This document shows, one piece after another, positions 1-64,000 of a stretch of DNA of 64,000 nucleotides (its first letter is position 1; the number at the start of each line of letters is the position of its first letter). The stretch is from a bacterium. GTDB lineage: Bacteria > Armatimonadota > UBA5829. Below the pieces are notes generated by a model that worked only from the letters and a program-made list of their open reading frames with translations, was not told the DNA's origin and did not search any database. The translations under genes were made by a program, and so were the position numbers. Location: NCBI GenBank assembly GCA_021373255.1, contig JAJFTD010000100.1, positions 24,636 through 88,635 of the forward strand. The letters run 5' to 3'.

Positions 1-974
1 CTCCCGGTCTCGACCAGATCGAATCAGCCGAGGAAGCGCGTGAGTACCTGCAGAGGCTCAGACAAATCCTGCTCTACCTTGGGGTGTCGGACGTCAAGAT
101 GGAGGAGGGCAGCATGCGCTGTGAGCCCAATATCTCTATCAAACCCAAGGGACAAGTTGAGTTCGGCACCAAGACTGAGATCAAGAACCTCAACTCTTTC
201 CGCGCGGTATATATGGGTGTTGAATACGAACTCAAGCGGCAGGAGAAAGTCCTGCGAGCGGGCGGAAGAGTTGTCCAGGAGACACGGCGATGGGACGACA
301 GCAGGAGCGTAACCGCGTCTATGCGGAGCAAGGAAGTGGAGCAGGAATATCGCTACTTCCCCGAACCTGACCTGGTCCCTATGATCTTCAATGATGAGTG
401 GATTGACGAACTGCACTCTACGATCCCTGAACTTCCGTTGGAGAAAATCAACAGGTTTATAGAGAGTTACAGCCTGCCGCAGGCAGATGCCGAAGTGCTT
501 GCAGACACTCCCGAATTGGCTGACTTCTATGACAACTGCGCGAAGTGCTCCAAGGACCCAAAAGCTGTCGCGAACTGGGTAACTGGTGAGTTCCTGCGTT
601 TGATCAACGCAACCGGCACCCCAGTGGATGCTACCAAACTCACACCGGAGCACATCTGCAGCCTGCTCGATCTTATAGACAAAGGTACTATAAACCGCAA
701 CATTGCCAAGACTGTTTTTGAGGAAATGTTCAACTCAGGCAAACTGCCTGCCGATATAGTAAAGGAAAAGAGTCTCGAACAAGTCACTGATACCGGCGCA
801 ATCGAGGCGGCAGTGGATAAAGTAATAGCGGCTCATTCTGCCGAGGTAGATCGGTTCCGTGCTGGCGAAGAAAAGCTGATCGGCTTCTTTGTTGGACAAG
901 TAATGCGAGAAAGCAAAGGAAAAGCCAACCCCGGTGTCGTAAATAAACTTTTGAAAAGCAAACTTGCCGGCTAG
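1..974 (+). CDS. gatB: Asp/Glu-tRNA(Asn/Gln) amidotransferase subunit B, C-terminal part (5' end lies outside the window)
   Basis: The frame is open from nt 3. The translation ...EAREYLQRLRQILLYLGVSDVKMEEGSMRCEPNISI... matches the GatB core, and the C-terminal GatB/YqeY tail reads KLIGFFVGQVMRESKGKANPGVVNKLLKSKL. Confidence 0.85.
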   Translation, partial: PGLDQIESAEEAREYLQRLRQILLYLGVSDVKMEEGSMRCEPNISIKPKGQVEFGTKTEIKNLNSFRAVYMGVEYELKRQEKVLRAGGRVVQETRRWDDSRSVTASMRSKEVEQEYRYFPEPDLVPMIFNDEWIDELHSTIPELPLEKINRFIESYSLPQADAEVLADTPELADFYDNCAKCSKDPKAVANWVTGEFLRLINATGTPVDATKLTPEHICSLLDLIDKGTINRNIAKTVFEEMFNSGKLPADIVKEKSLEQVTDTGAIEAAVDKVIAAHSAEVDRFRAGEEKLIGFFVGQVMRESKGKANPGVVNKLLKSKLAG

Positions 975-1006
975 GCAAATCTGGTTTGAAAGTCATAATG
1001 TCACAA

Positions 1007-1186
1007 GGTTATAGGGTTGGTAAGAGAAAGGTTCGGGCAGATCTCTGATCTGGCCCGTATTGACAAAATGGCATCTCTGATGCCACCATGTATATTCATG
1101 AGCAATAGGTGTGGGATCGGAGATCCCATTTTGCCCATTTCGGCGCAGATCAGAGATCTGCCCGAACATTGGGTAACCTTATAACT
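1007..1186. repeat. About 180-bp MITE-like or structured-RNA-like element with 22-bp perfect terminal inverted repeats (1031-1052 and 1146-1167) and two internal GATC-rich hairpins (1070-1084, 1113-1127)
   Basis: gttcgggcagatctctgatctg is the exact reverse complement of cagatcagagatctgcccgaac. The outer arms extend imperfectly (ggttatagggttgg versus ggtaaccttataac). The internal hairpins are ggcatc-tct-gatgcc and gggatc-gga-gatccc. The element sits between the gatB stop and the next CDS. Confidence 0.4.
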
Positions 1187-1246
1187 TTATGACCCATAAC
1201 TTTTTCGAAATAGGATTTCTTTCCATTCTTGGAGGAGCTTTCATAG

Positions 1247-2008
1247 ATGAGATTTGGATGTTGCACCGGCGTTGATAACATTGAGGTAGTTCAGAATTGC
1301 GGATATGATTATGTCGAGCTGGGGGTCGGGACAGTAATTCCTGAGTCGCCCGATACCGAGTTCGAGCCGATTCGAGACCGCATAATGGCGTTCGACATCC
1401 TGCCTGAAGCATGGAATGGTATGCTCCCTGGGGATTTAAAAGTTGTTGGTCCTGAAGTCGACAATTATCGCATCGAGCGTTATCTACGTACTGCATTTGA
1501 GCGCATCGAAGAACTCGGAGGCGAGATTGTAGTGTTCGGTTCGGGTAAAGCGCGTGAAGTTCCTGATGGATTCCCGCAGGACGAGGCTGAGGAACAGCTA
1601 GTCGATTTCCTAACGCTTGCAGGTCGCATTGCGGGCACTCATGGCATCACCATTGCAATCGAACCTCTGAACAAGGGCGAGACTAATATCATCAACTCAG
1701 TGAAAGAGGGCATTGAGGTAATGCGTCGCGTGAGCCACCCATTTGTAAAAGTGCTTGCGGACCTCTATCACATGCAGGTAGAAAATGAATCGCTGGACAT
1801 TCTTTTTGAAGCCAATGGCGACCTCGCACATGTGCACACTGCGGATACCGGCAGAATGCAACCCGGCAGCGGTAATTATCCAAACAAAGAGATGATCGAG
1901 ATTCTCAAGAAGATCGGCTATGAGGGTAGGGTGTCAGCTGAGTCCTGTTGGGGTGATTTCAAGGCACAGTGCGGAGAAGTGCTAGAGTTCCTGCGTAGTC
2001 TCAGTTAG
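1247..2008 (+). CDS. Sugar phosphate isomerase/epimerase (xylose-isomerase-like TIM barrel)
   Basis: 253 aa. The N-terminus MRFGCCTGVDNIEVVQNCGYDYVELG and the rest of the protein are typical of AP-endonuclease-2/xylose-isomerase-like TIM-barrel proteins. The upstream Shine-Dalgarno is ggagga. Confidence 0.65.
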   Translation: MRFGCCTGVDNIEVVQNCGYDYVELGVGTVIPESPDTEFEPIRDRIMAFDILPEAWNGMLPGDLKVVGPEVDNYRIERYLRTAFERIEELGGEIVVFGSGKAREVPDGFPQDEAEEQLVDFLTLAGRIAGTHGITIAIEPLNKGETNIINSVKEGIEVMRRVSHPFVKVLADLYHMQVENESLDILFEANGDLAHVHTADTGRMQPGSGNYPNKEMIEILKKIGYEGRVSAESCWGDFKAQCGEVLEFLRSLS

Positions 2009-2088
2009 TCCGCATTAAAGTAAAATATGGCTAGTTGCTTCGTTTTCAATGAGTAACGGCGGAAACGAAGCAACTATGCTTTCTAATA

Positions 2089-2751
2089 TTATTCCCACCT
2101 ATAACTTATCACATAATCGCGAGAAGCCAACTCACCATTTATCGGACTCTCATTGAAATCGCGGGGGATACGCAGCCTGAAGTTAACCACCTGCGCGGTA
2201 CGGTCCAAGCTCTCTTCACGGCCAAGTGAATGCAATTGGACACCATAACTGTTCAACATATCCAGTAGGTCCCCCAGCAATTTCGGCTCATCACGCATGG
2301 TAACTATCAGCGATCTCTCAAGCTGTTTGCTGGCTACCATAACCTCAATTTTTGGCATCAGGCTAAGTACAGAGTAAACCAGCACGCTGGCGAATGTTGC
2401 GAGGAGAATCATCTCCCAACCCGTCGCGACTGCTACTCCAATCGCTGCCACAGTCCAGATGCTCGCCGCTGTGGTAAGTCCTCTGATCACACTGCCCTGA
2501 TGGATAATCGTCCCGGCGCCGAGGAAACCGACACCAGTTACAATCTGTGCTGTAATTCGCGCCGGATCATATTCGGTCCCTGCGATGACGTATGAGCTCA
2601 GCGCAAACAGTGTGGAACCGAAGCAGACCAGTATATGTGTACGCAGCCCGGCGGGGCGACCGTGCGTCTCCCGCTCCAGCCCAATCAGGGCTCCGAGAAG
2701 CACGGACACCACCAGCCTGACCATCATTTCCCAGAATGGGATACTAGTCAC
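2089..2751 (-). CDS. MgtC/SapB family membrane protein
   Basis: 220 aa. N-terminal hydrophobic helices with ...LGALIGLERETHGRPAGLRTHILVCFGSTLFA... are the MgtC signature region, and the C-terminus is a soluble ACT-like domain. Confidence 0.75.
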   Translation of the reverse strand: MTSIPFWEMMVRLVVSVLLGALIGLERETHGRPAGLRTHILVCFGSTLFALSSYVIAGTEYDPARITAQIVTGVGFLGAGTIIHQGSVIRGLTTAASIWTVAAIGVAVATGWEMILLATFASVLVYSVLSLMPKIEVMVASKQLERSLIVTMRDEPKLLGDLLDMLNSYGVQLHSLGREESLDRTAQVVNFRLRIPRDFNESPINGELASRDYVISYRWE

Positions 2752-2815
2752 AGAAAATTATCTCCTCGCCCGCATTATTCACCGTAACCGAATACTGCAA
2801 GCAATAATGCGGTAT

Positions 2816-4573
2816 TCAATGCAATTGCGGGTTGACAGCTACAGCCTGAGCCTTGTCTTCTGATTCTTGATACAGTTTTCGCCGCAGTTCAAGCACGTGG
2901 GCGGTTGCATCATCTATGGAAATCTCTTCCTTGCTCTTTGTAGATCTAAGCCGCACTTCAACTTTGCCCTCTCCGGCAAGCCGTCCGGCAACGACCTGAA
3001 TAGGCGCTCCCATAAGGTCGGTGTCTTTGAACTTGACTCCCGGCCGTTCGTCACGCTCGTCCAACAAGACATCGACTCCCTGCTGCTGCAACTCTTCATA
3101 CAGCCGAGTAGCCGCGTTACACTGCGCCTCATCATCAGGGTTCAACAGGATTACGACAACCTCAAACGGCGCCACAGATATGGGCCAAACCATTCCATCC
3201 TGATCGCTGTTCACCTCGGGGATGGCCGCAAGCATCCGGCTCACACCCATCCCGTAGCAGCCCATAATAAACGGTTTCTCCTGCCCGTCATCGTCCAGGA
3301 AACCTGCGCCCATCTTCTCTGAATATAACGTTCCCAGCTTGAAAATGTGCCCGACTTCCATCCCACGGACAGTGGTAAGCGTGTTCTCACAGCGCGCGCA
3401 GGGGTCACCCTTGGAGGCAACTCGCAGATCACCGAACTCTGATACTTCAAAATCGCGACCGATATTGGCGTTTATATAGTGAGCGTCTGTCTTATTTCCA
3501 CCCACCACAAAGTTCATCATGCCCTGAACTTCCCTATCGGCTACGATCTTGACGCTCTTATCAAGCCCCACAGGACCCGCGAACCCCACATCAGCCTTGG
3601 TCACTCGCAAGATTGTTTCCGGGTCGGCCATTTCAACGGATTTTACACCAAGCATACTCGCCAGCTTGGCTTCATTGAGATCCCTGTCACCGCGCACAAG
3701 GGCAGCCACAACCTGTTCGCCTGCTTTGTAGATGAGCGTTTTAACAAGTTTCTTTGGCGATCTCTTGAGGAATGAAGTCACCTGCTCAATTGTACGCGCG
3801 TTAGGCGTGTCCACCAATTCCAGCGGCTGAAGCTCATCATCCGATTTTTTCACCGGTCGCTCGCCAATTTCTGCCTTTTCAGCGTTAGCAGCGTAGCCAC
3901 ACTTCTCGCAAACCAGGATAATGTCCTCGCCTGAGTCGGCCACCACCATATATTCCTGATTTTCCTTACCGCCAATCGCACCGGATTCAGCTTCTACCAC
4001 CAGCGGAGCAAGCCCACACCTGGCAAATGTGCGAGAGAACGCCGCATACATCTTGTCGTAAGCGCGGTCCAGATCATCCCATGTGCGGTCGAATGAGTAG
4101 GCGTCTAGCATGATAAACTCACGCCCGCGCACCGTTCCACCTCTCGGCCTGGCTTCATCGCGGCCCTTGCTCTGAATCTGATAAAGGTTCAACGGAAGCT
4201 GCCTGTAAGATCGAAGATCCCTTCGGATAATGTCGGTCACAACTTCCTCGTGCGTAAATCCGATGGAGTAGTCCCGGTCATTTCTGTCCTTCAGACGGAA
4301 AAGAACATCCAGGTTCCAGCGCCCCGTCTCCTGGTAAAGCTCAGCAGGGACAATGGCAGGCATAAGGATTTCCTGCGCACCCTGCGCATCCATCTCCTCA
4401 CGGACGACCTTTTCGATTTTCTTGATGACTTTATATCCAAGCGGCAGGTAATCGTATATACCAGCCGCGACTTTACGGATAAACCCTCCGCGCAGCAGTA
4501 GCCTGTGGCTGATCATCTCGGCTTCAGCAGGCACTTCTCTCAAAGTGGGAAAAAACAGTTGTGATGCTCGCAT
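2816..4573 (-). CDS. proS: Proline-tRNA ligase (bacterial type with editing insertion)
   Basis: MRASQLFFPTLREVPAEAEMISHRLLLRGGFIRKVAAGIYDYLPLGYKV... is a canonical ProRS N-terminus. Start chosen at the ATG at 4573, preceded by a gaggga Shine-Dalgarno; the ORF is open upstream to 4633. Confidence 0.9.
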   Translation of the reverse strand: MRASQLFFPTLREVPAEAEMISHRLLLRGGFIRKVAAGIYDYLPLGYKVIKKIEKVVREEMDAQGAQEILMPAIVPAELYQETGRWNLDVLFRLKDRNDRDYSIGFTHEEVVTDIIRRDLRSYRQLPLNLYQIQSKGRDEARPRGGTVRGREFIMLDAYSFDRTWDDLDRAYDKMYAAFSRTFARCGLAPLVVEAESGAIGGKENQEYMVVADSGEDIILVCEKCGYAANAEKAEIGERPVKKSDDELQPLELVDTPNARTIEQVTSFLKRSPKKLVKTLIYKAGEQVVAALVRGDRDLNEAKLASMLGVKSVEMADPETILRVTKADVGFAGPVGLDKSVKIVADREVQGMMNFVVGGNKTDAHYINANIGRDFEVSEFGDLRVASKGDPCARCENTLTTVRGMEVGHIFKLGTLYSEKMGAGFLDDDGQEKPFIMGCYGMGVSRMLAAIPEVNSDQDGMVWPISVAPFEVVVILLNPDDEAQCNAATRLYEELQQQGVDVLLDERDERPGVKFKDTDLMGAPIQVVAGRLAGEGKVEVRLRSTKSKEEISIDDATAHVLELRRKLYQESEDKAQAVAVNPQLH

Positions 4574-4683
4574 ACGTCCCTCGGTTATCAATATATCTAT
4601 CGATTGGCGGTTGACAGTTGGGTCCGGCAACACGCGGTTAATTCATTCTTACGCTAAGTGAGCTCCAAATCCTTCAGGCGAAC

Positions 4684-5133
4684 TCACAGATCAATAGCGA
4701 CAGCTTCCTCACCGCAGTTAGGAAACTTATGGCAGTTGATGCACTCCGACCATATCTTGTGGGGCAGGGTGCCTTTATCTGTGTGTTGGAATCCCAACGC
4801 TTCGAAAAAGCCGGGCACATAAGTAAGCGCGAAAACCTTCGGTATACCCATATCTCGTGCGTCATTTAGGCAAGTTTGCACAAGTTCGCGCCCCAAACCT
4901 TTACCCTGGAAGTGCTGGTCAACGGCCAATGACTTTATCTCCGCAAGGTCGCCCCACGTTACATGCAGCGCGCAGCAACCCACAATACGACCATCAATCT
5001 CCATCACTACGAAATCTCTAATACTCTCATACATCGTATTCAGTGAGCGCGGCAGCATCTCGTCTCGTTCAGCAAAAAAATTAATCAGCTTCTGTAGTTC
5101 CGGCACATCCGGCACCTTTGCCTTGCGGATCAT
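4684..5133 (-). CDS. GNAT family N-acetyltransferase (short amino-acid N-acetyltransferase / N-acetylglutamate-synthase-like)
   Basis: 149 aa. The acetyl-CoA binding motif is QGKGLGRELV. Overall similarity is to short single-domain NAGS-like GNATs. It overlaps the ispG start by 4 nt. Confidence 0.65.
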   Translation of the reverse strand: MIRKAKVPDVPELQKLINFFAERDEMLPRSLNTMYESIRDFVVMEIDGRIVGCCALHVTWGDLAEIKSLAVDQHFQGKGLGRELVQTCLNDARDMGIPKVFALTYVPGFFEALGFQHTDKGTLPHKIWSECINCHKFPNCGEEAVAIDL

Positions 5134-6191
5134 TTGTCCAATCTCTCCACTTCCATCATTAGTTCGTCTACCAGCGCGTCTTCCGGCACAGTTCTCAGTT
5201 TCTCACCTCTTGCGAAGATGATTGCCGACCCCCTACCGCCGGCGATGCCGACATCCGCGAGCGAGGCTTCGCCCGGCCCATTCACAACGCAGCCCATTAC
5301 GGCAACAGTAATCGGCTTGCTGGGTGGATTAGCCTCCAGCCTCTGCCTGACCTCTGTAGCAATTGCGCTAAGGTCAATAGCGCACCGGCCGCATGTGGGG
5401 CACGACACTAGCGTGAACGGCATATCCCGCAGTCCAAGGCTGTTAAGGATTTCGGTTCCAACTTTAACTTCTTCCACAGGATCACCGGTCAGAGATACGC
5501 GAATAGTGTCTCCAATACCTTCAGCAAGCAGTGCTCCGATTCCCACAGAACTGCGTATAGTGCCTTCCCAAGCTGGCCCGGCCTCGGTGACTCCGAGATG
5601 CAGTGGATAATCACACCTACCACTCGCCAGCTCATACGCCTTGATCATCATGGGTACATCAAACGCTTTCAATGAGAGCACAATATCCTCAAAGCCCAAG
5701 CGTTCCAACACACGGACCTCATCCAATCCGCTCTCCACCAGCGCCTCAGCAGACGGCAGCCCATAACGCTCCCGGTCGATCGATCCTGCGTTAACGCCAA
5801 TCCTGATCGGCACCCCTCGCTCCTGTGCTGCGCGAGCGACAGCCTCCACACGGTCCTCAGAGCCAATATTGCCAGGGTTGATGCGCAGCTTGTCTACACC
5901 CGCGTCCAAACTCATGAGCGCAAGCCGGTAATCGAAATGTATATCCGCAACCAGTGGGATAGATATAGCAGCCTTTATCTCTCGAAGAGCCTCAGCCGCC
6001 TCACGAGTGGGCACCGCCGCGCGAATGATATCACATCCTGCTGCTTCCAACCTGTGTATCTGCTCAACCGTCGCTTGAACATCGGTAGTGGGGGTGTTAG
6101 TCATCGACTGCACCGACACCGGTGCGCCTCCGCCTATCTGTACCCCGCCAACATTCACGATCCTGGTTGTCCGTCGTTCTTTCACTGCCAT
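5130..6191 (-). CDS. ispG: 4-hydroxy-3-methylbut-2-en-1-yl diphosphate synthase
   Basis: MAVKERRTTRIVNVGGVQIGGGAPVSVQSMTNT... is the hallmark GcpE/IspG N-terminus. The C-terminal cysteine triad reads CPTCGRC. Confidence 0.9.
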   Translation of the reverse strand: MAVKERRTTRIVNVGGVQIGGGAPVSVQSMTNTPTTDVQATVEQIHRLEAAGCDIIRAAVPTREAAEALREIKAAISIPLVADIHFDYRLALMSLDAGVDKLRINPGNIGSEDRVEAVARAAQERGVPIRIGVNAGSIDRERYGLPSAEALVESGLDEVRVLERLGFEDIVLSLKAFDVPMMIKAYELASGRCDYPLHLGVTEAGPAWEGTIRSSVGIGALLAEGIGDTIRVSLTGDPVEEVKVGTEILNSLGLRDMPFTLVSCPTCGRCAIDLSAIATEVRQRLEANPPSKPITVAVMGCVVNGPGEASLADVGIAGGRGSAIIFARGEKLRTVPEDALVDELMMEVERLDK

Positions 6192-6199
6192 ACTTCCAC

Positions 6200-7747
6200 C
6201 TACTGCGGCACCAAACCCTGTGATAGCTTAAACAAATCAGACCACATAACTGTTATGAACACCAGCGCGAGTATTGCAAATCCCACAAGATTAATCACCT
6301 GCATCTGCTCACTCGTAAATCTCTTTCGCCTGATCTTCTCAACCAACAGCAGCGCCAACTGGCCGCCATCCACAATTGGGATCGGAATCAAGTTAATAAA
6401 CGCAAGACTCAAGCTAAGCGCGCCCAGCATCGTGACCACTGAGTATGACCCGCGTGCTACAGCCGAGCCAGTCATCTTGGCGATCATAATCGGCCCGCCG
6501 ATCTCTTCCTTAATGCGAGAACTGGTGAGCGTAGAAATCAACTGACCCGCAAGATTTTTCGTTATCAGCAGCCCCTTAGATACGGAGTCACTAAAGCCGG
6601 TCTTGATCAACGTCTGCTCAGGCATAAAACCCAGCAGACCCACTGCGGAGTATACGTCAGACTTCATCGCTCGGTAATCCTGTGGAGTCGGTCTGAGTGT
6701 TATATGCCGCAGACCACCCTCACGCCTGATTGTTAGTGAAATGGATTTATTTTCCTGCTTCTCAAGAAGTGCAAGTAGCTGATTACCGGTCTTGATCGAC
6801 TTGCCGTCAGCCTTCACCAGTTGATCGCCGAACTTAATAGCAGACTTCTTCGGTGTCTGGTATGCAATTGCACCCGGGAAGTTCCAACGTACACCCATAA
6901 ACTCGACCCACTCCGTTACCGGAACTGCTTGAGCACGAATAGTTTTACCATTCCGAGCGAGGGTAAGTGTTACCTTACGCTCGCCGTTCGCATTTACGGC
7001 ATCAGCAAACTGCGCACCGGATGTGATCGGTTTACCGTTTATGCTCGCCAGTTTATCACCTTTGCGAATGCCGGCTTTACTGGAAGCACTGCGCTCACCG
7101 ATTTCATCAACCGTTGCCTGCTTACCACTCTTAAATGACCACACAGCACCCAGATACTCTATAGTCCACTGCGGCACGCCGCGCTTCTCAAAGGAATGCC
7201 CGTTACGGCGCACTGACAAAGTAATCTGCTTTCCAGGCATATTGTGGATCAGATCAGTCATCTGGCTGCCTTCGGTGATCTTTTTGCCATTTATTTTGAC
7301 TATTCGATCACCCGCGCGCAGCCCGATCCGGCTGGCTTCGGTCTGTGGACTTACCATCTGGATTCTGTTTTCAGTGGTTCCAATCGGAAAACCCCACAGA
7401 ACGCCCATCGAGGTGAATACGGCTACTGCCAGCACAAAACTGGCTAACGGGCCTGCAAATATCACCACAGCGCGCTTCCATATCGGCTGCGCCTGGAAAC
7501 CGTCGGCGATGTCCTCCTGCCCAGGCTCCATCCCAGCCAATTTAACGAAGCCACCGAGTGGAAATGGATGAATGGTATATTCAGTATCGCCGCGCTTGAA
7601 CAAAGTGAGCAGTTTCGGACCAAAACCCAGGGCGAATTCTTCCACTCGGATTCCCAGCAGCCTTCCGGCTATAAAGTGACCAAATTCATGGAACATAACC
7701 AGCGCCGCGAATATAAATATCAGCGCAAGAGTAGTTTCAATAATCAA
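6200..7747 (-). CDS. rseP: RIP site-2 metalloprotease RseP (M50 family with PDZ domains)
   Basis: The HEFGHF zinc-binding motif is in TM1. Central PDZ repeats are present, and C-terminal TM helices carry an LDGG-like region. Confidence 0.85.
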   Translation of the reverse strand: MIIETTLALIFIFAALVMFHEFGHFIAGRLLGIRVEEFALGFGPKLLTLFKRGDTEYTIHPFPLGGFVKLAGMEPGQEDIADGFQAQPIWKRAVVIFAGPLASFVLAVAVFTSMGVLWGFPIGTTENRIQMVSPQTEASRIGLRAGDRIVKINGKKITEGSQMTDLIHNMPGKQITLSVRRNGHSFEKRGVPQWTIEYLGAVWSFKSGKQATVDEIGERSASSKAGIRKGDKLASINGKPITSGAQFADAVNANGERKVTLTLARNGKTIRAQAVPVTEWVEFMGVRWNFPGAIAYQTPKKSAIKFGDQLVKADGKSIKTGNQLLALLEKQENKSISLTIRREGGLRHITLRPTPQDYRAMKSDVYSAVGLLGFMPEQTLIKTGFSDSVSKGLLITKNLAGQLISTLTSSRIKEEIGGPIMIAKMTGSAVARGSYSVVTMLGALSLSLAFINLIPIPIVDGGQLALLLVEKIRRKRFTSEQMQVINLVGFAILALVFITVMWSDLFKLSQGLVPQ

Positions 7748-7750
7748 TAG

Positions 7751-8923
7751 TTAACTCCTTGTCGCAAGCTCCAGTGTGATGCGCCTGGCTTGCGCGTCTA
7801 CCTCGCATATCTCATCCAGCGATGGACTCGGCTGAGATACGTGGCTTTCCATAGCCCGCCGGACCACATCAGGGATATCAAGATACCCGATCCGGCCTTT
7901 CAAGAATAAATCCACCGCGACCTCGTCAGCCGCGTTCATTACCACAGCCAGTGTGCCTCCGACTCGTGCTGCTTCCATTGCAAGCCCAAGGCACTCAAAC
8001 TTATCAAGATTCACGTCGCGAAATTCCAACGGCCCCGCCTTTAGGATATCTAATCTAGGCAACTGCGTATCCACACGCTCAGGGTAGAGCAGGGCATACT
8101 GAATCGGCAGCCTCATATCCGGTAGCCCAAGCTGGGCGATAATCGATCCATCAGCGTAACGCACCATCGAATGGACAATGCTAGTCGGATGTATTACCAC
8201 CTGAATCCTGTCCGCCTCCACGCCAAAGAGCCACTTAGCTTCAATGATCTCCAGCCCTTTGTTCATCAGTGTGGCCGAATCCACGGTTACCTTCTTGCCC
8301 ATTTTCCAAGTAGGATGAGCAAGTGCCTGCTCTGCGGTAACGTTAACCAGCTCAGTCTTGGCCTTATCTCTAAATGCACCACCAGAAGCGGTTAGAAGTA
8401 TCTTCTCAATGCTCCGGCGGTCCTCGCCATTAAGGCACTGAAAGATCGCCGAGTGCTCACTGTCGATGGGCAACAGCGCCACGCCATGCTTGGCTACTGC
8501 ATCCATCACCAGATGCCCCGCCGCGACAAGCACTTCTTTGCTCGCAAGTGCAACATCCTTGCCTGCTTCAATCGCCCGCAGAGTAGGGGACAACCCCGGC
8601 GTGCCCGCGACCGATATTACTATTCTATCAGCATCCGGCTGAACGGCAAGCTCATCAAATCCGCTCGGCCCCGCGCATACTTCGATACCCGACCCGCCCA
8701 GTTCAGCCGTAACATTTCCCAGCAGCGACTCATCACCAATACACACTATTCGAGGCCGAAACTCCAACACCTGCTGAACGAGAAGATCAACATTTCTCTG
8801 CGCTCCCAAGCCAGTCACCACTACTCGCTCAGGCCCCAATCGCTTTACAACATCCAGCACCTGCGTACCAATGGACCCAGTTGACCCCAACACCGATATT
8901 CGAATAGGTCCTGTTTGCGTCAT
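7751..8923 (-). CDS. dxr: 1-deoxy-D-xylulose 5-phosphate reductoisomerase
   Basis: RISVLGSTGSIGTQVLDVV is the NADPH-binding N-terminus, with Dxr-typical sequence throughout. The start overlaps the uppS stop (TAATG). Confidence 0.9.
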   Translation of the reverse strand: MTQTGPIRISVLGSTGSIGTQVLDVVKRLGPERVVVTGLGAQRNVDLLVQQVLEFRPRIVCIGDESLLGNVTAELGGSGIEVCAGPSGFDELAVQPDADRIVISVAGTPGLSPTLRAIEAGKDVALASKEVLVAAGHLVMDAVAKHGVALLPIDSEHSAIFQCLNGEDRRSIEKILLTASGGAFRDKAKTELVNVTAEQALAHPTWKMGKKVTVDSATLMNKGLEIIEAKWLFGVEADRIQVVIHPTSIVHSMVRYADGSIIAQLGLPDMRLPIQYALLYPERVDTQLPRLDILKAGPLEFRDVNLDKFECLGLAMEAARVGGTLAVVMNAADEVAVDLFLKGRIGYLDIPDVVRRAMESHVSQPSPSLDEICEVDAQARRITLELATRS

Positions 8924-9675
8924 TACTTCTTCGACCCCTCCTCGACTACCGCTCCGAATCGCCGCGTTCTGCCCTGATAGCTCACAATAGATTTAATCAG
9001 CTCGTCCTTGTTGAAGTCCGGCCAAAGTGTATCAGTTACATAAAGCTCCGAATAAGCCGTCTGCCAAAGCAAAAAGTTGCTGACTCGCATTTCCCCAGCA
9101 GTTCGTATGAGCAAGTCGGGATCAGGAAGCTCGGGGTGATACATAAAGCTGGACAACAATTTGTCGTCAATCTGCTCCGGTGTGATCTCACCTGCCGCTA
9201 CCATCCCCGCAGCTTTTCTTGCCGCGTCTATAATCTCATTGCGCCCGCCATAGTTAACAGCTATATTTAGAATAATCCGCGTGTTGTTCCTGGTTTCCTC
9301 GATGTCCTGCTCAAATTGTTCTCTCACCGGTTTTGGAAGCTCGTGCAGCCGTCCGCTGGCCATCATGCGGACGCCCTCTTTCTTCATATACCCAAGTTCA
9401 ACCTTTGCCGCATGCGCGATTAGCTTCATAAGACCGCCTACTTCATCAGCAGGTCTGCGCCAGTTCTCTGAGGAGAATGCATAGGCTGTAATCATCTTCA
9501 CATTAAGATCGGCGGCGGCTAAAAGCAGGTTCTTGAGTGCTTTGTAACCTCTGCGATGTCCTTCAAGCCGGGGTAAACCTCGTCTCGACGCCCATCTGCC
9601 GTTACCGTCCATAATTACAGCAATATGCTTCGGCGATCTTTCCAGGTCAACTTCTACCAGCGGTTTTCGTGCCAC
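8923..9675 (-). CDS. uppS: Isoprenyl transferase (undecaprenyl diphosphate synthase)
   Basis: The HIAVIMDGNGRWA motif and the rest of the sequence are typical of cis-prenyltransferases. Confidence 0.9.
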   Translation of the reverse strand: MARKPLVEVDLERSPKHIAVIMDGNGRWASRRGLPRLEGHRRGYKALKNLLLAAADLNVKMITAYAFSSENWRRPADEVGGLMKLIAHAAKVELGYMKKEGVRMMASGRLHELPKPVREQFEQDIEETRNNTRIILNIAVNYGGRNEIIDAARKAAGMVAAGEITPEQIDDKLLSSFMYHPELPDPDLLIRTAGEMRVSNFLLWQTAYSELYVTDTLWPDFNKDELIKSIVSYQGRTRRFGAVVEEGSKK

Positions 9676-9702
9676 GTGCTACTCCATAAAATCATTCACT
9701 AT

Positions 9703-9740
9703 GCAAAAAGCCCCCTGCCGAACGCACGGACACAGGGGGC
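9703..9740 (-). terminator. Rho-independent terminator/attenuator between frr and uppS
   Basis: Minus-strand transcript reads gccccctg...cagggggc (8-bp GC stem) followed by UUUUU. Confidence 0.55.
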
Positions 9741-9774
9741 CAAGAACCACACATTCAAACAAACCAGCGCCAGC

Positions 9775-11126
<1,352 letters not shown>

Positions 11127-11170
11127 TCACGTTACCAACGCCCAGCACGCAATTACGTGATTCGGAAGAA

Positions 11171-11782
11171 CTACTCTGCGTCACCAGTAGTCTCTCCTAC
11201 ACGATATCTTACGAACCTGGCAACCACTGTCTTCTCGCCAAGTTTCGCGACGACGTTGTTAATAACGTCCTGAATGGTAAGGTCTTCGTCCTTAATAAAC
11301 GGCTGCTCAAGCAGGCAAACCTTTGAGAAGTATTCTTTCATCTTGCCGTCGACTATGCGGTCGATGACCTTCTCCGGCTTGCCTTCTTTGATTGCCCACT
11401 GGCGATGGATGTCGCGCTCTTTAGCGACCACATCTGCCGGTACATCTTCAACCCTGAGATACTCCGGATTGCTCCAGGAGATATGCATTGCGATGTCCTT
11501 CGCCAAGTTCTGGAACTCGTCAGTCTTGGCTACGAAGGATGTTTCGCAGTTCATCTCCACCATAACGCCAATCTGATTTCCAGTATGTATGTAAGAGCCG
11601 ATCACGCCTTCCGACGCAGCTCTGGTATCTCGCTTTGCAGCCACGGCCACGCCTTTTTCGCGCAGCAGGGTGATGGCCTTCTCGAAATCGCCGTTGGTTT
11701 CAGCCAACGCTTTCTTGCAATCCATCATACCCGCGCCGGTCTGCTCCCTTAACTTCTTGACCATATCGGCACTAATTGCCAT
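11171..11782 (-). CDS. tsf: Elongation factor Ts (short ~200 aa form)
   Basis: MAISADMVKKLREQTGAGMMDCKKALAETNGDFEKA is the UBA-like N-terminus. Start taken at the ATG at 11782, preceded by a ggagag Shine-Dalgarno. Confidence 0.85.
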   Translation of the reverse strand: MAISADMVKKLREQTGAGMMDCKKALAETNGDFEKAITLLREKGVAVAAKRDTRAASEGVIGSYIHTGNQIGVMVEMNCETSFVAKTDEFQNLAKDIAMHISWSNPEYLRVEDVPADVVAKERDIHRQWAIKEGKPEKVIDRIVDGKMKEYFSKVCLLEQPFIKDEDLTIQDVINNVVAKLGEKTVVARFVRYRVGETTGDAE

Positions 11783-11822
11783 ATTTACACTCTCCAATGG
11801 TTATTGAAGCGCCTGAGCGCTA

Positions 11823-12668
11823 TTAAGCTTCAGTAGATGCAGCTTTAGTCTCGGCCTCAACCGCTACCGGTGCTTCTGCATCGATGAATATGGGCTCTTC
11901 CTCAACAGCTTCGCCGGTCTTCTCCGGGGTCAGTTCTTCTTCCGCCGCAACCTCTTCGGCTTCTGCAACTTCTTCGACTGCTTCCTCAATAGGTCTGACT
12001 TCAAGGATAGCCTCAGCAATTTTGCCGGAGATCAGTTTGATAGCGCGGATGGCGTCATCGTTGCCGGGGATTACGTAGTCGACTTCGTCCGGGTCGCAGT
12101 TTGTATCAACTATAGCCACGACCGGGATCTCGAGCTTGCGTGCTTCCAAAAGTGCAATGCGCTCTTTCTTGAGGTCAACGATGTAGATCGCGCTCGGCAG
12201 CTTGGGCATATCCTTGATACCACCAAGGAATCGCTCAAGTTTTTCTCTCTCTTCGCGGAGCTTTGCGGCTTCCTTCTTGGTGAGCTGTTCGAATATACCA
12301 TTGGCTTCCATCTTTTCCAGCTCGCGTAGTCTACCGATTCTGGTCTGGATGGTGCGATAGTTGGTGAGCATTCCGCCCAACCATCTCTGGTTCACCCAAT
12401 ACATTCCGCACTGCTGTGCGGCACTCTCGACTGCTTCCTGGGCCTGCTTCTTCGTACCAACGAAGAGTACTTCGCCGCCATCGGAAACGATGTCCTGGAC
12501 GAACTTCCTGGCGTCTTCAAAGAGCTTGAGGGTTTGATGGAGGTCGATGATGTAGATTCCGTTGCGTCCGCCGTAGATGTATCTCTTCATCTTCGGGTTC
12601 CAACGGTGAGTCCTGTGTCCGAAGTGGACACCTGCCTCCAGCAGTTCTTTCATGGTAATTGCTGGCAA
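11823..12668 (-). CDS. rpsB: 30S ribosomal protein S2 with acidic C-terminal extension
   Basis: [27 protein letters not shown]... is a canonical S2 N-terminus. Confidence 0.9.
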
Positions 12669-12786
12669 GTTTGAATCCTCCTGTAAGGTTAGTGTCTTCC
12701 CGCTTCGTCAGTCCCGGACGCAATCCCGCACAAGTCGGAACACCTACGCCCGCAGTCAGAAGCGGTGTGTTTTGCCAAACTCAGAA

Positions 12787-12816
12787 ATCATACCATATCA
12801 GCGACGTTTTCGTCAA
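12787..12816 (-). promoter_or_regulatory. Putative sigma-70 promoter of rpsB-tsf-pyrH-frr (TTGACG, 18-nt spacer, TGgTATGAT extended -10)
   Basis: Minus-strand sequence ttgacg-aaaacgtcgctgatatgg-tatgat. This leaves an approximately 115-nt leader before rpsB. Confidence 0.4.
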
Positions 12817-12891
12817 CAATTTCGGGCATTTTGCGCCAAGCAACCCAGAGGTAGTATCCCCCAGATTGTGCACAACAAGAATCTCTGCAAG

Positions 12892-13458
12892 CTAATAAGC
12901 CATTCGGGAGCCAACGGAAATGCAAAGCCCGCTGAAGTCGATATCTTCACTACCTGCAGATATTTTCGGAACCATACTATATGATGCCTCTGCAAAAATA
13001 GTCGCTCCCAACTCAATTCCAGCTACCATATTCAAGCCAAGGTTGAAGTCTTTGTATGTATCATAATAGTAGCTGCTACCAGGTCGATAGCTGGTATAAT
13101 ACAGCCCGACTCCGCCACCGATGTATGGGGAGCGGTTGGGATTGGTGCCAAAATGCTTGATGTAGTTTGCTGTAAGAGGAATAAGGCTGGCACGCTTGTA
13201 ATTTGTCTCATCACCGAACCAACCGACGCTGACCGTAAGTGATGGCCGGTCCATATTGTCGAACTTGGTCTGATAATTGAGCATAGGGCCAATATATATA
13301 CCATTTATATCGCTCAGTGCGCTGCCGGATGGCATAAAGAAACCCACCCTGATGCCTATCGGGCTTCTGTCATTAGATTCATATTGTGCAAAAGCCGTAG
13401 TTCCCAGAAGAATAGTAAGCAAGAGTGCGGTAAAGATAATAAACAGGCTATTTCTCAT
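12892..13458 (-). CDS. Small outer-membrane beta-barrel protein (OmpW/OmpA-like beta-barrel family)
   Basis: The signal peptide MRNSLFIIFTALLLTILLGTTAFA follows a ggagg Shine-Dalgarno. The sequence shows alternating hydrophobic beta-strand pattern, is Gly/Tyr-rich, and ends in an aromatic residue. Confidence 0.5.
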   Translation of the reverse strand: MRNSLFIIFTALLLTILLGTTAFAQYESNDRSPIGIRVGFFMPSGSALSDINGIYIGPMLNYQTKFDNMDRPSLTVSVGWFGDETNYKRASLIPLTANYIKHFGTNPNRSPYIGGGVGLYYTSYRPGSSYYYDTYKDFNLGLNMVAGIELGATIFAEASYSMVPKISAGSEDIDFSGLCISVGSRMAY

Positions 13459-13716
13459 TCGATGTGCCTCCAATGTATCAAACTGGACAGGAGAATTATA
13501 GGTCCACGGCACGTGTGTGTCAATTCCAACGGGCTCGTCTGTAGGAACTGTACATATAATAAACTCGTAGAGAATGCAGAACTCACCATTCTTATAGATG
13601 AGCATTCTAGCTTCGGCGAGAGTTGACAAGCAAGCGCTAAGTAATGTAATCTGAGCCAGATTAACTCAGTAATATATGAAGATTGACCAACCGAATGGTG
13701 AGAAAGGAGGTCGCTT

Positions 13717-14955
13717 ATGAGACGCATTAACGCCACAATTATGGATGTTGCCGGTATCCGTGCATACGATTGCAGGTTACCTGACGATTGTCCGGTGGGC
13801 AAGCTCGCGGCCCGTCTTGCTGAGGTGGTTCGATTCCCCGTTACCGGACCTGATGATCAGCCCATGGAATACGGTCTTATCGCTGAGGGTGGATCTGTTC
13901 TTGATTCAATATCCACACTAGCCCAAATGGATATGGCTGATGGAACGATTATGAGACTCGTTCCGGTGATTTCGGCGGGAAAAGATGTTCTAGACTTTCC
14001 CTTTGATGAAGAAGCTGAGATTGAACTTGAATTCCAGAACGAGCAAATAGATGTAGAAGTTCTTGAAGAGCGCCCTCTATTGCACGATTCCGGGCTTGAG
14101 TTGAGACTTGATGTTAGAATAGACGCGCAGGTTCACCGTGAGATAGAGCAGTTTGCCGAAATCGATCGGCACAAGGAATGCGCGGGATTGCTGCTTGGTA
14201 AAGTAACCACCGAGGGGCGCGATCGGGTTATACAAATCACTGCATTCGTCCCAGCGGAGCATGCAAGTGGCACCAGGACAAACGTGACCATCGGCCTGGA
14301 TGCATGGGCGAGTATGCTGAGAGTCCGTGAGGAGCGATACCCTGATCTCCGTATACTGGGCTGGTTCCACACCCACGCGGGGTGGGGCGTGTTCATGTCG
14401 GACTCCGATGTATTTATCCAAAGGCACTTTTTCCCGCATCCAAATATGGTGGCGTTTGTATTGGACCCAACGATCGCACGCGATGGTTTCTTTTTCTGGC
14501 ACGAAGGTAAGATCAGCCTTTGCGGAAGCTATGGCATAGTGAGTGCACCCGTGCACACGCAGAATGAGAAGAAAAATAAACGCACGGCAAAGAAAACCAA
14601 AAGACCTGATCTGCGAGATATAGCGATAGGGCTTCTCATTGCTTCGACAATGTACTTCGGTTTTACGCACGCGATCCCGCATCAAAACGTGGTGAAACCG
14701 GCGCATGTGTCGGTTCAGAAACAAGTCAGCGTGCCTGTTGCACCAGTTAAGCCCGTCGAAAAGCCGCAGCAGATGCGCATGTATGTGCTTGGTAGAGGTG
14801 AAAACCTCTGGATGGTGTGTAACCGCGTGTATAATAATGGCGATCTAGCGCAGGCCTTGGCGGATTATAACGGCATCAAGGACCTGTCAGGGCTACAGGT
14901 GGGCCAGGAGATTAAGCTGCCGCCGGCGAAAGTCCTGGAGCAGCTCGCACAATAG
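13717..14955 (+). CDS. Multidomain protein: N-terminal YukD/EsaB-like ubiquitin-like domain + JAMM/MPN+ metallopeptidase + single TM + C-terminal LysM
   Basis: The complete JAMM motif is E(CAGLLLG)...HTHAGWGVFMSDSD (E, HxH-x7-S-x2-D). The N-terminal ~85 aa (YDCRLPDDCPVGKLAARLAEVV...ADGTIMRLVP) matches the YukD/EsaB beta-grasp pattern. A KKNKRTAKKTKRPD basic stretch precedes the TM helix IAIGLLIASTMYFGF. LysM reads YVLGRGENLWMVCNRVYNNGDLAQALADYNGIKDLSGLQVGQEIKLP. Shine-Dalgarno is aaggagg. Confidence 0.75.
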   Translation: MRRINATIMDVAGIRAYDCRLPDDCPVGKLAARLAEVVRFPVTGPDDQPMEYGLIAEGGSVLDSISTLAQMDMADGTIMRLVPVISAGKDVLDFPFDEEAEIELEFQNEQIDVEVLEERPLLHDSGLELRLDVRIDAQVHREIEQFAEIDRHKECAGLLLGKVTTEGRDRVIQITAFVPAEHASGTRTNVTIGLDAWASMLRVREERYPDLRILGWFHTHAGWGVFMSDSDVFIQRHFFPHPNMVAFVLDPTIARDGFFFWHEGKISLCGSYGIVSAPVHTQNEKKNKRTAKKTKRPDLRDIAIGLLIASTMYFGFTHAIPHQNVVKPAHVSVQKQVSVPVAPVKPVEKPQQMRMYVLGRGENLWMVCNRVYNNGDLAQALADYNGIKDLSGLQVGQEIKLPPAKVLEQLAQ

Positions 14956-15002
14956 CTCCACTTGTTAGAATACCACTAAACCTGTAAGGGAAGGCGTAAT
15001 CA

Positions 15003-15788
15003 GTGGAATTGCAGGATTTTCTTCAGGATATTGCTCGGGGAGCCGGGCAGATCATCAAAGATAAATATCATGTCACAAAGATCTGGCGTACAAAATCAAG
15101 CCCCGGCGATATAGTTACCGAGGTGGATGAGGCATCGGAAAAATATGTGATGGACCGCATCCACCAGGAATTTCCTAATGATCACATCCTCTCTGAAGAG
15201 AGTGGAGCCAGCGGAATCGGTGAGCCCGACAGAGTGTGGATAATCGATCCGCTAGACGGCACGCGCAATTACATGATGGGTATCCCATTCTTCTGTGTCT
15301 CCATAGGAATCGCACGAAATGGAGTTCCCGAGGCGGGTGTAATATATGACCCCATTCACGATGAAATGTTCTATACCGAGCGTGGCAAAGGCGCATGGCT
15401 GAACGGCGAGCGCATATCCGTGTGCAATGAGGTCACCCTCGATGACAGCTTGATTTCAGTAAGCTGGGTGAAGCGTAAAGTAGACCGCAAGCGGTTCATA
15501 GAATATCTGGACAATCTGAGCAAAGACACCTCCTACTTCCGACGCTTCGGCTCAGCCGCTCTTGCAACAGCCTATGTAGCCTGCGGCCGTCTGCACGCAT
15601 ACCTACAAGGCGGCTTGAACCCATGGGACGTAGCCGCCGGTGTGTTATTGATCGAAGAGGCGGGTGGGGTAGTAACCGATTTCAAAGGCAACCCACTAGA
15701 CCTCCGCAACCCCGACATTGAGATCCTAACCTCCAACCCGGATCTGCACGAAATGCTCTTGAACCAGGTAATGGGCATCCGCAAATAG
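15003..15788 (+). CDS. Inositol monophosphatase family protein (SuhB/CysQ-like)
   Basis: WIIDPLDGTRNYMMGIPFFCVSIGI is the IMPase metal-binding motif. GTG start. Confidence 0.8.
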   Translation: MELQDFLQDIARGAGQIIKDKYHVTKIWRTKSSPGDIVTEVDEASEKYVMDRIHQEFPNDHILSEESGASGIGEPDRVWIIDPLDGTRNYMMGIPFFCVSIGIARNGVPEAGVIYDPIHDEMFYTERGKGAWLNGERISVCNEVTLDDSLISVSWVKRKVDRKRFIEYLDNLSKDTSYFRRFGSAALATAYVACGRLHAYLQGGLNPWDVAAGVLLIEEAGGVVTDFKGNPLDLRNPDIEILTSNPDLHEMLLNQVMGIRK

Positions 15789-15841
15789 AGAACAAGCGGA
15801 GAGTTGAGGGTGGAGAGTGGAGAGTAGAGAACACACCCAAT

Positions 15842-16642
15842 ATGAGAATTTATGCTATTCCAGCTTTGCTCATAGGCATTCTTACGTTCATTGGGTTTCG
15901 GATAGCCTACATCCGCAGCTCAAATGTAGCGGTACGGGTAGGGTTGATTTTAGCGGGTTTAGTGCTAGCCATACCAGCAGTGTTGTTTACCAGCAACTAC
16001 ATGCTTCTCATCCCATATGCCGATTGGTTCTTTAACGCTCATACGCTGCCAGGAGTTGAAGCGAGTTCGGGATTGGTCGGTGCTCTGCTGGGGATCATGT
16101 TCGCTTCATCCAAGCTGCGGCCAAGCAAGCTCAACTTCCCCGTGCTAAGTTTTTGCACAATACTGGCTTCAGGTCTCCTCATTGCTCCATTTGCCAAGCA
16201 ACTCCTATACGGCGTAGATTATTCCAATCTTACAAACAAGTGGAATAATGGTATCTGCCTGCAAACGAGCAGCTACACTTGCGTGCCTGCCTGTGTTTCA
16301 ACACTCATTCGAATGCAGGGAGGCAACATAGCAGAACCTGAATTAGCGAGAGCTGCCGGTACCACGAAACATGGCACCGAAACGTGGTATCTGGCGAGAG
16401 CCTTGAAAAAACGGGGTTATAAAGCGCATTTCCACAATGTGCGGTCGCTCAGGAACGCGCCGGTACCGTCGGTGGTCAGTGTGAATCTTGGAGATATTAG
16501 GCATGTGGTCGTCCTGTTGGCTAAAGATGAAAATGGCCTCACGATCGGTGAGCCGTTGCGGGGACGCCACAGCTACAAGTGGAGTGTTTTCCAAAAGAGC
16601 TATCATCCAGATGGTATGTGCATCACCATCACCGCACGGTGA
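15842..16642 (+). CDS. Membrane-anchored peptidase C39-like domain protein (four N-terminal TM helices)
   Basis: Q-x5-C-VPAC-V resembles the C39 Q...CGxACL catalytic-Cys motif. A downstream HVVVLLAKDENGLTIGEP resembles the C39 His...DP motif, with Glu in place of Asp. Confidence 0.55.
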   Translation: MRIYAIPALLIGILTFIGFRIAYIRSSNVAVRVGLILAGLVLAIPAVLFTSNYMLLIPYADWFFNAHTLPGVEASSGLVGALLGIMFASSKLRPSKLNFPVLSFCTILASGLLIAPFAKQLLYGVDYSNLTNKWNNGICLQTSSYTCVPACVSTLIRMQGGNIAEPELARAAGTTKHGTETWYLARALKKRGYKAHFHNVRSLRNAPVPSVVSVNLGDIRHVVVLLAKDENGLTIGEPLRGRHSYKWSVFQKSYHPDGMCITITAR

Positions 16643-16674
16643 GTAATGCGAGCTAACGCGCAACGCATTAACGC

Positions 16675-16720
16675 AAAAAAACGCCCCCGCAGTATAAACC
16701 GCAGGGGCGTTTGGTTTTCT
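16675..16720. terminator. Bidirectional rho-independent terminator between the convergent C39-like gene and gyrA
   Basis: aaaaaaa-cgcccccgcag-tataaac-cgcaggggcg-tttggtttt. Confidence 0.6.
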
Positions 16721-16724
16721 TAGT

Positions 16725-19292
16725 CTATTCCTCGACTTCGGTAGATTCTTCATCCTCGCCGAGTTCGTCTTCCATCTCGTCGATATCTTCATCTACGTCA
16801 TCTTCTGTTCCGTCGACCAGATTTTTCTTGGTCGCGGGCTTGCCTGTGGGAGGTGGCGTGGTTGTCTCAGCCTTTGGTATTCGGGCGAGACTTGCCACGG
16901 AATCACCGGCTCCCAGGTTGATCAAGTGAACTCCCTGAGTGCTTCTGCCGCAGGAGCGGATTTCCTTTACGCGAATCTTGAGCATGATGCCGTGAGTGGT
17001 GATTATCACGATCTTGTCGGTGTCATCTACCACCGCGGTCTCGACGATGTTGCCTGTTTTTTCATTCAGGTTCATCGTCTTGATGCCCTTGCCGCCTCTG
17101 GTCTGCCGTCTGTAGTGCTCAAGGCTGGTGCGTTTACCGAACCCGTGCTCAGTGGCAACCAGCAGTTCGCATTCATCGCGAGCCAGAGTCATTCCGACAA
17201 CGTAGTCGCTGCTATCCAGCTTGACACCACGCACTCCTCCGGCTGCTCTACCAGCACTCCTGAGGTCCTTTTCATTGAACCTTATGGACATGCCTTTGGC
17301 TGTAACCAGGGTAATATCATCGTTGCCCTTGGATATCTCGACCCACTGCAGCGCGTCACCTTCTTCGATGTCGAATGCTCTCAAGCCATTGGACCGCAGG
17401 TTATGGAACTCGGAAAGGGCAGTCTTCTTAACCTCGCCCATCTGAGTAGCCATAATCACATAACCATCGCTGTCCATCTCTCTCAACGCCACCGTGGCCG
17501 TGATCTTGTCATCCGGCTCGATAGAGATAAGGTTGATGACAGCCGTTCCCATCGCCTGACGCGATGTCTGCGGGATTTCATAAGCCTTAAGCCGATACAC
17601 CCGTCCTCTATCCGTGAAGAAGAGGATATAATGGTGTGTAGTCGCAACAAACAGGTGCGCGACCTGGTCCTCTTCCTTGGCCGTGGCGCCTATCACGCCT
17701 TTGCCTCCACGTCTTTGCGGGCGGTAGGTATCAATCGGGACGCGCTTGATGTAACCGTCGCGGGTGATCGTGATGATCGTCTCCTCATCCGGGATAACAT
17801 CCTCGTCGCCGATTTCATTGGCTTCTATCGCAATGATGCGGGTTCTGCGCTCGTCACCGAACTTGTCCCTCATGTACTTGAGCTCGGTCTTGATAACGCC
17901 AAGAATCTTCAGCGGATCAGAGAGCAAGTCTTCCAAAGATGCGATCTTCTTGAGCAGTTCCTTGTATTCTTCTTCGATCTTGTCGCGTTCCAGGGCAGTG
18001 AGCTGCCTGAGCTGCATATTCAAGATCGCTTCAGCCTGGATCTGTGAGAGCTTGAATCGCTCCATTAATTGGTTACGTGCAATCTCACTGTTCGCAGAGG
18101 CCCGGATGATCCTTATGATCTCATCCATGAACTCAATAGCTATCCTCAAGCCTTCAAGGATATGAGCACGTCTGAGTGCAGCACGAAGATCGAACTTGGT
18201 CCTGCGCACGATGATATCGACACGGTGGTCGATATAATATTGCATCACTTGCCGCAGAGTAAGGATTCGCGGCGCGCCATCAACCAGCGCAAGCATAATT
18301 ACGCCGAATGTTTTGCGCAGATCGGTGTGCTTAAGCAGGAAGTTGAGCACTTTTCTCGGGTGCGCATCCCTGCGAAGCTCAATCTGAATCCTGATACCGG
18401 TGCGGTCGGAATAATCGTATATATCTGTAATGCCGTCGATCTTCTTTTGTTTTGCAAGATCAGCGATCTTGTCGATCAGCGGCTTTTTATTAACCTGATA
18501 GGGCAGTTCGGTGATGACAATAGCGGATTTACCGTTCTCGATCATCTCGATATTTGTCTGCGCCTGCATTATAATCTGTCCACGTCCGGTCTCGTAAGCA
18601 GACCTGATGCCCTTTGTGCCCAACACAAGCCCAGCAGTCGGGAAGTCCGGGCCCTTGATGAACTGCATCAATTGGTCGACCGACGCATCAGGATTATCGA
18701 TCAGATACATAATGCCGTCGCACAGCTCAGTAAGGTTGTGCGGCGGGATCTTTGTGGCCATACCTACCGCGATTCCCAACGTGCCGTTTGCAAGCAGGTT
18801 AGGGAACTTCCCAGGCAGGACCATAGGTTCTTTGCGTGTCTGGTCGTAGTTGTCGATCCAGTCCACCGTATCCTTTTCGAGGTCATCGAGCATCTCGACA
18901 GCATACGGCGACATTCGCATTTCTGTGTATCGCATCGCGGCAGGCGGGTCAGGGTCGATGGAGCCCATGTTACCCTGTCCATCGATCAATGGGTGCCGGC
19001 TGTTGAAGTCCTGTGCCATACGGACCATGGTAGGATATATGACCTGCTCACCGTGGGGATGGTAGTTACCCGAGGTGTCACCCGCGATCTTCGCGGATTT
19101 CCTGTGCTGGGCAGACGGTCCCAGGTGGAGGTCGTTCATAGCTACCAGAATACGCCGCTCTACCGGCTTGAGTCCATCCCTGACATCAGGGAGCGCTCTG
19201 GAAATGATTACGCTCATTGCGTAATCCATATACGAGCGTTTCAACTCATCTTCGATATTGATGGGGATTACTTCCCGAGCTATGTTACTCAA
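16725..19292 (-). CDS. gyrA: DNA gyrase subunit A with acidic C-terminal tail
   Basis: 855 aa. RALPDVRDGLKPVERRIL and the active-site Tyr region are present, followed by the GyrA C-terminal beta-pinwheel repeats. gyrB is not adjacent. Confidence 0.95.
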   Translation of the reverse strand: MSNIAREVIPINIEDELKRSYMDYAMSVIISRALPDVRDGLKPVERRILVAMNDLHLGPSAQHRKSAKIAGDTSGNYHPHGEQVIYPTMVRMAQDFNSRHPLIDGQGNMGSIDPDPPAAMRYTEMRMSPYAVEMLDDLEKDTVDWIDNYDQTRKEPMVLPGKFPNLLANGTLGIAVGMATKIPPHNLTELCDGIMYLIDNPDASVDQLMQFIKGPDFPTAGLVLGTKGIRSAYETGRGQIIMQAQTNIEMIENGKSAIVITELPYQVNKKPLIDKIADLAKQKKIDGITDIYDYSDRTGIRIQIELRRDAHPRKVLNFLLKHTDLRKTFGVIMLALVDGAPRILTLRQVMQYYIDHRVDIIVRRTKFDLRAALRRAHILEGLRIAIEFMDEIIRIIRASANSEIARNQLMERFKLSQIQAEAILNMQLRQLTALERDKIEEEYKELLKKIASLEDLLSDPLKILGVIKTELKYMRDKFGDERRTRIIAIEANEIGDEDVIPDEETIITITRDGYIKRVPIDTYRPQRRGGKGVIGATAKEEDQVAHLFVATTHHYILFFTDRGRVYRLKAYEIPQTSRQAMGTAVINLISIEPDDKITATVALREMDSDGYVIMATQMGEVKKTALSEFHNLRSNGLRAFDIEEGDALQWVEISKGNDDITLVTAKGMSIRFNEKDLRSAGRAAGGVRGVKLDSSDYVVGMTLARDECELLVATEHGFGKRTSLEHYRRQTRGGKGIKTMNLNEKTGNIVETAVVDDTDKIVIITTHGIMLKIRVKEIRSCGRSTQGVHLINLGAGDSVASLARIPKAETTTPPPTGKPATKKNLVDGTEDDVDEDIDEMEDELGEDEESTEVEE

Positions 19293-19561
19293 ATTTTGGG
19301 GACCTCTCGTGACTGAATTGTCTTCCTTATTATACTGCTTCGGGTAAGCAGGGTCAAGGTAGCGAGCGTGTGCGTGACCATGACGTTAAGATTTTACCTC
19401 AGCCGTTTCATACTCTGAGTGATGGTGTGACTAACATAACTGGGCAAGACGTCTGCTCTTTTGTGTTTAGCTGAACAGTTACCAGGGTAAACATCCTCTG
19501 CATTACCTGCCTGGACTACAAATGCTGGTCAAATAACCCTCTGCGGCTGATGTAGTTTCTT

Positions 19562-19591
19562 TAATTTTCGAAGAACATACTATGGTATAAT
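19562..19591 (+). promoter_or_regulatory. Putative promoter of the EPS locus with extended -10 (ctaTGGTATAAT)
   Basis: TGgTATAAT at 19583-19591 sits about 60 nt upstream of the wzc-like start. The same 12-mer recurs at 29431. Confidence 0.4.
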
Positions 19592-19650
19592 ATCGTAGAA
19601 GGCAGGCAGCCGTGTGGGTCAGCCCCAGTCACTATTGGAGCAGCCATAAA

Positions 19651-22005
19651 ATGAATTTCTGGCATGTAGTAAGAGTAGTACAGGCACGGAAGTGGATAAT
19701 AATTGGACTTGTAGCGGCTACGTTTCTCACAATCGTCATCGCTGCTCCAAAACCTCGTGTTGTCTACAATGCATCGGTATACATGTCTCCGACGGAACAG
19801 GTCATGCAGGGTGGAACAACCACCACTGCGGAAGCCGGCAATCAGTCCGCCGCTCCTAATCGCAACGTCATCCTGAGCAACTTGATCATTCTTGCACAGG
19901 GTGGTGAGGTTTACCAAAGAGCGATGGATTTCCTCGCTTTATCTGTCGATGAACAGCGACGGAAAGTTCGGGAGAACATGGGCACTGATCTCCCCAGCTA
20001 CCAGCAGATACCTCGTATAGAGGTAGAAGCTGGGAAGATGCTCACATACCAGGATTGGCAAGAAGTGCTCGAAGTGACTCCTGTGCAGAATCAGACAGTT
20101 GGGGAGACGGGCACAACTACCGATATTATTTGTATTACCGTAAAACTGACCAACGGCACGATTGCGCCATATGTGGCCAACGCAGTAGGTGAAGCGTTCT
20201 CTGAGCTGTATCAGGACAAGAGCCGCGAAGATATTCGAAAGTACTCCAAGTTCCTTCTTGCAAGTGAAAACGAAGCCAAGGACGACCTGAAAAAGGTACA
20301 GCAGCAGATTGCCGCATATCGCAGTGACCACAACATGACCGCTGCCACAGGCGAATCTGACGGCACATTATCGCTACTTACTGCTGCTATGGCTGCAAAG
20401 AGTGAAGCTGATGCTGCTGCCGGTGAGGCACAGGCAGCGCTTAATGATGTAAACGCACAGTTAGCCGCTCAGCCGCTTGTGCGCAGGCAAAAGTTACCTG
20501 CCGAGATGAACCCTGTTGTCAAAAAACTTCAGGAGCAGCTATTAGAGGCTGAGGCGGATTTGAAAGACTTGTCCCAACGCTACAAACCGGCTCATGAGAA
20601 ATACAAAGAAGCTGCGGCAAAGGTTGCATATCTGCAAGGTCAGATAACCAAGAATGGTGCGAATTATTCTCTTCCTGAGATCAACCAGATTCACCAGGAT
20701 CTGCTGAAGAAACACTCCGATGCACAGTATGCCCTTGCTACTACTGTGGCCAGACGGAGCGCTGCCGCCGCCAGTTTGGCGCAGGTTCAGCAGAAGATGA
20801 AGAACATCGCCCAGTCAGAACCGGCGCTTCAGGAACTGCTTACCGAATACTCCCAGGCCGAAGCGCGTTATAAGATGCTTTCGGACAAATACGCCCAGGC
20901 TGTTATAGCGGAAAAGGAGTTCACCCGAACGGGGTCTATACTTCCATTTGATTGGGCACGTGATGGGATTAAGCCGACAGTGGAAGGTCCATCGCGAAAG
21001 ACGCTTCTTGTCTACGGGTTAATATTGTCTCTGATCATTGGTGTAGTTGTGGCTGTGTGGCTTGATTCCATAGATCCCAGGCTGCATGGACCGGGCGATG
21101 TGGAGAAACTTCTCGAATTGCCCATTATCGGGGTCACGCCGCAGTTGCCCGGCAAGAACGGCATGCTGCCCAAGTTAACTCACATCTACCCGCTTTCAGC
21201 AATGGCGGAGTCGTATAAGATCCTTAGAACTAACTTACTATTTGAACTGCGTGATAAGCCGTTCAAAACATTAATGGTCGCCACCGGCCGCCCAGGCCAG
21301 GGCGCTACTACCACCATTTGTAACGTGGCTATCGCTCTTGCTCAGATAGGTAAAAAGATTATACTGATAGACGCCGACATGCGACGCCCCAGCCTGCATA
21401 AGTTCTTTGGCGTCGCTAATGAAGCTGGTCTGAGCACGCTGCTGCGTGGAGATGGCACGCTTACGGATGCCTTCCAGAAAACAGATGTCGAAAACCTGAT
21501 TGTGGTTCCTGCAGGCCCGCAACCGCTGAACCCGTCTGAGCTCCTGGGTTCCGACCGCATGCAGGATCTGGTAAAGCGACTTGAAGAACACTGTGATCTG
21601 GTACTATTTGACTCGCCGAGCACGGTTGTGTTCAGTGATGGGCCTATGCTCGCAAGTTGGGTAGACGCAGTATTAATGGTTGTCTCAGCTAACCAGGCAC
21701 CGAGCGGCACCGAAGTTAAAACACGTGAGCTACTCAAGAAAGCCAGGGCAAACGTGATCGGTGTTGTGGTTAACAAAATGCTGCTCGATGACGTCGACAG
21801 TTGCAGATACTACTCTCATTACTATGCCGATTCGGCTCCGCAGACTCCAGATGCTGCTCTTGAATCGGGCAACGAGCATAATGGTAATGGCTCAGGCAAA
21901 AAGATCGCTCCACCTAAAGCCAAGGCCATACCGGCGACCGCAGAGGCAACCAAGCCGGATGCCGATGCAGAGACTGCCGGTGACGACAATCCTTTCCCTG
22001 ATTGA
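19651..22005 (+). CDS. Polysaccharide co-polymerase (Wzz/GumC-like chain-length determinant) fused to a BY-kinase-like P-loop domain with C-terminal Tyr cluster; Walker A is degenerate
   Basis: Two TM helices flank a long coiled-coil periplasmic region. The ATPase domain has Walker A' IILIDADMRRP and Walker B LVLFDSPS, but Walker A reads GRPGQGATTT, with no Lys. The Tyr cluster is CRYYSHYYAD. Start at the ATG at 19651 (ggag Shine-Dalgarno); the ORF is open from 19612. Confidence 0.8.
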   Translation: MNFWHVVRVVQARKWIIIGLVAATFLTIVIAAPKPRVVYNASVYMSPTEQVMQGGTTTTAEAGNQSAAPNRNVILSNLIILAQGGEVYQRAMDFLALSVDEQRRKVRENMGTDLPSYQQIPRIEVEAGKMLTYQDWQEVLEVTPVQNQTVGETGTTTDIICITVKLTNGTIAPYVANAVGEAFSELYQDKSREDIRKYSKFLLASENEAKDDLKKVQQQIAAYRSDHNMTAATGESDGTLSLLTAAMAAKSEADAAAGEAQAALNDVNAQLAAQPLVRRQKLPAEMNPVVKKLQEQLLEAEADLKDLSQRYKPAHEKYKEAAAKVAYLQGQITKNGANYSLPEINQIHQDLLKKHSDAQYALATTVARRSAAAASLAQVQQKMKNIAQSEPALQELLTEYSQAEARYKMLSDKYAQAVIAEKEFTRTGSILPFDWARDGIKPTVEGPSRKTLLVYGLILSLIIGVVVAVWLDSIDPRLHGPGDVEKLLELPIIGVTPQLPGKNGMLPKLTHIYPLSAMAESYKILRTNLLFELRDKPFKTLMVATGRPGQGATTTICNVAIALAQIGKKIILIDADMRRPSLHKFFGVANEAGLSTLLRGDGTLTDAFQKTDVENLIVVPAGPQPLNPSELLGSDRMQDLVKRLEEHCDLVLFDSPSTVVFSDGPMLASWVDAVLMVVSANQAPSGTEVKTRELLKKARANVIGVVVNKMLLDDVDSCRYYSHYYADSAPQTPDAALESGNEHNGNGSGKKIAPPKAKAIPATAEATKPDADAETAGDDNPFPD

Positions 22006-22865
22006 TTGGCATAGCAATGAAGCAACTAACAGTTGATGAACCTATACTGCATCGGGTAGAAGACGAATGGCCGGAGGAGCGCGAACCGGGGGCGTTAGCA
22101 ACACTGTGGCAGCATCGTGAGCTTGTATACAGCCTTGTTCTACGCGACATAAGATCTCGCTACAAGCAATCAGCATTGGGAATTGCATGGGCGTTAGTTC
22201 AGCCGCTTGCTATGACCGCTGTGTTCACTGTGGTAATGGCGGCTATAATTAAAGTGCCGACAGGTAACGTTCCATACCCAATGTTTGCCTATGTCGCCAT
22301 GCTTCCCTGGACATTCTTTGCCACCGCTCTCACCAGCGGAACTGAATGCCTGGTAAGTAACTTCAACTTAATTACAAAAGTATATTTCCCCCGAGAGACA
22401 TTCCCGATCGCAGCCGTGCTTGGAAAGACTGTCGATTTGGGGCTGGGCGTGCTCGTCTTGATACCGTTCTTTTGGATATATCACATCCACGTTACATGGA
22501 TGGCGCTGTATATAGTTCCAATTCTCCTGATCCAGATATCGTTTCTTCTGGGCCTTACGTTCATATTCTCTGCAGTTAACCTGTTCTACAGGGATATAAG
22601 GCACGTAATGCCGCTGCTCATGCAAGTATGGATGTATTTAACGCCGGTCATCTACGGCCTCGACCTTGTGCCTAAACGATACTACAGCATATATATGCTA
22701 AATCCAATGACGCCCATTATCGATGGTTGCCGTAAAACCATACTTCAGGGACAAGCGCCGTTATGGAATTACTTAAGCTATGCAGCAATTGTATCCATTG
22801 TGACGCTGGTTGCAGGTTACTGGCTCTTTAAGAAACTGGAGCCGAAGTTTGCGGAGACTATATAA
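22002..22865 (+). CDS. ABC-2 type polysaccharide exporter permease (Wzm/TagG/KpsM-like)
   Basis: 287 aa with 6 TM helices. ...LRDIRSRYKQSALGIAWALVQPL... is the ABC-2 signature. TTG start overlaps the upstream stop; an alternative ATG is at 22017. Confidence 0.8.
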   Translation: MIGIAMKQLTVDEPILHRVEDEWPEEREPGALATLWQHRELVYSLVLRDIRSRYKQSALGIAWALVQPLAMTAVFTVVMAAIIKVPTGNVPYPMFAYVAMLPWTFFATALTSGTECLVSNFNLITKVYFPRETFPIAAVLGKTVDLGLGVLVLIPFFWIYHIHVTWMALYIVPILLIQISFLLGLTFIFSAVNLFYRDIRHVMPLLMQVWMYLTPVIYGLDLVPKRYYSIYMLNPMTPIIDGCRKTILQGQAPLWNYLSYAAIVSIVTLVAGYWLFKKLEPKFAETI

Positions 22866-22873
22866 ATAGAAAG

Positions 22874-22951
22874 GTGCCGGGTGACAGGTGACAGGTGACA
22901 GATGCCGGTCGAAGAATCAACGTATGTTGATTCGGCATCCTGATGCCGAAT
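22874..22951. promoter_or_regulatory. Intergenic heptad repeats (gtgccgg-gtgacag x3-atgccgg) followed by two overlapping perfect hairpins
   Basis: Five tandem 7-mers lie at 22874-22908. Hairpin gaatcaac-gtat-gttgattc (22914-22933) overlaps the 10-bp hairpin attcggcatc-ctg-gatgccgaat (22929-22951). Confidence 0.3.
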
Positions 22952-23036
22952 CCGCCGGACCCACAATGTATATGATGTTGATAACACTATGTCTGTGATA
23001 AATAGCTGTAAACAATACATGAATGTCACTTAGCCT

Positions 23037-24233
23037 ATGAAAGTCATCTCTGCAGAAAATGTATCAAAGAGATTTGTGCTCTCTCACGCGCGGTCGCGAA
23101 ACCTCGCCGATGCCGCGCGCGGTTTTTTGCGTCGTACTCCGCGTGATGACTTTTGGGCGCTCAAGGATGTGTGTTTTGATGTGGAGCAGGGCGAGGCGCT
23201 GGGGATCATCGGCCACAATGGCGCAGGCAAGAGCACTATGCTCAAGCTCCTCACTAAGATAATGAAGCCGACACAAGGCAGAATACGCACCAGGGGCAGG
23301 ATATCGGCGCTGATCGAAGTGGGAGCTGGTTTTCACCCCGAAATGACCGGACGTGAAAACATCTATCTAAACGGCTCAATCCTGGGCATGACCCGGCGCG
23401 AGATAGATAGTAAATTTGATGAGATAGTGTCATTCGCAGAGCTGGAAAGATTCATCGATACCCCGGTGAAGCGATATTCCAGCGGTATGTATGCCCGCCT
23501 GGGTTTCTCTGTGGCTGCGCATGTAAAGCCAGATATTCTGGTTGTAGATGAAGTTCTTTCTGTTGGAGATGCACTGTTCCAGAATCGGTGCGCTGTCAGA
23601 ATGCGTCAGATAAAGGAAAATGGCGCAACTATTGTTTTTGTGTCTCACAATCTCAATGCGGTAACTGACATATGTGATCGTGCAATCGGTCTTTCTCATG
23701 GTGAAGTGTTCGTGGATGATATTCCTTCTAAAGCCATCGGTAAGTATCGTGAGCTTATATCAAATGAAACGCCGATCCCTCCTGGACTTACCTGTTCTGA
23801 ACTGGGAGCGGATGATTCGCCGTTTATCATTACTAGTGTAGAGTCTTCGTCTCCAAGTAGGGAAGAGTGGAGCGCCTATATGGATGAAGATTGGACTATA
23901 CGCATTAACTATGCTGCTAAAGAGGTAATACACGAGCCCGAGATTATTGTATCTATAAAAAATAGTGATGGGCTGAGCGTTTTCCAACCGTGCAACATAG
24001 ATTATGGCGCTGCACGAGATGTGTCTGGTAGTGGAACCATCGAGTTCAGAGCAGAGAAGTTGAGCCTGCTTCCCGGGCGATACTCAGTGGAAGTTCTTGC
24101 CTGGCCCTATGACTGCGGCCGTCACTGGTATGACCTGCTTGTGCGCCCATCACGAAGTAATATAGTCGGACCGGGTATTCGCTATGGAGTTGCGAAGATA
24201 CAAGGGCAGTGGGTGTGGCTGGACAATACATAG
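23037..24233 (+). CDS. ABC transporter ATP-binding protein Wzt/TagH-like with C-terminal carbohydrate-binding (Wzt_C-like) domain
   Basis: Walker A is GHNGAGKST, the signature motif is [11 protein letters not shown], and Walker B is ILVVDE. An approximately 150-aa beta-rich C-terminal extension is typical of Wzt C-terminal domains that recognise a capped glycan terminus. Confidence 0.8.
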
Positions 24234-24262
24234 TTGCGAAAAGACGGCATTAAGAGGCTGAG

Positions 24263-25201
24263 ATGTTAATTGTCGTTTCTGGCAGAGTAAGCATTATTAT
24301 ACCGGCATATAACAGCTCAGCGTATCTATGCGAGGCCATTGATAGCGCCTTGGGGCAGACACACAGTGACGTCGAAGTCGTTGTGGTAAATGATGGCTCA
24401 ACAGACGATACCGACTCCATTATAGAGAGCCGGTATATGGACCGCATAACTTATATCCAACAGCCCAACGCAGGTCTCAGCGCCGCCAGAAACGCGGGCA
24501 TACTTGCCTCCACTGGTGAGTTCATTTCCTTTCTCGATGCTGATGATAGAATACTCCCCGAGATGGCCGAGAATCTGTCAAATAAGCTGGCTGACCACCA
24601 GGAATGCGGACTGGCATACGGTGGATGGTATCAAATCAATCAGACCGGCGAGCGGTATGGGGAATCAGATCTAGATAATGCGCCATCAGGCAGGGTCTTT
24701 CATGAGTTATTCAAGCGAGGACTGTTTGAAGTTGGCACGCTAATGCTGAGGCGAAGCATCTTGGCTAAGAGCGGCTTATTCGACCCCGCGCTCCCACAGC
24801 TTGAGGACAGAGACATGTGGATGCGGGTTGCATTTTATGCCGATTTTATAAGTGTGCCGGTCCATGTAGCTGAAATCAGAAGCGTCACAAACAGCATGTC
24901 CAGGAATTGGGCACAGAGAAAAGTGGCAAATGACCTGCTTGTCCGTAAGATGCACACGTTCCTGAGGTCGAAAGGCCAACCGCTGTCGCTGCTCACTCAT
25001 CTGCGCCGCAACTTGAACCGGCATTACCCCGCACAGTGCGTTCAAGATGCGTTCAAAAGTTATTGGGCTGCGGACTACTCTACGGCGTGGCGCAAGATGC
25101 TGAGGGGTGTTATAGCTTCACCCGGATATTTACGTAATCGAGGGGTATGGGCGGTATTGGTGAAGTCGGTTATGCGAGGCGGGATGAATAATGGCTCCTG
25201 A
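24263..25201 (+). CDS. Family 2 glycosyltransferase
   Basis: IIIPAYNSSAYLCEAIDSALGQTHSDVEVVVVNDGSTDDT with a DAD (DxD) motif, in a GT-A fold. Confidence 0.8.
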   Translation: MLIVVSGRVSIIIPAYNSSAYLCEAIDSALGQTHSDVEVVVVNDGSTDDTDSIIESRYMDRITYIQQPNAGLSAARNAGILASTGEFISFLDADDRILPEMAENLSNKLADHQECGLAYGGWYQINQTGERYGESDLDNAPSGRVFHELFKRGLFEVGTLMLRRSILAKSGLFDPALPQLEDRDMWMRVAFYADFISVPVHVAEIRSVTNSMSRNWAQRKVANDLLVRKMHTFLRSKGQPLSLLTHLRRNLNRHYPAQCVQDAFKSYWAADYSTAWRKMLRGVIASPGYLRNRGVWAVLVKSVMRGGMNNGS

Positions 25202-26522
25202 CACACTCGGCAAATCAAAATCTCTGCGCATAGTCCATGTTGTTCCCAACTTCATACCCGAAGGGCATGGTGGACTGGAGCGGCATGTTTCTTCCATTTC
25301 ACGAGAAATGTCCGCGCGGCACGACGTGTACGTAATCGCGTTCACAAACAATCTTGAGCTTATCGAGCACAACACCACCAGGCAAGGTGATGTAAAGGTC
25401 ATTTGGCTCCAGAAACGGCAGAATATAGGTGATATGATGCCACCCGAGTGTCCGGAACTCGACGCTCGGCTCCGTGAAGCGATCACATCCATCGCTCCCG
25501 ATGTAGTTCACATCCATTATCTCGCCGGGTTGAGCACGGGTATTGTGGGTGTCGCCAAAGATGTTGCCCGTGCAGTACTAATCACCTTGCACGACTATGC
25601 CAGCCTGTGCCCCGGCGACACTATCGACTGTGCAGGAAAGCTCTGTTTCTCTCCGGGAACTAGGTGCCTGAGTTGCCTCCATCCGTCACAATTTTCGCGA
25701 AAACGGCTCATGGGCTATTGGCGTATAACGAACCCTGCTATGATCCTTTTCTCTCGCGTTTTTGGCAACTGGCCGATGGCAAAGGTTATCGCTGATTTGT
25801 CTACGCGAAAAACAGTGCACTTCAAGGCGCTGGAGCAGGCGAATGTTATTATTGCGCCGTCTCACGCCATTGCTGATGTGTTCATTGGTGCAGGACTTGC
25901 TGCGGAACGAGTGAAGGTTATAACGCACGGGACCGATAAAGTTTTAGGGGTTCCTCACGATAGGCCGCTTCACAACCCTCTGAGGTTTGGCTTCATTGGA
26001 AGCAACAGGCTCAAAGGCTTTGAACTATTGCATCGCGCATACGGAAAGATAGCTGATAATCGAACAGAGCTTCACGTGTTTGGCAATCAGTATTACCCAG
26101 CGAGTAGTCGCACAAATAGCTGGATAAAGAAAGTTGGATCGGTTGATCATGGGCGGTTTGACCCGGATGATATCAATCAGGTATACGAGCGGTTTGATAT
26201 GCTGGTTGCACCGTCTATCTGGATAGAACCATTTGGATTAGTGGCGCTCGAAGCTCTAGCGCGTGGTGTTCCGGTGATCGCTACTAATCGAGGTGGTTTT
26301 ACAGAATGCGTTAAGGATGGAGTGAATGGATTGCTATTCGAGCTTGGCGATGTTGAAGAGTTATCACGTGCGTTGCGGCGCTGTGTAGAAGAGCCTGGGT
26401 TAGTGGAACGACTGAAATGCGGTATCGGAACAGTCAAGTCTACAGCAGAGCAGGCCCTGGAGTTAGAAGAACTGTACACACTGTGCCTGGCAATTGATGG
26501 AGATAAAACTTGCAGAGAATAA
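25191..26522 (+). CDS. Family 4 (GT-B) glycosyltransferase
   Basis: C-terminal EPFGLVALEALARGVPVIATNRGGFTECV is the GT4 signature (E-x7-E). Confidence 0.8.
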   Translation: MAPDTLGKSKSLRIVHVVPNFIPEGHGGLERHVSSISREMSARHDVYVIAFTNNLELIEHNTTRQGDVKVIWLQKRQNIGDMMPPECPELDARLREAITSIAPDVVHIHYLAGLSTGIVGVAKDVARAVLITLHDYASLCPGDTIDCAGKLCFSPGTRCLSCLHPSQFSRKRLMGYWRITNPAMILFSRVFGNWPMAKVIADLSTRKTVHFKALEQANVIIAPSHAIADVFIGAGLAAERVKVITHGTDKVLGVPHDRPLHNPLRFGFIGSNRLKGFELLHRAYGKIADNRTELHVFGNQYYPASSRTNSWIKKVGSVDHGRFDPDDINQVYERFDMLVAPSIWIEPFGLVALEALARGVPVIATNRGGFTECVKDGVNGLLFELGDVEELSRALRRCVEEPGLVERLKCGIGTVKSTAEQALELEELYTLCLAIDGDKTCRE

Positions 26523-27274
26523 GCGTAGTCATACACGTCTGCGATGAGGAGCAGTATATAGATGAGTGCTTGAATTCCATTGCCTGGGCAGATGAGATTG
26601 TGATCATCGATATGGGTAGCACGGATTCTACGGTTGCCATGTGTCATGACCGTGGTGCACAAATCTTTACACATCCCCGCGTTCCGGTGGTGGAGTTGGC
26701 GCGTAATTTCGGCATTTCAAAGGCGACTGGTGACTGGATATTGGTGCTCGATCCCGATGAACGAGTGGCTGATATGTCTGGCAAGGAGCTTAGCGAGATC
26801 GCTAATGATCCGGCATCGTGTGATGGTTATTATGTCTCGCGTGTAAACTGGATATTCGGCAAGCGTATAAATCACTCGGGGTGGGGCGATGATCGGCTGT
26901 TGCGGTTCTTCCGGAATAGAAAATGCACATGGCCGAGCAGTGTCCATTCGGTGCCGGTAGTAAACGGTACGGTGGGTACCATAGAGCCCAAGCATTGCTA
27001 TCTGATACACGACAACTATCGCACACTTGAGCAGTTTGTAGAGAAGATGAACAGGTACACATCGCAGGAAGCGCAGCGTTTGTATGATGCCGGGCGGCCT
27101 TTCCACTGGCTGAAACTGTTCTACCAGCCGATGAAAGAGTTCAACAGCCGATACATCAAACATAAAGGCTACCGGGATGGTTTCATTGGCTTCGTGCTTG
27201 CTGTACTGATGGCATTCTACATTCAGCTATCTTATCTGAAGCTCTGGGAAAAGTACGATAATAAGGACAAGTAA
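26510..27274 (+). CDS. Family 2 glycosyltransferase
   Basis: ISVVIHVCDEEQYIDECLNSIAWADEIVIIDMGSTDST and a DPDE motif. Confidence 0.75.
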   Translation: MQRISVVIHVCDEEQYIDECLNSIAWADEIVIIDMGSTDSTVAMCHDRGAQIFTHPRVPVVELARNFGISKATGDWILVLDPDERVADMSGKELSEIANDPASCDGYYVSRVNWIFGKRINHSGWGDDRLLRFFRNRKCTWPSSVHSVPVVNGTVGTIEPKHCYLIHDNYRTLEQFVEKMNRYTSQEAQRLYDAGRPFHWLKLFYQPMKEFNSRYIKHKGYRDGFIGFVLAVLMAFYIQLSYLKLWEKYDNKDK

Positions 27275-28207
27275 ATGTGTGCTATACGGTGCAATGTCGA
27301 CATCCTAATACCATCGTTCAATGGCCGCAAACTACTGGGTTCTGTACTAACACATCTTCCCGATATCATTGGGTCTGAGCATAGGATTACAGTAGTAGAC
27401 GACGCCAGCACCGACGATAGCGTCGATTTTGTCAGCAGTAAATACCCTGAGGTCCAACTGATTACTCGCAAGATAAACGGCGGTTTTGCTGCGGCAGTCA
27501 ATGAAGGTATCAGGGCTACGCAGGGAGAATACATCCTGCTGCTGAATAGCGATGTAGAACTTACAGCCGAAATCTTAGACAATATTATCCCAGTTTTCTC
27601 CGACCCTAATGTGTTTGCTGTAAGCCCGAAAATTACTATCCCACAACGTGGCGGTATAGATGAGGGGTGTAAGACCGGATTCTGGCACCATGGCATGTTC
27701 TACGCTGACCAAAGACAAGGTGTGACATCCCAGACTCCCATACTATATGCTACAGGTTGTGCGGCTGTGTATCGTCGTTCAATGCTCGAAGCGTTGGGAG
27801 GGTTCGATGAGGCGTATTCTCCATTCTACTGGGAAGATGCTGATCTCGGCTACAGGGCATGGAAGCGGGGATGGAAAACGATCTACCAGCCCGAAAGTGT
27901 CGCCATCCATCAGCACTCATCAACGATATCCACCCTGGACAGGCGATTCACCGACAAGATAAAATCACGTAACGCGCTGTTATTCATCTGGCGCAATATA
28001 GAAGACCGCGATATACTTGCCGTCCATCAGAAGTGGCTGCCCCTGGTCATTGCGAAGAAAGCGATGCAACGAGATATGAGCTTTGTTGCGGGTTACAAAG
28101 AAGCTCGAAAAATGTGTATCGAAGCATTGGCTGCGCGAGATAATGACTCGCAGCAGCGGACGATGACCGATCGCGAGATATTTGAGATATGTGAGATTGC
28201 CTGCTAA
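27275..28207 (+). CDS. Family 2 glycosyltransferase
   Basis: DILIPSFNGRKLL...VVDDASTDDS and an NSDV (DxD-like) motif. Confidence 0.8.
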   Translation: MCAIRCNVDILIPSFNGRKLLGSVLTHLPDIIGSEHRITVVDDASTDDSVDFVSSKYPEVQLITRKINGGFAAAVNEGIRATQGEYILLLNSDVELTAEILDNIIPVFSDPNVFAVSPKITIPQRGGIDEGCKTGFWHHGMFYADQRQGVTSQTPILYATGCAAVYRRSMLEALGGFDEAYSPFYWEDADLGYRAWKRGWKTIYQPESVAIHQHSSTISTLDRRFTDKIKSRNALLFIWRNIEDRDILAVHQKWLPLVIAKKAMQRDMSFVAGYKEARKMCIEALAARDNDSQQRTMTDREIFEICEIAC

Positions 28208-29413
28208 ATGGATATTTTATTCATCTCTACGTGGTTTCCATATCCGCCTGACAACGGCTCTCGCATACGCATATACAACCTGTTACGCGCGTTGTCGCGT
28301 GAGCACACTGTTCACTTGATTTCACTTCTGCAAGACGACTCCAACCCAAACAACGCTCAGCCCCTGCACGATATATGCCGGGTAGTCTCCGTGCACAAGT
28401 CTCGCTGGTTCAAACCCGGAACATTTAAGTCGTTCGCAGGCCTGTTTTCCAGCCGACCCAGATCGGTTGTTGACACGTACCTGCCGGAAGTAGCATCAGC
28501 AGTAAAAAGAGCCATAGAGGACATTCGTCCAGATGTCATAATTGCTTCACAAATTGGCGCGGCTGAGTACGTACCTTCGGGAACCGGCATCCCTGTCATC
28601 ATCGAAGAGATCGAGCTAAGTAACATGTGGCGTCGTATGGAGACTCTTAATGGACTTCGCCACCTGAGAACTTCACTTACATTGGGCAAGCATATAAGTT
28701 ACATACGCAGGCTTCTACAAAGGTGCACTGTGTATACATGTGTATCAGAAAACGAGCAAAATCTTATACAGTTAAATTGTTCGCCACAAGCACGCGGCTT
28801 TGTAATACCCAACGGAGTCGACGTAAAGCACTACCACCAGGCAGACCGTCAGCCGGACGAAGCCACATTGATCTACAATGGCGCAATCACATACAGCGCT
28901 AATCTTGATGCAGTGAATTACTTTGCCCATGACATATATCCGATACTTTCTATGGCTGTTCCTAATATCAAGTTAAGAGTCACCGGTAGGACCGATGGAG
29001 TGGATACAAGCGGCCTCTCGAAGTGCCCCGGCATTGATTTAGTAGGCTATATTGACGACATTCGCGATATTCTCCGAACTAGTGCGGTGTGCGTAGTGCC
29101 GCTGCGTGAGGGTGGTGGCAGTAGACTAAAAATCCTTGAAGCGATGGCTGCAGGGGTGCCGGTTGTTTCCACTTCCATGGGTGCGGAAGGCATCAAAGCG
29201 GTTCACGGCACACATATTTTGATAGCCGATACTCCGGCAGAGTTTTCGGCGGCTGTGGAGAAGTTGCTTATTGATAGCGACCTCGCCCAAACCCTGACGA
29301 AAAACGCAATCAGACTTGTCACTGAGCAATACGATTGGCACGCTATAAGCGCTGAGTTTGAGCACATTATAGGATTAAATGTCAGTTCGGTGAAAACCAG
29401 TGGTTGTAACTAG
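28208..29413 (+). CDS. Family 4 (GT-B) glycosyltransferase
   Basis: C-terminal GGGSRLKILEAMAAGVPVVSTSMGAEG motif. Confidence 0.8.
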   Translation: MDILFISTWFPYPPDNGSRIRIYNLLRALSREHTVHLISLLQDDSNPNNAQPLHDICRVVSVHKSRWFKPGTFKSFAGLFSSRPRSVVDTYLPEVASAVKRAIEDIRPDVIIASQIGAAEYVPSGTGIPVIIEEIELSNMWRRMETLNGLRHLRTSLTLGKHISYIRRLLQRCTVYTCVSENEQNLIQLNCSPQARGFVIPNGVDVKHYHQADRQPDEATLIYNGAITYSANLDAVNYFAHDIYPILSMAVPNIKLRVTGRTDGVDTSGLSKCPGIDLVGYIDDIRDILRTSAVCVVPLREGGGSRLKILEAMAAGVPVVSTSMGAEGIKAVHGTHILIADTPAEFSAAVEKLLIDSDLAQTLTKNAIRLVTEQYDWHAISAEFEHIIGLNVSSVKTSGCN

Positions 29414-29442
29414 TCTAAACATATCTATACCTATGGTATAAT
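29413..29442 (+). promoter_or_regulatory. Putative internal promoter (ctaTGGTATAAT) 18 nt upstream of the Wzy/ligase-like gene; near-leaderless
   Basis: Identical 12-mer to the locus promoter at 19581. No Shine-Dalgarno lies between it and the ATG at 29460. Confidence 0.35.
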
Positions 29443-29459
29443 ACATCAGGTACTTCACG

Positions 29460-30869
29460 ATGCTTACCAAATTCCGAGATAGAATATTCCTCGACCGGGC
29501 TAGTTGGACACCGGAGAGGCAGGAATACCTGATAAAGCAGGTATTTGTGATCCTGCTAGCTGGTATTATCGTTGGAATATTTATAACTAGAGTAAACATC
29601 TATTGGGTACTCGCACTCATGGGAGTGCTCACGCTGTCTCTTGTAGTAATCTGGCAGTTCGAAGCCGCTATGGTGCTGTATCTCCTGGTGGCATTCATCT
29701 CCTGGGGGCGAACACCTAACCTTGTTGCTGGTGGATCGGGGTTTGGTAAAGGTGTCTACATAAGCCAGATAATGCTAGGGTTCCTGCTGGCAATCTGGGT
29801 TGGGAAATACATGCTCTCGGCATTACCAGCCAATCGAATCCGAAGCGGCTTTCACATACCCATTGTTTTGTACCTTATATACTGCGTATTCAACGTTGTT
29901 AATGCGTTTATATTCTGGGATGTGCATGTAAGCAAGGCAAATCAGTATATTCAGGTTAACGCTATTGAGGTTGGGTTACGGTTACTAAGCGCAGGTGCGT
30001 TTGTGATGATGGCAACATCAATCACAAGCAAAAAGTGGCTCAAACTGGCGTCCGCAGCAGTTCTTATCCCAGGCCTCTATAACTTGGCCAATGAAGCAAC
30101 GGGCAATCATATACATTTGTTTGTTCCATGGTGGTCCATATTGACGCTGATGCCGGTAGCATATATGTGGGGAGTAGCATTACAACCCAAATATAGCGTG
30201 CTAAAACGTGTAATCGCCTTGGCAGTGGTATTGTTTGCAATAGTGGTTGTTTTTGTAAGAGGCGTCAGTTGGGTGTCAGGATGGTTGGGTTTATTTGTTG
30301 CTCTGGCGACAGTTGCCTTCATAGTTAGCAAGCGCGTATTTGCTTTTTGTGCAGTGGCAGCAGTAATTGCAGGTATGATCGCCTGGCCGTTTATAAACTC
30401 GAATATAGTGCAGGCCTCTCGCACGGAAGGCGACTTTGAAAGGTTCACTTTGCTGTCAGGGGCATTGAAATATGCTACGCACTTTCCTTTTGGCGTTGGT
30501 CTCGGCAATTATAGAAGCTATAACACATTCTATTATGAGAAAAAGTGGGGCACAGCTACATTTACATCAGCACATGGCACTTACTCCCAACATCTTGCCG
30601 AAACCGGAATACCCGGATTACTTCTATTTTCATCAATTCTGGTTCTTGGGTGCCGATGGTTATTAAAAGAATACAAAAAACTTCCTCCGGGTGGGTCAAA
30701 AACATTCCTGTTGGCAGCTATTGGGCAGCTTGTTGGGATAGCATGCGTTGCGTGGATCGGTGACTACATCATCCCAACGTATCATAATGGTGGTATTATC
30801 ACTTTCTCTACCACGGTTTATTCATGGCTTATATGGGGCCTGGCTGTGGCGCATGTAAGGTTGAGGTAA
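29460..30869 (+). CDS. O-antigen ligase / Wzy-like polytopic membrane protein (about 12 TM helices)
   Basis: 469 aa and highly hydrophobic, with a large periplasmic loop near the C-terminal third, as in the O-antigen polymerase/ligase family. Confidence 0.6.
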   Translation: MLTKFRDRIFLDRASWTPERQEYLIKQVFVILLAGIIVGIFITRVNIYWVLALMGVLTLSLVVIWQFEAAMVLYLLVAFISWGRTPNLVAGGSGFGKGVYISQIMLGFLLAIWVGKYMLSALPANRIRSGFHIPIVLYLIYCVFNVVNAFIFWDVHVSKANQYIQVNAIEVGLRLLSAGAFVMMATSITSKKWLKLASAAVLIPGLYNLANEATGNHIHLFVPWWSILTLMPVAYMWGVALQPKYSVLKRVIALAVVLFAIVVVFVRGVSWVSGWLGLFVALATVAFIVSKRVFAFCAVAAVIAGMIAWPFINSNIVQASRTEGDFERFTLLSGALKYATHFPFGVGLGNYRSYNTFYYEKKWGTATFTSAHGTYSQHLAETGIPGLLLFSSILVLGCRWLLKEYKKLPPGGSKTFLLAAIGQLVGIACVAWIGDYIIPTYHNGGIITFSTTVYSWLIWGLAVAHVRLR

Positions 30870-30876
30870 CCATACA

Positions 30877-31716
30877 ATGGACCTTACGATTGCGATAGTA
30901 AGCTGGAATACGCGAGATATTCTCGACCAATGCCTGGAGTCGATCAGAGCAAACAGGCAAGGGCTTGAGTGCGAAGTCATAGTAGTGGACAATAATTCAT
31001 CGGATGGTAGCCAGGAGATGGTCCAGGAGAAGCACCGCTGGGTCAGGCTGATTACCAATGCCGAGAATACCGGCTTTTCACGCGCTAATAATCAGGCATA
31101 TCAGGTTTGCGAGGGCAGGTACTTTCTGTTGCTCAATCCTGACACAATATGCCGTAAAAACACATTGCAGGCGATGGTGCAATTTCTGGACGAACACCCA
31201 GGAGCTGGGGCGGTCGGCCCATTAGTTTTAAATGCCGACGAGACTCTGCAACTGTCATGGGCACGTTTTCCCACACTTCTAAGTGAGATGCAGGGTCGCA
31301 TAAATCGGACTATCGATGGAATGTCTGAGCTTCTCGCTGATGCCGATGGTGTTAGGGTGAATGGAGCGTTCCAGACAGATTGGGTTGGCGGATGCTGCCT
31401 GATGACTAGGCGCGAGACAGTAGAGCACATTGGGCTGCTAGACGAAAATTTGTATATGTATAGCGAAGAGACTGACTGGTGTCTTCGCATGAAACAGGGC
31501 GGCTGGGAGATCTGGGTGGAACCAAAAGCAGAGATAGTGCACCTGGGCGCTCAGAGCAGCAGCAAAATTAAAGAAGAGTGTGCAAGGATATTAAGGCGCA
31601 GTAAATGTGCATACTTTGCGAAACACTTCAATCTCACAACCGCCGCAGTGCTGGCAGTTGTGCTCGGAGTAAAAAGTTTTGGGAAACGTGTTTTAACGCG
31701 TGCCACTAGAATGTGA
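30877..31716 (+). CDS. Family 2 glycosyltransferase
   Basis: LTIAIVSWNTRDILDQCLESI...VVDNNSSDGS. It is a paralog of the next gene (shared WNTRDIL). Confidence 0.8.
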   Translation: MDLTIAIVSWNTRDILDQCLESIRANRQGLECEVIVVDNNSSDGSQEMVQEKHRWVRLITNAENTGFSRANNQAYQVCEGRYFLLLNPDTICRKNTLQAMVQFLDEHPGAGAVGPLVLNADETLQLSWARFPTLLSEMQGRINRTIDGMSELLADADGVRVNGAFQTDWVGGCCLMTRRETVEHIGLLDENLYMYSEETDWCLRMKQGGWEIWVEPKAEIVHLGAQSSSKIKEECARILRRSKCAYFAKHFNLTTAAVLAVVLGVKSFGKRVLTRATRM

Positions 31717-31760
31717 GCAACATACTACGGTGGCTTTTGGCGATGGAGATTTAGGAAAGC

Positions 31761-32720
31761 ATGGGTACGGATGGTTCAGGCCTCGTATCAATCATAATAG
31801 TAAATTGGAACACACGAGATATACTGCTGCAGTGTCTCGATAGCGTCTATCGCACTTCAAAAGAGACGTTGTGTGAGGTAATTGTTGTGGATAACGCCTC
31901 TACGGATGGTTCGGCAGATGCTGTTAGCCAGCATTTCCCAGATGTGAGTATTGTTCGGAATGACAAGAACGTAGGGTTTGCTGCTGCCAACAACTTGGCT
32001 ATAAAAGCGGCCAGAGGGGAATACCTGCTGTTCTTGAACCCTGATACAGTGGTATGCGGCGACGCTATAAGTGAGATGCGGGATTTTCTGGCGAAGGACA
32101 AGGAAGTGGGTGCCGTTGGGTGCAGGCTTGCTAATGCAGACGGCTCAACACAGGAGTCCTATTGGTTTAGCTTTCCTTGCCGGCGGTGGTTGCTGGAGAA
32201 GGTAATTTATTGGAATAAGGTCACACAGCGAATTAGTAAGAAATCAAATAAACTGCAGGAGCCATTTCCAGTTGCGCACCTATTGGGTGCCTGCATAATG
32301 TGTCCGGCATCGCTGGTTAAGCAGTTGTCGGGATTTGATGAGTCTTATTTTCTGTATCTTGAGGAGACTGATTTATGTTGGCGGATTAGGGAGGCTGGTT
32401 ATGCAGTTTTCCATTTGCCGGGTGCGTCGGTGATACATTATGGCCAGCAAAGCAGCAACCAGGCTGCTGAATGGGCCAGTCTTGAGTTGTACAGGAATAC
32501 TTACAGGTTCATTCGTGGTCACAGCCGATGGCAGATGGCCTCGCGACTGTTAACGCAGTGGATTATTGCAATGCTTGCTATTGTGAGAGTTTTACTCTGG
32601 ACGGTACGAAGAATAACTGGTGTTGGCAACCCAGATACTGCTAGAAGAATGACTATGGGCTTCTGGCGTCTTTTGCTTGCCGTGCCTGGCTTTGAGCGAG
32701 AGTGTAAGAGGCGTGTGTAA
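31761..32720 (+). CDS. Family 2 glycosyltransferase
   Basis: VSIIIVNWNTRDILLQCLDSV...VVDNASTDGS. Confidence 0.8.
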   Translation: MGTDGSGLVSIIIVNWNTRDILLQCLDSVYRTSKETLCEVIVVDNASTDGSADAVSQHFPDVSIVRNDKNVGFAAANNLAIKAARGEYLLFLNPDTVVCGDAISEMRDFLAKDKEVGAVGCRLANADGSTQESYWFSFPCRRWLLEKVIYWNKVTQRISKKSNKLQEPFPVAHLLGACIMCPASLVKQLSGFDESYFLYLEETDLCWRIREAGYAVFHLPGASVIHYGQQSSNQAAEWASLELYRNTYRFIRGHSRWQMASRLLTQWIIAMLAIVRVLLWTVRRITGVGNPDTARRMTMGFWRLLLAVPGFERECKRRV

Positions 32721-32761
32721 TGGTGCGATGTTTGCATAATCAAGTATTCACTGATGATTAT

Positions 32762-35700
32762 ATGTCATTGCGATTATTGTTGCTTGCAACCATTATGGTA
32801 ATTCTGGCGGTACCCTGTACTGCTGCTCCGTCTGTCAGTGGAATGACTGCGCCTGAGAAGGCGGGGTTGTACGAGAAGTTTGAGATCGCGTTCAATGTAT
32901 CTACTGCAGCCACGCAGCTTTACTGGCCCTATGATACCTCGCCAAATCCCGGTGTGGAAGCTGGTGTGGGTGTCAGCATAGACGGTTTATTCTCGAATGA
33001 TAATTGGCAGACGACAATCGTTCAGCCCGGCTTCTATTACCAGCCCTACTACTCTTATCCCGGAAATCCAAACCAGAAGATAGATGGCGGCACTACATGG
33101 GCTTACCCCTCGGGAAACCCCGGTTGGCGGATTCGATTCGCCCCTAAAGCTACCGGTTCCTGGAAATATAAAATAAGAGTTAAAGACTCCAGTGGAACAA
33201 CAACCAGCAGCGAATACAGTTTTACCGTTGTGCCATCCAGCAACCACGGGTTTGTCGGCGTAAGCCCTAATGATGGAAGATACTTCGAACTGAGCGATGG
33301 CACCTACCTGCCGCTTATTGGAATTACGGACGTGGAATGCACCAAATACTCCCAATTAGCGCAGATGGGTGTTAACTTTGTAAGGTCGTGGTGGCAGAGC
33401 AGCAACACACCTCTTGCACTTTTCGGAGCCGGTGGCCAGGGTGGAGATTGTCAGATATCGAATCTGTGGTATAGCACAGTTGCGGTAAGGCCAGGTCATT
33501 TGGTATCGGCTCAGATTCCGAATGTTACGAGTTGGCAGACGTGTTGGGAAACAATCAATACCTTTGTGCCCGTGAAAAGTAACACGAAATACCGTTTTTC
33601 AGCGTGGGTAAAGACCGTCGGGGTTACTGGTAGTGGCGAATATGGCATTTACCTTTCAGAATATACTTCGATGCGAAAGTCTGCTCCGCTAAATGGCACA
33701 AATGATTGGACTAAAATGACTGTGGATATAGACTCGGGTGATCATATTGCCCTGAGGCTGTTAATCGGGGGGTTCAACGTAACCGGTGGTAATGGTTATT
33801 TATCCGATTGGTCGCTTAAGGAAGATATAGGAAATGGGAATTATGGACCGGAACTGCTTCCACGACCTGATTTGCAGTCTCATACAAATTACTCACAGTT
33901 GATTGCATGGAGCATAGATCACCTGCTGGATGCCGCCTTAGCCAATGGAATATATGTTAGGGCGGTTATTGAAGAAAAGGGAGATAGTTTCTTCTCGCGC
34001 ATTCAATCCGACGGCACATGGGGGGCGCAAAGCGATTCAAATATCTATGCCACCTCCACTCACGCGTGCAGAACCTATCAGCAATATTACTGGCGGTACC
34101 TCATAGCAAGATACGGGTATAGCACTGCGCTTCATAGCTTCGAACTGGTAAATGAGGGCGATCCACATAATACATTCCACCACGACGCAGTTGCAGCCCT
34201 GGGCGATTACGTGCAGAAGAACGATCCGAACAGGCATCTAGTCAGTTCATCCAACTGGCATTCATTCCCACCGGTCATGTGGAAAAATCCCAGCGTAGGC
34301 ACTGCCGATTTACATATGTATATTGGATATCGAATAGCCAGTGGTGGTAATAGGATATGGCCCGGATGGGATGGAGACTGGGCGATGATGAATGATAACA
34401 CTACAATGGGCAATGACTACTCCATCGACACCAGCGTTGCCCATACTGGAAAGAATTCCCTGAAGATTAATGTTCCTCCAATTTCCGGTGATGATGGGAA
34501 TCGTATATCTTTTTCCAATGCATGGTTTAATTGTGGAACGCCGCTTGGCCATCAACTTAAATTCTCAATGTGGGTGAAGGGAGAGAAACTTACTGCTTAT
34601 AATGGTAAGTCATGGATTTCGCCTGCAGGTATACATTTGCAGTTCTCACAGGGTGGAGGAGACTTCGCCGGTTACCCATGGGGTACCGGCACTACTGAGG
34701 CGCCTTGGGGCACGTATGATTGGAAAAAGCTGGAGTTTACAATGACTGTTCCCTCTTCGGTGTTTGAGGGATCAGATGGGCACCTTCCACTTATGATGAT
34801 GGTGCAGCCATTCTCCAGAGCGAATAATTCTGCAACATCCGGGACTGTATGGATCGATGATTTTGTTGTCGAAGATTTAACTACGGGCAAAGTAATAAAC
34901 TACAACGGAAGTTTTGAATACATGGACTCAGAGAGCTATGATGTGGTTGCGTGCCACAGCGCGTATTCCAGGCTCACGGACAGTTATGACCTTGGAAAAC
35001 CCGTCATACGTGGAGAAATCGGATTCTGTTATCCCCAGCGTTTTCCCAGTCCATATAAAGGTTGGACTTGGGAAGGCAGTGACACCATGTCAGGCCAGGA
35101 CCAATTGTTGGTAGACGATACGGACGGAATCTGGTGGAAGAAATGGGTCTGGGCTAATACGGACTGGGGCGGCCTTACGGAAGTATACTGGTGGCCAAAC
35201 TTGCCCATCGCACGTAACTATAAATATGGAAGAGCATATCTTACGTTTATAGCCGGAGAACCCGTTTCAAACGGCAAATATAAGGATTGTCAGGCGCAAG
35301 TGTCCAACGCGGCGCTGAGGGTGCTTGGTCAGAAAGATACCACAAACAACCGTGCTTACCTTTGGATTGATAACGCTCCTTATACGTGGAAGAATGTTGT
35401 TGATAAAGTTGCTATTCCTCAGGCGTCTGGAACGGTCACAGTGAGTGGCTTCAAAGATGGCTCATATCAGGTTGAGTGGTGGGACACAACTACTGGCACG
35501 ATCACACGCACGGACAAAGCTCAATGCACAAATGGTAACGTCGTACTGTCGGTTCAAAACCTGCAATCTGATGTGGCATGCAAAGTGTATCAGGCACCGG
35601 CAGATATCAGCCTTCAGGTCACAGTTCCCATGACTGATGTCTTTCCTGGACAGACCGTAAATATCAGCGTGGCTTTCATTAATAACGGCGAGTCAAGCAG

Positions 35701-35872
35701 CTACAACACATCGGTTAGCACAAAAGTGCCGTCGGAGATGGAGTATGTTCCCGGCAGCGCGGAGGCATCTGGCGGAGTTTGGGATGCCGACACTCAAACC
35801 GTTACTTGGGTGGTAGATCAAATCGACGCGCACCAGTCTGGAACAAGGGCATTTAAGGCTAAAGTAAGATAA
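32762..35872 (+). CDS. Large secreted protein: N-terminal Ig-like region, TIM-barrel glycoside-hydrolase-like core, beta-sandwich (CBM-like) modules, C-terminal DUF11 repeat
   Basis: Signal peptide MSLRLLLLATIMVILAVPCTAAP. FELVNEGDP resembles the GH5 NEP acid/base motif. The C-terminal ~80 aa (VSIDVSPDSQ...NGSTTVTAT) has a DUF11-type pattern. Confidence 0.45.
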   Translation: MSLRLLLLATIMVILAVPCTAAPSVSGMTAPEKAGLYEKFEIAFNVSTAATQLYWPYDTSPNPGVEAGVGVSIDGLFSNDNWQTTIVQPGFYYQPYYSYPGNPNQKIDGGTTWAYPSGNPGWRIRFAPKATGSWKYKIRVKDSSGTTTSSEYSFTVVPSSNHGFVGVSPNDGRYFELSDGTYLPLIGITDVECTKYSQLAQMGVNFVRSWWQSSNTPLALFGAGGQGGDCQISNLWYSTVAVRPGHLVSAQIPNVTSWQTCWETINTFVPVKSNTKYRFSAWVKTVGVTGSGEYGIYLSEYTSMRKSAPLNGTNDWTKMTVDIDSGDHIALRLLIGGFNVTGGNGYLSDWSLKEDIGNGNYGPELLPRPDLQSHTNYSQLIAWSIDHLLDAALANGIYVRAVIEEKGDSFFSRIQSDGTWGAQSDSNIYATSTHACRTYQQYYWRYLIARYGYSTALHSFELVNEGDPHNTFHHDAVAALGDYVQKNDPNRHLVSSSNWHSFPPVMWKNPSVGTADLHMYIGYRIASGGNRIWPGWDGDWAMMNDNTTMGNDYSIDTSVAHTGKNSLKINVPPISGDDGNRISFSNAWFNCGTPLGHQLKFSMWVKGEKLTAYNGKSWISPAGIHLQFSQGGGDFAGYPWGTGTTEAPWGTYDWKKLEFTMTVPSSVFEGSDGHLPLMMMVQPFSRANNSATSGTVWIDDFVVEDLTTGKVINYNGSFEYMDSESYDVVACHSAYSRLTDSYDLGKPVIRGEIGFCYPQRFPSPYKGWTWEGSDTMSGQDQLLVDDTDGIWWKKWVWANTDWGGLTEVYWWPNLPIARNYKYGRAYLTFIAGEPVSNGKYKDCQAQVSNAALRVLGQKDTTNNRAYLWIDNAPYTWKNVVDKVAIPQASGTVTVSGFKDGSYQVEWWDTTTGTITRTDKAQCTNGNVVLSVQNLQSDVACKVYQAPADISLQVTVPMTDVFPGQTVNISVAFINNGESSSYNTSVSTKVPSEMEYVPGSAEASGGVWDADTQTVTWVVDQIDAHQSGTRAFKAKVR

Positions 35873-35929
35873 TCCGATAATTTGTGTATTGATGTGAAGA
35901 GGGATAAGGGGAGGGTACATTCGGCCACT

Positions 35930-37468
35930 ATGCGAAGAGAATGCTTGCAAGATTGGCTGTTCGTAGTTGTTTTCGCGGCGGTTGTTATATATCAAGTGTT
36001 GATTAGCCCTGTTGTCGGCATGCCTGATAATGGGGATTTTCCTCGTATGATGAACTCAGTAGGCCTCTCCGTTGCTGATTCCCCCTATGAAACCGGGTTT
36101 TATGCATTCTCTCGCCATTATCATTGGGACCTATCAACGCGAGGCAAACCGTTCCCTTCGTCTGAACTAGCATTTGTGATCCCGGCTCTTGCTGTGAATA
36201 AAGTAATATCAGGAGACGGACTATTCGATATCGTAGCCTTGGGTATAGTTCATCTCATTGGATATTGTGCAGTCATCACAATTTTCGCTTACTGCGGATT
36301 TAGGTCCAGGCTGCGCTGGCGATGGTTGATCTATCTTGCGGTGATTGTGCTGTTTTCGGATGTCACTTATATCGCATATTTCAACTCCTTATACGCAGAA
36401 CCCGCATCTTTGATTTTTTTATGCGGTGGCCTTGCATTTGCCATGCTCGCTATTATCGAAGCCGCTGCTGAGCGTCCGAGGACATATCCGCTGTTGGGCT
36501 GCTTCGTATGCTGGATACTTTTCCTGTTGGCTAAATTGCAGAACGTGATGCTTGTCCCGTTGCTGGCGCCGATTGTGTATTTGATGTACGTGAATTATAC
36601 ATCGCGTGCTGATGGAGCATTCAAATCGCTGCGCGCGAAAAAGTGGCAAGTCTTAATAGCATTTATCGGGATTGCATTTGCTTATTGGTCAATATACTCT
36701 ATCTTTCCGATGGGTGTTCGTAATGTCAATGTCTACAATAATGTTTTCTTCGAGATAATCAAAAAATCTCCCACACCCAAAGCCGATCTAAAAGATCTTG
36801 GCCTGAACGAGAGCTACCTAAAATATAAAGGCACGCATTCCTGGTCACCTGGCATTACTGAAAAGCTTCATAACGATGTCTATAACTGCGTCGGCGAGAA
36901 GGGGGTTATGCTTTTCTATATTAAGCACCCTTCGCGATTGTGCAGGCTCCTGTGGAGTGCAGCTAAATACAGCTTTGAAACAAGGCCGGGGTACCTTGGT
37001 AATTTTGATAGCAAGTCATATGCTAATATACTACACGAACATCCAAACAGAAAACTTGCCCCAGGCGAGTCGACGAATGCGGAATGCACAGGATTTGAGC
37101 GTTTTCCCTCATTTTGTTTCAGTCACTCATTTGCGTTCAGCAGTGGATTCAAAGAGCGATTTATTGTAGGTTCATCGTGGTCGCTGCTTATCTTTATTGT
37201 AATCAACTTTGCTGCAATTGGATGGAAACTACGGTGGCGTGATCGGGATATCTCTACACGAAGTGTGTCACTAATCCATCTCGCGCTGCTATTAATGGCT
37301 ATATTCCAGTTCTTAACTGTCACTATTGGCACTGGTGAGATGGACCTGGTTAGGCATCTATTCTTGTTCGGTCTGCTGTGTGATCTCTGTACGGTATTCC
37401 TCTTAGGATATCTTGTAGAGCTTTTTGCTCCACATATTCGTGCAGGACAATCCGCCTCCGGCGTATAA
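35930..37468 (+). CDS. Polytopic integral membrane protein of unknown function (possible GT-C/polymerase-like)
   Basis: About 500 aa with at least 10 predicted TM helices and a DNGDFPRMMNSVGL periplasmic-loop motif. The ORF is open from 35882. The printed coordinates are off by 1 relative to the ORF track in this stretch. Confidence 0.45.
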   Translation: MRRECLQDWLFVVVFAAVVIYQVLISPVVGMPDNGDFPRMMNSVGLSVADSPYETGFYAFSRHYHWDLSTRGKPFPSSELAFVIPALAVNKVISGDGLFDIVALGIVHLIGYCAVITIFAYCGFRSRLRWRWLIYLAVIVLFSDVTYIAYFNSLYAEPASLIFLCGGLAFAMLAIIEAAAERPRTYPLLGCFVCWILFLLAKLQNVMLVPLLAPIVYLMYVNYTSRADGAFKSLRAKKWQVLIAFIGIAFAYWSIYSIFPMGVRNVNVYNNVFFEIIKKSPTPKADLKDLGLNESYLKYKGTHSWSPGITEKLHNDVYNCVGEKGVMLFYIKHPSRLCRLLWSAAKYSFETRPGYLGNFDSKSYANILHEHPNRKLAPGESTNAECTGFERFPSFCFSHSFAFSSGFKERFIVGSSWSLLIFIVINFAAIGWKLRWRDRDISTRSVSLIHLALLLMAIFQFLTVTIGTGEMDLVRHLFLFGLLCDLCTVFLLGYLVELFAPHIRAGQSASGV

Positions 37469-37478
37469 GCATCCAACC

Positions 37479-38414
37479 ATGAAGAAAGGAACCGATATGC
37501 AGCGTGTCTGTCCAGTCTGTGGGAATGATAAGCACAGGCTATGGTGCAAACCTAGAAGGTCCCCTGGTCCATTGGTCAGATGCGCGTCTTGTGGTTTTGT
37601 ATATGTGAACCCCATAAAGTCAGACCAATCATTGATCTCGACTGGTCCGGTGCTGGGCGACCGGCCGTCACGGCTTCTGACTAGCTCTGATACGCAAGAA
37701 ATAGAGGGCAGTTGGGAACAGCAGGTCATTGAGATGTATATGAAAGAATCCGAGGCAAAGAGACGCAATGCAAAACAAGCACTCTCACATATAGAAAAGC
37801 TGACTCAAAATGGTGGCAGGCTTTTAGATGTAGGCTGCTTTTGCGGATTGTTTCTTGATGTTGCAAAACAATATGGATGGGATTGTACCGGCATCGAGCC
37901 ACTTGTAATGCCGTCCATTTATGCACGAGGGACTTTTGGCCTAAATATCATTACCGATACACTGAAGGAAGATAGCTTCCAACAGGAATACTTTGACATA
38001 GTAACAGCATTCCAGGTATTCGAACATATTGTTAAGCCATCTGAGGAACTAAAGAAAATATACCAATTTCTAAAACCAGGTGGGCTGATAGTAATTGAGG
38101 TGCCTAACATAGAAACTGCTGCAGTAAGTTTCATGGGAAGACATCACCGTCATTTCGTGGAGGATCACGTTAACTTCTTCTCAGAGAAGACGCTGACTGC
38201 TTTTGTTGAACAATACGGATTTACCAAAAAAAAAGTGATATATCCATCACGAGTTCTCAGTATGCAACAGCTTGTCTGGTGGGCTGGACAATACGCAGGA
38301 GAGGGTGTTGCAAAGTTTCTTAAGAGCATTCTTGAGCACACACACCAGAGTTCAAAAACAGTAAGCATCAACCTAAAGGACATAATAACAGTTATTGCCC
38401 AGAAGACTTCTTGA
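37479..38414 (+). CDS. Class I SAM-dependent methyltransferase with N-terminal CxxC...CxxC zinc ribbon
   Basis: CPVCGNDKH...CASCG, then SAM-binding motif I LLDVGCFCGLFLD and motif II IVTAFQVFEHI. Confidence 0.7.
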   Translation: MKKGTDMQRVCPVCGNDKHRLWCKPRRSPGPLVRCASCGFVYVNPIKSDQSLISTGPVLGDRPSRLLTSSDTQEIEGSWEQQVIEMYMKESEAKRRNAKQALSHIEKLTQNGGRLLDVGCFCGLFLDVAKQYGWDCTGIEPLVMPSIYARGTFGLNIITDTLKEDSFQQEYFDIVTAFQVFEHIVKPSEELKKIYQFLKPGGLIVIEVPNIETAAVSFMGRHHRHFVEDHVNFFSEKTLTAFVEQYGFTKKKVIYPSRVLSMQQLVWWAGQYAGEGVAKFLKSILEHTHQSSKTVSINLKDIITVIAQKTS

Positions 38415-38468
38415 TGGTATACAAAATTGGGAACCAGTTGTCTCATATAAAGAGGGACGCACCTGAAT

Positions 38469-40043
38469 ATGACAAATAAGACTGATAACAAAACCGCACC
38501 AGAATGCTGCAAGAAACACCATGTCTCACGAGCTGATAAACTAAAGCTGCTCTGCGTAGGTGTGCTGTTTATTGCCGTTTATGCGCCGACATTTGTTTAT
38601 CTGTGGAACCGCTGGTTGCATGATTCGCAATACTCATTAGCGTTCCTGGTGCCGTTCGTTTCGGGATATTTTATCTGGAGATTGTGGAAACAAGCCACTT
38701 CAACGCGAGTGGATGCATCACCGTGGGGGCTTGGCCTTATTATTGCAGCGCTGTTGATGCATTTTGTGGGGACTCTTTTGGATGTTGCTGTGATCTCAGG
38801 GATGTCCATACTTGTGTTACTTCTTGGTGTATGTCTACACTTCAGGGGCTCGGGGTTCACGAAAGTTCTATGGTTCCCGTTAGCATATACTGTGTTCATG
38901 GTGCCGATTCCTGAGGGGATCATAGATCTCGTAGGGTTCCCAATGCAGCTATGGGCGAGCATGTCGACAGAAAAGCTGTTGAATTTAATAGGTTTGGAAG
39001 TATTTCGCGAGGGGGTCAGGCTGGTTGTCGGCAGCTTCGACTTCCAAGTGGCAGCGGCGTGCAGCGGCATGAGTTCGCTGGTTGCACTGGTCGGGGTAAC
39101 CGCTGTGTTTGCCTATATGACGAAGCTGCCAGCATGGCTTAAATGGGTGTTGTTTTTCCTCTCGTTACCTATTGCATTGATAGCCAATGTCGTGAGAATA
39201 ACCACAATTGCGCTGGTCGGCTATCGATGGGGCGCTGATGTTGCCATGAATATGTATCACGACTGGTCTAGCCCGATGCTCTTTATGGTGGCGATATTGC
39301 TGCTGGCGCTGATAAGTAGGGGATTTGAATATCTGGCTGGAGCTATTTGCCATAATAAGATGCCGCAGGCAGTAGAGCAGGATTCCGTCTTATCACAAAC
39401 AACAAGGATTCGATCACCCAAATATGCGATAGTTCTCGTGTTGATGGCTGTGATGTGTGCGGCACTATACTGGGTGCGGGAAAAGCCTGCGCAGGTAATC
39501 TTTTCTCCTAACCTGGAGGAATTTCCCTCGGTTGTTCAACAATGGAATGCGACCGAAGTCCCCATTACCCACACTGTTAGAAAGCTGTTGAACGCGGACA
39601 ATGTGCTATCTCGGTTATATATGAAATCCGAATACGGTAACCAGGTGGGCCTGCTGGTGGTTTATCGTAAGTATGGCAGGAGAGACTTTATCCACCGACC
39701 GGAGCTATGCTATCCCGCCGCTGGTTGGCAAATTGTAGAAACCGGCACTGCAACTGTTCCTTATGATGGCAAGAACATCACGGCTACAAAAGTTGTTGCA
39801 GAAAAGAATGGAGCGCGTGAGGTTATTCTCTACTGGTTCACGTCAGGCGACCGTGTAGAGCACAATTTCCTTACCCAACAGTTCAGAATGGCGATGGACA
39901 GGTTCCAATCACAGAGATACGGGTGGGCGTTCATTAGGATCAATAGCCCTGTAATAAGCAGTGACAATGAAACTATGGGAAATATGCGTAGTTTTACGCG
40001 TTCCATCTCTAAACCGCTAACCAATACCCTTAGATCGCCTTAG
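38469..40043 (+). CDS. Exosortase (XrtA-like) fused to a C-terminal EpsI-family domain
   Basis: Eight TM helices. The active-site region AACSGMSSL and the conserved Arg in NVVRITTIALVGYRWG are present. The C-terminal ~200 aa (...LLVVYRKYGRRDFIHRPELCYPAAGWQI...) is an EpsI-type periplasmic domain. Confidence 0.75.
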   Translation: MTNKTDNKTAPECCKKHHVSRADKLKLLCVGVLFIAVYAPTFVYLWNRWLHDSQYSLAFLVPFVSGYFIWRLWKQATSTRVDASPWGLGLIIAALLMHFVGTLLDVAVISGMSILVLLLGVCLHFRGSGFTKVLWFPLAYTVFMVPIPEGIIDLVGFPMQLWASMSTEKLLNLIGLEVFREGVRLVVGSFDFQVAAACSGMSSLVALVGVTAVFAYMTKLPAWLKWVLFFLSLPIALIANVVRITTIALVGYRWGADVAMNMYHDWSSPMLFMVAILLLALISRGFEYLAGAICHNKMPQAVEQDSVLSQTTRIRSPKYAIVLVLMAVMCAALYWVREKPAQVIFSPNLEEFPSVVQQWNATEVPITHTVRKLLNADNVLSRLYMKSEYGNQVGLLVVYRKYGRRDFIHRPELCYPAAGWQIVETGTATVPYDGKNITATKVVAEKNGAREVILYWFTSGDRVEHNFLTQQFRMAMDRFQSQRYGWAFIRINSPVISSDNETMGNMRSFTRSISKPLTNTLRSP

Positions 40044-40069
40044 TGTTCCGATACGAGCGAGGAGAAAAC

Positions 40070-41278
40070 TTGTCCAAAAGCCGTAAAATATTGTTTCTGG
40101 CTCATCTTTTCCCGCTCCCGCTGGACTCGGGTGGGAAGATCAAGTCATTTCACACGCTGAAGATACTATCTTCAATGCATGATGTAGCAGTGCTGGCATA
40201 TGTCAGAAACCAGGACGAGATGCAGAGACTGGATGAGCTGCGGCATGTATGCTCGAGTGTAACTATCGTTTCGCTCGTTCGAGGGAAGTTCAGGAACGTT
40301 GCTGACCTTACCAGCAGCCTTATCTCCCGGAAGTCATTTATTGTGTCTCGTGATTATAGGCGTGAAATGCAGGAAGCATTCACACGGTTAGTGGGCGATT
40401 TCCAGCCAGATGTAGTGCATATCGACCACCTGCAGATGGCGCAGTTTGTAGATTTCAATGCATCATATCGCACAGTCCTCGACAATCATAATGTCGAGTG
40501 CATGATCATCAAACGTATCGCTGAGTCATCAAAGAGTACAATGGAGCGGATGTGTGCATCCATCGAATGGCCGAAATTGCGTGCTTATGAACTCGATGCT
40601 TGTCGTCGCTGCGATGCTGTGCTTACCGTCAGTGAAGAAGACAAAGCGACACTTCAGGAATTCAACCAGTCGCTGGCGAACATACACACTGTGCCCATTG
40701 GAGTCGACACCGACTACTTCGCGAGCGTGGAGCGCGTTAATAACTCGAAAAATATAATCTCTATCGGGACCATGTACTGGCCTCCAAATATCGACTCGAT
40801 GTTGTATTTCTATCGCGAGATATTGCCATTGGTAAAGCGCGAGGTACCGGATTGCACACTCACAATAATAGGACAGCGCCCTGCAGCCGCTATTAAAAAA
40901 CTAGAGTCTGATCCGGCGGTCAAGGTAACTGGAACGGTAGATGATGTCCGCGAGCCGGCGCGAGATTGTGGGGCGTTTGTGGTCCCATTACGATCAGGCA
41001 GCGGAGTGCGGGTGAAAATACTTAACGCATTTGCTATGGGCCTTCCGGTGGTATCAACAACAGTCGGTGTCGAGGGGATTACGGCGAAACATGGTGAGCA
41101 CTTGATGATTGCCGATAGCCCAGCGGATTTCTCGCGTTGTGTGGCGCAGGTGCTTAAAGACCCCTGGCTTGCCGAAAAGTTAGGGAATAACGGGCGTAAA
41201 CTGGTCGCCGAGTCGTATTCCTGGCAGAAAGTTGGGGAACGACTCCTGAATGTCTATGAACTAATGGCTGATAAATGA
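40070..41278 (+). CDS. GT4 glycosyltransferase of the PEP-CTERM/exosortase-associated type
   Basis: ILFLAHLFPLPLDSGGKIKSFHTLK is the N-terminus. The C-terminal motif is GSGVRVKILNAFAMGLPVVST. A strong gaggag Shine-Dalgarno precedes the TTG at 40070; the ORF is open from a GTG at 40043. Confidence 0.7.
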   Translation: MSKSRKILFLAHLFPLPLDSGGKIKSFHTLKILSSMHDVAVLAYVRNQDEMQRLDELRHVCSSVTIVSLVRGKFRNVADLTSSLISRKSFIVSRDYRREMQEAFTRLVGDFQPDVVHIDHLQMAQFVDFNASYRTVLDNHNVECMIIKRIAESSKSTMERMCASIEWPKLRAYELDACRRCDAVLTVSEEDKATLQEFNQSLANIHTVPIGVDTDYFASVERVNNSKNIISIGTMYWPPNIDSMLYFYREILPLVKREVPDCTLTIIGQRPAAAIKKLESDPAVKVTGTVDDVREPARDCGAFVVPLRSGSGVRVKILNAFAMGLPVVSTTVGVEGITAKHGEHLMIADSPADFSRCVAQVLKDPWLAEKLGNNGRKLVAESYSWQKVGERLLNVYELMADK

Positions 41279-42480
41279 GGATTCTATTCATAGTCCCATA
41301 CGTGCCGTCCCGGATCAGAATTCGCCCATTCGCGCTGATCAGGGAGCTTTCGCGGAATCACGAAGTGCACATAATTGCGCTCGCTGAACCTGGCTCTGCC
41401 AAGCACCCAGGCGTTGATGAGCTTCCGGGTATGGTAGAGGAACTCACGATAATCCCACACAGCAGCATTCGCGGATATGCTCAATCGCTCCTTGCCTTAG
41501 CTTCACCCACGCCAATGTGCGCAGCATACTGCTGGTCGGCATCAATGAAGAACGCGGTTGAAAAAGCACTCACATCCAGCCATTTCGATATCATTCACGT
41601 TGAACACCTTCGCGCAGCTCACTTCGTGCCACTAAATACAAAAATACCGGTGGTGTTCGATTCGGTGGATTGCCTCACGGGGCTATTCAGACAGATGTAT
41701 TCATCAAAGCGCAATCCCCTGGGAAAGCTGGTTGCTCTGGAGGAGTATCTGAAACTCAGAAGATACGAGCCAGTGCTTATAAGACGCTTTAATCACACTA
41801 TCATAACATCAGAATCTGAGAAGAAAGAAATGGCTGCGCTTTACCCTGATGGAACCGTGAGTGTCGTCCCAAATGGAGTCGACACAGATTATTTTACCCC
41901 CATAGGCCACAACAGGCACCCGCACAGGATGGTCTTCAGCGGAAAAATGAGTTATCACCCAAACGCGCAGGCTGTTATTTGGTTCGCTGAAAGTGTATTC
42001 CCAGCAATAAAGACGAAGTTCACTGATGCTGAGTTTGTTATTGTGGGCAGCAATCCGCCACCAGCAGTTCAGCGGCTCGCGCAGATACAGGGTATCACCG
42101 TGACCGGACGTGTCGAGGATATACGACCGTATCTGGACTCTTCATCAATTGCCGCAGCGCCTATGCGGGTGGGGGTGGGGGTTCAAAATAAAGTGCTGGA
42201 AGCCATGGCAATGCAACTGCCTGTCGTGGCAAGCCCAATAGCAGTTAGGCCGTTTGGGAAAAATTGCCCCGGCATTGTGGCGGCTGAAACTGTCAGTGAA
42301 ACAGCGGCTTCGATAATACAATTAATGGCTCATCCCGAAGAGGCTGTGGATGTAGGAATCCGTGGCCGAACGCATGTAGTAGAAAATTACTCCTGGTGTT
42401 GCAGCGAGCGAATGCTGATTGAGATCTATGCTGACCTTTGCGATAGGGCTAATTCCGGGACAGGGAGGAATGATGGATAA
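41275..42480 (+). CDS. GT4 glycosyltransferase (tandem paralog of the previous gene)
   Basis: MRILFIVPYVPSRIRIRPFALIRELS...GVGVQNKVLEAMAMQLPVVAS. ATGA overlap with the upstream stop. Confidence 0.8.
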   Translation: MRILFIVPYVPSRIRIRPFALIRELSRNHEVHIIALAEPGSAKHPGVDELPGMVEELTIIPHSSIRGYAQSLLALASPTPMCAAYCWSASMKNAVEKALTSSHFDIIHVEHLRAAHFVPLNTKIPVVFDSVDCLTGLFRQMYSSKRNPLGKLVALEEYLKLRRYEPVLIRRFNHTIITSESEKKEMAALYPDGTVSVVPNGVDTDYFTPIGHNRHPHRMVFSGKMSYHPNAQAVIWFAESVFPAIKTKFTDAEFVIVGSNPPPAVQRLAQIQGITVTGRVEDIRPYLDSSSIAAAPMRVGVGVQNKVLEAMAMQLPVVASPIAVRPFGKNCPGIVAAETVSETAASIIQLMAHPEEAVDVGIRGRTHVVENYSWCCSERMLIEIYADLCDRANSGTGRNDG

Positions 42481-44191
42481 AATTAAGTGGGGGGTTGTGC
42501 TGCGCGTAACGGCTGTGCTGATGTTGATTGGAGCCATCGCAGGCTTGTTCCATATCCGCTGTTTCAATGGGTTGACTACGCGCGACGCAATGGACTTGGG
42601 CCAGATAGCTGCCAATATCAGTGAGGGCAGAGGATTCAGCACGCGAATGATTAGGCCCATGAATATGGCATTCGCTTCGCCAAGTGATGTCTATCTTCCT
42701 GAACTAAATCGCCCACCGCTATATCCTTATGCACTTGCCGGGATGTTCCGGTTTAAAGCTGTGAGTGCACAGAGTGTTATTAGGACATCACTTGTATTTT
42801 ATTTCTTAACTGTGCTGGCGACTTTTCTATTGGGCGCAAAGTTATTCGATTGGAAAACCGGGCTCCTGGCGTCATTTCTATTTGGCGCAAGCGCTCCAAT
42901 ATTACAAGTAGCCACAGCCGGTAATGAATGGACGATGGCGTGCTTGTGGTTTACACTAATGTTGATATGTGTGGCTGGGCACCATAAATTGGTAGAGCAC
43001 TCACCATGGCGAGCCCTGGTTTACACAGTACTTGCGGCTGTCCTGACCGGCGCATTATATATGACCAGCCACGTTCTATGGATTATTATGCTGCCGGTTG
43101 CCATCTATTTCGGCATAACCGGTCATAAGCGGGTCCTGAACTTGAGCATATATGTAGTGCTAGCAGCGTTGCTGATGTGCCCGTGGGCAGTGAGGAATGT
43201 AATGCGAACCGGATGCCCATTACTTGGCGCAACTGCCTGGGACGCAATGGCCAATACCAGCACATTACCAGGTGATATGGTTTATCGTACGACTATGAAC
43301 GGCCTTCCGCGATTGGCTGTATACCCAATCGAGCACTTCCCCGATATAGCAGAAAAACTATTGGACCAATCCAACATAGATATTCAGCGATTAGCCATGT
43401 TGCTCGGAGTCGCAATATTGCCTTTTGCATTGGTGAGCGTGCTATATAGGTTCAAGAGCCACAGCGCCAATGCTGTCAGAGGGTTGTGCTATGGGGTTGT
43501 GCCTGGGCTGTTATTATCACTGGCGGTTTTCAGCGTAAATAGTGACGCAATGATCGTCCTGGCTCCGTTTGCATCCGTGATCGCTTCAGCCTATTTTATC
43601 CTTCTTCTGAATGCGAAAAAGCTGCATCCAGTGTATGCAAAGGGGATTACTTTATGCCTGGTGCTTCTCACACTTTTACCTACTGTTACAACTATCATCT
43701 GGCCCGGCACTGGCGATATTACTGATAATGCTAACATTCTTGCCGCTGGCAGTTTCTTTGACAGGCTGCGAGCAACGCCGGACACATTGCTATTCACCGA
43801 TGCGCCTTGGACTGCTGCATGGCACACCCGAGCGAGCTGCGCGTGGGTGCCGGTAAGGGATGAGGACGTAGAGGCTCTGGATTCTCTGGGGCTCCGTATG
43901 CAGGCTGTAGTATTAACACCTGAGTCAGAAAAACTGCCGGCAAACGAGATATGGTATGCGCTACATACCACCCCGTGGTGGCGCGATTATCTATCCTCAC
44001 CCAACAAGAGCGTTGAGCAGTTAGCTGCAACAATAGGCTTGACTTCCGAACAAGCAAAACTCATAAAGAAGAATATGCCGCGTTTGAAGAGATCGTTTAA
44101 GTTATCAGAGACTCTAGCAGGTTTCAAATCAAGGCCAACGGATCCAATTCAGCCTGATAAAATCCAATTCTTGATACGCTCGGAGAACTGA
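42470..44191 (+). CDS. GT-C family 39/83-like (ArnT/PMT-like) polytopic membrane glycosyltransferase with a C-terminal soluble region
   Basis: About 11 TM helices. The first-loop motif RDAMDLGQIAANISEGRGF resembles the DE...IAREM loop of ArnT/PMT enzymes. Confidence 0.5.
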   Translation: MMDKIKWGVVLRVTAVLMLIGAIAGLFHIRCFNGLTTRDAMDLGQIAANISEGRGFSTRMIRPMNMAFASPSDVYLPELNRPPLYPYALAGMFRFKAVSAQSVIRTSLVFYFLTVLATFLLGAKLFDWKTGLLASFLFGASAPILQVATAGNEWTMACLWFTLMLICVAGHHKLVEHSPWRALVYTVLAAVLTGALYMTSHVLWIIMLPVAIYFGITGHKRVLNLSIYVVLAALLMCPWAVRNVMRTGCPLLGATAWDAMANTSTLPGDMVYRTTMNGLPRLAVYPIEHFPDIAEKLLDQSNIDIQRLAMLLGVAILPFALVSVLYRFKSHSANAVRGLCYGVVPGLLLSLAVFSVNSDAMIVLAPFASVIASAYFILLLNAKKLHPVYAKGITLCLVLLTLLPTVTTIIWPGTGDITDNANILAAGSFFDRLRATPDTLLFTDAPWTAAWHTRASCAWVPVRDEDVEALDSLGLRMQAVVLTPESEKLPANEIWYALHTTPWWRDYLSSPNKSVEQLAATIGLTSEQAKLIKKNMPRLKRSFKLSETLAGFKSRPTDPIQPDKIQFLIRSEN

Positions 44192-44200
44192 AATAAACAC

Positions 44201-44241
44201 AAAAAGGGGCTGGATACCTAAGCATCCACCCCTTTCAATTT
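44201..44241. terminator. Bidirectional terminator between the convergent GT-C gene and a PEP-CTERM gene
   Basis: aaaaa-ggggctggat-acctaagc-atccacccc-tttcaattt. Confidence 0.5.
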
Positions 44242-44271
44242 AATCGCGAGATATTAGTCCGATTTTCAGAT

Positions 44272-44820
44272 CTATTTCCTGCGGAGCTTGAGCAATCCAC
44301 CCGCCGTGCACAGACCTACAAATCCGAGCATAACTGTTGAGGCTTCCGGCACTACACCGGGCGTTTCAACGCAGTCCCATGTGACTATGTACGAGCTGTC
44401 GCGAGCAATGTGGCTTGCAAGATCAACATCCGGCAGATCAGTCAGGAATCTAAATGTTGCCGTAGTGTTGCTGAGACCACTAAATTCCCACGTTGCATGC
44501 CACTTTGACTCGATTACATCATGGTGTACACCATTGAACTCATAATCCCAATAGTGGCCGGATGTCAGTGAGCCAGAATCCGCACCCTTGGTATCGTCTA
44601 CAACTAGACCCACACTAAACTGGTGGACCCAGTTGTCTCTAGGTAATGTGGGTACGGTGAGCGTATAAATCCATTCCCAATCAGAGCCAACCTGATTGCG
44701 TGTGATTTGCAGAATGCTTGCTGGCAGGGAGCCGCTGCTGGTGTAAGGTCCAAAAGCCAAAGCCGGGAGCCCGATAACCAGAACAGCCAGCATGGCAAAC
44801 ATCGGCGTCCATCTTCTCAT
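44272..44820 (-). CDS. PEP-CTERM sorting-domain protein (exosortase substrate)
   Basis: Signal peptide MRRWTPMFAMLAVLVIGLPALA. The C-terminus is VPEASTVMLGFVGLCTAGGLLKLRRK (VPEAS motif + TM + basic tail). Confidence 0.7.
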   Translation of the reverse strand: MRRWTPMFAMLAVLVIGLPALAFGPYTSSGSLPASILQITRNQVGSDWEWIYTLTVPTLPRDNWVHQFSVGLVVDDTKGADSGSLTSGHYWDYEFNGVHHDVIESKWHATWEFSGLSNTTATFRFLTDLPDVDLASHIARDSSYIVTWDCVETPGVVPEASTVMLGFVGLCTAGGLLKLRRK

Positions 44821-45036
44821 ATCCTCATAATCCTCCATGAGCAACAATCGCGTCCATCGGACAGACTCCAGCCCATCGACCCGACGCAATATCTACAGCA
44901 CAAAATGGTGCTGCTTTCTAGCAATCCCAAGTCAAATCTGGGCCCATTACTGATCAATGGCCACAGCACGTGTATACCCAGCAAGCAGGCATAAAAAACA
45001 GAAATGCTAATCTTGTTTTAATAAAAATAGATTTCT

Positions 45037-45558
45037 CTAGTGCTTACGAATCTTGAGAATACCACCGATAGAGCTAAGCCCAAGGAATCCGAGCATAATA
45101 GTGGAAGCCTCCGGCACTACACCAGGGGTCTCAACTTCCGTCCAAGCGACAGAATACTTACCATCCTTTGCACCCATTGCAGCAATGTCTACACCCTGAA
45201 GGTCCGTAAGGAACCGGAATGTCGCAGTGGTGTTGCTAATGGGTGTGAAGTACCACTCCAAACTTTCACCGTTAATGGTGGGGGTGGAATCCAATGTAGT
45301 TCCTGTCACCTGGAAGCCACTATAATGCGACGCGTCGGTGTTCGCTAAGCCAATCAAAAATATATGGACAGGATTAGCATCAATGTTTTGGACGTTAAGT
45401 GTGTAAATCCATTCCCAGTTGGCACCTTGCTGATTGCGAACAACCGACAGCGTGCTGGCTGGGTTACTTCCAACGCTGGTATATGGCCCAAACGCTAACG
45501 CCGCAGAGCTGATCGAAATCGCTGCAAGAACGATTGTTACAAGCAAAAACCTCTTCAT
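45037..45558 (-). CDS. PEP-CTERM sorting-domain protein, paralog of the preceding gene
   Basis: MKRFLLVTIVLAAISISSAALA signal. The shared core reads LAFGPYTSVGSNPAS...NWEWIYTL. The C-terminus is VPEASTIMLGFLGLSSIGGILKIRKH. Confidence 0.7.
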   Translation of the reverse strand: MKRFLLVTIVLAAISISSAALAFGPYTSVGSNPASTLSVVRNQQGANWEWIYTLNVQNIDANPVHIFLIGLANTDASHYSGFQVTGTTLDSTPTINGESLEWYFTPISNTTATFRFLTDLQGVDIAAMGAKDGKYSVAWTEVETPGVVPEASTIMLGFLGLSSIGGILKIRKH

Positions 45559-46037
45559 ATCCAACCTCATTATGCCGAAGCTAAATTGTAGCAACTCCGG
45601 TTATTACCTACCGAACATATAGATACAATATATCTGAGCGAGCAGACTAAGTCAAGAGATGTAACAAAAACCTAGTATTTATTACAGCCTATAGATTAGC
45701 ATCTCGCGACCAATAATGAAGTCAGTGTGAACAATAGCTGCATGACATCGACATCGTGGCCTAATGGGATGTTTGGGGCTGGGTCTATTGATGCATGTAT
45801 GACCATATCGTGGCGTTGGCATAGAGACGCTGTAAACTACAGTTTTCTGCCTCGTAGATATGCGAGTTTTTACGCTCAAAGGATTAGCTCTACCTTGACT
45901 TTGGGTAGCAAGCATGCTATAAGATGCATGAAGATGCTCATGATTGTTCCACGGAAGGACGGTGTCTTGGTGCATATGACACCGCCTCATCCGCGCCATT
46001 CACAAACGGTGTTGGCGAATGGCGTGGTTGATTTGCT

Positions 46038-46874
46038 ATGTTGAGCTCGTGCATTCAGAGGTGGAACGTGGTCGCCAGAGCTTTAAAACTCCTATTATTC
46101 CTCATTCTGGTTCTTCTGGGATCCAGTGCGGTAGCGCTTGCGTCCGCAATTGGCCAATATAACGCCGTGCCTGAAGCATCCGCAACCATACTCGCCCCAA
46201 TGGGGCTTGCTGCGATTATTGCTGCTGAGAAATGGAGGCGGCGAGTCTGCAGGATGCACCAGGGTGTAGGAGCAGCTTATATTATCCTTAAAAGATTAGG
46301 CGATATTATTATGGCGCTTATTCTACTAATGATCGCATCTCCGGCGTTCGCTTTGTTAGCGCTTCTGGTTCGGCTCGATAGCCCGGGCCCGGTGCTTTTC
46401 AAGAGGCGCGTCATCGGTAAGGATGGCAAGAGCTTTGACATGTTCAAGTTTCGTTCTATGGTTGAGGGAGCTGAGCAGATCTTAGAGCAAGATGAAGAGC
46501 TGAAAAGAAATTATTACGTGAAGTGTAAGCTCCATACAGATCCCAGGGTAACTGGTATCGGCATTCTGTTGCGCAAGACCAGCCTGGACGAGCTTCCTCA
46601 GCTTATCAACATATTAATCGGTAACATGACATTCGTCGGACCAAGGCCTATCGCTGCCGACGAAATAGAAAAATATGGACCCGCAATTGACCGATTCGTT
46701 ACGGTTACACCGGGGATCACTGGCCTGTGGCAGACATCAGGCCGGAGTGAGACTTCATACGATATGAGAGTCAGTATGGATATGACCTATATCGAGAAGC
46801 GGTCAATCTTACTCGATATCTGGATCATCCTCTGCACGGTGCCCGCTGTTTTGCTCAAACGAGGAGCTTGTTAG
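46038..46874 (+). CDS. Priming sugar transferase (polyprenyl-phosphate glycosyl-1-phosphate transferase, WbaP/EpsB C-terminal-domain type) with an in-frame N-terminal signal-peptide + PEP-CTERM-like extension
   Basis: The catalytic domain reads DIIMALILLMIASPAFALLALLVRLDSPGPVLFKRRVIGKDGKSFDMFKFRSM...GPRP. The upstream in-frame 70 aa contains a signal-like segment ALKLLLFLILVLLGSSAVALA, then VPEASATILAPMGLAAIIAAEKWRRR. Alternative starts are a GTG at 46068 and an ATG at 46252. Confidence 0.75.
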   Translation: MLSSCIQRWNVVARALKLLLFLILVLLGSSAVALASAIGQYNAVPEASATILAPMGLAAIIAAEKWRRRVCRMHQGVGAAYIILKRLGDIIMALILLMIASPAFALLALLVRLDSPGPVLFKRRVIGKDGKSFDMFKFRSMVEGAEQILEQDEELKRNYYVKCKLHTDPRVTGIGILLRKTSLDELPQLINILIGNMTFVGPRPIAADEIEKYGPAIDRFVTVTPGITGLWQTSGRSETSYDMRVSMDMTYIEKRSILLDIWIILCTVPAVLLKRGAC

Positions 46875-46927
46875 TGGGCAGTCACCCAACGCCCGCAAGT
46901 CGCATGCGGCGAAAGGAGAAGTTTAAC

Positions 46928-47668
46928 ATGAGAAGGTTTATAATGGGGGCAGTATATGCGATCGCGCTTATCTGCGCGTTTGGTATGTGCTCACAGGCAA
47001 ATGCAGCCCGTTACAAATTAACATTGATCAACACCGATGAACATCCACTGCCGTCAGTAATCGGGACCCTTTGGATTGACAAACTCGGTTCATATCAACG
47101 TGTTTACGCAGGTCCTATTTGGCTAAACGTGCTTGATACGCAAACCAACCAATCCGAGGTAGTTCGAATGCTTTGCGTGGACTTGGCTGCAGAGATCAGT
47201 GTTAACCAGACATGGGAAGCCGATATCAGCTACGCGCGGCCGTCAACAGTAGCATCCGACAGCGCATGGGATAAAGCGGTGTGGATGGCTGTAAACAATT
47301 CTGGATGGTATTCACCCAGCGGTTGGCCTACAGGTGACCCTGCTACACAAGATGCTGCAGTCCAGCTCTCTGTATGGGAAGTAATTGCTGATGGCAGCAC
47401 GAATTTTAGTATGGAAAGCGGATCGTTCAATGTCAGTCCTAATCCGTTTGAGGGCGCGAATAGAGAAGAAGTTTTGCAGATAGCTCAGGGATATTTCAAC
47501 TCAGCTAACCCGCCTCAGGGATATGGAAGCAGCTATGCGTGGTATGATGCGACATCAAGCGGTCAAGACCTGCTGTTCATACCAACGGTGCCGGAAATCC
47601 CTGCTGTTGCGCTTGGCTCGATTGGTCTTAGTTTACTTGCTTGCTGGAGATCTCGCAGAAGGAAATAG
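46928..47668 (+). CDS. Secreted protein with variant PEP-CTERM tail (VPEIP)
   Basis: Signal peptide MRRFIMGAVYAIALICAFGMCSQANA. The C-terminus is VPEIPAVALGSIGLSLLACWRSRRRK. Shine-Dalgarno is aaggaga. Confidence 0.6.
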   Translation: MRRFIMGAVYAIALICAFGMCSQANAARYKLTLINTDEHPLPSVIGTLWIDKLGSYQRVYAGPIWLNVLDTQTNQSEVVRMLCVDLAAEISVNQTWEADISYARPSTVASDSAWDKAVWMAVNNSGWYSPSGWPTGDPATQDAAVQLSVWEVIADGSTNFSMESGSFNVSPNPFEGANREEVLQIAQGYFNSANPPQGYGSSYAWYDATSSGQDLLFIPTVPEIPAVALGSIGLSLLACWRSRRRK

Positions 47669-47772
47669 CGGGGTCGTTTGGATAAGCATATTGTGGCTTT
47701 TCTTCGCGCCGGAGAGTATGGCTCCCGGCGCGATTTAGCGTATGGAAAAGCAGGTATGACGAGCGTTCAGAT

Positions 47773-47801
47773 TTGACAAGACAAGAGGGAGTCGATATAC
47801 T
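47773..47801 (+). promoter_or_regulatory. Sigma-70-like promoter for ffh (TTGACA-17 nt-TATACT)
   Basis: ttgaca agacaagagggagtcga tatact lies about 70 nt upstream of the ffh start. Confidence 0.45.
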
Positions 47802-47869
47802 AGTGTGTTATCGAAAGGGAACCGAAGTGGTTGAGGGAATACCCTTGGTTGCTTCGGCTTCATTATTAT

Positions 47870-49216
47870 ATGTTTGAGAGCCTATCCGACAAATTACAAA
47901 ATGTGTTCCAGAAGCTGAGAAGCAGGGGCGGTCTTACCGAACAAGAGGTAAATGACGCGCTTCGTGAGGTAAGGCTTGTTCTGCTCGAAGCTGATGTGAA
48001 CTACAAGGTAGTTAAGGATTTTGTCGGCCGGGTAAAAGAGCGGGCGATCGGCGAGGACATTCTCAAAGGTTTGAACCCCGCTCAGCAGGTTATTAAGATC
48101 GTTAACGAGGAACTGGTCGGGCTCCTCGGTGGCGAACAGGCGAAGCTCAAAGTTTCCGACAGGCCGCCGACTGTAATGATGGTGGCCGGTCTGCACGGCG
48201 CGGGCAAGACCACTAATGTGGCAAAGCTGGCGTTGATGTATAAGAAGCAGGGTAAGCGCCCGCTTCTCGTGGCTGGAGACGTGTATCGACCTGCGGCTAT
48301 TATGCAGCTCAGAACCTTGGGCGAGCAGATTGGCGTGGATGTGTTCGATATCGGCGACAAGCAGGATGCGGTCGCGGTAGCTGGCGCAGCGATGCACCAC
48401 GCACGCTCCAATGGTAATGATTTTGTGCTGATTGACGTCGCTGGACGGCTCCACATCGATGAAGAGATGATGTCTGAGCTGAAGCGACTCAGAAGCTCGA
48501 TAGATGTTACTGAAGTTCTGCTGGTCGTTGATGCTATGACTGGTCAGGACGCGGTGAATGTCGCGCAGCAGTTTAATGAGGCGCTGGAGATCGACGGCGT
48601 CATCATGACGAAGATGGACGGCGACGCCAGAGGTGGCGCCGCTCTTTCCATAAAAGCTGTTACCGGCAAGCCGATCAAACTTATCGGCACCAGCGAAAAG
48701 ATGGACGGGCTGGAACCGTTCTATCCAGACAGAATGGCGTCGCGCATCCTCGGAATGGGGGACGTGTTAAGCCTTATCGAGAAGGCGCAGGAGTCTTTCG
48801 ATGAGGATCAGGCGCGCGCTATGGAGAAAAAGTTCAGGGAGAACAAATTCGACCTGAATGATTATCTGGAACAGATTCAGCAAATGCGAAAGATGGGTCC
48901 GCTCGATCAGATCCTTGGTATGATCCCTGGGCTTGGAAATATGAGCAAGCTCAAAGATGCGAAGATTGATGAGACGGAGTTCAAGCGGGTCGAAGCCATA
49001 CTGCGATCAATGACAAGAGATGAACGTAGTGATCCGACTATTCTGAACGGCAGCCGCAGGCGGCGAATTGCCAACGGCAGCGGCACCAGTGTTCAGGATG
49101 TAAACAGGCTGATGAATCAATTTAGCGAAATGAAGAAGATGATCCGGGTCATGAGTGGCGCGGAAGAGTCTGGGAAGCGGCGTAAGAAAATGCCGAACTT
49201 CCCATTTATGGGATAG
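47870..49216 (+). CDS. ffh: Signal recognition particle protein
   Basis: MFESLSDKLQNVFQKLRSRGGLTEQEV... The GTPase motifs are GLHGAGKTT and DVAGR. The M-domain is Met-rich with an RRRRIANGSG tail. Confidence 0.9.
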   Translation: MFESLSDKLQNVFQKLRSRGGLTEQEVNDALREVRLVLLEADVNYKVVKDFVGRVKERAIGEDILKGLNPAQQVIKIVNEELVGLLGGEQAKLKVSDRPPTVMMVAGLHGAGKTTNVAKLALMYKKQGKRPLLVAGDVYRPAAIMQLRTLGEQIGVDVFDIGDKQDAVAVAGAAMHHARSNGNDFVLIDVAGRLHIDEEMMSELKRLRSSIDVTEVLLVVDAMTGQDAVNVAQQFNEALEIDGVIMTKMDGDARGGAALSIKAVTGKPIKLIGTSEKMDGLEPFYPDRMASRILGMGDVLSLIEKAQESFDEDQARAMEKKFRENKFDLNDYLEQIQQMRKMGPLDQILGMIPGLGNMSKLKDAKIDETEFKRVEAILRSMTRDERSDPTILNGSRRRRIANGSGTSVQDVNRLMNQFSEMKKMIRVMSGAEESGKRRKKMPNFPFMG

Positions 49217-49279
49217 TTAATAAATTTGCGGAAGCGCGGATTAGCGCACGCGAAAACCGATTATTTGGGAGGCTTACAC

Positions 49280-49585
49280 GTGGTAAAAATCAGACTGAGG
49301 CGGATGGGCGCCAAGAAGCGACCGTTCTACAGGATTGTGGCAGCGGACAGCCGCACGGCTCGCGATGGGCGCTTTATCGAGATCCTTGGATTCTACGATC
49401 CGACTCAGGATCCGCCCGAGATAAAGATCAACCGGGAAAGAATCGAATATTGGCTGGGGACAGGCGCGCAGCCGTCGGATACGACTCGTGGCTTGCTGAA
49501 GACGCAAGGCTTCCTTGGCGGCCCGACCCCCAAAAAAGCAAAGGCTAAGGTTAAGGAACCGGCTGCTGCTGAAGCCACGGAATAA
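49280..49585 (+). CDS. rpsP: 30S ribosomal protein S16
   Basis: (M)[43 protein letters not shown] start with a gggagg Shine-Dalgarno. Confidence 0.85.
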
Positions 49586-49590
49586 GCTTA

Positions 49591-49833
49591 ATGGAGCAGA
49601 TTGACTTGAAAAGTCTGATCGAAATCCTGGTTAAGGCCCTGGTTGATAATTCAGATGCCGTGATAGTTAGCGAGCAGGATCAAGGGCAGTCGGTGACATA
49701 CGAAGTCACCGTGGATCCTGATGATCTCGCGAGAGTAATCGGCAAACAGGGACGCGTGGCCAATGCGCTGCGCACCGTTGCGAAAGCTGCGGCTATCAAG
49801 AGCCAGAAAAATGTATATGTAAAGATCCTGTAG
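49591..49833 (+). CDS. KH-domain RNA-binding protein (YlqC-like)
   Basis: 80 aa containing the VIGKQGRVANALRTV KH core (GxxG loop). Confidence 0.8.
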   Translation: MEQIDLKSLIEILVKALVDNSDAVIVSEQDQGQSVTYEVTVDPDDLARVIGKQGRVANALRTVAKAAAIKSQKNVYVKIL

Positions 49834-49840
49834 CAGTGCG

Positions 49841-50269
49841 ATGGGTATTATTGTAAAGCGCCCGATTCGTGTGAAAGTCGTTGTGACGGAGCAATTCAAA
49901 GCCGCCAGAACGGCCGAGATACGTGGTGCGTTGGGTAAGCTTGACGAAGCGGGGAAACGCGTGGCTGTCCAGCTTGAATCCATTGCGCGGCGAAATGAAG
50001 TCGCTGGGCAGGAGGCGGACTCGATAAGGGAACGTCTCCGGGCCGAGCAGCGTAAAACAGAAAGCACACACAGGGTCCTGTTACGAGAGCTTGATAGGAT
50101 TTCCTCGGCATCAATTGGGGATGAATACGAGCAAGGGGTTCTGGAAGGGGAAGTCGAGTTGGAAGTTGGCGATGACTTTTCCCGAGTGAGCACCTGTGAA
50201 ATTGTGGTTACTGACGGCAAGATTTCGGAGATACGGGACGGCTTATGCCCCGAGAAAACCAAGATATAG
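49841..50269 (+). CDS. YlqD-like small protein (DUF2869-type) in the position it occupies in Bacillus-type operons
   Basis: 142 aa, charged and coiled-coil-like, sitting between the KH protein and rimM exactly as ylqD does in the Firmicutes rpsP-ylqC-ylqD-rimM-trmD-rplS operon. Confidence 0.45.
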   Translation: MGIIVKRPIRVKVVVTEQFKAARTAEIRGALGKLDEAGKRVAVQLESIARRNEVAGQEADSIRERLRAEQRKTESTHRVLLRELDRISSASIGDEYEQGVLEGEVELEVGDDFSRVSTCEIVVTDGKISEIRDGLCPEKTKI

Positions 50270-50772
50270 TTATAGGCAATATTGTTGCGCCGTTTGGTGT
50301 TCGCGGTGAGGTAAAAGTAGTGGTCCTCACCGAGTTTCCTGAGCGGTTCGACAAAGGTCATGAAGTAACGCTCAGGACATCGAATGGCGAACGCCGGACA
50401 ATGAAGATTGATCAAAGCAGGCCCGGTAAGAGTGGGGTCACGATCAAATTCCAGGGTGTCGATGACCGTAATGGCTCGGAGGCGTTGAGAGGCGCTGATA
50501 TTGTCATTGATCAGTCTGATCTTGGTGAGTTGCCTGAGGGTTCGTTCTATGTATTCGATCTTATTGGTCTCAAAGTGATGACTGAAGACGGTCGTGAGAT
50601 TGGTGAGGTGACAGAAATCTTGCAGGGCGGCGCGAATGATGTGTATGCCACCAGCACCGGGGTTATGATACCGGCGCTCAAAGATGTGGTTAGCAAGATC
50701 GACATCGAAGGTGGTGTTATGGTAGTTCGGCCTGTGCCGGGACTGCTTCCGGACGACCAGGATGCGGATTGA
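50245..50772 (+). CDS. rimM: Ribosome maturation factor RimM
   Basis: [27 protein letters not shown] is the RimM N-terminus, followed by a PRC barrel. Confidence 0.85.
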
Positions 50773-51493
50773 GATAATCACCACGCTTCCTGATATGGTG
50801 GAAGCGGTGGCAAGCGAAAGCATCCTTGGGAGGGCTCGGAAGAAGGGGCTGGTGGAAGTTGAGGCCGTAAACCTCCGCGATTTCACCGAGGACAAACACC
50901 GGACCACCGATGACGCGCCTTTTGGCGGCGGTCCTGGGATGGTGATGAAGTGTGAGCCGGTATTTATGGCTGTAGAGTCGCTTACTGGCCGTGGCGGCCC
51001 CAGGCCAAGGGTGTTGCTGATGACCCCGCAGGGCAGGAGATTCGACCAAAAAATGGCCGAGGAACTGTCTCGCGAACATCATATTATAATGATTTGCGGC
51101 CGATATGAAGGTGTGGATGAGCGTATACGGGAGCACCTGGTAACCGACGAAGTGTCGATCGGAGATTACGTGTTGACCGGCGGTGAGCTTGCGGCGTTGG
51201 TGATATTGGACGCTGTGAGCCGGTTGGTTCCCGGGGTGCTTGGTGATGAGACATCACCGCTCACCGATTCGTTTTCGAGCGGGCTGCTTGAATACCCGCA
51301 GTATACGCGCCCGGCGGAGTTTGGTGAGTATCGGGTGCCCGATGTCTTACTTTCGGGCAATCATGCGGAGATAGAAAAATGGCGTCATCAGCAGGCGCTT
51401 AAGCGGACGTTTGAACGGCGGCCGGACCTGCTTGAGACCGCGCCACTTGATTATAAAGACAAGCGTTTCCTAAAAGAATTGGAGACTTCTTGA
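50762..51493 (+). CDS. trmD: tRNA (guanine37-N1)-methyltransferase
   Basis: [15 protein letters not shown]...[17 protein letters not shown]...[12 protein letters not shown]. Confidence 0.9.
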
Positions 51494-51607
51494 GAAGAGT
51501 TTGGTATGCACACTAATCGCTGATGAGCTTTCTCGCAGCGCGTGCCGCGCCGCTGTCAAGTTCATCACGAATGGAAGAAAATAGGATATTTTCCGAGGAG
51601 GACACAA

Positions 51608-51958
51608 GTGCAGATTATCGATCAGATAGAATTTGAACAGTTAAGAACCGATACCCCTGAGTTTGGGCCCGGTGATACCGTTCGTGTACACACTCGCGTT
51701 ATCGAAGGTGGCAAGGAGCGAATCCAGGTATTCGAGGGTGTGGTGATAGGCAAGAAGGACGGCGGTGTGCGTTCTGCGTTTACCGTGCGTAAAATCTCCC
51801 ACAACATAGGTGTTGAGAGAACCTTCATGGTGCATTCTCCCAGAATCGCACGGATTGAAGTTACCCGCCGCGGTGCAGTGCGAAGAGCAAAGCTCTACTA
51901 CCTGCGTGGAAGAGTTGGAAAGGCCACCAAGATCAAGGAGCGCCAGACCGCAAGATGA
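51608..51958 (+). CDS. rplS: 50S ribosomal protein L19
   Basis: (M)[46 protein letters not shown]... GTG start after a gaggagg Shine-Dalgarno. Confidence 0.85.
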
Positions 51959-52929
51959 GTATTACCGAACGGCTTGCCAACCTATCCCCATTAACTGTAA
52001 TAATCACGGTTGTGGTATTGTTGGTGCTGCGTTTCGCTCTGCTCAAGCTAAAGAACCCGATTGCGAAGTCTATTGCAGAGATCGCCGAGTCGCTCGCTGT
52101 CGCGATGGCATTGGTGTTCTTGCTGATCAGACCATTCGTGGTGCAGGCTTTTTATATTCCGTCAGCATCTATGCATCCGACGTTGCTTGAGCAGGACCAT
52201 ATACTTGTAAACAAGTTCATCTACCGGATCAGGGATCCTCGACTGGGAGATGTAGTGGTTTTCAAGGCGCCGATGAATGCGACGCCTGATGTTATGCAGC
52301 AAATTGAGGCCGACGCAGATGCGCGTGGGTTGGCGGGCAAGGAACGCAGCGATTACATTGTAAATGAGTCCAAGAAACGAGAAAAGGACTTCATTAAACG
52401 TGTGATTGCCGTTCCCGGTGATGTGGTAAGGATAACACCTGGATACGTGCTGATTGGCGACATTCAATACAGTCATGCCGATCTGAGGAGCCAGCTTTCC
52501 GATATGGCACGTGAAGATGGTGACCATAAAGTTAAGCTCGAAGGCAGCAACGTGTATGTGGATGGACGAAAGATATCCAACTCAGAAGTGGCTGCTGCGT
52601 TCAATGATCCCAACGCCAAGGTGAAAGTCGTACCGGCTAAGGTGTATATTAACGGGAAAGCGTTGAATGAACCGTATATCGCTGAGGACCCGGATGACGC
52701 TTACCCTGGTGGGCGTAGCCTGGTTGATCCTAAATGGATAGTGACTGAGAAAGTGGGCAAACAGAGAGTCCAGGAAGTTAAAATCCCCAAGGGCAAGCTG
52801 CTCGTGATGGGTGATAACAGAAACGACTCTAATGATGCCCGGTTCTGGGGCCTGTTGAGCAGAGACCGTGTACTTGGCAAGGCGATGTTCATATTCTGGC
52901 CTTTGGACAGAATAACATGGATTCATTAA
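51955..52929 (+). CDS. lepB: Signal peptidase I (long form)
   Basis: The catalytic Ser is in [19 protein letters not shown], the Lys box is KRVIAVPGD, and the [14 protein letters not shown] box is present. Confidence 0.85.
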
Positions 52930-53597
52930 ACGGCGATCTCGGGATCGTCCTGACGCAAGCGCAAGATGCTGGGCGATGGGTCTACGAGGAACAGGCTAGA
53001 TCTCAAGGATATAGCTCTATTGCCGGGCTGGATGAAGCGGGCAGGGGACCACTGGCCGGGCCTGTCGTGGCGGCGGCGGTGATTCTGCCTGTTGGGTTCG
53101 ACGAGACTGGCATACGTGATTCTAAGGCAATATCTCCTAAGACCAGGGATAAGAGCTTTGACAAAATAATGTCGGGCGCATTGGCTGTGGGAGTAGGGAT
53201 TGTAGATGCCAAGATCATAGACGAGATAAATATACTGCGTGCAACACACGCTGCAATGAAAGCGGCGCTCAATGATTTGGGCGTCGCTTTTGATTATGTA
53301 CTTGTCGATGGACTCCCCGTGCAGGGGTTGCCTGCGCCGTCTCTGGCAATTGTTAAAGGCGACGCAAAGTGCATCTCCATTGCAGCGGCTTCCATTATAG
53401 CGAAGGTTACGAGAGATCGTATGATGCTGGAGATGGACAGGGAGTTCCCAGGATATGGATTTGCCGGTCATAAGGGTTACTGCACAAAGGAGCACCTTGA
53501 AGCTATCGACCGTCTCGGTCCTTGCCCGTGCCACCGGCGCTCATTTGCGCCTGTCTATGAAAGGATACGCGAGTGCCGTCTCCCAGGGCTAGAGTAG
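52917..53597 (+). CDS. rnhB: Ribonuclease HII
   Basis: IAGLDEAGRGPLAGPVVAAAVIL is the active-site motif. Confidence 0.9.
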   Translation: MDSLNGDLGIVLTQAQDAGRWVYEEQARSQGYSSIAGLDEAGRGPLAGPVVAAAVILPVGFDETGIRDSKAISPKTRDKSFDKIMSGALAVGVGIVDAKIIDEINILRATHAAMKAALNDLGVAFDYVLVDGLPVQGLPAPSLAIVKGDAKCISIAAASIIAKVTRDRMMLEMDREFPGYGFAGHKGYCTKEHLEAIDRLGPCPCHRRSFAPVYERIRECRLPGLE

Positions 53598-53938
53598 GCC
53601 GCAGTGCCGAGATAGCCGCCGCAGCCGAATTGGGCAAGCGGGGTTACAAAATAATCACCTCGAACTACCGCTGCAGGTTTGGCGAAATTGACCTCATAGC
53701 CAACCATGGCGATTCGCTTGTGTTTGTCGAAGTAAGATGCCGTCGTTCTCTGGAATATGGAACAGCGGCAGAGTCCGTTACCCCCGCAAAACAACGAAAG
53801 ATCGCTGCTACCGCGCAGCATTACCTCTCACAGTTCAACATCAATGATACAAATTGCCGATTCGATGTTGTGGAAGTGTCGGAAAAAGATGGCAAGTTAT
53901 ATGTGTCTGATGTTATAACCGACGCGTTTGGCATATAG
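53573..53938 (+). CDS. yraN: YraN-family (UPF0102) endonuclease-like protein
   Basis: GYKIITSNYRCRFGEIDLIANHGDSLVFVEVRCRR is the restriction-endonuclease-like fold motif. Confidence 0.8.
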   Translation: MPSPRARVGRSAEIAAAAELGKRGYKIITSNYRCRFGEIDLIANHGDSLVFVEVRCRRSLEYGTAAESVTPAKQRKIAATAQHYLSQFNINDTNCRFDVVEVSEKDGKLYVSDVITDAFGI

Positions 53939-54086
53939 CAAAACCCCGCAAGATTACCAGTTTTACTTGCTCTTGAGCCTGCACCTGACAATATGTGTGA
54001 AACCAGTTTCGGCGTACGGAACAAACCTTATGGAAAGATAGCGATTCCAACGTATCAGCAACTATCGGAGGAGGTAGACGTACGCA

Positions 54087-54473
54087 ATGAGTAGATTTGC
54101 TATCAAAAGGCGCAAGGGTGGATTTACCCTGATTGAAATCATGATCGTGGTTCTGATCATCGGTATTCTCCTTGCTATCGCAATCCCTAACTTCCTGCGC
54201 GCCAGGGAGAGTTCCAGGGCAAAGAGCTGCCAGGGCAACCTGCGACAGATCGAAACCGCCAAGGAGCAGTGGGCAATGGACACAAAGGCTGCTTCGACCG
54301 GAGTACCAGATGCTGCTGCTCTTGTTCCCGAATACATCAAGGGAAAAGACGATACATTGCCTGATTGTCCATCTAAGGGAACCTATGAAATTGGCAATAT
54401 GTCAACCAGGCCGAGTTGTAGTCTCGGAACAGGTAAAACGCCGGCCGATTATGACTATCACGGTCTACAGTAG
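54087..54473 (+). CDS. Orphan prepilin-type N-terminal cleavage/methylation domain protein (type IV pilin/pseudopilin-like)
   Basis: KRRKGGFTLIEIMIVVLIIGILLAIAIPNF is a class III signal peptide (G/FTLIE) with a hydrophobic helix. Confidence 0.7.
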   Translation: MSRFAIKRRKGGFTLIEIMIVVLIIGILLAIAIPNFLRARESSRAKSCQGNLRQIETAKEQWAMDTKAASTGVPDAAALVPEYIKGKDDTLPDCPSKGTYEIGNMSTRPSCSLGTGKTPADYDYHGLQ

Positions 54474-54593
54474 TTAATTTCTTCGCGGATTCAGCCCCCG
54501 CTAATAACGGGACCGCAGAAAGATTTAGGGACTGGCAATACTGCTGGTCCCTATTTCACGTACATGTCGTTTGACCTGCGGGTCCCGGCCCCT

Positions 54594-54622
54594 CGGACTT
54601 CCGGACCACCGGACATTCGGAC
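54594..54622 (+). promoter_or_regulatory. Four CGGAC direct repeats at exact 8-bp phasing, immediately upstream of the -35 of the two-component operon
   Basis: cggacttc cggaccac cggacatt cggacatg, adjacent to a 10-bp inverted repeat gggaccgcag...ctgcgggtcc. Confidence 0.35.
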
Positions 54623-54638
54623 ATGTACTCATGTGCTA

Positions 54639-54667
54639 TTGACACAAGGTGAATCCGAACGTAACAT
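54639..54667 (+). promoter_or_regulatory. Putative sigma-70 promoter (TTGACA-17-TAACAT) of the response-regulator/kinase operon
   Basis: ttgaca caaggtgaatccgaacg taacat. Confidence 0.4.
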
Positions 54668-54721
54668 GACTTGTCTGTGCCGTGCTGCAAGACTTGTCGG
54701 AACAGGAGTAATACCAAAGCA

Positions 54722-55420
54722 GTGAGTGACAGAATATTGCTTATTGAAGATGAAACGCCGATTGCTGATTCGGTGGCTTACTCACTGAAGAGCGAGGGCT
54801 TCAGTGTAGAGGTCTCACCCGATGGTCTGTCGGGGCTCACTCAGTTCCGTACATTTGCCCCTGATCTGATCATCCTTGACCTTATGCTTCCGAAACTGAG
54901 CGGATTGGATTTCTGCCGAATAGTTCGCAAAGAATCCAACGTTCCTATCATTATGCTAACCGCCAAGACAGAGGAAGTAGACCGAATAGTCGGTCTTGAG
55001 CTGGGCGCTGATGATTATGTTCCGAAGCCATTCAGTATTCGCGAGTTACTTGCCCGAGTAAGGGCTGTTTTGCGACGCACAGAGGGTGCTAAAAGTGATG
55101 ACTTGCGTGCAAGCCTGCAAGTTGGAGGGATTCTTCTCGATCTTAGTCGCCGACGTGTAACCGTGGGTGAGAAAATCGTGCATTTACCACTGAAGCAGTT
55201 TGAACTGCTCAGGGTGCTTATGATGAACAAGGGCCGGGTTATGACCCGTGAAGAGCTTTTCAAACGAGTATGGGACGCAGATGCCACATACGATACGGGC
55301 ACTTTGGATGTTCACATCCGCTGGTTGCGGGAAAAAGTTGAATCTGATCCAAGCAATCCGCAATATATACGGACGGTTCGTGGAGTCGGTTATAGGATAG
55401 CTAGTGACGGTGAAGTTTGA
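54722..55420 (+). CDS. OmpR-family response regulator (receiver + winged helix)
   Basis: The receiver reads ILLIEDETPIADSV...LIILDLMLPKLSG. Winged-helix motifs are TREELFKRVW and GYRI. GTG start at 54722 chosen; the ORF is open from 54671. Confidence 0.85.
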   Translation: MSDRILLIEDETPIADSVAYSLKSEGFSVEVSPDGLSGLTQFRTFAPDLIILDLMLPKLSGLDFCRIVRKESNVPIIMLTAKTEEVDRIVGLELGADDYVPKPFSIRELLARVRAVLRRTEGAKSDDLRASLQVGGILLDLSRRRVTVGEKIVHLPLKQFELLRVLMMNKGRVMTREELFKRVWDADATYDTGTLDVHIRWLREKVESDPSNPQYIRTVRGVGYRIASDGEV

Positions 55421-56606
55421 ACTGATATGCAGAGCAGTGTATGCTGTCGGTGTAATAGCGGTGCTGGTAGCCGGGATTGTGTGGCTTGCGCGAAGACACA
55501 GGCTGATTATAGAGCGCGTAAAAGTACTCAATCTGGATAAGCGCCGTAGCAATATGGTGCTTGAAAGAATGGCTGATGGGATAATAGCCATCAATCGGGC
55601 AGGAGAAGTTACTCTATCTAATCCTGCGGCCGATCAGATTTGTGGAACAAGGCACCCATTTGTAATTGGGAGCCAAATCGAAGATACTGATGCTCATCCG
55701 GAAATTATGCGATTAGCGTATGAATGCATTGCATCCGGTGAAATTATGAAGTCTGAGATCAAATTGCCGGGGTGGCCTCAGAGGGTTGTGAGCATTCAAT
55801 CTGTTCCTTTCTCTGAGGACGACTCCGGCACTCAGGCTGCGATGGTCATTCTGCATGATCTTACCGATGTCAGGCGGCATGAGAAGAACCACAAAGAATT
55901 TGTGGGTAACGTGAGTCATGAGCTCAAGACTCCGATTACTGCGATCAGGACCACTGCCGAAGTTTTGCTTGGTGGTGCGAAGAATGATCCGGACTTTGTG
56001 GACCAGTTCCTGAATACTATCATTTCTGAGACTGATCGTCTTTCTGCACTAATTGAGGACCTTCTTGAGATTGCACGCCGGGATTCTGGAATTGCGACGC
56101 TGACCAAGTCATGTTGCAATGTAGCTGAACTGGTTGCTCAGGGAGTGGCGGTTGTTCTCCCGCAGGCTTCTGCCAGGGGTATTGTAGTTGATGTTGATGT
56201 GCCCGATGAGCTGGTGCTTCAATGCGACGGTTCGCAGATAGTTCAGCTTATACGTAACCTGGTTGATAATGCGGTCAAATATACGCCGGAGGGTGGATCA
56301 GTTTCAATTACCGCCCGTAGGCTGGATGAATGCGGTTTGGCGCTCAGTGTGCAGGATACGGGAATCGGGATACCCTACGGAGAAATCGATAGAATCTTTG
56401 AGCGATTCCACCGGGTTGATAAGGCTCGCTCGAGGCGTCTTGGTGGCACAGGACTGGGGCTTTCAATCGTGAAGACCATAGTTGTATCTCACGGTGGAAA
56501 GATTGATGTGGAATCGCAACTTGGCAAGGGCAGCATATTTTCTGTGACCATTCCTGGCGTATTGCCTGCCGAGGCAAATAACTGTACAATATCTTCGGAT
56601 ATATAA
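55404..56606 (+). CDS. Sensor histidine kinase (TM-PAS-HisKA-HATPase_c)
   Basis: The H-box is HELKTPITAIRT, the N-box is DNAVKYT, the G-boxes are DTGIGIP and GGTGLGLSIV. It overlaps the regulator stop. Confidence 0.85.
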   Translation: MTVKFELICRAVYAVGVIAVLVAGIVWLARRHRLIIERVKVLNLDKRRSNMVLERMADGIIAINRAGEVTLSNPAADQICGTRHPFVIGSQIEDTDAHPEIMRLAYECIASGEIMKSEIKLPGWPQRVVSIQSVPFSEDDSGTQAAMVILHDLTDVRRHEKNHKEFVGNVSHELKTPITAIRTTAEVLLGGAKNDPDFVDQFLNTIISETDRLSALIEDLLEIARRDSGIATLTKSCCNVAELVAQGVAVVLPQASARGIVVDVDVPDELVLQCDGSQIVQLIRNLVDNAVKYTPEGGSVSITARRLDECGLALSVQDTGIGIPYGEIDRIFERFHRVDKARSRRLGGTGLGLSIVKTIVVSHGGKIDVESQLGKGSIFSVTIPGVLPAEANNCTISSDI

Positions 56607-56694
56607 AGATATTCACCACAGCCGAATGCCGCAAGCAGTAGTGCGGTATTCAATCTTATTACGATAATACAGGTACAACGGAACCGAGGTCTGG

Positions 56695-57531
56695 ATGGAA
56701 GACACGCAGTCAATAGGCGAGATACTGAAGCTAGAGAGGGAGAAAAGAGAGCTATCCCTTTCAGATGTGACCGATGCCACCAAAATAACGGCTAACAACA
56801 TTTCTGCGTTGGAGGAGAGCCGGTTTGATTACTTTCCCAACCGGGTCTACGCACGCGCGTTCCTGCGCGACTACTCTAATTTTCTTGGGGTAGACAGCGA
56901 TCAGTTGCTGAGCAAATACGAGCGGGAATGGCTTACCCCGGTTCGCGATACTGTGGAGACAACGAAGGGTGGGGGACGCTCGGTCCTGAAGACTGTTGGA
57001 ATTGCATTGCTTTCAATTGTGATAGCCGGTGGGCTGGCAGCAGCAGGTTATTATGGTTGGGACCGGCATTCGAACGGTAAAGGCGTTGGGCGTATTCCTG
57101 CAGTCACACGGCATACGGATAACGGCAATGAAGTTGCACAATTGCCAAAGCCAGATCCTATCAAGCCTGCTCCGGCTGCCAAACCCGGCAATACCGAAGC
57201 CAAAAAAACAGAAGAGAAGCCTGTGCCGGTCTCCGATAAGCTGACACTGGAAGTTACGACTCTTGCCCCTGTATGGGCAGATATTAAAGTAGATGGCCAA
57301 CAGACCGTCTACGGCAATATTCCCATGGGTCAGAAGAAAACTTTTGAAGCAAAAAGTAAGATTTACATGAGGGTAGGGCGCGCCAGCGCAGTTCAGCTCA
57401 AGGTAGATGGTAAACCCGTAGTGATGGAACAGAGTAGCAATCCTGTAACCAAGGTGTTTGAGAAGCCTGTGCAAGAGAGCACAGTTACGCCAGACAACAC
57501 GGCACCTGCGGACACCACAGATCCTCGATAA
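56695..57531 (+). CDS. RodZ-like cytoskeletal protein (XRE-type HTH + TM + C-terminal DUF4115-like domain)
   Basis: N-terminal GEILKLEREKRELSLSDVTDATKITANNISALEE is an HTH. A single TM helix reads VGIALLSIVIAGGLAAAG. The C-terminal beta-domain is KIYMRVGRASAVQLKVDGKPV. Confidence 0.6.
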   Translation: MEDTQSIGEILKLEREKRELSLSDVTDATKITANNISALEESRFDYFPNRVYARAFLRDYSNFLGVDSDQLLSKYEREWLTPVRDTVETTKGGGRSVLKTVGIALLSIVIAGGLAAAGYYGWDRHSNGKGVGRIPAVTRHTDNGNEVAQLPKPDPIKPAPAAKPGNTEAKKTEEKPVPVSDKLTLEVTTLAPVWADIKVDGQQTVYGNIPMGQKKTFEAKSKIYMRVGRASAVQLKVDGKPVVMEQSSNPVTKVFEKPVQESTVTPDNTAPADTTDPR

Positions 57532-57562
57532 TATCGTTCAAAATACGTTATTAACAGTATAA

Positions 57563-57597
57563 GGCGGCTGGGATACATGTTATCTCAGCCGCTTTTG
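57563..57597 (+). terminator. Rho-independent terminator after the RodZ-like gene
   Basis: ggcggctgggata-catgt-tatctcagccgc-ttttg. Confidence 0.55.
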
Positions 57598-57818
57598 CGT
57601 CTCATATACTGTAGCTTAATGACAAAATACCGCATTTATTTGAAGGATATGCCTGCTTGCTTGGCGAACTACGACGCAGATGCCGAAGCATGCCTGCGAA
57701 ATGTTTGCGTACAGTGCATCGGCTGGTCACTATCTTGGGTAAAAGGGTTTTGAACCAGGAAACTAGGAAGCTCGGTTCAGGCCTGAATCTGACCAGATAA
57801 GGAAAGGGGCGAATATTC

Positions 57819-58520
57819 ATGAAGAAGATGATGTTCCTACTCACGATGGTTCTTCTCGTTGTCGGGGGTGCAAGCGCATCGTATGCTGCTGCCAGTATTT
57901 ATGGTATGAGCGGGCTGATCGAAACGCCTAACGATGTCTATCTCGCACCGATGCAATTGGGACTGACCGTGAACTATGTGGCTGATGTTGACGATGGAAA
58001 CCTGTTCACATTCGGTGGCGCATTCGGGGTCACTCCTGATCTCGAAGTCAGTGCCGTGGGTGCAGATTCCAGCCGTAACGATGCCGACATGCAGGGCTTG
58101 TTCAATGCAAAGTGGAGAGTGCTCAGAGAGACGGCTGATCGCCCGGCGATTAGCATTGGTATTGTTGATGTAGCAAACGGCCTAGACGAGGTAAATCCTA
58201 GAGATGACAGTCCCAGTGGATTCCTGATGCTCAGCAAGAACCTTACGAGCACTGGTCTCACAATCAGTGGTAACAGACCACTCATTGGCACACTTGGATT
58301 TGGAACTGGTCTTTACAAAGGTGCCTTCATTGGTCTGGAGTATCTGCCAACACCCAGAGTTGAGCTGATGTTCGAGTACCTGACCAATGGCATCAAGCAG
58401 GATACCACATTCAATGGTGGGATTCGGTATTACATGGCTCCTCAGTTCTCGGTCATGGCTGGTGCATTGGACTTCCAGTCATTCTTTGCTGGCGTAGACT
58501 ATAGATTGCCTGCGTTCTAG
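57819..58520 (+). CDS. Secreted small beta-barrel-like outer-membrane protein (possible partner of the adjacent Wza-like exporter)
   Basis: Signal peptide MKKMMFLLTMVLLVVGGASASYAA. The sequence is Gly-rich with alternating amphipathic beta-strands and ends in a C-terminal Phe (DYRLPAF). Confidence 0.4.
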   Translation: MKKMMFLLTMVLLVVGGASASYAAASIYGMSGLIETPNDVYLAPMQLGLTVNYVADVDDGNLFTFGGAFGVTPDLEVSAVGADSSRNDADMQGLFNAKWRVLRETADRPAISIGIVDVANGLDEVNPRDDSPSGFLMLSKNLTSTGLTISGNRPLIGTLGFGTGLYKGAFIGLEYLPTPRVELMFEYLTNGIKQDTTFNGGIRYYMAPQFSVMAGALDFQSFFAGVDYRLPAF

Positions 58521-58549
58521 ATATAGGCTTTTAGTAGTCTGATACTGTA

Positions 58550-58598
58550 CAAAATAAGCGGGTGGAGTCTGTAAAAAGAACTCCACCCGCCTAATTGC
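58550..58598. terminator. Bidirectional terminator between the convergent outer-membrane barrel gene and the wza-like gene
   Basis: gcgggtggagt-ctgtaaaaagaa-ctccacccgc (11-bp stem). Confidence 0.5.
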
Positions 58599-58625
58599 TT
58601 CTGGCTGCGTCAACTGGCTGCAGGG

Positions 58626-59768
58626 TTAATTCTTAAATAGCCACCCGAAAGGAAGAATCGACTGAATAATCTGCAGTGGGTTCATCTTGTCTTTGTGTAT
58701 TGGCACGTAGACTACATCTCCTCTTTTTACGAGAGGTTCGTCATTAGCGCTGTTCAATACTTTTGTAAGATCAAGGACTTGAGTTTCACTGGGTTTGCCG
58801 TCCGCAGTGGCAGAGCGCATTAACTGTACTTTTCGCAGATCACCCATATTGGCGACTGGGCCGCCTGCCATACCTATAGCTTCGCTCAACGTCAGTTTTC
58901 CCTTTAATGGATACTGGCCTGGCTTGCCTACGCCACCCATCACCGTAAAAAATGCAGTTTCCAATTCGGGCACGTAGATAGTATCGCCAGCTTGCAGCAT
59001 GTAGTCAGACGAAGGATCACCGTCCATAGCCTTTTTGTAATCTACGTGAATTACGTCGAATGTACCCTGCCGCTTAATTGTGATGTTGGCTGTGTCTGCT
59101 TCAACATTCACTCCGCCGATCAACCCCATAAGCTCTCTGAAAGTCATATTGCGTTTGATGGGCACAGAACCTGTCTTAGGCACTTGTCCCAAGACCATAA
59201 CAAGACCGATGTCCTGCCTGGGCACTACCACAGTGTCACCGGACTGCAGAGGGATATTTACAGTGAGGTCCGTACCTGATAAAAACTTAGTGAGATCGAC
59301 ATCGATCACTTCATCGCCACGATGAACGCTCACTCGGGATAGATCGGCTGTGTCATCATATCCGGCATTAGCCATCGCCTGGATTACCCGGTCTCCGACT
59401 CCCACATCCGTTGCACCCGGCTTGCCGACCTGTCCAACAACAAAGACCTGCATCTTCGTCCTTGCGATGAATGTCACAGTAACCTGCGGGTTAATCAGCA
59501 CTTTGCCAAGAGCTTTGGTGATCACTCCTGCAGCCTCAGAGGATGTAAGATCGGCAATTTTCACCGGATCAAGCATTGGCACGGTGATGAAGCCGTCTTT
59601 ATCTACCTCATAATCTTTAGTAAACTCCTTCTCGCCATCCACACGAACAGCGATAACATCTCCGGGAATGAGCCTGGAACCATCCGCATATAATGTACAC
59701 GGTGCGGCATACAGGGCAAGCACACCGGCCAGTATAAGAGGTGCTGGAAGAAGTTTTTTGCTAAACAT
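58626..59768 (-). CDS. Polysaccharide export protein (Wza/GumB/KpsD family; Poly_export + SLBB domains)
   Basis: Signal peptide then PGDVIAVRVDGEKEFTKDYEVDKDGFITVPMLDPVKIADLT, which is the Poly_export PES motif region. Repeated SLBB-like modules GDTVVVP and GDTIYVP follow. Confidence 0.8.
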   Translation of the reverse strand: MFSKKLLPAPLILAGVLALYAAPCTLYADGSRLIPGDVIAVRVDGEKEFTKDYEVDKDGFITVPMLDPVKIADLTSSEAAGVITKALGKVLINPQVTVTFIARTKMQVFVVGQVGKPGATDVGVGDRVIQAMANAGYDDTADLSRVSVHRGDEVIDVDLTKFLSGTDLTVNIPLQSGDTVVVPRQDIGLVMVLGQVPKTGSVPIKRNMTFRELMGLIGGVNVEADTANITIKRQGTFDVIHVDYKKAMDGDPSSDYMLQAGDTIYVPELETAFFTVMGGVGKPGQYPLKGKLTLSEAIGMAGGPVANMGDLRKVQLMRSATADGKPSETQVLDLTKVLNSANDEPLVKRGDVVYVPIHKDKMNPLQIIQSILPFGWLFKN

Positions 59769-60049
59769 TACATCGTGCCTCCGGGACCCTAACCTACACT
59801 AGAGTTCTCTAAACGGAACCAGGCGTATAGAGTCCAATTTCATTATTCCTAGCATGTGGCCTGCAGTCAAGTACATTTTTGTACTAACTCGAGAATATTA
59901 AGATATAGCCTAAGCCTCTTTCCGTCACAATTATTTGTAAAAAACAGGTATGATTACCGGGATGGGCGGCTTGGCAGTCACGGAAGAACAACCTAGCAGG
60001 TCAATAGAATTTGATCTGTGAACCATTGGTCTGCCAAGGACGTTCCACT

Positions 60050-62740
60050 ATGCGACGCGTAATCTTTGCCGCGATATTGTTTCTCTTGTTTGCACCTCAG
60101 CATGAGGCTCAGGCTGTTGGCCTACCTCCTGGAACACAAATTCAGCTTACGGCAACAGGAGACTACGACAATATCTACAATGAACACCACAACGCAGTCG
60201 CTGTTCCAGTTACACTAACAGTTCTTAGGACTGCAGGGACAAGGGTAGACTGGCTCCCACCCGTTGGCGAAATAAGCAGCGGAAGTGATGTATATATTCC
60301 TCTGAAAGTCTACAACACCGGTAACGCCCCAGATACATTCGATCTCTCAGCACAGTCCGTCAATGGCTGGACTGTAAAGTTCATATATGATGAAAATAAT
60401 GATGGCACTCATCAAAACACGGAACAGTGGGAAATAACCGACACAGATAACGTAGTTACTGACGGCTATTGTCCTTGTTTTGCGAAAGTATCAATCCCAT
60501 CGGAAGCAACGGATTCGGATACTGTAATTGTGACATCGGCATCGCGCTATAGTCCTCAACTGGGCACCGGTTCGGCTGAGTGCACCGTGCCCGCGCCTGG
60601 AATGATGGGTAGCCGGATAACCGCGTCTGCAATCCCACTGGCTCCCTATGTAGGTCAGACTGTTACCATAACCGCTCAACTGGACCCTGCAAAACAGGAG
60701 CCTATCGATATAAGTATTGTAGACCCCGTTGCGGGAGTGACATCATCGTCATATACGACCGGGGCCGATGGATCGCTGCAGGTAACTTTCGTTCCCGATC
60801 ACGTCGGAGCATACAACATACAATTGGACTTCGCCGGAGATGATAAATACTCAGCCAGTTCGGCTAACATAGCTGTTGATGTGCAGGATAAGATAGAAAC
60901 ATCCATCACCCTGACATCTACCCCTGACAATCCCAGCATTGGGTCCACATTGACCGTGAATGGCACACTGCTGCCCGTGCAGGTTGCGACCGTAGACCTG
61001 ACCTGTACAAAACCCAGTGGAAGCTCTACCCAATATCACATCACCACAAACCAGTCGGGCCAGTTTTCATGGAACACGAACACTGTCGAATCAGGCGCGT
61101 GGTATATTGTAGCTTCGTATGCCGGTTCAGAGTCTCAGAAGACAACTTCAAGCAATCTGAGCATTCAAGTGACGACACCCATACCGGAAACTCACAATAT
61201 CTCGTTTACCACGGGTGCATCGGTCAGTCCTGCTGTTGTTGAATCTGCCGGAACAACACAATGTAATGCTTCCGCTACAGACTCCGGCGGGCACCAGGTC
61301 AGCTATCATTGGTCGGATGGCAATATCGGAGGCGAGTTCAGCCCGAGCGCGGATGTGAAGCAGCCTTCTTATAAAGCTCCAGCGAATACATCAGGCAGTG
61401 ACATCACTGTCACGTTGTCCTGCACTGCTATGTGTGCCAACGATAATCAGATTAGCGCGGCAAGTAGCGCTAACCTGACTGTGCACACTGTTGATTTAAC
61501 TCCGCCAAACGTAACATCCATTCTTCCAGCTAACGGATCATCATGCGTGGCGCTGGATTCAGCAATGGTTATTCAATTCAGTAAAGCGATGAACAAGTCG
61601 GTAACTCAAGCCGCTTTGAGCTTCTCACCGGCACTGACTAACCCAAGCTATATCTGGAGCACGGACAGTCGAACCCTAACGGTCAACCATCAGGGCTTTG
61701 CTGCAGGAACGACCTATAATTGTTCAGTATTAACATCTGCTGTCGATACGGTGGGTATACCGATTGATCAGGTTTATACATGGACGTTCTCCACTGCAAC
61801 GGGAGCAAACTTTAGCCCGAACCAGGCTACTGCGTTGGTTGGTCGTGCCTTCATAACTCCATCTATCGTCCTGGGCAGCGTTCAGCTTTCGTCGGTTTCG
61901 CTGGCTATATCCGTGCCTGAATCGATAAGTGTCGATTCGACTCGCATGAACGAGAACTTGACCTGCATAGAGCAGGGCAGCGCAGTAACTCTGATGACTA
62001 GTGATTGGGACGGTGCAGGCAGGTTGATTACGATCAGCGCACATCTTGCGGCTGGAGCAACTCCGGGAGCGGAGATCGTCAAGGCTATTCATATGACTGC
62101 GCCGACGAGTATTGGTAGCGTTCAGTTGCTTCTTGGTGAATGCTCTGCGCTTAATATGCGCTTTAAGCTGCCTGAGCCGGGCGATTTCAATCTTGATGGC
62201 AATGTCAACACTACAGATGCCGCAATGTTCATTGATGCCTGGAACCGATGGCACGGGCAATCAGCACCGCTATTTGATGCCAGCACAGATGGGCCGTTCG
62301 ACCTTGCTCCGCATACATCTAATGTATGGCCATCGTGGACAGCAACCGGTGATCACCTTATAAACATAAATGATGCTAATGCGTTTATTGATTGCTGGCT
62401 GGGTTCTCACAGCTCTCAACAAAGCGCATCCGTTCCAGCGGTATCAACTCGGGCGTGCGCTTCGCGAACATCGACAATCTCTGCTGGAAACCAGATTACA
62501 GTTTCTATAGACTCGGCTAATAATGGAGTGTTTGAGACCTCAGTCCAGCTACCTGCCGGGGCTACATTCAATGCTGCTTTGGACACTTCCTGTGGCAACC
62601 TGAAGAATGTGGACCCTGGGAAAAGCGTGGGCGAAATGTTCTTTACTGAGTATGATCGCCGCAGTAGAACGATCAAACTTGCGGGTAATGTGTACGGAGA
62701 CCCGCCATATAAAGTAGCAGTGATCCGGTTGGGTCGCTAA
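60050..62740 (+). CDS. Large secreted Ig-like multidomain protein with a C-terminal dockerin-like segment
   Basis: Signal MRRVIFAAILFLLFAPQHEAQA is followed by several Ig-like/Big_5-type modules (PPNVTSILPANGSS...YTWTFST). The dockerin-like calcium-binding repeat is DFNLDGNVNTTDAAMFIDAW. The ORF is open from 60011. Confidence 0.6.
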   Translation: MRRVIFAAILFLLFAPQHEAQAVGLPPGTQIQLTATGDYDNIYNEHHNAVAVPVTLTVLRTAGTRVDWLPPVGEISSGSDVYIPLKVYNTGNAPDTFDLSAQSVNGWTVKFIYDENNDGTHQNTEQWEITDTDNVVTDGYCPCFAKVSIPSEATDSDTVIVTSASRYSPQLGTGSAECTVPAPGMMGSRITASAIPLAPYVGQTVTITAQLDPAKQEPIDISIVDPVAGVTSSSYTTGADGSLQVTFVPDHVGAYNIQLDFAGDDKYSASSANIAVDVQDKIETSITLTSTPDNPSIGSTLTVNGTLLPVQVATVDLTCTKPSGSSTQYHITTNQSGQFSWNTNTVESGAWYIVASYAGSESQKTTSSNLSIQVTTPIPETHNISFTTGASVSPAVVESAGTTQCNASATDSGGHQVSYHWSDGNIGGEFSPSADVKQPSYKAPANTSGSDITVTLSCTAMCANDNQISAASSANLTVHTVDLTPPNVTSILPANGSSCVALDSAMVIQFSKAMNKSVTQAALSFSPALTNPSYIWSTDSRTLTVNHQGFAAGTTYNCSVLTSAVDTVGIPIDQVYTWTFSTATGANFSPNQATALVGRAFITPSIVLGSVQLSSVSLAISVPESISVDSTRMNENLTCIEQGSAVTLMTSDWDGAGRLITISAHLAAGATPGAEIVKAIHMTAPTSIGSVQLLLGECSALNMRFKLPEPGDFNLDGNVNTTDAAMFIDAWNRWHGQSAPLFDASTDGPFDLAPHTSNVWPSWTATGDHLININDANAFIDCWLGSHSSQQSASVPAVSTRACASRTSTISAGNQITVSIDSANNGVFETSVQLPAGATFNAALDTSCGNLKNVDPGKSVGEMFFTEYDRRSRTIKLAGNVYGDPPYKVAVIRLGR

Positions 62741-62773
62741 ACTCGTGCTTCGACTCTGCTCACTCCTGCGAAT

Positions 62774-62819
62774 GAGAAGCTGGGATGTCATGCTGTCCCA
62801 GCTTCTCAGTTTGTCTCTC
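62774..62819 (+). terminator. Rho-independent terminator (12-bp perfect stem)
   Basis: gagaagctggga-tgtcatgctg-tcccagcttctc-agtttgtctctc. Confidence 0.55.
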
Positions 62820-62857
62820 TCCAACAAGGTAAATATTGCCGATAATGAGTATAGTAG

Positions 62858-63853
62858 ATGTTGATACTCTATAGGAGGAAATGCCTCTCCATGAATACAC
62901 GCGGAAACCCTCTGGTGGGACTGGCTGTGCTTGCATTACTATTCGTATGTGTAACTGTATCCAATGCAAGCCCCAGTATTGTATTCAGCCCAACCAGCCT
63001 TACAATAACTCCTGATAGCACCATGACTACACCACACCTCGTGGTGCAAAATGCGACAGGCATCACATCGGTGAACATTCAAATTACAGTACCGGCTGGT
63101 TTGTCTGTCGATACCACTAATGTGGGAGGCAGCATGGCTTGCCTTACCAAGGGCTATAGTGCAGGCAACCTGTTTTTTGCTGAATGGAACGCGGCCACAC
63201 GCCAGATCAGCGTAGCGTGTAACGTTACTTCCGGTGCCACTATAGAAATACTGCAATCCATTACATTCACCACCGGACACACGGTCACGGCAGGACAGTT
63301 TACCGTCACAGGAACCGTGACAGGAGCCAGTTCCAGCCCGACGTTTGTAGCCTTATCTCTGGAGCTTCAGCACACTGTGGCGTTTACATCAGTGCCGAGT
63401 GTGGATGCACAGACAGTCTTCTCCGGTGATAGTGTTCACTGCAGTGCGGCTGCGTCCGACACAGTTACGGGTCATTCGGTTGCTTACTCATGGTCGGATG
63501 GAGGCAAGGGCGGCTCTTTCAGCCCCAACGCCACCACCCAAAACCCCACCTACACTGCTCCGATAAACAGTTCAGGAGTCAATGTGGCTGTCACGCTTTC
63601 CTGCACTGCATCGTGCACGGCAGCATCGACAGTGAAAGCCACCGGAAGCACCACATTAACGGTGTCTTCAACGCTGAAGGGTGATGTTGATGGTGATCGA
63701 GATGTCGATCGGACTGATGCTGACTTGGTGCTGCAAGCTGTAATTGGAGACATATCTGTAAACATGGCGACTATGGACGTCAACGGGAACGGCAAGGTGA
63801 CATCAGCAGATGCCACATGGATACTAAAGCACCCCGTAGCTGCCGGAAGTTAG
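62858..63853 (+). CDS. Secreted Ig-like protein with a C-terminal dockerin-like pair of repeats; paralogous module shared with the preceding gene
   Basis: Signal peptide is present. AYSWSDGGKGGSFSPNATTQNPTYTAPINSSGVNVAVTLSCTASC parallels SYHWSDGNIGGEFSPSADVKQPSYKAPANTSGSDITVTLSCTAMC in the 909-aa protein. Dockerin-like repeats are DVDGDRDVDRTDADLV and DVNGNGKVTSADAT. Confidence 0.6.
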   Translation: MLILYRRKCLSMNTRGNPLVGLAVLALLFVCVTVSNASPSIVFSPTSLTITPDSTMTTPHLVVQNATGITSVNIQITVPAGLSVDTTNVGGSMACLTKGYSAGNLFFAEWNAATRQISVACNVTSGATIEILQSITFTTGHTVTAGQFTVTGTVTGASSSPTFVALSLELQHTVAFTSVPSVDAQTVFSGDSVHCSAAASDTVTGHSVAYSWSDGGKGGSFSPNATTQNPTYTAPINSSGVNVAVTLSCTASCTAASTVKATGSTTLTVSSTLKGDVDGDRDVDRTDADLVLQAVIGDISVNMATMDVNGNGKVTSADATWILKHPVAAGS

Positions 63854-63866
63854 GATGATGAGGGAT

Positions 63867-64000
63867 ATGACATACAGATTGATTCGCAATGTCTTTTTGA
63901 TATTTGCCGTGGTATGCTTTACAGGATGTGGCGGTGGCGGAGGAGGTGGGTCAACTCCCGCGACTCCGGTTGCGCGTTTGGTACCTGAAGCGCCAAGTAT
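63867..64000 (+). CDS. Putative lipoprotein, 5' end only (runs off the window)
   Basis: MTYRLIRNVFLIFAVVCFTGCGGGGGGG has a lipobox-like FTGC and a Gly-rich linker. Shine-Dalgarno is gaggga. Confidence 0.3.
   Translation, partial: MTYRLIRNVFLIFAVVCFTGCGGGGGGGSTPATPVARLVPEAPS

Follow-up and report, generated by a model that had tools for sequence, protein, structure and literature searches.

Gene and domain organization

The window (the whole 64-kb stretch of DNA that was analysed) contains, at positions 13717 to 14955 of the forward strand, an ORF encoding a 412-residue protein in which a YukD-type beta-grasp ubiquitin-like (Ubl) domain is followed by a JAMM/MPN+ peptidase, a transmembrane (TM) helix, and a LysM domain (Table 1). 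All four domain assignments were above the Pfam cut-offs, and the occurrence of these parts in a single polypeptide, which had been proposed in a sequence-only reading of the locus, held in the Pfam and topology checks. The AF2 model of the full-length protein had a pLDDT of 86.5. The position of the start codon was common to the homologues (MxQIAATV...).

Table 1. Features of the fused gene and of the gene that follows it
Feature	Positions	Strand	Residues	Basis or remark
Ribosome-binding region	13696..13716	+		AAGGAGG 7 nt 5' of the ATG, direct sequence reading
Ubl beta-grasp domain	13717..13980	+	1-88	includes the tail V84-I85-S86-A87-G88
Acidic, disordered, variable linker	13981..14055	+	89-113	pLDDT <50 at residues 92-105
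Rpn11/CSN5-like JAMM (MPN+) metallopeptidase domain	14056..14541	+	~114-275	Pfam JAB
Juxtamembrane helix and Lys/Arg-rich stretch	14542..14610	+	276-298	ending ...NEKKNKRTAKKTKRPD
Single TM helix, predicted N-in/C-out	14611..14676	+	~299-320	hydropathy, positive-inside bias, AF2
Pro/Val/Lys-rich extracytoplasmic spacer	14677..14778	+	321-354	pLDDT <50 at 321-348; variable among homologues
LysM peptidoglycan-binding domain, C-terminal helix, and stop codon	14779..14955	+	355-412
Inositol-monophosphatase-family gene	15003..15788	+		Pfam Inositol_P 241 bits; recurrent downstream partner

The peptidase domain was assigned to Pfam JAB (PF01398) at 43.8 bits against a cut-off of 22.5, and its sequence matches in the PDB were CsRpn11 (2e-7), Rpn11, and CSN5. 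Foldseek matched its MPN fold to CsRpn11 and Rpn11 with TM-scores of 0.77-0.78 (E ~1e-9). The domain begins with an N-terminal extension strand (residues 114-120), and its Ins-1 segment (residues 180-194) was modelled by AF2 as a hairpin, located at 184-192. The JAMM motif aligns with those of CsRpn11 and Rpn11, with E154 as the catalytic residue, H218, H220, and D231 as zinc ligands, and S228; these five residues are invariant in 37 homologues. The HxHx7SxxD motif was intact in 103 of 103 fused proteins and substituted in none, in agreement with its earlier description as complete. The active-site motif is thus a complete MPN+ motif, from which zinc-dependent peptidase activity is predicted. 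The linker that precedes the domain differs in both length and sequence among the 37 homologues; its first residue, K89, would be the P1' residue should the protein be cleaved.

Eight Lys or Arg residues are held in the 15 residues preceding the TM helix, and the juxtamembrane helix was placed at 279-289 in the AF2 model. The hydropathy maximum was 1.63 at residues 302-320, where AF2 modelled a helix from 299 to 317. The earlier suggestion of a positive-inside helix with LysM outside was borne out by the charge bias (8 versus 2), which corresponds to an N-in/C-out orientation. By this predicted topology the Ubl and JAB domains are cytoplasmic and the LysM domain, C-terminal to the helix, is extracytoplasmic. 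LysM (PF01476) scored 22.9 bits against a cut-off of 20.9, and its beta-alpha-alpha-beta elements (354-357/364-372/375-384/398-401) were modelled with pLDDT >90. W365, Y372, and N385 are invariant among the homologues, and peptidoglycan binding is predicted for the domain.

The architecture had been described as unreported-looking, which is correct for part of it. Without the Ubl, the JAB-TM-LysM arrangement is that of a large family (764 representatives at E<=1e-30) and is already known: Fuchs et al. 2018 (PMC6043591) briefly referred to 'bacterial lysM-associated JAMM sequences'. What is unusual is the Ubl fusion alone.

The Ubl domain and its relatives in conjugation cassettes

The profile match of the Ubl to the YukD/EsaB family (PF08817), which has a beta-grasp fold, was confirmed with Pfam, but its relatives turned out to be modifiers of E1/E2/RING/JAB cassettes and not components of type VII secretion. 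The nearest sequence relatives were cassette modifiers with 31-41% identity, and an HMM of the Ubl recovered cassette Ubls at 1e-9 to 1e-22. The profile was in register with ubiquitin and CsUb, PEITAG corresponding to L71-RLRG-G76. The tail V84-I85-S86-A87-G88 is aligned to ubiquitin R72-L-R-G-G76, with A87-G88 at G75-G76, and this alignment makes G88 the precise counterpart, by homology, of ubiquitin G76 and of the Gly that ends the free Ubls.

Ubl-E2-E1-JAB cassettes with the same JAB subtype were found in at least eight phyla, and frequently also encode TM Prok-RINGs. In the 49 non-Armatimonadota loci having this subtype, E1 and E2 both adjoined the JAB gene in 36 and at least one of them in 45, and a Ubl of the same family was located upstream on the same strand in 36. 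Examples of the cassettes are L076 and L074 from Armatimonadota, L024 from Bacillota, and L043 from Chloroflexia; those in L043, L074, and L076 were confirmed by Pfam. Bacterial Ubl/E1/E2/Prok-RING/JAB cassettes were reportedly described by Burroughs, Iyer and Aravind in 2011, and we take them to be the source of Pfam PF14446 Prok-RING_1. As far as could be found, the literature holds no studies of membrane-associated cassettes of E1, E2, RING, and JAB with a YukD-type modifier.

All 38 cassette Ubls carry [A/P]G where the window protein has A87-G88; 23 end there, 10 have 1-9 further residues, and 2 are fused to E2, a Ubl-E2 fusion being present in L043. Because the cassette Ubls read [A/P]G, some of them with extra residues or an E2 fusion, their cognate JABs must cut at this site. 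Pfam YukD therefore extends beyond the non-conjugated proteins of type VII secretion and also takes in Ala-Gly-ended modifiers encoded beside E1 and E2 in at least eight phyla.

The window protein shares with the cassettes a homologous Ubl, the tail register, and the Rpn11-like JAB subtype with its N-terminal extension strand, and with L024, L074, and L076 the JAB-TM-LysM architecture. A cassette Ubl has a gene of its own, ends in Ala-Gly, and has genes for E1, E2, and RING next to it, whereas in the fused form the Ubl is in cis, the gene lies apart from all the conjugation enzymes, the terminal Gly of the Ubl is not conserved across the clade, and a neighbouring inositol-monophosphatase (IMPase)-family gene recurs. 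By these sequence relationships, the fused form derives from the bacterial Ubl (E1/E2/RING/JAB) conjugation system, of which it is an uncharacterised side branch.

Distribution and genomic context of the fused form

The fused form constitutes a small monophyletic clade of Armatimonadota with ~17 clusters at 50% identity. In a neighbour-joining tree without support values, 24 of 24 sampled fused proteins fell into one clade, to which the unfused JAB-LysM encoded in the same genome did not belong. The family is full-length across ~100 sequences down to 36% identity, with 33 invariant columns that include all catalytic residues.

E1 and E2 genes were absent from the 64-kb window and from 21 fused loci, as were FtsK/EssC/EccC, WXG100, and other type VII secretion genes. 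Operon co-location of Ubl, E1, E2, and JAB was accordingly 0 in the window and 0/21 in the fused loci, versus 36/49 non-Armatimonadota loci with E1 and E2. The earlier statement that no such genes are nearby is correct locally, and the comparison with related genomes yielded E1 and E2 beside the unfused relatives. One Armatimonadota genome (GCA_050948905.1, 3.05 Mb), however, has a fused gene and, 1.65 Mb from it, a complete cassette; the fused gene is thus a paralogue. The free Ubl of this cassette terminates in ...TAG*, where the fused paralogue has ...AAA-ADVP.

The terminal Gly (P1) was kept in 62% of the fused clade versus 38/38 cassette Ubls. P1 was small (Gly/Ala/Ser/Cys) in 85% of the fused members, the window protein included, and N/T/R/Y/V/K in 15%; P2 was Ile or Val in 35%. 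The tail as a whole nevertheless keeps its register and its small/hydrophobic character.

These counts bear on the possibility that the protein is a precursor for conjugation, in which the JAB would cut after G88 and free an 88-residue Ubl for E1, E2, and RING encoded elsewhere; the Ubl would be attached to membrane-proximal targets, and the membrane JAB-LysM would then be the deconjugase. The homology of G88 to the free-Ubl C-terminus and the Ala-Gly retained in the window protein are in favour of it, as are the fusion pre-proteins of related systems (Ubl-E2 in L043; BubAB) and the complete E1/E2/RING set in one genome with the fused gene. Against it, 38% of the fused members are without the terminal Gly, and the genome with both forms has Ala-Ala-Ala in the fused copy and a proper free Ubl already in its cassette. 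E1 and E2 were absent from every fused locus, and no E2 accession was present within the accession blocks of the window MAG. We consider this precursor role distinctly unlikely. The self-processing release that had been suggested for the Ubl is thus divided in outcome: a relation in cis between Ubl and JAB was strengthened by the homology of G88, by the AF2 strand, and by P2 covariation (below), and release for conjugation is unlikely family-wide because of the 38% without Gly.

The local loss of E1 and E2 and the decay of the terminal Gly could also be taken to mean that the fusion is a functionless remnant of a degraded cassette. This is very improbable given the ~100 full-length sequences, the 33 invariant columns, the intact LysM, and a conserved gene partner. 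That partner is the IMPase-family gene, which comes next downstream in 12 of the 21 distinct loci. It scored under every NCBIfam equivalog cut-off, the 47-nt gap between the two genes contains no terminator-like site, and the genes are probably co-transcribed. A C39 peptidase was rejected as a conserved partner, being present only in the window, and an OMP was rejected because it was present in 3 loci only. A putative split variant with adjacent Ubl and JAB genes (P0093) was rejected as well, since it is a fused protein merely without LysM. The other short matches examined for a split variant sit on short contigs.

Probable docking of the Ubl tail in the JAB groove

Docking was judged from DSSP strings, pLDDT, and covariation. 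Residues 85-88 were modelled by AF2 as a strand (pLDDT ~91) and Ins-1 as a hairpin when the full-length sequence was used, whereas in a model of the Ubl alone residues 84-92 are coil of lower confidence. The tail was therefore ordered by AF2 only when the JAB domain was present.

The strongest inter-domain covarying pair of 16,652 was A87-I234 (z 6.9; Neff ~80), and Ins-1 residues 186-195 occurred in many further top pairs. I234 is located on the helix directly after the catalytic D231, which we take by its position to be the groove helix. A P2 Ala was paired with Ile234 in 58 of 62 sequences, and a P2 Ile or Val with L/V/F/A in 31 of 34. The covariation is partly phylogenetic, 29 of the 34 sequences with P2 Ile/Val having a like nearest neighbour. 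Taken together, the modelled secondary structure and the covariation indicate that the Ubl tail probably docks in cis in the JAB catalytic groove.

An alternative is that the Ubl is an adaptor, that is, a non-cleaved interaction module like YukD/EsaB or the EccD Ubl, which would recruit partners to the membrane protease; the real substrates would then be unrelated to the Ubl, for example cassette-made conjugates or other cytoplasmic proteins. Type VII secretion genes were absent from all loci, and the nearest relatives of the Ubl are cassette modifiers. A tail that is in register, small/hydrophobic, and covarying with the post-Asp helix would be needless if it were unconnected to the active site, and its ordering by AF2 in the presence of the JAB is also against this explanation, which we regard as unlikely.

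Cleavage of the tail in cis is not the sole conserved function of the family, because members with a bulky P1 or an Ile/Val P2 keep a perfect catalytic site. In CsRpn11, such residues at P1/P2 abolish cleavage (PMC6043591).

Proposed origin and mode of action

The parent system would have comprised a free YukD-type Ubl ending in Ala-Gly, E1, E2, membrane Prok-RINGs, and a membrane-anchored Rpn11-like JAB with LysM outside. In one Armatimonadota lineage, the Ubl gene would have been joined in frame to the 5' end of the gene for its cognate JAB-TM-LysM peptidase, and the fused gene would have left the cassette. The homology, the domain order, the equivalence of G88 in position to the end of the free Ubl, the decay of the Gly, the retention of the catalytic site, and the coexistence with a full cassette in one genome are established; tail docking, cleavage, and their regulatory consequence are what we infer beyond them. 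Anchored in the cytoplasmic membrane, the protein would expose its Ubl and JAB domains to the cytoplasm and bind the peptidoglycan outside by LysM. The Ubl body would be bound to the ubiquitin-binding face of the JAB, and the tail I85-S86-A87-G88 would extend in the catalytic groove along the Ins-1 hairpin as a beta-strand, placing the G88-K89 bond at the zinc site. The peptidase would thereby be filled by a substrate or product mimic belonging to the same chain.

Where P1 is small, as in the window protein, the bond would probably be cut once in cis. The enzyme would then remain product-bound and self-inhibited, and would act on other Ubl conjugates only after the Ubl had been displaced. Where P1 is bulky, the tail would be an uncleavable plug. 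Cleaved or plug alike, the fused Ubl would be freed from the requirement to be conjugated. As a whole, this reading of the protein as a cassette-derived paralogue and a self-engaged, autoregulated or self-cleaving deubiquitinase-like protease is, in our judgement, evenly poised between right and wrong.

Two versions of a switch operating without E1 or E2 were weighed against it. In the first, engagement of LysM with peptidoglycan would gate the JAMM cut at G88-K89 and thereby free or unplug the cytoplasmic Ubl within a single-chain ubiquitin/deubiquitinase switch. We hold this to be improbable; if true, it would be a new regulated proteolysis coupling cell-wall state to cytoplasmic signalling, evolved by domestication of a ubiquitin together with its own deubiquitinase. 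In the second, binding or release of peptidoglycan by LysM would alter the oligomeric state or conformation across the membrane and trigger cis cleavage, the freed Ubl being a diffusible cytoplasmic signal. The topology, in which a sensor-type domain faces outwards and a latent cleavage module lies in the cytoplasm, and the conservation of the family as a stand-alone gene away from conjugation enzymes are consistent with this version. LysM and TM are, however, not specific to the fused form because they were inherited unchanged from the unfused cassette JAB, one member is entirely without LysM, a receptor for the free Ubl is not known, and a single TM helix between disordered spacers is a poor signal transmitter; it is accordingly more doubtful still.

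Under the preferred, self-engaged reading, a ubiquitin would have been taken out of conjugation and put to new use as an internal regulator of its own deubiquitinase. The fused protein would be a natural one-polypeptide Ubl-peptidase complex that can be expected to yield, by crystallisation or modelling, an enzyme-substrate (or enzyme-product) state. It would also mark the reactive C-terminal residue of the modifier, and its self-cleavage would be a simple assay for the specificity of this JAB subtype.

Comparison with other Ubl systems

Bacterial Ubl conjugation systems have become experimentally tractable only recently (CBASS Cap2/3, Bil, Bub). PADLOC returned only generic JAB matches for the window protein (E 5e-4) and none for the cassette Ubl, E2, or RING, its models for Bub-like systems likewise giving only weak generic matches, and NCBIfam 6A-MBL cap2_3 scored 16 bits against a cut-off of 320. 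With no specific match in either resource and a housekeeping-gene context, assignment to an anti-phage Ubl system (CBASS Cap2/Cap3, Bil, 6A-MBL) was rejected. YukD/EsaB and the N-terminal Ubl of EccD function in type VII (ESX) secretion, unlike the window Ubl with its ubiquitin-register tail and cassette relatives, and a type VII secretion reading was rejected on these grounds together with the absence of EssC and WXG100 from all loci. A sulfur-carrier (ThiS/MoaD/CysO-Mec+) reading was set aside, since the Ubl matches YukD/ubiquitin and not ThiS, the JAB resembles Rpn11, and the neighbourhood is free of sulfur-metabolism genes.

Some eukaryotic deubiquitinases (USP4, USP7, USP14) contain a built-in Ubl that modulates the enzyme by engaging the ubiquitin-binding site. 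Like the window protein they combine a Ubl domain and a deubiquitinase in one polypeptide, but they have a cysteine protease fold, have no cleavable Ubl tail in the active site, and are soluble and eukaryotic. Use of a Ubl as a regulator in the fused form would parallel the USP Ubl domains and would have arisen independently, at least twice, in bacteria.

For the JAB domain, CsRpn11 of Caldiarchaeum subterraneum (PDB 6FJU, 6FJV, 6FNN) was the best match in both sequence and structure, with E 2e-7, a TM-score of 0.78, and 26-29% identity, and its partner CsUb was matched by the Ubl profile. CsRpn11 processes pro-CsUb by a cut that follows the tail, and the Ub tail adds a new strand to Ins-1 (Fuchs et al. 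2018, PMC6043591). This pair differs from the fused form in being archaeal, soluble, and made of two separate proteins, with a Gly-Gly tail and no TM or LysM. An experimental precedent is Type I Bub (BubAB/BubCD), in which a Ubl fusion pre-protein is cut by a JAB right after a conserved Gly (Ye et al. 2024 preprint, 10.1101/2024.11.21.623953); there the Ubl is joined to E2 and not to JAB, the JAB acts in trans, other families of Ubl, E1, and E2 are involved, and the system is not membrane-anchored. Fusion of a Ubl to JAB itself occurs in the TAPI protein of phage tail assembly (Iyer et al. 2006, PMC1779556), where the Ubl and JAB are of other families and are accompanied by neither TM nor LysM.

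Domain architecture and topology of the fused protein

The ORF at 13717-14955 (+) is genuine, with a Shine-Dalgarno sequence (AAGGAGG) 7 nt 5' of its ATG and a product of 412 aa. The sequence-only reading had assigned to this product a YukD-like ubiquitin-like domain (Ubl), a JAMM (JAB) peptidase, a transmembrane (TM) helix, and a LysM domain, and all four were recovered, either as Pfam matches over the curated cut-offs or as a hydrophobic helix. The JAMM/MPN+ motif is complete, exactly as first quoted (E154 plus H218-x-H220-x7-S228-xx-D231). The single hydrophobic helix (~299-320) is flanked by 8 Lys/Arg in the preceding 15 residues versus 2 after it, and no signal peptide was found in the protein; the Ubl and JAB domains are therefore placed in the cytoplasm and LysM outside, in agreement with the positive-inside topology proposed earlier. 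The AlphaFold2 (AF2) model, built on a 37-sequence alignment, had a mean pLDDT of 86.5, with each of the three globular domains above 90 and disordered linkers at residues 92-105 and 321-348. The N-terminal domain modelled alone was a beta-grasp (pLDDT 90.6), as had been supposed.

Features of the fused protein, its neighbourhood, and related Ubl conjugation cassettes
Feature	Position	Strand	Remarks
YukD	residues 12-81		Pfam 36.8 bits (cut-off 27)
JAB	residues 132-237		Pfam 43.8 bits (cut-off 22.5)
Prok-JAB			Pfam 25.7 bits (cut-off 25)
LysM	residues 356-402		Pfam 22.9 bits (cut-off 20.9)
Small OMP beta-barrel-like protein	window 12892-13629	-	Pfam 22.9 bits, below cut-off of 28.7
IMPase-family gene	window 15003-15788	+	directly 3' of fused gene
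Peptidase_C39, stand-alone domain	window 15842-16642	+	47.5 bits
Exosortase/EPS cluster	window 19612-44191	+	large
Cassette, Chloroflexia MAG	L043:3333-9846		GntR-E1, TM Prok-RING_1, YukD-UQ_con fusion, free YukD Ubl, JAB, TM-FHA, vWA
Cassette, Armatimonadota	L074		YukD Ubl, E1, JAB-LysM, two Prok-RINGs, E2, second JAB (Pfam)
Cassette, GCA_050948905.1	L076:2182-11992 (contig 425,858-444,424)		E2, trypsin-like protease, free Ubl, E1, unfused JAB-LysM, Prok-RINGs (four to five tandem TM Prok-RING_1 paralogues), second E2, second JAB, FHA-like multi-TM protein
Example [A/P]-Gly YukD-type Ubls (among L024-L072)	L029:3597-4022, L032:5017-5301, L025:1954-2223

Family size and distribution

Two NCBI entries from an Armatimonadota MAG (MCE5199258.1 and MEN6583901.1) are 100% identical to the window protein and carry automatic names only ("EsaB/YukD family protein", "Mov34/MPN/PAD-1 family protein"). 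Clustering at 90% gave 94 homologues with 36-52% identity to the query, mostly of ~400 aa (five are shorter, mainly from short contigs), and every homologue bearing an organism name is from Armatimonadota. When one genome per GTDB species was scanned with the family alignment, full-length matches were likewise confined to Armatimonadota MAGs or MAGs without a phylum name. The 37-sequence alignment has 33 invariant columns, the five catalytic residues among them, and HxHx7SxxD is intact in 103/103 family sequences, so that no substitution of these motif residues was seen in relatives. Such strong conservation contradicts the view that the protein is a decaying relic.

When 1.84 billion representatives were searched exhaustively with a profile, only ~17 clusters at 50% identity showed the full architecture; below these the score falls steeply to proteins of 300-350 aa matching JAB, TM, and LysM alone. 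Since 764 proteins reached E<=1e-30, JAB-TM-LysM is a large family of which the Ubl fusion is a rare part. The architecture had looked unreported; this held for the Ubl-JAB-TM-LysM fusion, of which no description was found in the literature, but not for the common form without Ubl. Each part taken singly (JAMM, LysM, and the ubiquitin-like beta-grasp) is of a known kind, as is the parent cassette. The literature yielded no experimental work on the JAB-LysM family, and Fuchs et al. 2018 (PMC6043591) mention "bacterial lysM-associated JAMM sequences" only as omitted from their map. In the 2006 survey (Iyer et al., PMC1779556) YukD is tied only to ESX secretion, and phage TAPI supplies the sole Ubl-JAB fusion. 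One fused-clade member, P0093 (L077:5001-5966, on a 268-kb contig), has 321 aa and stops right after the TM helix; its lack of LysM may be natural or may stem from a frameshift, and an IMPase gene still lies 3' of P0093.

Relationship to Rpn11 and ubiquitin

The window JAB is of the Rpn11 type, eukaryote/archaeon-like: its best PDB sequence matches are the Caldiarchaeum Rpn11 homologue CsRpn11 (2e-7), Rpn11, and CSN5, and Foldseek TM scores against CsRpn11 and Rpn11 were 0.77-0.78. The proposed YukD likeness of the N-terminus stood at the level of the Pfam family, but a profile of the window-type Ubl and its free relatives matched ubiquitin and Caldiarchaeum ubiquitin (CsUb), not YukD structures. 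In the profile alignment the tail P-E-I-T-A-G is in register with ubiquitin L71-R-L-R-G-G76, which makes G88 in the window protein equivalent to G76 of ubiquitin.

Parent conjugation cassettes

The same JAB subtype occurs in Planctomycetota, Chloroflexota, Bacillota, Bacteroidota, Desantisbacteria, Ignavibacteria, Betaproteobacteria, and others. Both E1 (ThiF) and E2 (UQ_con) lie beside it in 36/49 non-Armatimonadota loci and at least one of them in 45/49; a same-family Ubl is found upstream on the same strand in 36/49. Cassettes with Prok-RING were reportedly treated by Burroughs et al. in 2011. Composition was checked by Pfam in three loci (L043, L074, and L076). The L043 E1 carries a fused GntR-type HTH, and the second, free Ubl of this locus has 88 aa and ends in ITAG-stop; L046 is near-identical. 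L076, with two E2s and two JABs (one with LysM), is unusually elaborate; its trypsin-like protease is membrane-anchored and the cassette adjoins lgt/lspA.

Where the window protein has A87-G88, all 38 cassette Ubls have [A/P]-G. The Gly is followed at once by a stop in 23, by 1-9 more residues in 10, by a fused E2 in 2, and by a longer continuation or unresolved end in 3. Because [A/P]-G is always present and some Ubls are extended or fused, the cognate JABs must be capable of a precise cut after Gly. Experiments have shown such cuts by CsRpn11, which cleaves pro-CsUb after the tail Gly (PMC6043591), and by BubCD, which cleaves the BubAB Ubl-E2 fusion (10.1101/2024.11.21.623953). Cassettes with YukD-type [A/P]-Gly Ubls (L024-L072) span at least eight phyla. 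The Pfam YukD family, usually described as non-conjugated T7SS proteins, evidently also holds probable conjugatable modifiers. In another Armatimonadota genome (GCA_054641735.1; L073:8001-9387) an E2 and Prok-RING_1 pair stands alone, with no Ubl, E1, or JAB within 8 kb; cassette components can evidently be scattered in this phylum.

The fused form as a paralogue

E1, E2, and RING genes were absent from 21/21 distinct fused loci and from the 64-kb window, phylum-matched queries included. The earlier statement that no E1/E2 lies nearby thus holds locally, but a full cassette is present elsewhere in GCA_050948905.1, where E2 P0384 (MGI6294811.1) and fused P0076 (MGI6296121.1) share one 3,053,041-bp contig, the cassette at ~0.43-0.44 Mb and the fused gene with its IMPase at ~2.09-2.11 Mb. 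The fused gene and the full E1/E2/RING system therefore coexist in at least one genome, and the fused form, a paralogue, has not taken the place of the cassette. In this genome the free Ubl ends in EPTAG-stop, versus EIAAA-ADVP in the fused paralogue.

In a neighbour-joining tree of JAB domains, without support values, 24/24 sampled fused proteins formed one clade apart from every unfused JAB, including that of GCA_050948905.1 itself. P0112, a distant fused protein (434 aa; Ubl-JAB-TM-coiled coil-LysM; tail EITAK, with Lys in place of Gly), has a Ubl resembling the Bacillota/L024 type. In the same unsupported tree its JAB falls among JAB-LysM proteins of the unfused kind, which indicates at least two independent origins of the Ubl-JAB fusion.

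Proposed docking and cleavability of the Ubl tail

From AF2 secondary structure, covariation, and the linker, we infer that the tail sits in the JAB active site in cis. In the full-length model residues 85-88 form a beta-strand (pLDDT ~91) and the Ins-1 segment (184-185, 189-192) a hairpin; modelled without JAB, the Ubl has a less confident coil at residues 84-92. In the same way, the CsUb tail adds a strand to the Ins-1 hairpin of CsRpn11 (PMC6043591). MI-APC covariation across 97 full-length members (Neff ~80) ranked A87-I234 first of 16,652 Ubl-by-JAB pairs (z 6.9), in a signal that is partly phylogenetic. Ala at P2 (position 87) pairs with Ile234 in 58/62, and Ile or Val with Leu, Val, Phe, or Ala in 31/34; Ins-1 residues 186-195 recur in many other top pairs with Ubl residues. 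I234 lies on the helix just after catalytic D231, by position probably the helix H3 that bounds one side of the CsRpn11 groove (PMC6043591). Beyond G88 comes a disordered, acidic linker whose length varies among homologues, as suits a segment that only has to span the distance between the catalytic site and the N-terminal JAB strand 114-120. A YukD/EccD-like adaptor role, with substrates unrelated to Ubl, is weakened by the conserved tail, its covariation with JAB, and its behaviour in AF2.

In 101 fused members, P1 (position 88) is occupied by Gly 63 times, by Ala 15 times, by Ser 7 times, and by Cys once, the other 15 members having Asn, Thr, Arg, Tyr, Val, or Lys there; at P2, 65 have Ala and 35 have Ile or Val. 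CsRpn11 still cleaves after a P1 Gly-to-Ala change and is blocked by Val or Glu, with P2 more restrictive (PMC6043591). By these rules ~85% of fused members are plausibly cleavable, the window protein (S-A-G, with K89 at P1') plausibly among them, and ~15% probably are not; the catalytic site is perfect in all, including those with a probably uncleavable P1. Decay of a Gly that is invariant elsewhere argues against continued selection of the fused Ubl for E1 activation. This decay, and the proper free Ubl already encoded in GCA_050948905.1, weaken the alternative of a plain conjugation precursor.

The best-supported reading is a membrane-anchored, peptidoglycan-tethered Rpn11-like peptidase with its cognate Ubl in cis and the tail in the catalytic groove. 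Where P1 is small it would most likely cut itself once, and would then stay inhibited, by product or plug, for as long as the Ubl is in place, as an autoregulated deubiquitinase-type enzyme derived from a full E1/E2/RING system. A cell-wall-gated switch for Ubl release is possible but unsupported, since the LysM/TM part was inherited unchanged and P0093 lacks LysM. The main interest of the fused protein would be as a natural single-chain enzyme-substrate complex and as a case of a ubiquitin retired from conjugation.

Genomic neighbourhood

In 12/21 distinct loci an IMPase-family gene lies immediately 3' of the fused gene, and often its start codon overlaps the stop codon of the fused gene; none of the unfused cassettes examined has it. 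The window IMPase fell under every NCBIfam equivalog cut-off, including SuhB, HisN, FBPase, and CysQ. No terminator-like site was found in the gaps between the fused, IMPase, and C39 peptidase genes of the window; a strong hairpin with a minus-strand score lies beyond the C39 gene (16679-16712). The C39 gene, present only in the window's genome among fused loci, has no ABC transporter fused or adjacent and matches FapD-type C39 weakly; its N-terminal hydrophobic region resembles several TM helices. The OMP-like gene is divergent and upstream of the fused gene, with a homologue in the same place in loci L007 and L010.

ORF 49651-50907 (-; 418 aa) matched no Pfam family at E<=1e-5, and neither 35882-37468 nor 42419-44191, within the EPS cluster, had a Pfam match. 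This cluster encodes a Wzz-like protein with a P-loop (BY-kinase-type) domain, an ABC-2 permease, a Wzt ATPase, ~ten glycosyltransferases, a Wzy-like protein, a methyltransferase, exosortase EpsH+DUF3485, and a 1050-aa DUF11 protein. Housekeeping genes elsewhere in the window include rpsB-tsf-pyrH-frr-uppS-dxr-rseP-ispG, gyrA, ffh, and proS.

Follow-up and report, generated by a model that had tools for sequence, protein, structure and literature searches.

A tightly packed surface-glycan locus kept across Armatimonadota that may join exosortase sorting to ABC-type glycan export

The window analyzed here, a stretch of 64,000 nucleotides (64 kb), carries on its plus strand, flanked by gyrA and ffh, an operon-like glycan locus of about 28 kb (19612-47668) that is a real surface-sugar gene cluster, tightly packed and kept across Armatimonadota. 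Judging from its sequence and from its relatives, we favor reading it as a single integrated system for envelope glycoconjugates, conserved in Armatimonadota, rather than as a chance neighborhood, and give this whole reading, in which Wzm/Wzt would replace the usual Wzx flippase, a probability of about 0.5. ORFs were profiled against Pfam and NCBIfam models, with curated cut-offs deciding family calls, and every component named in an earlier, sequence-only reading of this DNA was recovered at its coordinates. That reading had described a hybrid exosortase/ABC-exporter locus; the hybrid make-up stands, whereas the XrtA label that it attached to the exosortase does not. Intergenic gaps from the Wzc gene to the PMT_2 gene range from -62 to +54 nt, with one exception of 171 nt, and the locus has one initiator and one exporter. 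Its components and the Wza-type gene are as follows.

19612-22005, plus strand: Wzc-like PCP-2a protein (TIGR01007, 165.5 bits versus a cut-off of 108)
22002-22865, plus strand: Wzm, ABC-2 permease (PF01061 ABC2_membrane, 53.9 bits versus a cut-off of 26.9)
23037-24233, plus strand: Wzt, NBD plus C-terminal beta-sandwich carbohydrate-binding domain (ABC_tran, 78.8 bits)
24263-27274, plus strand: variable glycosyltransferases GT2a (24263-25201), GT4a (25191-26522) and GT2b (26510-27274) (Pfam)
27275-29413, plus strand: conserved GT2c (27275-28207) and stp1-like GT4b (28208-29413) (Pfam)
29460-30869, plus strand: Wzy_C-family protein, WaaL fold (PF04932, 35.2 bits versus 31.7)
30877-32720, plus strand: conserved GT2d (30877-31716) and GT2e (31761-32720) (Pfam)
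32720-35872, plus strand: 1050-aa protein with an N-terminal helix anchor, DUF5060 N-domain and DUF11/CLIPPER C-domain (Pfam)
35882-37468, plus strand: WsfD/YfdI (GtrS-like) polytopic hexose transferase (NF051875, 310.5 bits versus a cut-off of 80)
37479-38414, plus strand: Zn-ribbon (CPVC...CASC) SAM methyltransferase (Methyltransf_23, 95.9 bits)
38469-40043, plus strand: exosortase fused to EpsI in a single 524-aa ORF (PF09721, 201.7 bits; PF11984, 125.2 bits)
40043-42480, plus strand: conserved stp1-like GT4 pair (40043-41278 and 41275-42480) (TIGR03087)
42419-44191, plus strand: PMT_2/ArnT-like GT-C membrane protein (PF13231, 22.6 bits versus 26.1)
44272-44889, minus strand: PEP-CTERM-like substrate 1, ending VVPEAS, helix, KLRRK (likely start, 44820)
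45037-45594, minus strand: PEP-CTERM-like substrate 2, a paralogue of substrate 1, ending VVPEAS, helix, KIRKH
46038-46874, plus strand: small phosphoglycosyl transferase (PGT) (PF02397 Bac_transf, 197 bits)
46868-47668, plus strand: PEP-CTERM-like substrate 3, ending TVPEIPA, helix, RSRRRK
58626-59768, minus strand: Wza-type outer-membrane polysaccharide export protein (Poly_export and SLBB)

The gene order PGT-Wzc-Wzm-Wzt-...-Wzy_C-...-exosortase-...-Wza is kept in distant relatives with 35 to 65% protein identity. It was seen directly in GCA_021372295/GCA_039698155, on one 2.4-Mb contig and in loci L007 and L009, and it is also kept on contig Ga0633491_0000251, where the complete locus is visible; moreover, 16 identical longest-contig sizes, a proxy for co-location, were common to the exosortase, Wzy_C and Wzt match tables. 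Since the order recurs in relatives sharing just ~50 to 65% identity, the hybrid make-up reflects a conserved design rather than chance adjacency. The hybrid reading is further strengthened by an unrelated exosortase locus (L022) that has Wzx in the place held here by Wzm/Wzt, next to Wzc and Wza. The PGT and Wza genes are out of their usual order in this window, and ~11 kb of housekeeping genes separates the locus from Wza.

All nine glycosyltransferases (five GT2 and four GT4, as counted previously) scored above their Pfam cut-offs, while GT4b (205 bits) and the GT4 pair (239 and 284 bits) scored below the TIGR03087 cut-off of 316. GT2a, GT4a and GT2b show low conservation among relatives; identities are 52 to 58% for GT2c and GT4b, 48 to 58% for GT2d and GT2e, and 54 to 66% for the GT4 pair. 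As a counterpoint, nine single-domain glycosyltransferases resemble the set expected for a Wzy-type repeat unit more than that for a processive ABC-type polymer. The 1050-aa protein is kept in all related loci and is probably a periplasmic glycan-processing enzyme; its PDB matches are limited to the DUF5060 region (9gmj and 4n0r, the latter a "putative glycoside hydrolase").

Wzm also matched the NCBIfam Wzm/RfbD and KpsM models weakly. Wzt comprises an NBD (residues 1 to 240) and a carbohydrate-binding domain (approximately residues 255 to 398, nucleotides 23799 to 24233) that passed the Pfam Wzt_C cut-off marginally (30.9 versus 30.4 bits). Residues 31 to 354 align with full-length Aquifex aeolicus Wzt, and in the AF2 model (pLDDT, 88.8) the C-terminal region forms a confident all-beta domain. 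The best Foldseek matches of the full model were 7k2t/8dku, with an E value of 1e-38 against full-length A. aeolicus Wzt versus 6e-28 against NBD-only structures; a PDB sequence search with the C-domain alone gave no match. These results leave standing the claim of a cap-binding-type C-terminal domain, for which an unrelated C-terminal region had been named in advance as the refutation. Among 66 homologues, the NBD is 57 to 79% identical and the C-domain just 15 to 53%; by this sequence comparison, the C-domain is hypervariable, as a putative serotype-specific cap reader should be.

Across the 64 kb window, at least six membrane helices are predicted for just four ORFs, namely, those for the Wzy_C protein, the WsfD-like and PMT_2-like proteins and the exosortase, and Wzx/MOP models matched none of them even at E ≤ 1. 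The earlier remark that the locus lacks a Wzx flippase was thus borne out across the window, and the two polytopic ORFs in which one might have come to light (35882 and 42419) are ruled out as Wzx, being WsfD/GtrS-like (NF051875) and PMT_2-like GT-C transferases, respectively. The former, with 10 predicted helices, sits in a variable island, and a relative's homologue of it matches PF27133 YfdI_N; the latter, with 9, lies beside the exosortase in conserved fashion, and its L003 homologue carries an unmarked PMT_2 match. Another part of the 143-kb contig, or of the genome, could still encode a Wzx.

By analogy with A. aeolicus Wzt, its closest solved relative, which binds a 3-O-methyl sugar cap (PMC9445017), it is plausible that Wzt reads a methyl cap, and O-methylation likewise caps S-layer glycans (PMC2943079). 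The methyltransferase, in which CPVC...CASC precedes the Methyltransf_23 domain as read from the sequence, may tentatively be put forward as the candidate capping enzyme in this genome. The methylation could instead be internal rather than terminal, and we give even odds to the alternative that the enzyme caps no chain, acting on an internal sugar or an unrelated target, with the Wzt C-domain reading another terminal feature. In favor of this alternative, the methyltransferase gene lies 13 kb from wzt, in the variable island beside the exosortase, and encodes a stand-alone enzyme that lacks WbdD's kinase and coiled-coil architecture, while related loci carry instead acetyltransferases, a sulfatase-family protein or, immediately following wzt, a pyruvyl transferase. 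The methyltransferase is absent from L003, L005, L017 and L018, and from both of the relatives among these comparisons whose whole locus is visible. Since the carbohydrate-binding domains of relatives without it are just 23 to 38% identical to that of Wzt here, as expected if cap chemistry differs, its absence speaks neither for nor against a role in capping.

The Wzy_C protein has ~8 membrane helices predicted by hydropathy and invariant R328, H372, G383, G386 and H442, of which H372-x10-G383-xx-G386 resembles a ligase motif. Its homologues form more than 100 clusters at 45 to 76% identity, and Wzy polymerases are usually far less conserved. WaaL (7tpg; E value, 2.8e-5) was the sole significant PDB match of its AF2 model (pLDDT, 85.6), and NCBI names it an O-antigen ligase family protein. 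Together with the PF04932 pass, this fold match agrees with the previous description of a Wzy/WaaL-like protein, and we favor a ligase over a polymerase. Both the PEP-CTERM-like proteins and lipid A-core are candidate acceptors, and attachment of the glycan to PEP-CTERM proteins is plausible. Since some Armatimonadetes genomes are reported to carry lipopolysaccharide (LPS) synthesis genes and BamA (PMC5629042), the protein may simply be WaaL.

These LPS genes, the WaaL match and the NCBI name also lend weight to a possible, though rather doubtful, alternative of two adjacent systems: an ABC-dependent LPS O-antigen pathway (Wzm/Wzt, the glycosyltransferases and WaaL) and a separate exosortase/PEP-CTERM EPS module (Wzc, Wza and the stp1-like GT4) with its Wzx and Wzy elsewhere in the genome. 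A more distant exosortase locus, L015, fits such a split as well, having Wzy_C, glycosyltransferases and a PGT with no Wzm/Wzt in view. However, genes abut or overlap across the supposed boundary, the whole arrangement is kept at ~50 to 65% identity, the single initiator, which in relatives lies directly upstream of Wzc-Wzm-Wzt, bears an exosortase-type tag, and loss of the Walker-A lysine of Wzc is specific to these loci.

The exosortase contains the ACSGM, NVVRI and YHDW motifs as read from its sequence, in addition to the Exosortase_EpsH (PF09721) and EpsI/DUF3485 (PF11984) domains, and it scored above the TIGR02602 and TIGR04178 cut-offs. The previous XrtA-EpsI assignment therefore keeps both domains and loses the XrtA label, for which the NCBIfam score was 161.7 versus a cut-off of 208; the best matches, XrtW and XrtD, were likewise under their cut-offs. 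Judged by sequence, the exosortase belongs to an Armatimonadota clade. In a six-frame scan of the window, exactly three ORFs had a C terminus made up of P-E-x, a hydrophobic helix and a basic cluster, the same number of substrates as proposed earlier, although their tails scored 15 bits against PF07589 (Pfam cut-off, 20.7). A fourth scan match (12985-13242) was rejected as it does not resemble a sorting tail.

A similar tail was found on the initiator. Residues 81 to 277 of the PGT form the Bac_transf catalytic domain, and the protein scored 258.7 versus a cut-off of 403 with the NCBIfam WbaP model, matching the C-terminal catalytic domain alone; the "WbaP-type initiator" is thus correct for the catalytic domain and not for full-length WbaP. 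Residues 17 to 69 (approximately nucleotides 46086 to 46250) comprise a signal peptide that has an ASA site, followed by a stub of 6 aa, VPEAS, a helix and KWRRR. At least eight sequences carry this module (L007, L009, L010, L017, P0341 to P0343 and P0370), and an HMM of the substrate tails scored it at an E value of 0.004, with the module falling under curated thresholds. In an unrelated lineage, the same module occurs directly upstream of exosortase-EpsI-Wza-Wzc-Wzx. On this sequence pattern, we identify the module as a PEP-CTERM-like tag on the locus's own initiator, which is a new point. Most likely, it docks the PGT to the exosortase or makes the PGT an exosortase substrate, and glycan initiation would therefore be physically coupled to protein sorting.

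The Wzc-like protein has a two-helix, chain-length-determinant-like N-domain followed by a BY-kinase-like domain, and its TIGR03007 and TIGR03018 matches were under cut-off. Its Walker A sequence reads GRPGQGATTT, with Ala565 at the lysine position, and it has a tyrosine cluster (Y733/734/737/738) and a C-terminal DNPFPD. Each of the four distinct ABC-type Wzc homologues examined lacks the lysine, which is canonical in the Wzx-type locus. Wza, whose TIGR03027 and TIGR03028 matches were under cut-off, adjoins the PMT_2 gene and the substrate genes in relatives. A Wzc in the locus and a Wza at 58.6 kb had both been called before, correctly by TIGR01007 and by Poly_export plus SLBB, and the presence of this OPX protein implies an outer membrane in this organism.

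It is improbable that the locus encodes a Wzy-dependent pathway in which Wzm/Wzt flips completed repeat units, Wzy_C acts as polymerase and group-1-like export is completed by the Wzc-like protein and Wza, since, although nine single-domain glycosyltransferases with modifying enzymes suit complex repeat units, six conserved ones make a conserved polymerase possible, PCP-2a and OPX partners are present and Wzx holds the corresponding role beside Wzc and Wza in L022, the Wzy_C protein is conserved far beyond a usual Wzy polymerase, Wzc lacks the Walker-A lysine on which the kinase cycle accompanying Wzy polymerization depends, and Wzt proteins with a carbohydrate-binding domain export, in every studied case, polymers finished and terminated in the cytoplasm (PMC9445017).

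In the integrated system that we favor, the sole PGT, by its family, would prime undecaprenyl phosphate, and the single-domain GT2/GT4 enzymes, six of them conserved and three variable, would build the glycan on the cytoplasmic face. The hypervariable Wzt C-domain may then recognize the nonreducing end of the finished chain before export by Wzm/Wzt. In the periplasm, the WsfD/GtrS-like and PMT_2-like GT-C proteins would add sugars from polyprenyl-phosphate donors, and the WaaL-fold Wzy_C protein would move the undecaprenyl-diphosphate-linked glycan onto an acceptor. Exosortase-EpsI would process the three VPE-tagged proteins, and the PEP-CTERM-like module would tie the PGT to it as partner or substrate. 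The Wzc-like protein and Wza would give envelope passage, in a KpsE/KpsD-like manner rather than as partners of a kinase-regulated polymerase.

Among known systems, the S-layer slg clusters of Geobacillus stearothermophilus NRS 2004/3a and Paenibacillus alvei combine a WbaP-type initiator (WsaP/WsfP), Wzm/Wzt, a methyl cap (WsaE), a Wzy_C oligosaccharyltransferase (WsaB/WsfB) and WsfD/WsfH (PMC2943079). The locus shares with them a WbaP-type catalytic initiator, not WecA, together with Wzm/Wzt, a Wzy_C-domain transferase, a WsfD-family membrane hexose transferase and a methyltransferase within the cluster. In contrast, slg hosts are monoderm Firmicutes in which the acceptor is an S-layer protein, and slg clusters are without an exosortase, PEP-CTERM proteins, Wzc or Wza, whereas this locus has an OPX protein.

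The WzmWzt transporters of Escherichia coli O9a and A. aeolicus (PDB 7K2T/8DKU) likewise pair an ABC-2 permease with a Wzt whose NBD precedes a C-terminal jelly-roll, A. aeolicus Wzt being the best match of the locus Wzt in both sequence and structure. Here, however, a Bac_transf PGT rather than WecA is the initiator, nothing has the terminator architecture of WbdD, cap binding is putative, and the transporter sits in one setting with Wzc, Wza and an exosortase.

XrtA/PEP-CTERM EPS loci (Methylobacillus sp. 12S eps; Haft 2006) resemble this one in having an exosortase and EpsI, PEP-CTERM-type substrates, an stp1-like GT4, a chain-length determinant/kinase-like protein, a Wza-type exporter and a Bac_transf initiator. 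Unlike them, this locus leaves all XrtA-system equivalog models under cut-off, has the sorting motif VPEAS/VPEIP rather than VPEP, and combines an ABC exporter in the Wzx place with loss of the Walker-A lysine and a tagged initiator.

Finally, Wzm/Wzt, the Wzc-like protein and Wza may be analogous in function to the group 2 capsule exporter KpsMT-KpsE-KpsD, which likewise joins an ABC-2 transporter to an adaptor of the PCP family and an outer-membrane protein of the OPX type. The locus differs in that its KpsM similarity is weak (54.8 bits versus a cut-off of 300), its PCP belongs to the Wzc (PCP-2a) type, it encodes a Wzy_C protein, and its chemistry would be undecaprenyl-diphosphate priming by a PGT in place of a lyso-PG-Kdo linker.

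The glycan locus is flanked on one side by gyrA (16725-19292, minus strand) and on the other by ffh/rpsP (47831-49585), and its G+C content is 0.456-0.485 over 22-40 kb, relative to ~0.50-0.53 in the flanks. Profile searches recovered every component that a sequence-only reading had listed, including all nine glycosyltransferases (five GT2 and four GT4). The features on which the argument turns are as follows.

Main features of the locus (window coordinates; bit scores with model cut-offs)
19612, plus strand: Wzc-like protein (TIGR01007, 165.5 bits; cut-off, 108)
22002, plus strand: Wzm, ABC2_membrane (PF01061)
23037, plus strand: Wzt, ABC_tran (PF00005) and Wzt_C (PF14524, 30.9 bits; cut-off, 30.4)
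29460, plus strand: Wzy_C protein (PF04932, 35.2 bits; cut-off, 31.7)
32720-35872, plus strand: 1,050-aa protein with DUF5060 and DUF11 domains
37479, plus strand: methyltransferase with zinc ribbon CPVC...CASC
38469-40043, plus strand: exosortase-EpsI, Exosortase_EpsH and EpsI within a single 524-aa ORF
46038-46874, plus strand: initiator phosphoglycosyl transferase (PGT), Bac_transf; signal peptide ending A-S-A, six-residue stub, VPEAS (residues 44-48), hydrophobic helix (49-63), KWRRR, PglC-like catalytic domain (81-277)
~46086-46250: tag module of the PGT
58626-59768, minus strand: Wza

From Wzc to the PMT_2-like gene, all genes lie on the plus strand with gaps of -62 to +54 nt (and a single exception of 171 nt), and given this tight same-strand packing, they likely form one transcription unit. 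The 1,050-aa protein is membrane anchored and consists of a DUF5060 N-domain, ~800 residues matching no family, and a DUF11/CLIPPER C-domain; solved relatives in the PDB were found for the DUF5060 N-domain only. Homologues of 1,000 to 1,100 aa occur in all related loci, always with the GT2 genes on one side and the exosortase on the other, and the protein may be a glycan hydrolase. Elsewhere in the window, a proS-ispG-rseP-dxr-uppS cluster that includes undecaprenyl diphosphate synthase lies ~10 kb upstream of the locus (2816-9675, minus strand). An ORF unrelated to the glycan locus (13717-14955) has an unusual mix of YukD ubiquitin-like, JAB/MPN deubiquitinase-like and LysM domains. After Wza in the window come large proteins with Ig-like (Big_5, Big_3_5) and dockerin domains (60011-62740 and 62858-63853), in which a PEP-CTERM tail was not seen; in one relative (L018, 19820 onwards), the locus is likewise followed by a similar protein (Ig_7/dockerin).

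The sequence-only reading had reported no MOP/PST flippase, and this was borne out: models PF01943, PF13440, PF14667 and PF03023 found none among all ORFs of the 64-kb window, which within that span therefore lacks the MOP/PST-family Wzx that defines a Wzx/Wzy-dependent pathway. Since the same models pick up Wzx in an unrelated locus used as a positive control (L022), its absence from the window is meaningful. Four window ORFs have at least six predicted membrane helices, namely, the Wzy_C protein, ORF 35882, the exosortase and ORF 42419, and all four were assigned to families other than Wzx. ORF 35882 (35882-37468) falls in the WsfD family of glycan hexose transferases (NF051875, 310.5 bits; cut-off, 80; residues 27-379), and its homologue from a relative matches Pfam YfdI_N, a GtrS-like family, while ORF 42419 (42419-44191) shows a weak PMT_2 (GT-C) match that is stronger in relatives. 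The suspicion that either ORF hides a Wzx was rejected, as neither matched a MOP model even at an E value of ≤1. Neither the PMT_2-like nor the WsfD-like protein had a significant match among PDB sequences.

The Wzt C-terminal region had been called a cap-binding-type domain, and although the Wzt_C cut-off was passed only marginally, the full-length Wzt alignment and the predicted fold agree with this call. The alignment of Wzt with the full-length Aquifex aeolicus protein extends to residue 354, and the AlphaFold model of Wzt (67 sequences; pLDDT, 88.8) contains an all-beta domain at residues 263 to 395. The top Foldseek matches to this model were full-length A. aeolicus WzmWzt structures (E value of 1e-38, ~397 aligned columns), with NBD-only structures ranking lower (6e-28, ~240 columns). 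Since a search of PDB sequences with the C-domain alone (nt 23799-24233) returned only spurious matches, to designed Kelch proteins, the domain is identified by its Pfam match, by the alignment of the whole protein and by the structure model. Alignment, model and Foldseek thus all speak against a C-terminal region unrelated to cap-binding domains. The locus therefore has both the ABC-2 permease and the NBD-then-Wzt_C protein of a carbohydrate-binding-domain-dependent exporter (the O9a paradigm). For the chain-terminator side of that paradigm, where WbdD- or WbbB-type enzymes add the cap, a stand-alone Zn-ribbon methyltransferase is present, but it is not conserved in relatives.

Across 66 Wzt homologues, the nucleotide-binding domain is 57 to 79% identical to that of the window, whereas the C-domain is only 15 to 53% identical, a pattern that would be expected for a serotype-specific end reader. 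In several homologues, ~70% identity is confined to the first 60% of the protein. In A. aeolicus Wzt, the C-domain recognizes a mannose or rhamnose cap carrying a 3-O-methyl group (PMC9445017). A variable island holds both the methyltransferase gene and the WsfD-like gene, and the methyltransferase was absent from both relatives with a complete visible locus (n = 2). We consider this absence neutral for the methyl-cap idea because the C-domains of those two relatives are only 23 to 38% identical to the window's; in the four homologues with the closest C-domains (46 to 53% identity), the contigs end or break ahead of the region that could show a methyltransferase. Methyl capping of the glycan is reasonable but unproven, and the chances that the methyltransferase at 37479 is not a cap enzyme stand about even.

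An XrtA-EpsI exosortase had also been proposed, of which the exosortase and EpsI were borne out. The exosortase half belongs to the superfamily (PF09721, 201.7 versus a cut-off of 25.7; TIGR02602, 149.6 versus 105.6; TIGR04178, 67.7 versus 23), with the motifs ACSGM, NVVRI and YHDW (Cys/Arg/His) visible in its sequence, and EpsI (TIGR02914, 91 versus 42.8; PF11984, 125.2 versus 26.1) is fused to it at residues 322 to 518. The XrtA subtype, however, was rejected by the curated NCBIfam cut-off (TIGR03109, 161.7 bits versus 208). XrtW (257.5 versus 425) and XrtD (255.5 versus 400) score above XrtA, yet both fail as well, and the nearest relatives are Armatimonadota exosortases of unnamed subtype, ~290 aa long, with a separate EpsI gene. 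The fusion is rare, being found also in the homologous protein P0002 and in L015, a locus from a distant clade. It spans 9615-11177 in a 50%-identical relative (L001) and starts at 21429 in L015; in most Armatimonadota relatives, exosortase and EpsI are two adjacent genes that overlap by ~30 nt where gene calls are listed.

The count of three PEP-CTERM-type substrates was matched by a six-frame scan, which yielded exactly three ORFs with P-E-x, a hydrophobic helix and a basic cluster at their C-terminal end.

PEP-CTERM-like substrates of the locus (window coordinates)
44272-44889, minus strand: substrate 1
45037-45594, minus strand: substrate 2
46868-47668, plus strand: substrate 3

Two are paralogues ending in VVPEAS...K(L/I)R(R)K, and the third ends in TVPEIPA...RSRRRK. 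These tails represent a VPEAS/VPEIP variant that gave 15.0 to 15.1 bits with PF07589 on two substrates (cut-off, 20.7) and no match on the third.

A tag resembling these tails also occurs on the enzyme that initiates the glycan. The PGT had been described as WbaP type, which applies to its C-terminal catalytic domain but not to the rest of WbaP, which is absent (TIGR03022, 258.7 bits versus 403, covering model positions 256 to 455 only). In place of the WbaP four-helix domain, the N-terminus carries a signal peptide and a PEP-CTERM-like module. Its VPEAS motif is identical to that of two locus substrates, and when a profile was built from the substrate tails only, the PGT segment was the best nontraining match among 531 window ORFs (E value of 0.004). 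The tagged architecture is kept in the related loci L007/L016, L009, L010 and L017 and in the homologous proteins P0341 and P0342, which share an AxA site, a short stub, VP[ED][AV][SA], a helix and an RRRR cluster. The stub has ~6 to 8 residues, although it reaches ~40 in P0342.

Tagged PGTs in related and contrast loci (coordinates of each locus)
L007, 9962-10777
L009, 7983-8789
L010, 1055-1855
L017, 5642-6421
L021, 540-1880
L022, 10001-10915

Two further homologues widen the picture. In P0343, a complete passenger domain (~190 residues) precedes the tag, and canonical IPEP-CTERM genes lie on both sides; the similarity of this passenger to the window substrates is only weak (E value of ~0.03), and we do not claim homology. 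P0370 comes from an unrelated lineage (exosortase 34% and PGT domain 48% identical to the window's), has IPAPEP, a helix and RSRGRKK ahead of its PGT domain, and is encoded directly upstream of exosortase-EpsI-Wza-Wzc-(203 aa)-Wzx. The Wzx-type exosortase locus L022 (10001-20915; Logan SRR28863569), which encodes a tagged PGT, exosortase, EpsI, Wza, Wzc, a 203-aa ORF, Wzx and glycosyltransferases, provides a natural contrast to the ABC-type Armatimonadota locus.

Only six residues of "cargo" are left on the PGT ahead of a conserved tag, and for that reason selection seems to act on the tag itself. The predicted topology is coherent, in that a tag helix running from outside to inside would place the catalytic domain in the cytoplasm, as its function requires. 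The simplest reading is that the tag docks to the exosortase or is cleaved by it, and if so, this coupling would for the first time tie exosortases in a concrete, physical way to their ever-present polysaccharide genes. The fusion of a sorting tag to a PGT is not mentioned in Haft 2006, and in the literature searched for exosortases with Armatimonadota, Wzm/Wzt or phosphoglycosyl transferases, we found no account of this arrangement or of a tagged PGT.

Around homologues of the exosortase, of Wzy_C and of Wzt, the comparison loci revealed a recurrent gene order: PGT, Wzc, Wzm, Wzt, a variable block (glycosyltransferases and pyruvyl/acetyl transferases), GT2c, GT4b, Wzy_C, GT2d, sometimes an extra GT2, GT2e, the 1,000- to 1,100-aa DUF5060/CLIPPER protein, a second variable block (WsfD/YfdI and others), exosortase, EpsI, GT4c, GT4d, PMT_2, the PEP-CTERM gene(s) and Wza. 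This order was seen in GCA_021372295/GCA_039698155, a 2.4-Mb contig, L007 and L009, and the whole locus follows it on a 65-kb contig (Ga0633491_0000251). The relatives' proteins are ~35 to 65% identical to the window's. As a proxy for co-location, 16 identical longest-contig sizes were common to the exosortase, Wzy_C and Wzt match tables. Judged from this conserved order, the hybrid make-up of the locus does not look accidental. The window is itself rearranged relative to the consensus, with the PGT at the distal end of the locus and ~11 kb of housekeeping genes (47831-58520; ffh, rpsP, signal peptidase I and a PAS histidine kinase) between the substrates and Wza. LPS genes in some Armatimonadetes (PMC5629042) make it plausible that two unrelated systems lie adjacent and that the Wzy_C protein is a WaaL, but the single tagged initiator, which adjoins Wzc-Wzm-Wzt in relatives, weakens this explanation, and we regard it as doubtful.

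The Wzc-like protein belongs to the family claimed for it, yet it lacks the signature of an active BY-kinase. Its Walker A motif reads GRPGQGATTT, with Ala565 at the position of the catalytic lysine (residues 557-568; window 21280-21315), whereas Walker A' (DADMRRP), Walker B (LVLFDSP) and a tyrosine cluster (Y733/734/737/738) are retained. XrtA-associated chain-length and kinase models match with scores under their cut-offs. All four distinct Armatimonadota homologues checked (L007, L009, L016 and L017) have GRPGQG[A/G]TTT, while L022, the Wzx-type locus, encodes a Wzc with a canonical PGEGKST. The window protein and these four relatives also have in common a C-terminal motif, (D/E)N(P/L)FP(D/E) (window 21985-22002), which closes an otherwise low-complexity tail. 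By analogy, Wzc may have shifted from kinase-regulated polymerization to an adaptor between the ABC transporter and Wza.

The Wzy_C protein is strongly conserved (45 to 76% identity, >100 clusters). It matched no NCBIfam model, and its profile had no significant match among PDB sequences, but WaaL (7TPG) was the only significant PDB match of its AlphaFold model (pLDDT, 85.6; Foldseek E value of 2.8e-5; TM scores, 0.52/0.59), with SEDS proteins next in the list and no transporter fold. PF04932 and a WaaL-like fold in a polytopic protein place it in the O-antigen ligase/Wzy_C family. Invariant residues include R328, H372, G383, G386 and H442, and the arrangement H372-x10-G-xx-G resembles the ligase motif common to WaaL and PilO/PglL. 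In the distant clade (L015), Wzy_C, glycosyltransferases, PGT, a PMT_2-like gene and the exosortase-EpsI fusion occur together with no Wzm/Wzt in view, and on this basis the Wzy_C-exosortase link is older than the link to the ABC transporter. A ligase-type role, with lipid A-core or protein as the acceptor, is favored over a polymerase, because in all studied cases Wzt proteins carrying such a C-domain export polymers finished in the cytoplasm (PMC9445017) and because Wzc looks kinase dead. A Wzy-type pathway, for which Wzc, Wza and a Wzy_C protein are in place and in which Wzm/Wzt would serve as the flippase, thus appears improbable.

Taken together, the families, architecture and conservation confirm the hybrid locus as an observation, and they support its original interpretation in part, with the XrtA label discarded. 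From them, we infer the following pathway. The single PGT would prime undecaprenyl phosphate, the nine cytoplasmic glycosyltransferases would build the glycan, and a terminal modification would complete it, with the methyltransferase at 37479 as the candidate enzyme in this genome. The Wzt C-domain would recognize the chain end and Wzm/Wzt export the glycan, which GT-C enzymes would decorate in the periplasm and the Wzy_C protein would transfer to its acceptor. The exosortase-EpsI protein would process the three tagged proteins, the Wzc-like protein and Wza would give outer membrane passage, and the tagged PGT would couple glycan initiation to the exosortase. The most far-reaching reading, to which we tentatively assign a probability of about 0.3, is that the PGT module is a true exosortase recognition element, making the initiator an exosortase partner or substrate, and that the locus is a distinct, fourth-style route in which a cap-reading Wzm/Wzt replaces Wzx in a Wzc(pseudokinase)/Wza/Wzy_C/exosortase machine for glycan-decorated sorted surface proteins.

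Exosortases were reportedly discovered in 2006 through their invariable association with polysaccharide loci, and the arrangement described here bears on the target to which their substrates are attached and on the reason for their position among glycan genes. The sorting tag on a glycan-initiating enzyme is a "Rosetta-stone" fusion that recurs beside an exosortase in an unrelated lineage, and it opens the long-standing association of exosortases with polysaccharide genes, and a direct exosortase-to-glycan coupling, to experiment. If an end-reading ABC transporter is the obligatory way out of the cytoplasm for the glycan, export can be shut down cleanly. Textbooks separate Wzx/Wzy-type from ABC-type systems, but the two are mixed in a whole phylum, with Wzc and Wza kept and the Wzc kinase lysine lost.

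All parts of the locus come from known families, and it is their combination that is new, kept throughout a phylum and apparently undescribed: as far as sequence comparison indicates, a carbohydrate-binding-domain ABC exporter stands in for Wzx inside an exosortase/Wzc/Wza/Wzy_C locus, alongside a Wzc that looks kinase dead and an initiator bearing a sorting tag. For the Wzc-like protein and Wza, KpsE/KpsD of capsule export offer a functional analogue. For the glycan half of the proposed mechanism, the closest worked-out analogue is the S-layer slg pathway, which comprises a WbaP-type initiator, Wzm/Wzt, a methyl cap, a Wzy_C oligosaccharyltransferase and WsfD (PMC2943079).

Follow-up and report, generated by a model that had tools for sequence, protein, structure and literature searches.

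The priming sugar transferase of an exopolysaccharide (EPS) cluster in this Armatimonadota genome carries a signal-peptide-like stretch and a PEP-CTERM-like sorting module fused in frame to its N-terminus, rather than a sorting signal at the tail of a protein. This suggests that the enzyme is physically linked to the exosortase encoded in the same gene cluster, although any interaction with the exosortase, by docking or by cleavage, is inferred. The gene was identified in a 64,000-nucleotide stretch (hereafter, the window) of contig JAJFTD010000100.1 (assembly GCA_021373255.1, positions 24,636 to 88,635). The initial annotation had proposed such a fusion from the sequence alone, and we confirmed it. 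ORF 46038-46874 (+) encodes 278 aa with no internal stop, and at least 114 of 120 homologues carry the same module. All named homologues are Armatimonadota.

To define the layout of the protein, we examined the ORF together with its homologues and an alignment of 43 family sequences (A1). The likely start is GTG 46068 (V11), inferred from a GAGGTG Shine-Dalgarno-like site 5 nt upstream (46058-46063), the absence of such a site at ATG 46038, and the length of the homologues, which are mostly 257-267 aa; this start would give a protein of 268 aa. The signal-peptide-like region (46068-46142, aa 11-35) is VVARALKLLLFLILVLLGSSAVALA, of which aa 13-35 is ARALKLLLFLILVLLGSSAVALA, with A-L-A at positions -3 to -1. 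A35 is at least 90 % conserved. A short variable spacer (46143-46166, aa 36-43, SAIGQYNA) follows and is predicted to be periplasmic. By a crude site-picking rule the spacer is 10 aa or less in 108 of 114 members, but 25-189 aa in six. The module itself (46167-46244, aa 44-69) is VPEASATILAPMGLAAIIAAEKWRRR. It consists of the VPEAS motif (46167-46181, aa 44-48), the hydrophobic transmembrane (TM) stretch ATILAPMGLAAIIAA (46182-46226, aa 49-63) with the family signature L-A-P-x-G, and the basic cluster EKWRRR (46227-46244, aa 64-69), predicted to lie on the cytoplasmic side. P45 and G56 are invariant in A1, and L52, A53, P54 and A62 are at least 90 % conserved. A 15-aa linker (46245-46289, aa 70-84), VCRMHQGVGAAYIIL, contains the conserved GVGxAY and joins the module to the enzyme at KRxxD. 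The internal Met that the initial annotation placed at 46252 after 70 codons is M73 at 46254-46256, preceded by 72 codons, and it is not conserved.

The remainder of the protein (46290-46853, aa 85-272) is a monotopic phosphoglycosyl transferase domain (Bac_transf, PF02397), matched with 197.4 bits against a cutoff of 27 over profile positions 1-178 of 179. Searches against the PDB matched WbaP (E = 4e-46) and PglC (E = 7e-28), with alignments beginning at aa 78-82, and D184-E185 and P202-R203-P204 are invariant in A1. AlphaFold modelled the catalytic domain with pLDDT mostly above 90, whereas the helix predicted over aa 46-74 was of low confidence (pLDDT 43-66) and uninformative about packing. 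The protein did not reach the curated NCBIfam cutoffs of the large EPS priming transferases (TIGR03025, 259.8 vs 295.6; TIGR03022, 258.7 vs 403; TIGR03023, 222 vs 410.8; TIGR03013, 151.5 vs 393.4), and only the C-terminal half of each profile was matched.

To determine if the fusion is conserved, we compared the 120 best homologues, which cover 84-99 % of the query. At least 114 keep the signal-peptide-like stretch, a [VIL]P[ED]xx motif, the TM, the Arg cluster and the linker in frame, and the A1 consensus runs from A.A through VPEAS, LAPxG, ERRRRR and GVGxAY to KR..D. The hydrophobic stretch is 15-16 residues in 110 of 114 parsed members, 4-5 basic residues follow in 112 of 114, and the linker is 15 aa in 105 of 114. 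The motif variants were VPEAS (56), VPEVS (18), VPEAA (8), VPDAS (6), IPEAS (6) and others. Conservation was 0.87 for the motif, 0.71 for the TM, 0.87 for the basic cluster and 0.78 for the catalytic domain, but only 0.29 for the h-region of the signal-peptide-like stretch (0.69 for AxA), as expected for a cleaved signal peptide, and 0.27 for the spacer. Codon differences in the module comprised 152 synonymous against 137 non-synonymous changes at 54-72 % nucleotide identity. These data indicate that selection acts on the motif and not only on hydrophobicity. A degenerate DNA pattern scan of GTDB genomes gave 65 hits, of which 16 were true and 49 were chance, including a recurrent unrelated Planctomycetota protein. 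All 14 complete copies in GTDB genomes were single uninterrupted reading frames, and 12 of them had exactly 235 aa from the motif to the stop. A profile search of 1.84 billion representative proteins with the extension returned only 9 hits, and no other enzyme family was found to carry this module plus linker.

We next asked whether the module is related to genuine PEP-CTERM tails. The Pfam and NCBIfam PEP-CTERM models (PF07589, TIGR02595) gave no hit to the window protein, and only 2 of 43 family members reached E about 0.1 with PF07589. We then built an HMM from 74 independent stand-alone PEP-CTERM tails. This profile scored the window module at 16.0 bits over the full model, in register, and hit 110 of 120 modules at 11.3 bits or more (up to 27 bits). 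Among 1,980 background six-frame ORFs, it hit only 7 true C-terminal PEP-CTERM tails and the 7 transferase ORFs themselves, with the next ORF at 6.7 bits. The minus-strand neighbours of the transferase end in the same VPEAS-type variant as the module: ORF 44272-44889 (-) ends in VVPEASTVMLGFVGLCTAGGLLKLRRK (15.6 bits) and ORF 45037-45594 (-), whose real start is probably ATG 45558, ends in VVPEASTIMLGFLGLSSIGGILKIRKH (19.2 bits). Both reached Pfam PEP-CTERM at E about 1e-3 and 19 bits, just under the 20.7 cutoff. A third PEP-CTERM-type protein with the tail TVPEIPAVALGSIGLSLLACWRSRRRK (12.0 bits) is encoded immediately downstream at 46928-47668 (+); the listed ORF is 46868-47668, but ATG 46928 has AGGAG 9 nt upstream.

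The origin of the module is further illustrated by whole-protein fusions. Four members (P0117, P0118, P0216 and P0296) carry a complete PEP-CTERM protein, comprising a signal peptide and a roughly 185-aa ectodomain, in front of the module and the enzyme, and some members are 446 aa long. The ectodomain belongs to a family of about 80 proteins of mostly 205-260 aa, most of which end in a canonical PEP-CTERM tail (E down to 1e-105). The 75 %-identical stand-alone paralogue P0214 is in the same assembly as the fused gene in locus L043, and P0114 looks like P0118 with the ectodomain deleted. These results support capture of a PEP-CTERM ORF, one of three readings offered by the initial annotation, as the evolutionary origin.

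The transferase gene lies in an exosortase EPS cluster of roughly 27 kb, the first gene of which encodes a tyrosine autokinase / chain-length determinant (19612-22005 (+)). In most relatives the transferase sits directly in front of this gene. An exosortase fused to an EpsI domain (38469-40043 (+), 524 aa) is encoded 6 kb upstream on the same strand. It scored 149.6 bits with TIGR02602 (cutoff 105.6), 67.7 bits with the TIGR04178 signature (cutoff 23) and 91 bits with EpsI (cutoff 42.8), but fell below the XrtW, XrtD and XrtA type-specific cutoffs. Loci L012 and L011 are contiguous, and in one relative the transferase gene lies 19 kb upstream of the exosortase in one co-directional cluster. 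In contrast, many long transferase contigs had no matching entry in a limited list of 93 exosortase homologues, and one subclade (P0077, P0081, P0105) sits outside any EPS cluster, next to a LacI-type regulator. The initial annotation had also noted an AT-rich untranslated region with a stable hairpin upstream of the gene, which was only weakly borne out. The divergent intergenic region (45595-46037) is 443 bp and only mildly AT-rich (GC 0.39-0.48 against 0.50). The hairpin at 45988-46030 on the + strand is real, with an 11-bp stem (45991-46001 with 46017-46027), but the region does not fold better than shuffles (z = -1.34, 20 of 200 shuffles as good). There was no Rfam match, and weak sigma-70-like sites on both strands were at chance level (2 found against 1.1 expected).

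Collectively, these results suggest a single polypeptide with a putative cleavable signal peptide, a spacer of about 8 residues, a PEP-CTERM-derived module, a 15-residue linker and a PglC/WbaP-type transferase. In the predicted topology, the signal peptide inserts the module N-out, such that VPEAS sits at the periplasmic face and the Arg cluster and the enzyme are cytoplasmic. This is the topology of a normal PEP-CTERM anchor with an enzyme hanging from its cytoplasmic end. We propose that the module is the handle by which the exosortase, its presumed partner, recognises the priming transferase, either docking it or cleaving it at the motif. Published models have the exosortase cleaving near PEP and leaving the TM helix in the inner membrane (PMC1569441; PMC7468200), and cleavage here would leave TM + enzyme in the membrane as the leaving group. 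Either way, initiation of the polysaccharide on undecaprenyl phosphate would happen next to the place where PEP-CTERM proteins are processed. Coupling to the exosortase, as the initial annotation also suggested, remains the best functional hypothesis, and we put the probability of this overall reading at roughly 0.55. The module may, however, have drifted away from being an exosortase substrate, since none of the 114 parsed modules has the second Pro of PEP and the TM carries its own LAPxG signature. The motif also does not co-vary with the local PEP-CTERM flavour: the tails read IPEPAT and IPEWPA in L010 and [VLI]PEP in L011 and L080, while the transferases of those genomes have VPEVS or IPEAT. 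The module is its own lineage.

A possible, though less favoured, alternative is that the signal peptide and PEP-CTERM-derived helix have been exapted as an extra N-out membrane anchor or dimerisation helix for a small monotopic transferase, with no remaining interaction with the exosortase. This would be comparable to the N-terminal TM bundle of large WbaP-type enzymes; large transferases of this superfamily normally carry extra N-terminal TM helices, and the WbaP structures match only through their C-terminal part (chain residues 277-527). The absent second Pro, the LAPxG signature, the lack of co-variation and the subclade outside EPS clusters are consistent with this view, as are members P0112 and P0119, which have lost the P-E motif but keep the helix and the enzyme. 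However, a plain anchor does not need an invariant Pro and a near-invariant Glu/Asp at the periplasmic boundary, and does not explain motif conservation that equals or exceeds that of the catalytic domain. VPEAS is used by genuine stand-alone PEP-CTERM proteins in this phylum, namely the two window neighbours, P0239 and P0284, with LPEAS in P0271. Furthermore, fusions that carry a full PEP-CTERM ectodomain make most sense if that domain can still be released.

We also rejected, as very unlikely, the readings in which a small upstream PEP-CTERM ORF or regulatory leader peptide precedes a transferase starting at M73, or in which the upstream frame is untranslated and open by chance. M73 does lie 12 codons before the Pfam domain, as in ordinary small transferases, stand-alone mini sorting-signal proteins exist (TIGR04200), and the 100 %-identical public protein (P0001) is annotated as only 235 aa, starting at GTG = V44. 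Tested against orthologues, however, these readings were not supported: the M73 position is I/V/L in 114 of 120 homologues, no homologue has a stop between the module and the enzyme, the amino-acid sequence is conserved with abundant synonymous change, and PglC already aligns from aa 78, so the linker merges into the enzyme core. The PGAP start at V44 cuts through the invariant motif and is an annotation artefact. An assembly or frameshift artefact is excluded because, although the window comes from a metagenome-assembled genome (P0001 and P0121 are labelled 'MAG: Armatimonadota bacterium') and some related MAGs do show fragmented genes, the same architecture appears in more than 100 protein clusters at 90 % identity from NCBI, ENA, JGI and Logan assemblies and from 16 GTDB species representatives.

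The PEP-CTERM/exosortase system (PMC1569441; PF07589, TIGR02595) has the same tripartite signal, in which a [VIL]PE motif abuts a TM helix of about 15 residues followed by an Arg-rich cluster, preceded by a signal peptide (here a signal-peptide-like stretch) and encoded in an EPS locus with an exosortase. The module described here differs in that it is not C-terminal, with 209 residues following the basic cluster, whereas a median of three residues after the domain was reported previously and atypically placed copies were regarded as probably non-functional (PMC1569441). In addition, the cargo in the window is only about 8 residues and the window motif is P-E-A, although P-E-A does occur in genuine stand-alone tails of this phylum. 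Small PglC-type and large WbaP/WcaJ-type transferases (PDB 8G1N, 8T53) share the catalytic domain with its Asp-Glu dyad and PRP motif, the N-terminal re-entrant helix following KRxxD, and the role, here inferred from homology, of first committed enzyme in a Wzx/Wzy-dependent or ABC-dependent polysaccharide cluster. PglC has nothing in front of the re-entrant helix and WbaP has a four-TM bundle plus a soluble domain, whereas here the add-on is a signal-peptide-like stretch plus a sorting-signal helix, an arrangement for which we found no description in the searchable literature. TIGR03013 (EpsB_2), which NCBIfam associates with XrtA/PEP-CTERM systems, is also a priming transferase encoded in exosortase loci, and its catalytic domain is homologous (profile positions 253-442), but these proteins are about 443 aa of the WbaP-like large type and the N-terminal region is unrelated. 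Mini sorting-signal proteins such as the PExPT-CTERM / XrtJ targets (TIGR04200, 57 aa) have a signal peptide (here a signal-peptide-like stretch) and likewise a very short spacer and a sorting signal with hardly any cargo, and aa 19-68 of the window protein align weakly along positions 5-52 of that 57-position model, but the match is not significant (E = 0.17) and those are stand-alone peptides that end after the basic cluster.

A more speculative reading, which we consider unlikely, is that the transferase is a genuine exosortase substrate in which the enzyme itself is the leaving group. Cutting at VPEAS would split the 446-aa family members into a surface-destined PEP-CTERM protein and a membrane-bound transferase, and would remove only a nonapeptide from the minimal form in the window. 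Because the TM helix that stays in the substrate site of the exosortase is covalently attached to the enzyme that makes Und-PP-sugar, the long-sought acceptor for exosortase transpeptidation could be the lipid-linked glycan primed on the spot. That would mechanistically explain why exosortases live in EPS loci.

PEP-CTERM/exosortase systems are widespread in biofilm-forming and floc-forming environmental bacteria, yet what the exosortase attaches its substrates to, and why it is almost always embedded in exopolysaccharide gene clusters, remain open questions (PMC1569441; PMC7468200; Haft 2023 preprint, 10.1101/2023.06.07.544157). The family described here shows that C-terminal sorting signals can function, or at least persist under selection, in a non-terminal position, which current domain models and gene callers miss. 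By placing the sorting signal on the first enzyme of the polysaccharide pathway, this phylum-wide family represents a natural 'Rosetta-stone' fusion pointing to a physical link between the exosortase and glycan priming.

ORF 46038-46874 on the + strand comprises 278 codons with no stop. The Pfam Bac_transf domain covers aa 85-272 (197 bits), and the solved structures of WbaP and PglC match from aa 78-82 onward (E = 4e-46 and 7e-28). In front of this domain lie a basic and hydrophobic stretch ending in A-L-A (aa 13-35), an 8-residue spacer and the sequence VPEAS-ATILAPMGLAAIIAA-EKWRRR (aa 44-69), followed by a 15-residue linker that contains an internal Met (M73, nt 46254) noted in the initial annotation. 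The two minus-strand neighbours, 44272-44889 and 45037-45594, end in VVPEAST[VI]MLGF.GL...K[LI]R[RK][KH], and both nearly reach the Pfam PEP-CTERM cutoff (19 against 20.7 bits). A third PEP-CTERM-type gene follows the transferase (ORF 46868-47668, probable start ATG 46928). The initial annotation, which had described a PEP-CTERM-like module fused in-frame to the transferase, was therefore accurate apart from small coordinate slips. GTG 46068, preceded by GAGGTG, is inferred to be a more plausible start than ATG 46038, since the downstream gene uses AGGAG in the same way and homologues are mostly 257-267 aa. The identical public protein, P0001, is annotated from GTG 46167 (V44), giving 235 aa instead of about 268, which drops the signal-peptide-like stretch and cuts into the VPEAS motif. 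Protein P0099 is likewise truncated. The architecture is therefore hidden in the public annotation by automated start calling.

To determine if this architecture is conserved, we searched 5.8 billion proteins, which returned thousands of transferases, and listed the best 120. Every one of these that carries a source name is labelled Armatimonadota, and most cover 85-98 % of the query, which includes the extension. The alignment gave the consensus A.A......AVPEASAxVLAPxGIAAVxAAERRRRRLAxxxxGVGxAY..KR..D, with P45 and G56 invariant in the 43-sequence alignment. When all 120 were parsed, 114 had the [VILM]P[ED]xx motif. Of these, the stretch from the motif to the basic cluster was 15-16 residues in 110, there were 4-5 basic residues in 112, and the linker to KRxxD was exactly 15 residues in 105. 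Conservation was 0.87 for the motif, 0.71 for the TM, 0.87 for the basic cluster, 0.59 for the linker, 0.78 for the catalytic domain, 0.29 for the signal-peptide-like region, 0.69 for A-x-A and 0.27 for the spacer. The residue equivalent to M73 was I/V/L in 114 of 120, and there is therefore no conserved internal start. In 14 GTDB genomes the module DNA was only 54-72 % identical to that of the window, differing by 152 synonymous against 137 non-synonymous codon changes. All 14 were uninterrupted reading frames, and 12 had exactly 235 aa from the motif to the stop. The motif, the helix and the Arg cluster are thus under purifying selection within one polypeptide, and these results reject the possibilities that the upstream frame is an untranslated coincidence, a leader peptide or an assembly artefact.

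To examine if the module is related to PEP-CTERM, curated models were first applied. The window protein gave no hit, and only 2 of 43 relatives reached E about 0.1, the main reason being that the second Pro of P-E-P is absent in every parsed module. Two independent lines of evidence nevertheless show that the module is homologous to PEP-CTERM. First, an HMM was built from the tails of 74 stand-alone PEP-CTERM proteins of an unrelated family and searched against 1,980 six-frame ORFs from the window and 12 related loci, together with the 120 N-terminal regions. Everything at 11.3 bits or more was a genuine C-terminal PEP-CTERM tail (7), a transferase ORF (7) or an N-terminal module (110 of 120, up to 27 bits), whereas the next ORF scored 6.7 bits. 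The window module scored 16.0 bits across the whole model, with VPE, the mid-helix Gly and RRR in register. Second, the family members P0117, P0118, P0216 and P0296 (329-446 aa; the last residues of P0216 diverge from the family, so it is likely incomplete) have a roughly 185-residue ectodomain between the signal-peptide-like stretch and the module. This ectodomain, with the signature ...APVWGDFY.KDG...HILRPDT..., belongs to a family of about 80 proteins of mostly 205-260 aa, most of which end in a canonical PEP-CTERM tail. Thirty-four of them carry PF07589, and four are annotated as PEP-CTERM proteins, from Armatimonadetes, Planctomycetaceae, Verrucomicrobiae and an unclassified bacterium. 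One stand-alone paralogue, P0214, is 75 % identical, ends in ...VPEPGTIVAAIALLAPAGITMRRRRS and lies in the same assembly (JANYKG...) as a fused gene (locus L043). P0114 looks like P0118 with the ectodomain deleted, and P0062, P0111 and P0113 have spacers of intermediate length. The module therefore sits exactly where a real PEP-CTERM sits, and the space in front of it can hold anything from 8 to about 190 residues.

The window holds a classic exosortase EPS cluster, with a tyrosine autokinase / chain-length determinant (19612-22005), an ABC exporter, many glycosyltransferases including three TIGR03087-like ones, an exosortase fused to EpsI (38469-40043, + strand; TIGR02602 149.6 bits against 105.6) and a 590-aa GT-C-like membrane protein. 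The exosortase and EpsI form a single 524-aa protein here and in protein P0122 (50 % identical), whereas in most relatives they are two overlapping genes of about 290 and 220 aa (loci L010 and L011). The fused protein passes the general exosortase models but falls below every type-specific cutoff (XrtW, XrtD, XrtA, XrtV), so it may be an undescribed exosortase type. In two relatives a large protein of about 1,030-1,050 aa with a Pfam CLIPPER hit sits directly upstream of the exosortase (L010 6895-9981; L011 6853-9963). The similar-sized ORF of the window (32720-35872, + strand, 1,050 aa) has no NCBIfam match and is separated from the exosortase by a WsfD-like gene and a methyltransferase-like gene; it may be a conserved but uncharacterised component of this Armatimonadota exosortase cluster.

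In most relatives the transferase is the first gene of the cluster, directly in front of the tyrosine kinase, as in loci L001, L006, L007, L009 and L012. This holds in 14 of the 25 locus records examined, a few of which are the same contig represented twice. L012 and L011 overlap by 1,795 identical bases, which places the transferase 19 kb upstream of the exosortase in one co-directional cluster ending with two PEP-CTERM genes and a polysaccharide export gene. In the window, in contrast, the transferase has been relocated about 24 kb to the far end of the cluster, where it sits among three PEP-CTERM genes and next to ffh (47831-49216). One subclade (P0077, P0081 and P0105) is not in an EPS cluster at all. 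The 443-bp gap upstream of the transferase is a divergent intergenic region between a PEP-CTERM gene and the transferase, with a GC content of 0.39-0.48. A hairpin with an 11-bp GC-rich stem (45988-46030, + strand) ends 8 nt before ATG 46038 and 38 nt before GTG 46068. The initial annotation had drawn attention to this region as AT-rich with a stable hairpin, but the region folds no better than shuffled sequence (z = -1.34), it has no Rfam match, and promoter-like sites occur at chance frequency. Relatives also have gaps of 130-410 bp in front of the gene, and we see nothing special here.

To assess the distribution of the module, a degenerate DNA pattern was scanned over one genome per GTDB species, giving 16 true hits. 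Every named one is Armatimonadota/Armatimonadetes, and the rest are unclassified MAGs, one MAG having two copies. The pattern also hit a conserved internal sequence, ...SWNV.FRR[VI]PEA[ML]AV.LAP.G.GLL.VLA..., at about residue 75-100 of proteins in Pirellulales and other Planctomycetota (loci L015, L032, L044, L062, L065 and L075), with reading frames of about 390-410 aa in five of the six loci. No basic cluster follows and the sequence is not terminal, and it was treated as unrelated. A profile of the extension searched against 1.84 billion representative proteins found only this family, one ordinary C-terminal PEP-CTERM tail and one oddity, P0297 (1,152 aa), which is not in the window. P0297 is a single ORF that reads like about five PEP-CTERM proteins in tandem, each unit ending in a [VA]PE[PR]S tail with a TM helix and an Arg cluster, and most being followed directly by a new signal-peptide-like stretch. 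It is either a natural polyprotein with internal PEP-CTERM signals or a run of genes that has lost its stops.

Based on established knowledge of signal peptides, the positive-inside rule and monotopic transferases, we infer that the signal peptide is probably cleaved after A35 and drives N-out insertion of the helix. VPEAS would then lie at the periplasmic face, with the Arg cluster and the enzyme in the cytoplasm. This is precisely the geometry in which an exosortase is thought to meet its substrates, cutting near PEP and leaving the TM helix in the inner membrane (PMC1569441; PMC7468200). AlphaFold was uninformative for the module (pLDDT 43-66). Our preferred reading, to which we assign a probability of roughly 0.55, is that the helix is an exosortase-addressed handle that, whether cleaved or not, brings or keeps the priming enzyme at the exosortase. 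The main alternative, less likely but possible, is that the module has become a plain anchor. This is supported by the universal loss of the second Pro, the private LAPxG signature, the lack of co-variation with local tails, and the family members P0112 and P0119 (272 aa), which have lost the P-E motif (...SYLYTPSGIALLAVLNWKWRKY...) but keep the signal-peptide-like stretch, the helix with its Gly and the enzyme.

Haft et al. 2006 (PMC1569441) state that PEP-CTERM lies 'virtually without exception' at the C-terminus, and suspected that atypically placed copies are non-functional. We found no description of this fusion in the open-access literature searched, and NCBIfam has no model for it. Both the sorting signal and the enzyme are known, whereas their arrangement is new, conserved and apparently functional, and a functional link between the priming transferase and the exosortase, although unproven, is plausible.
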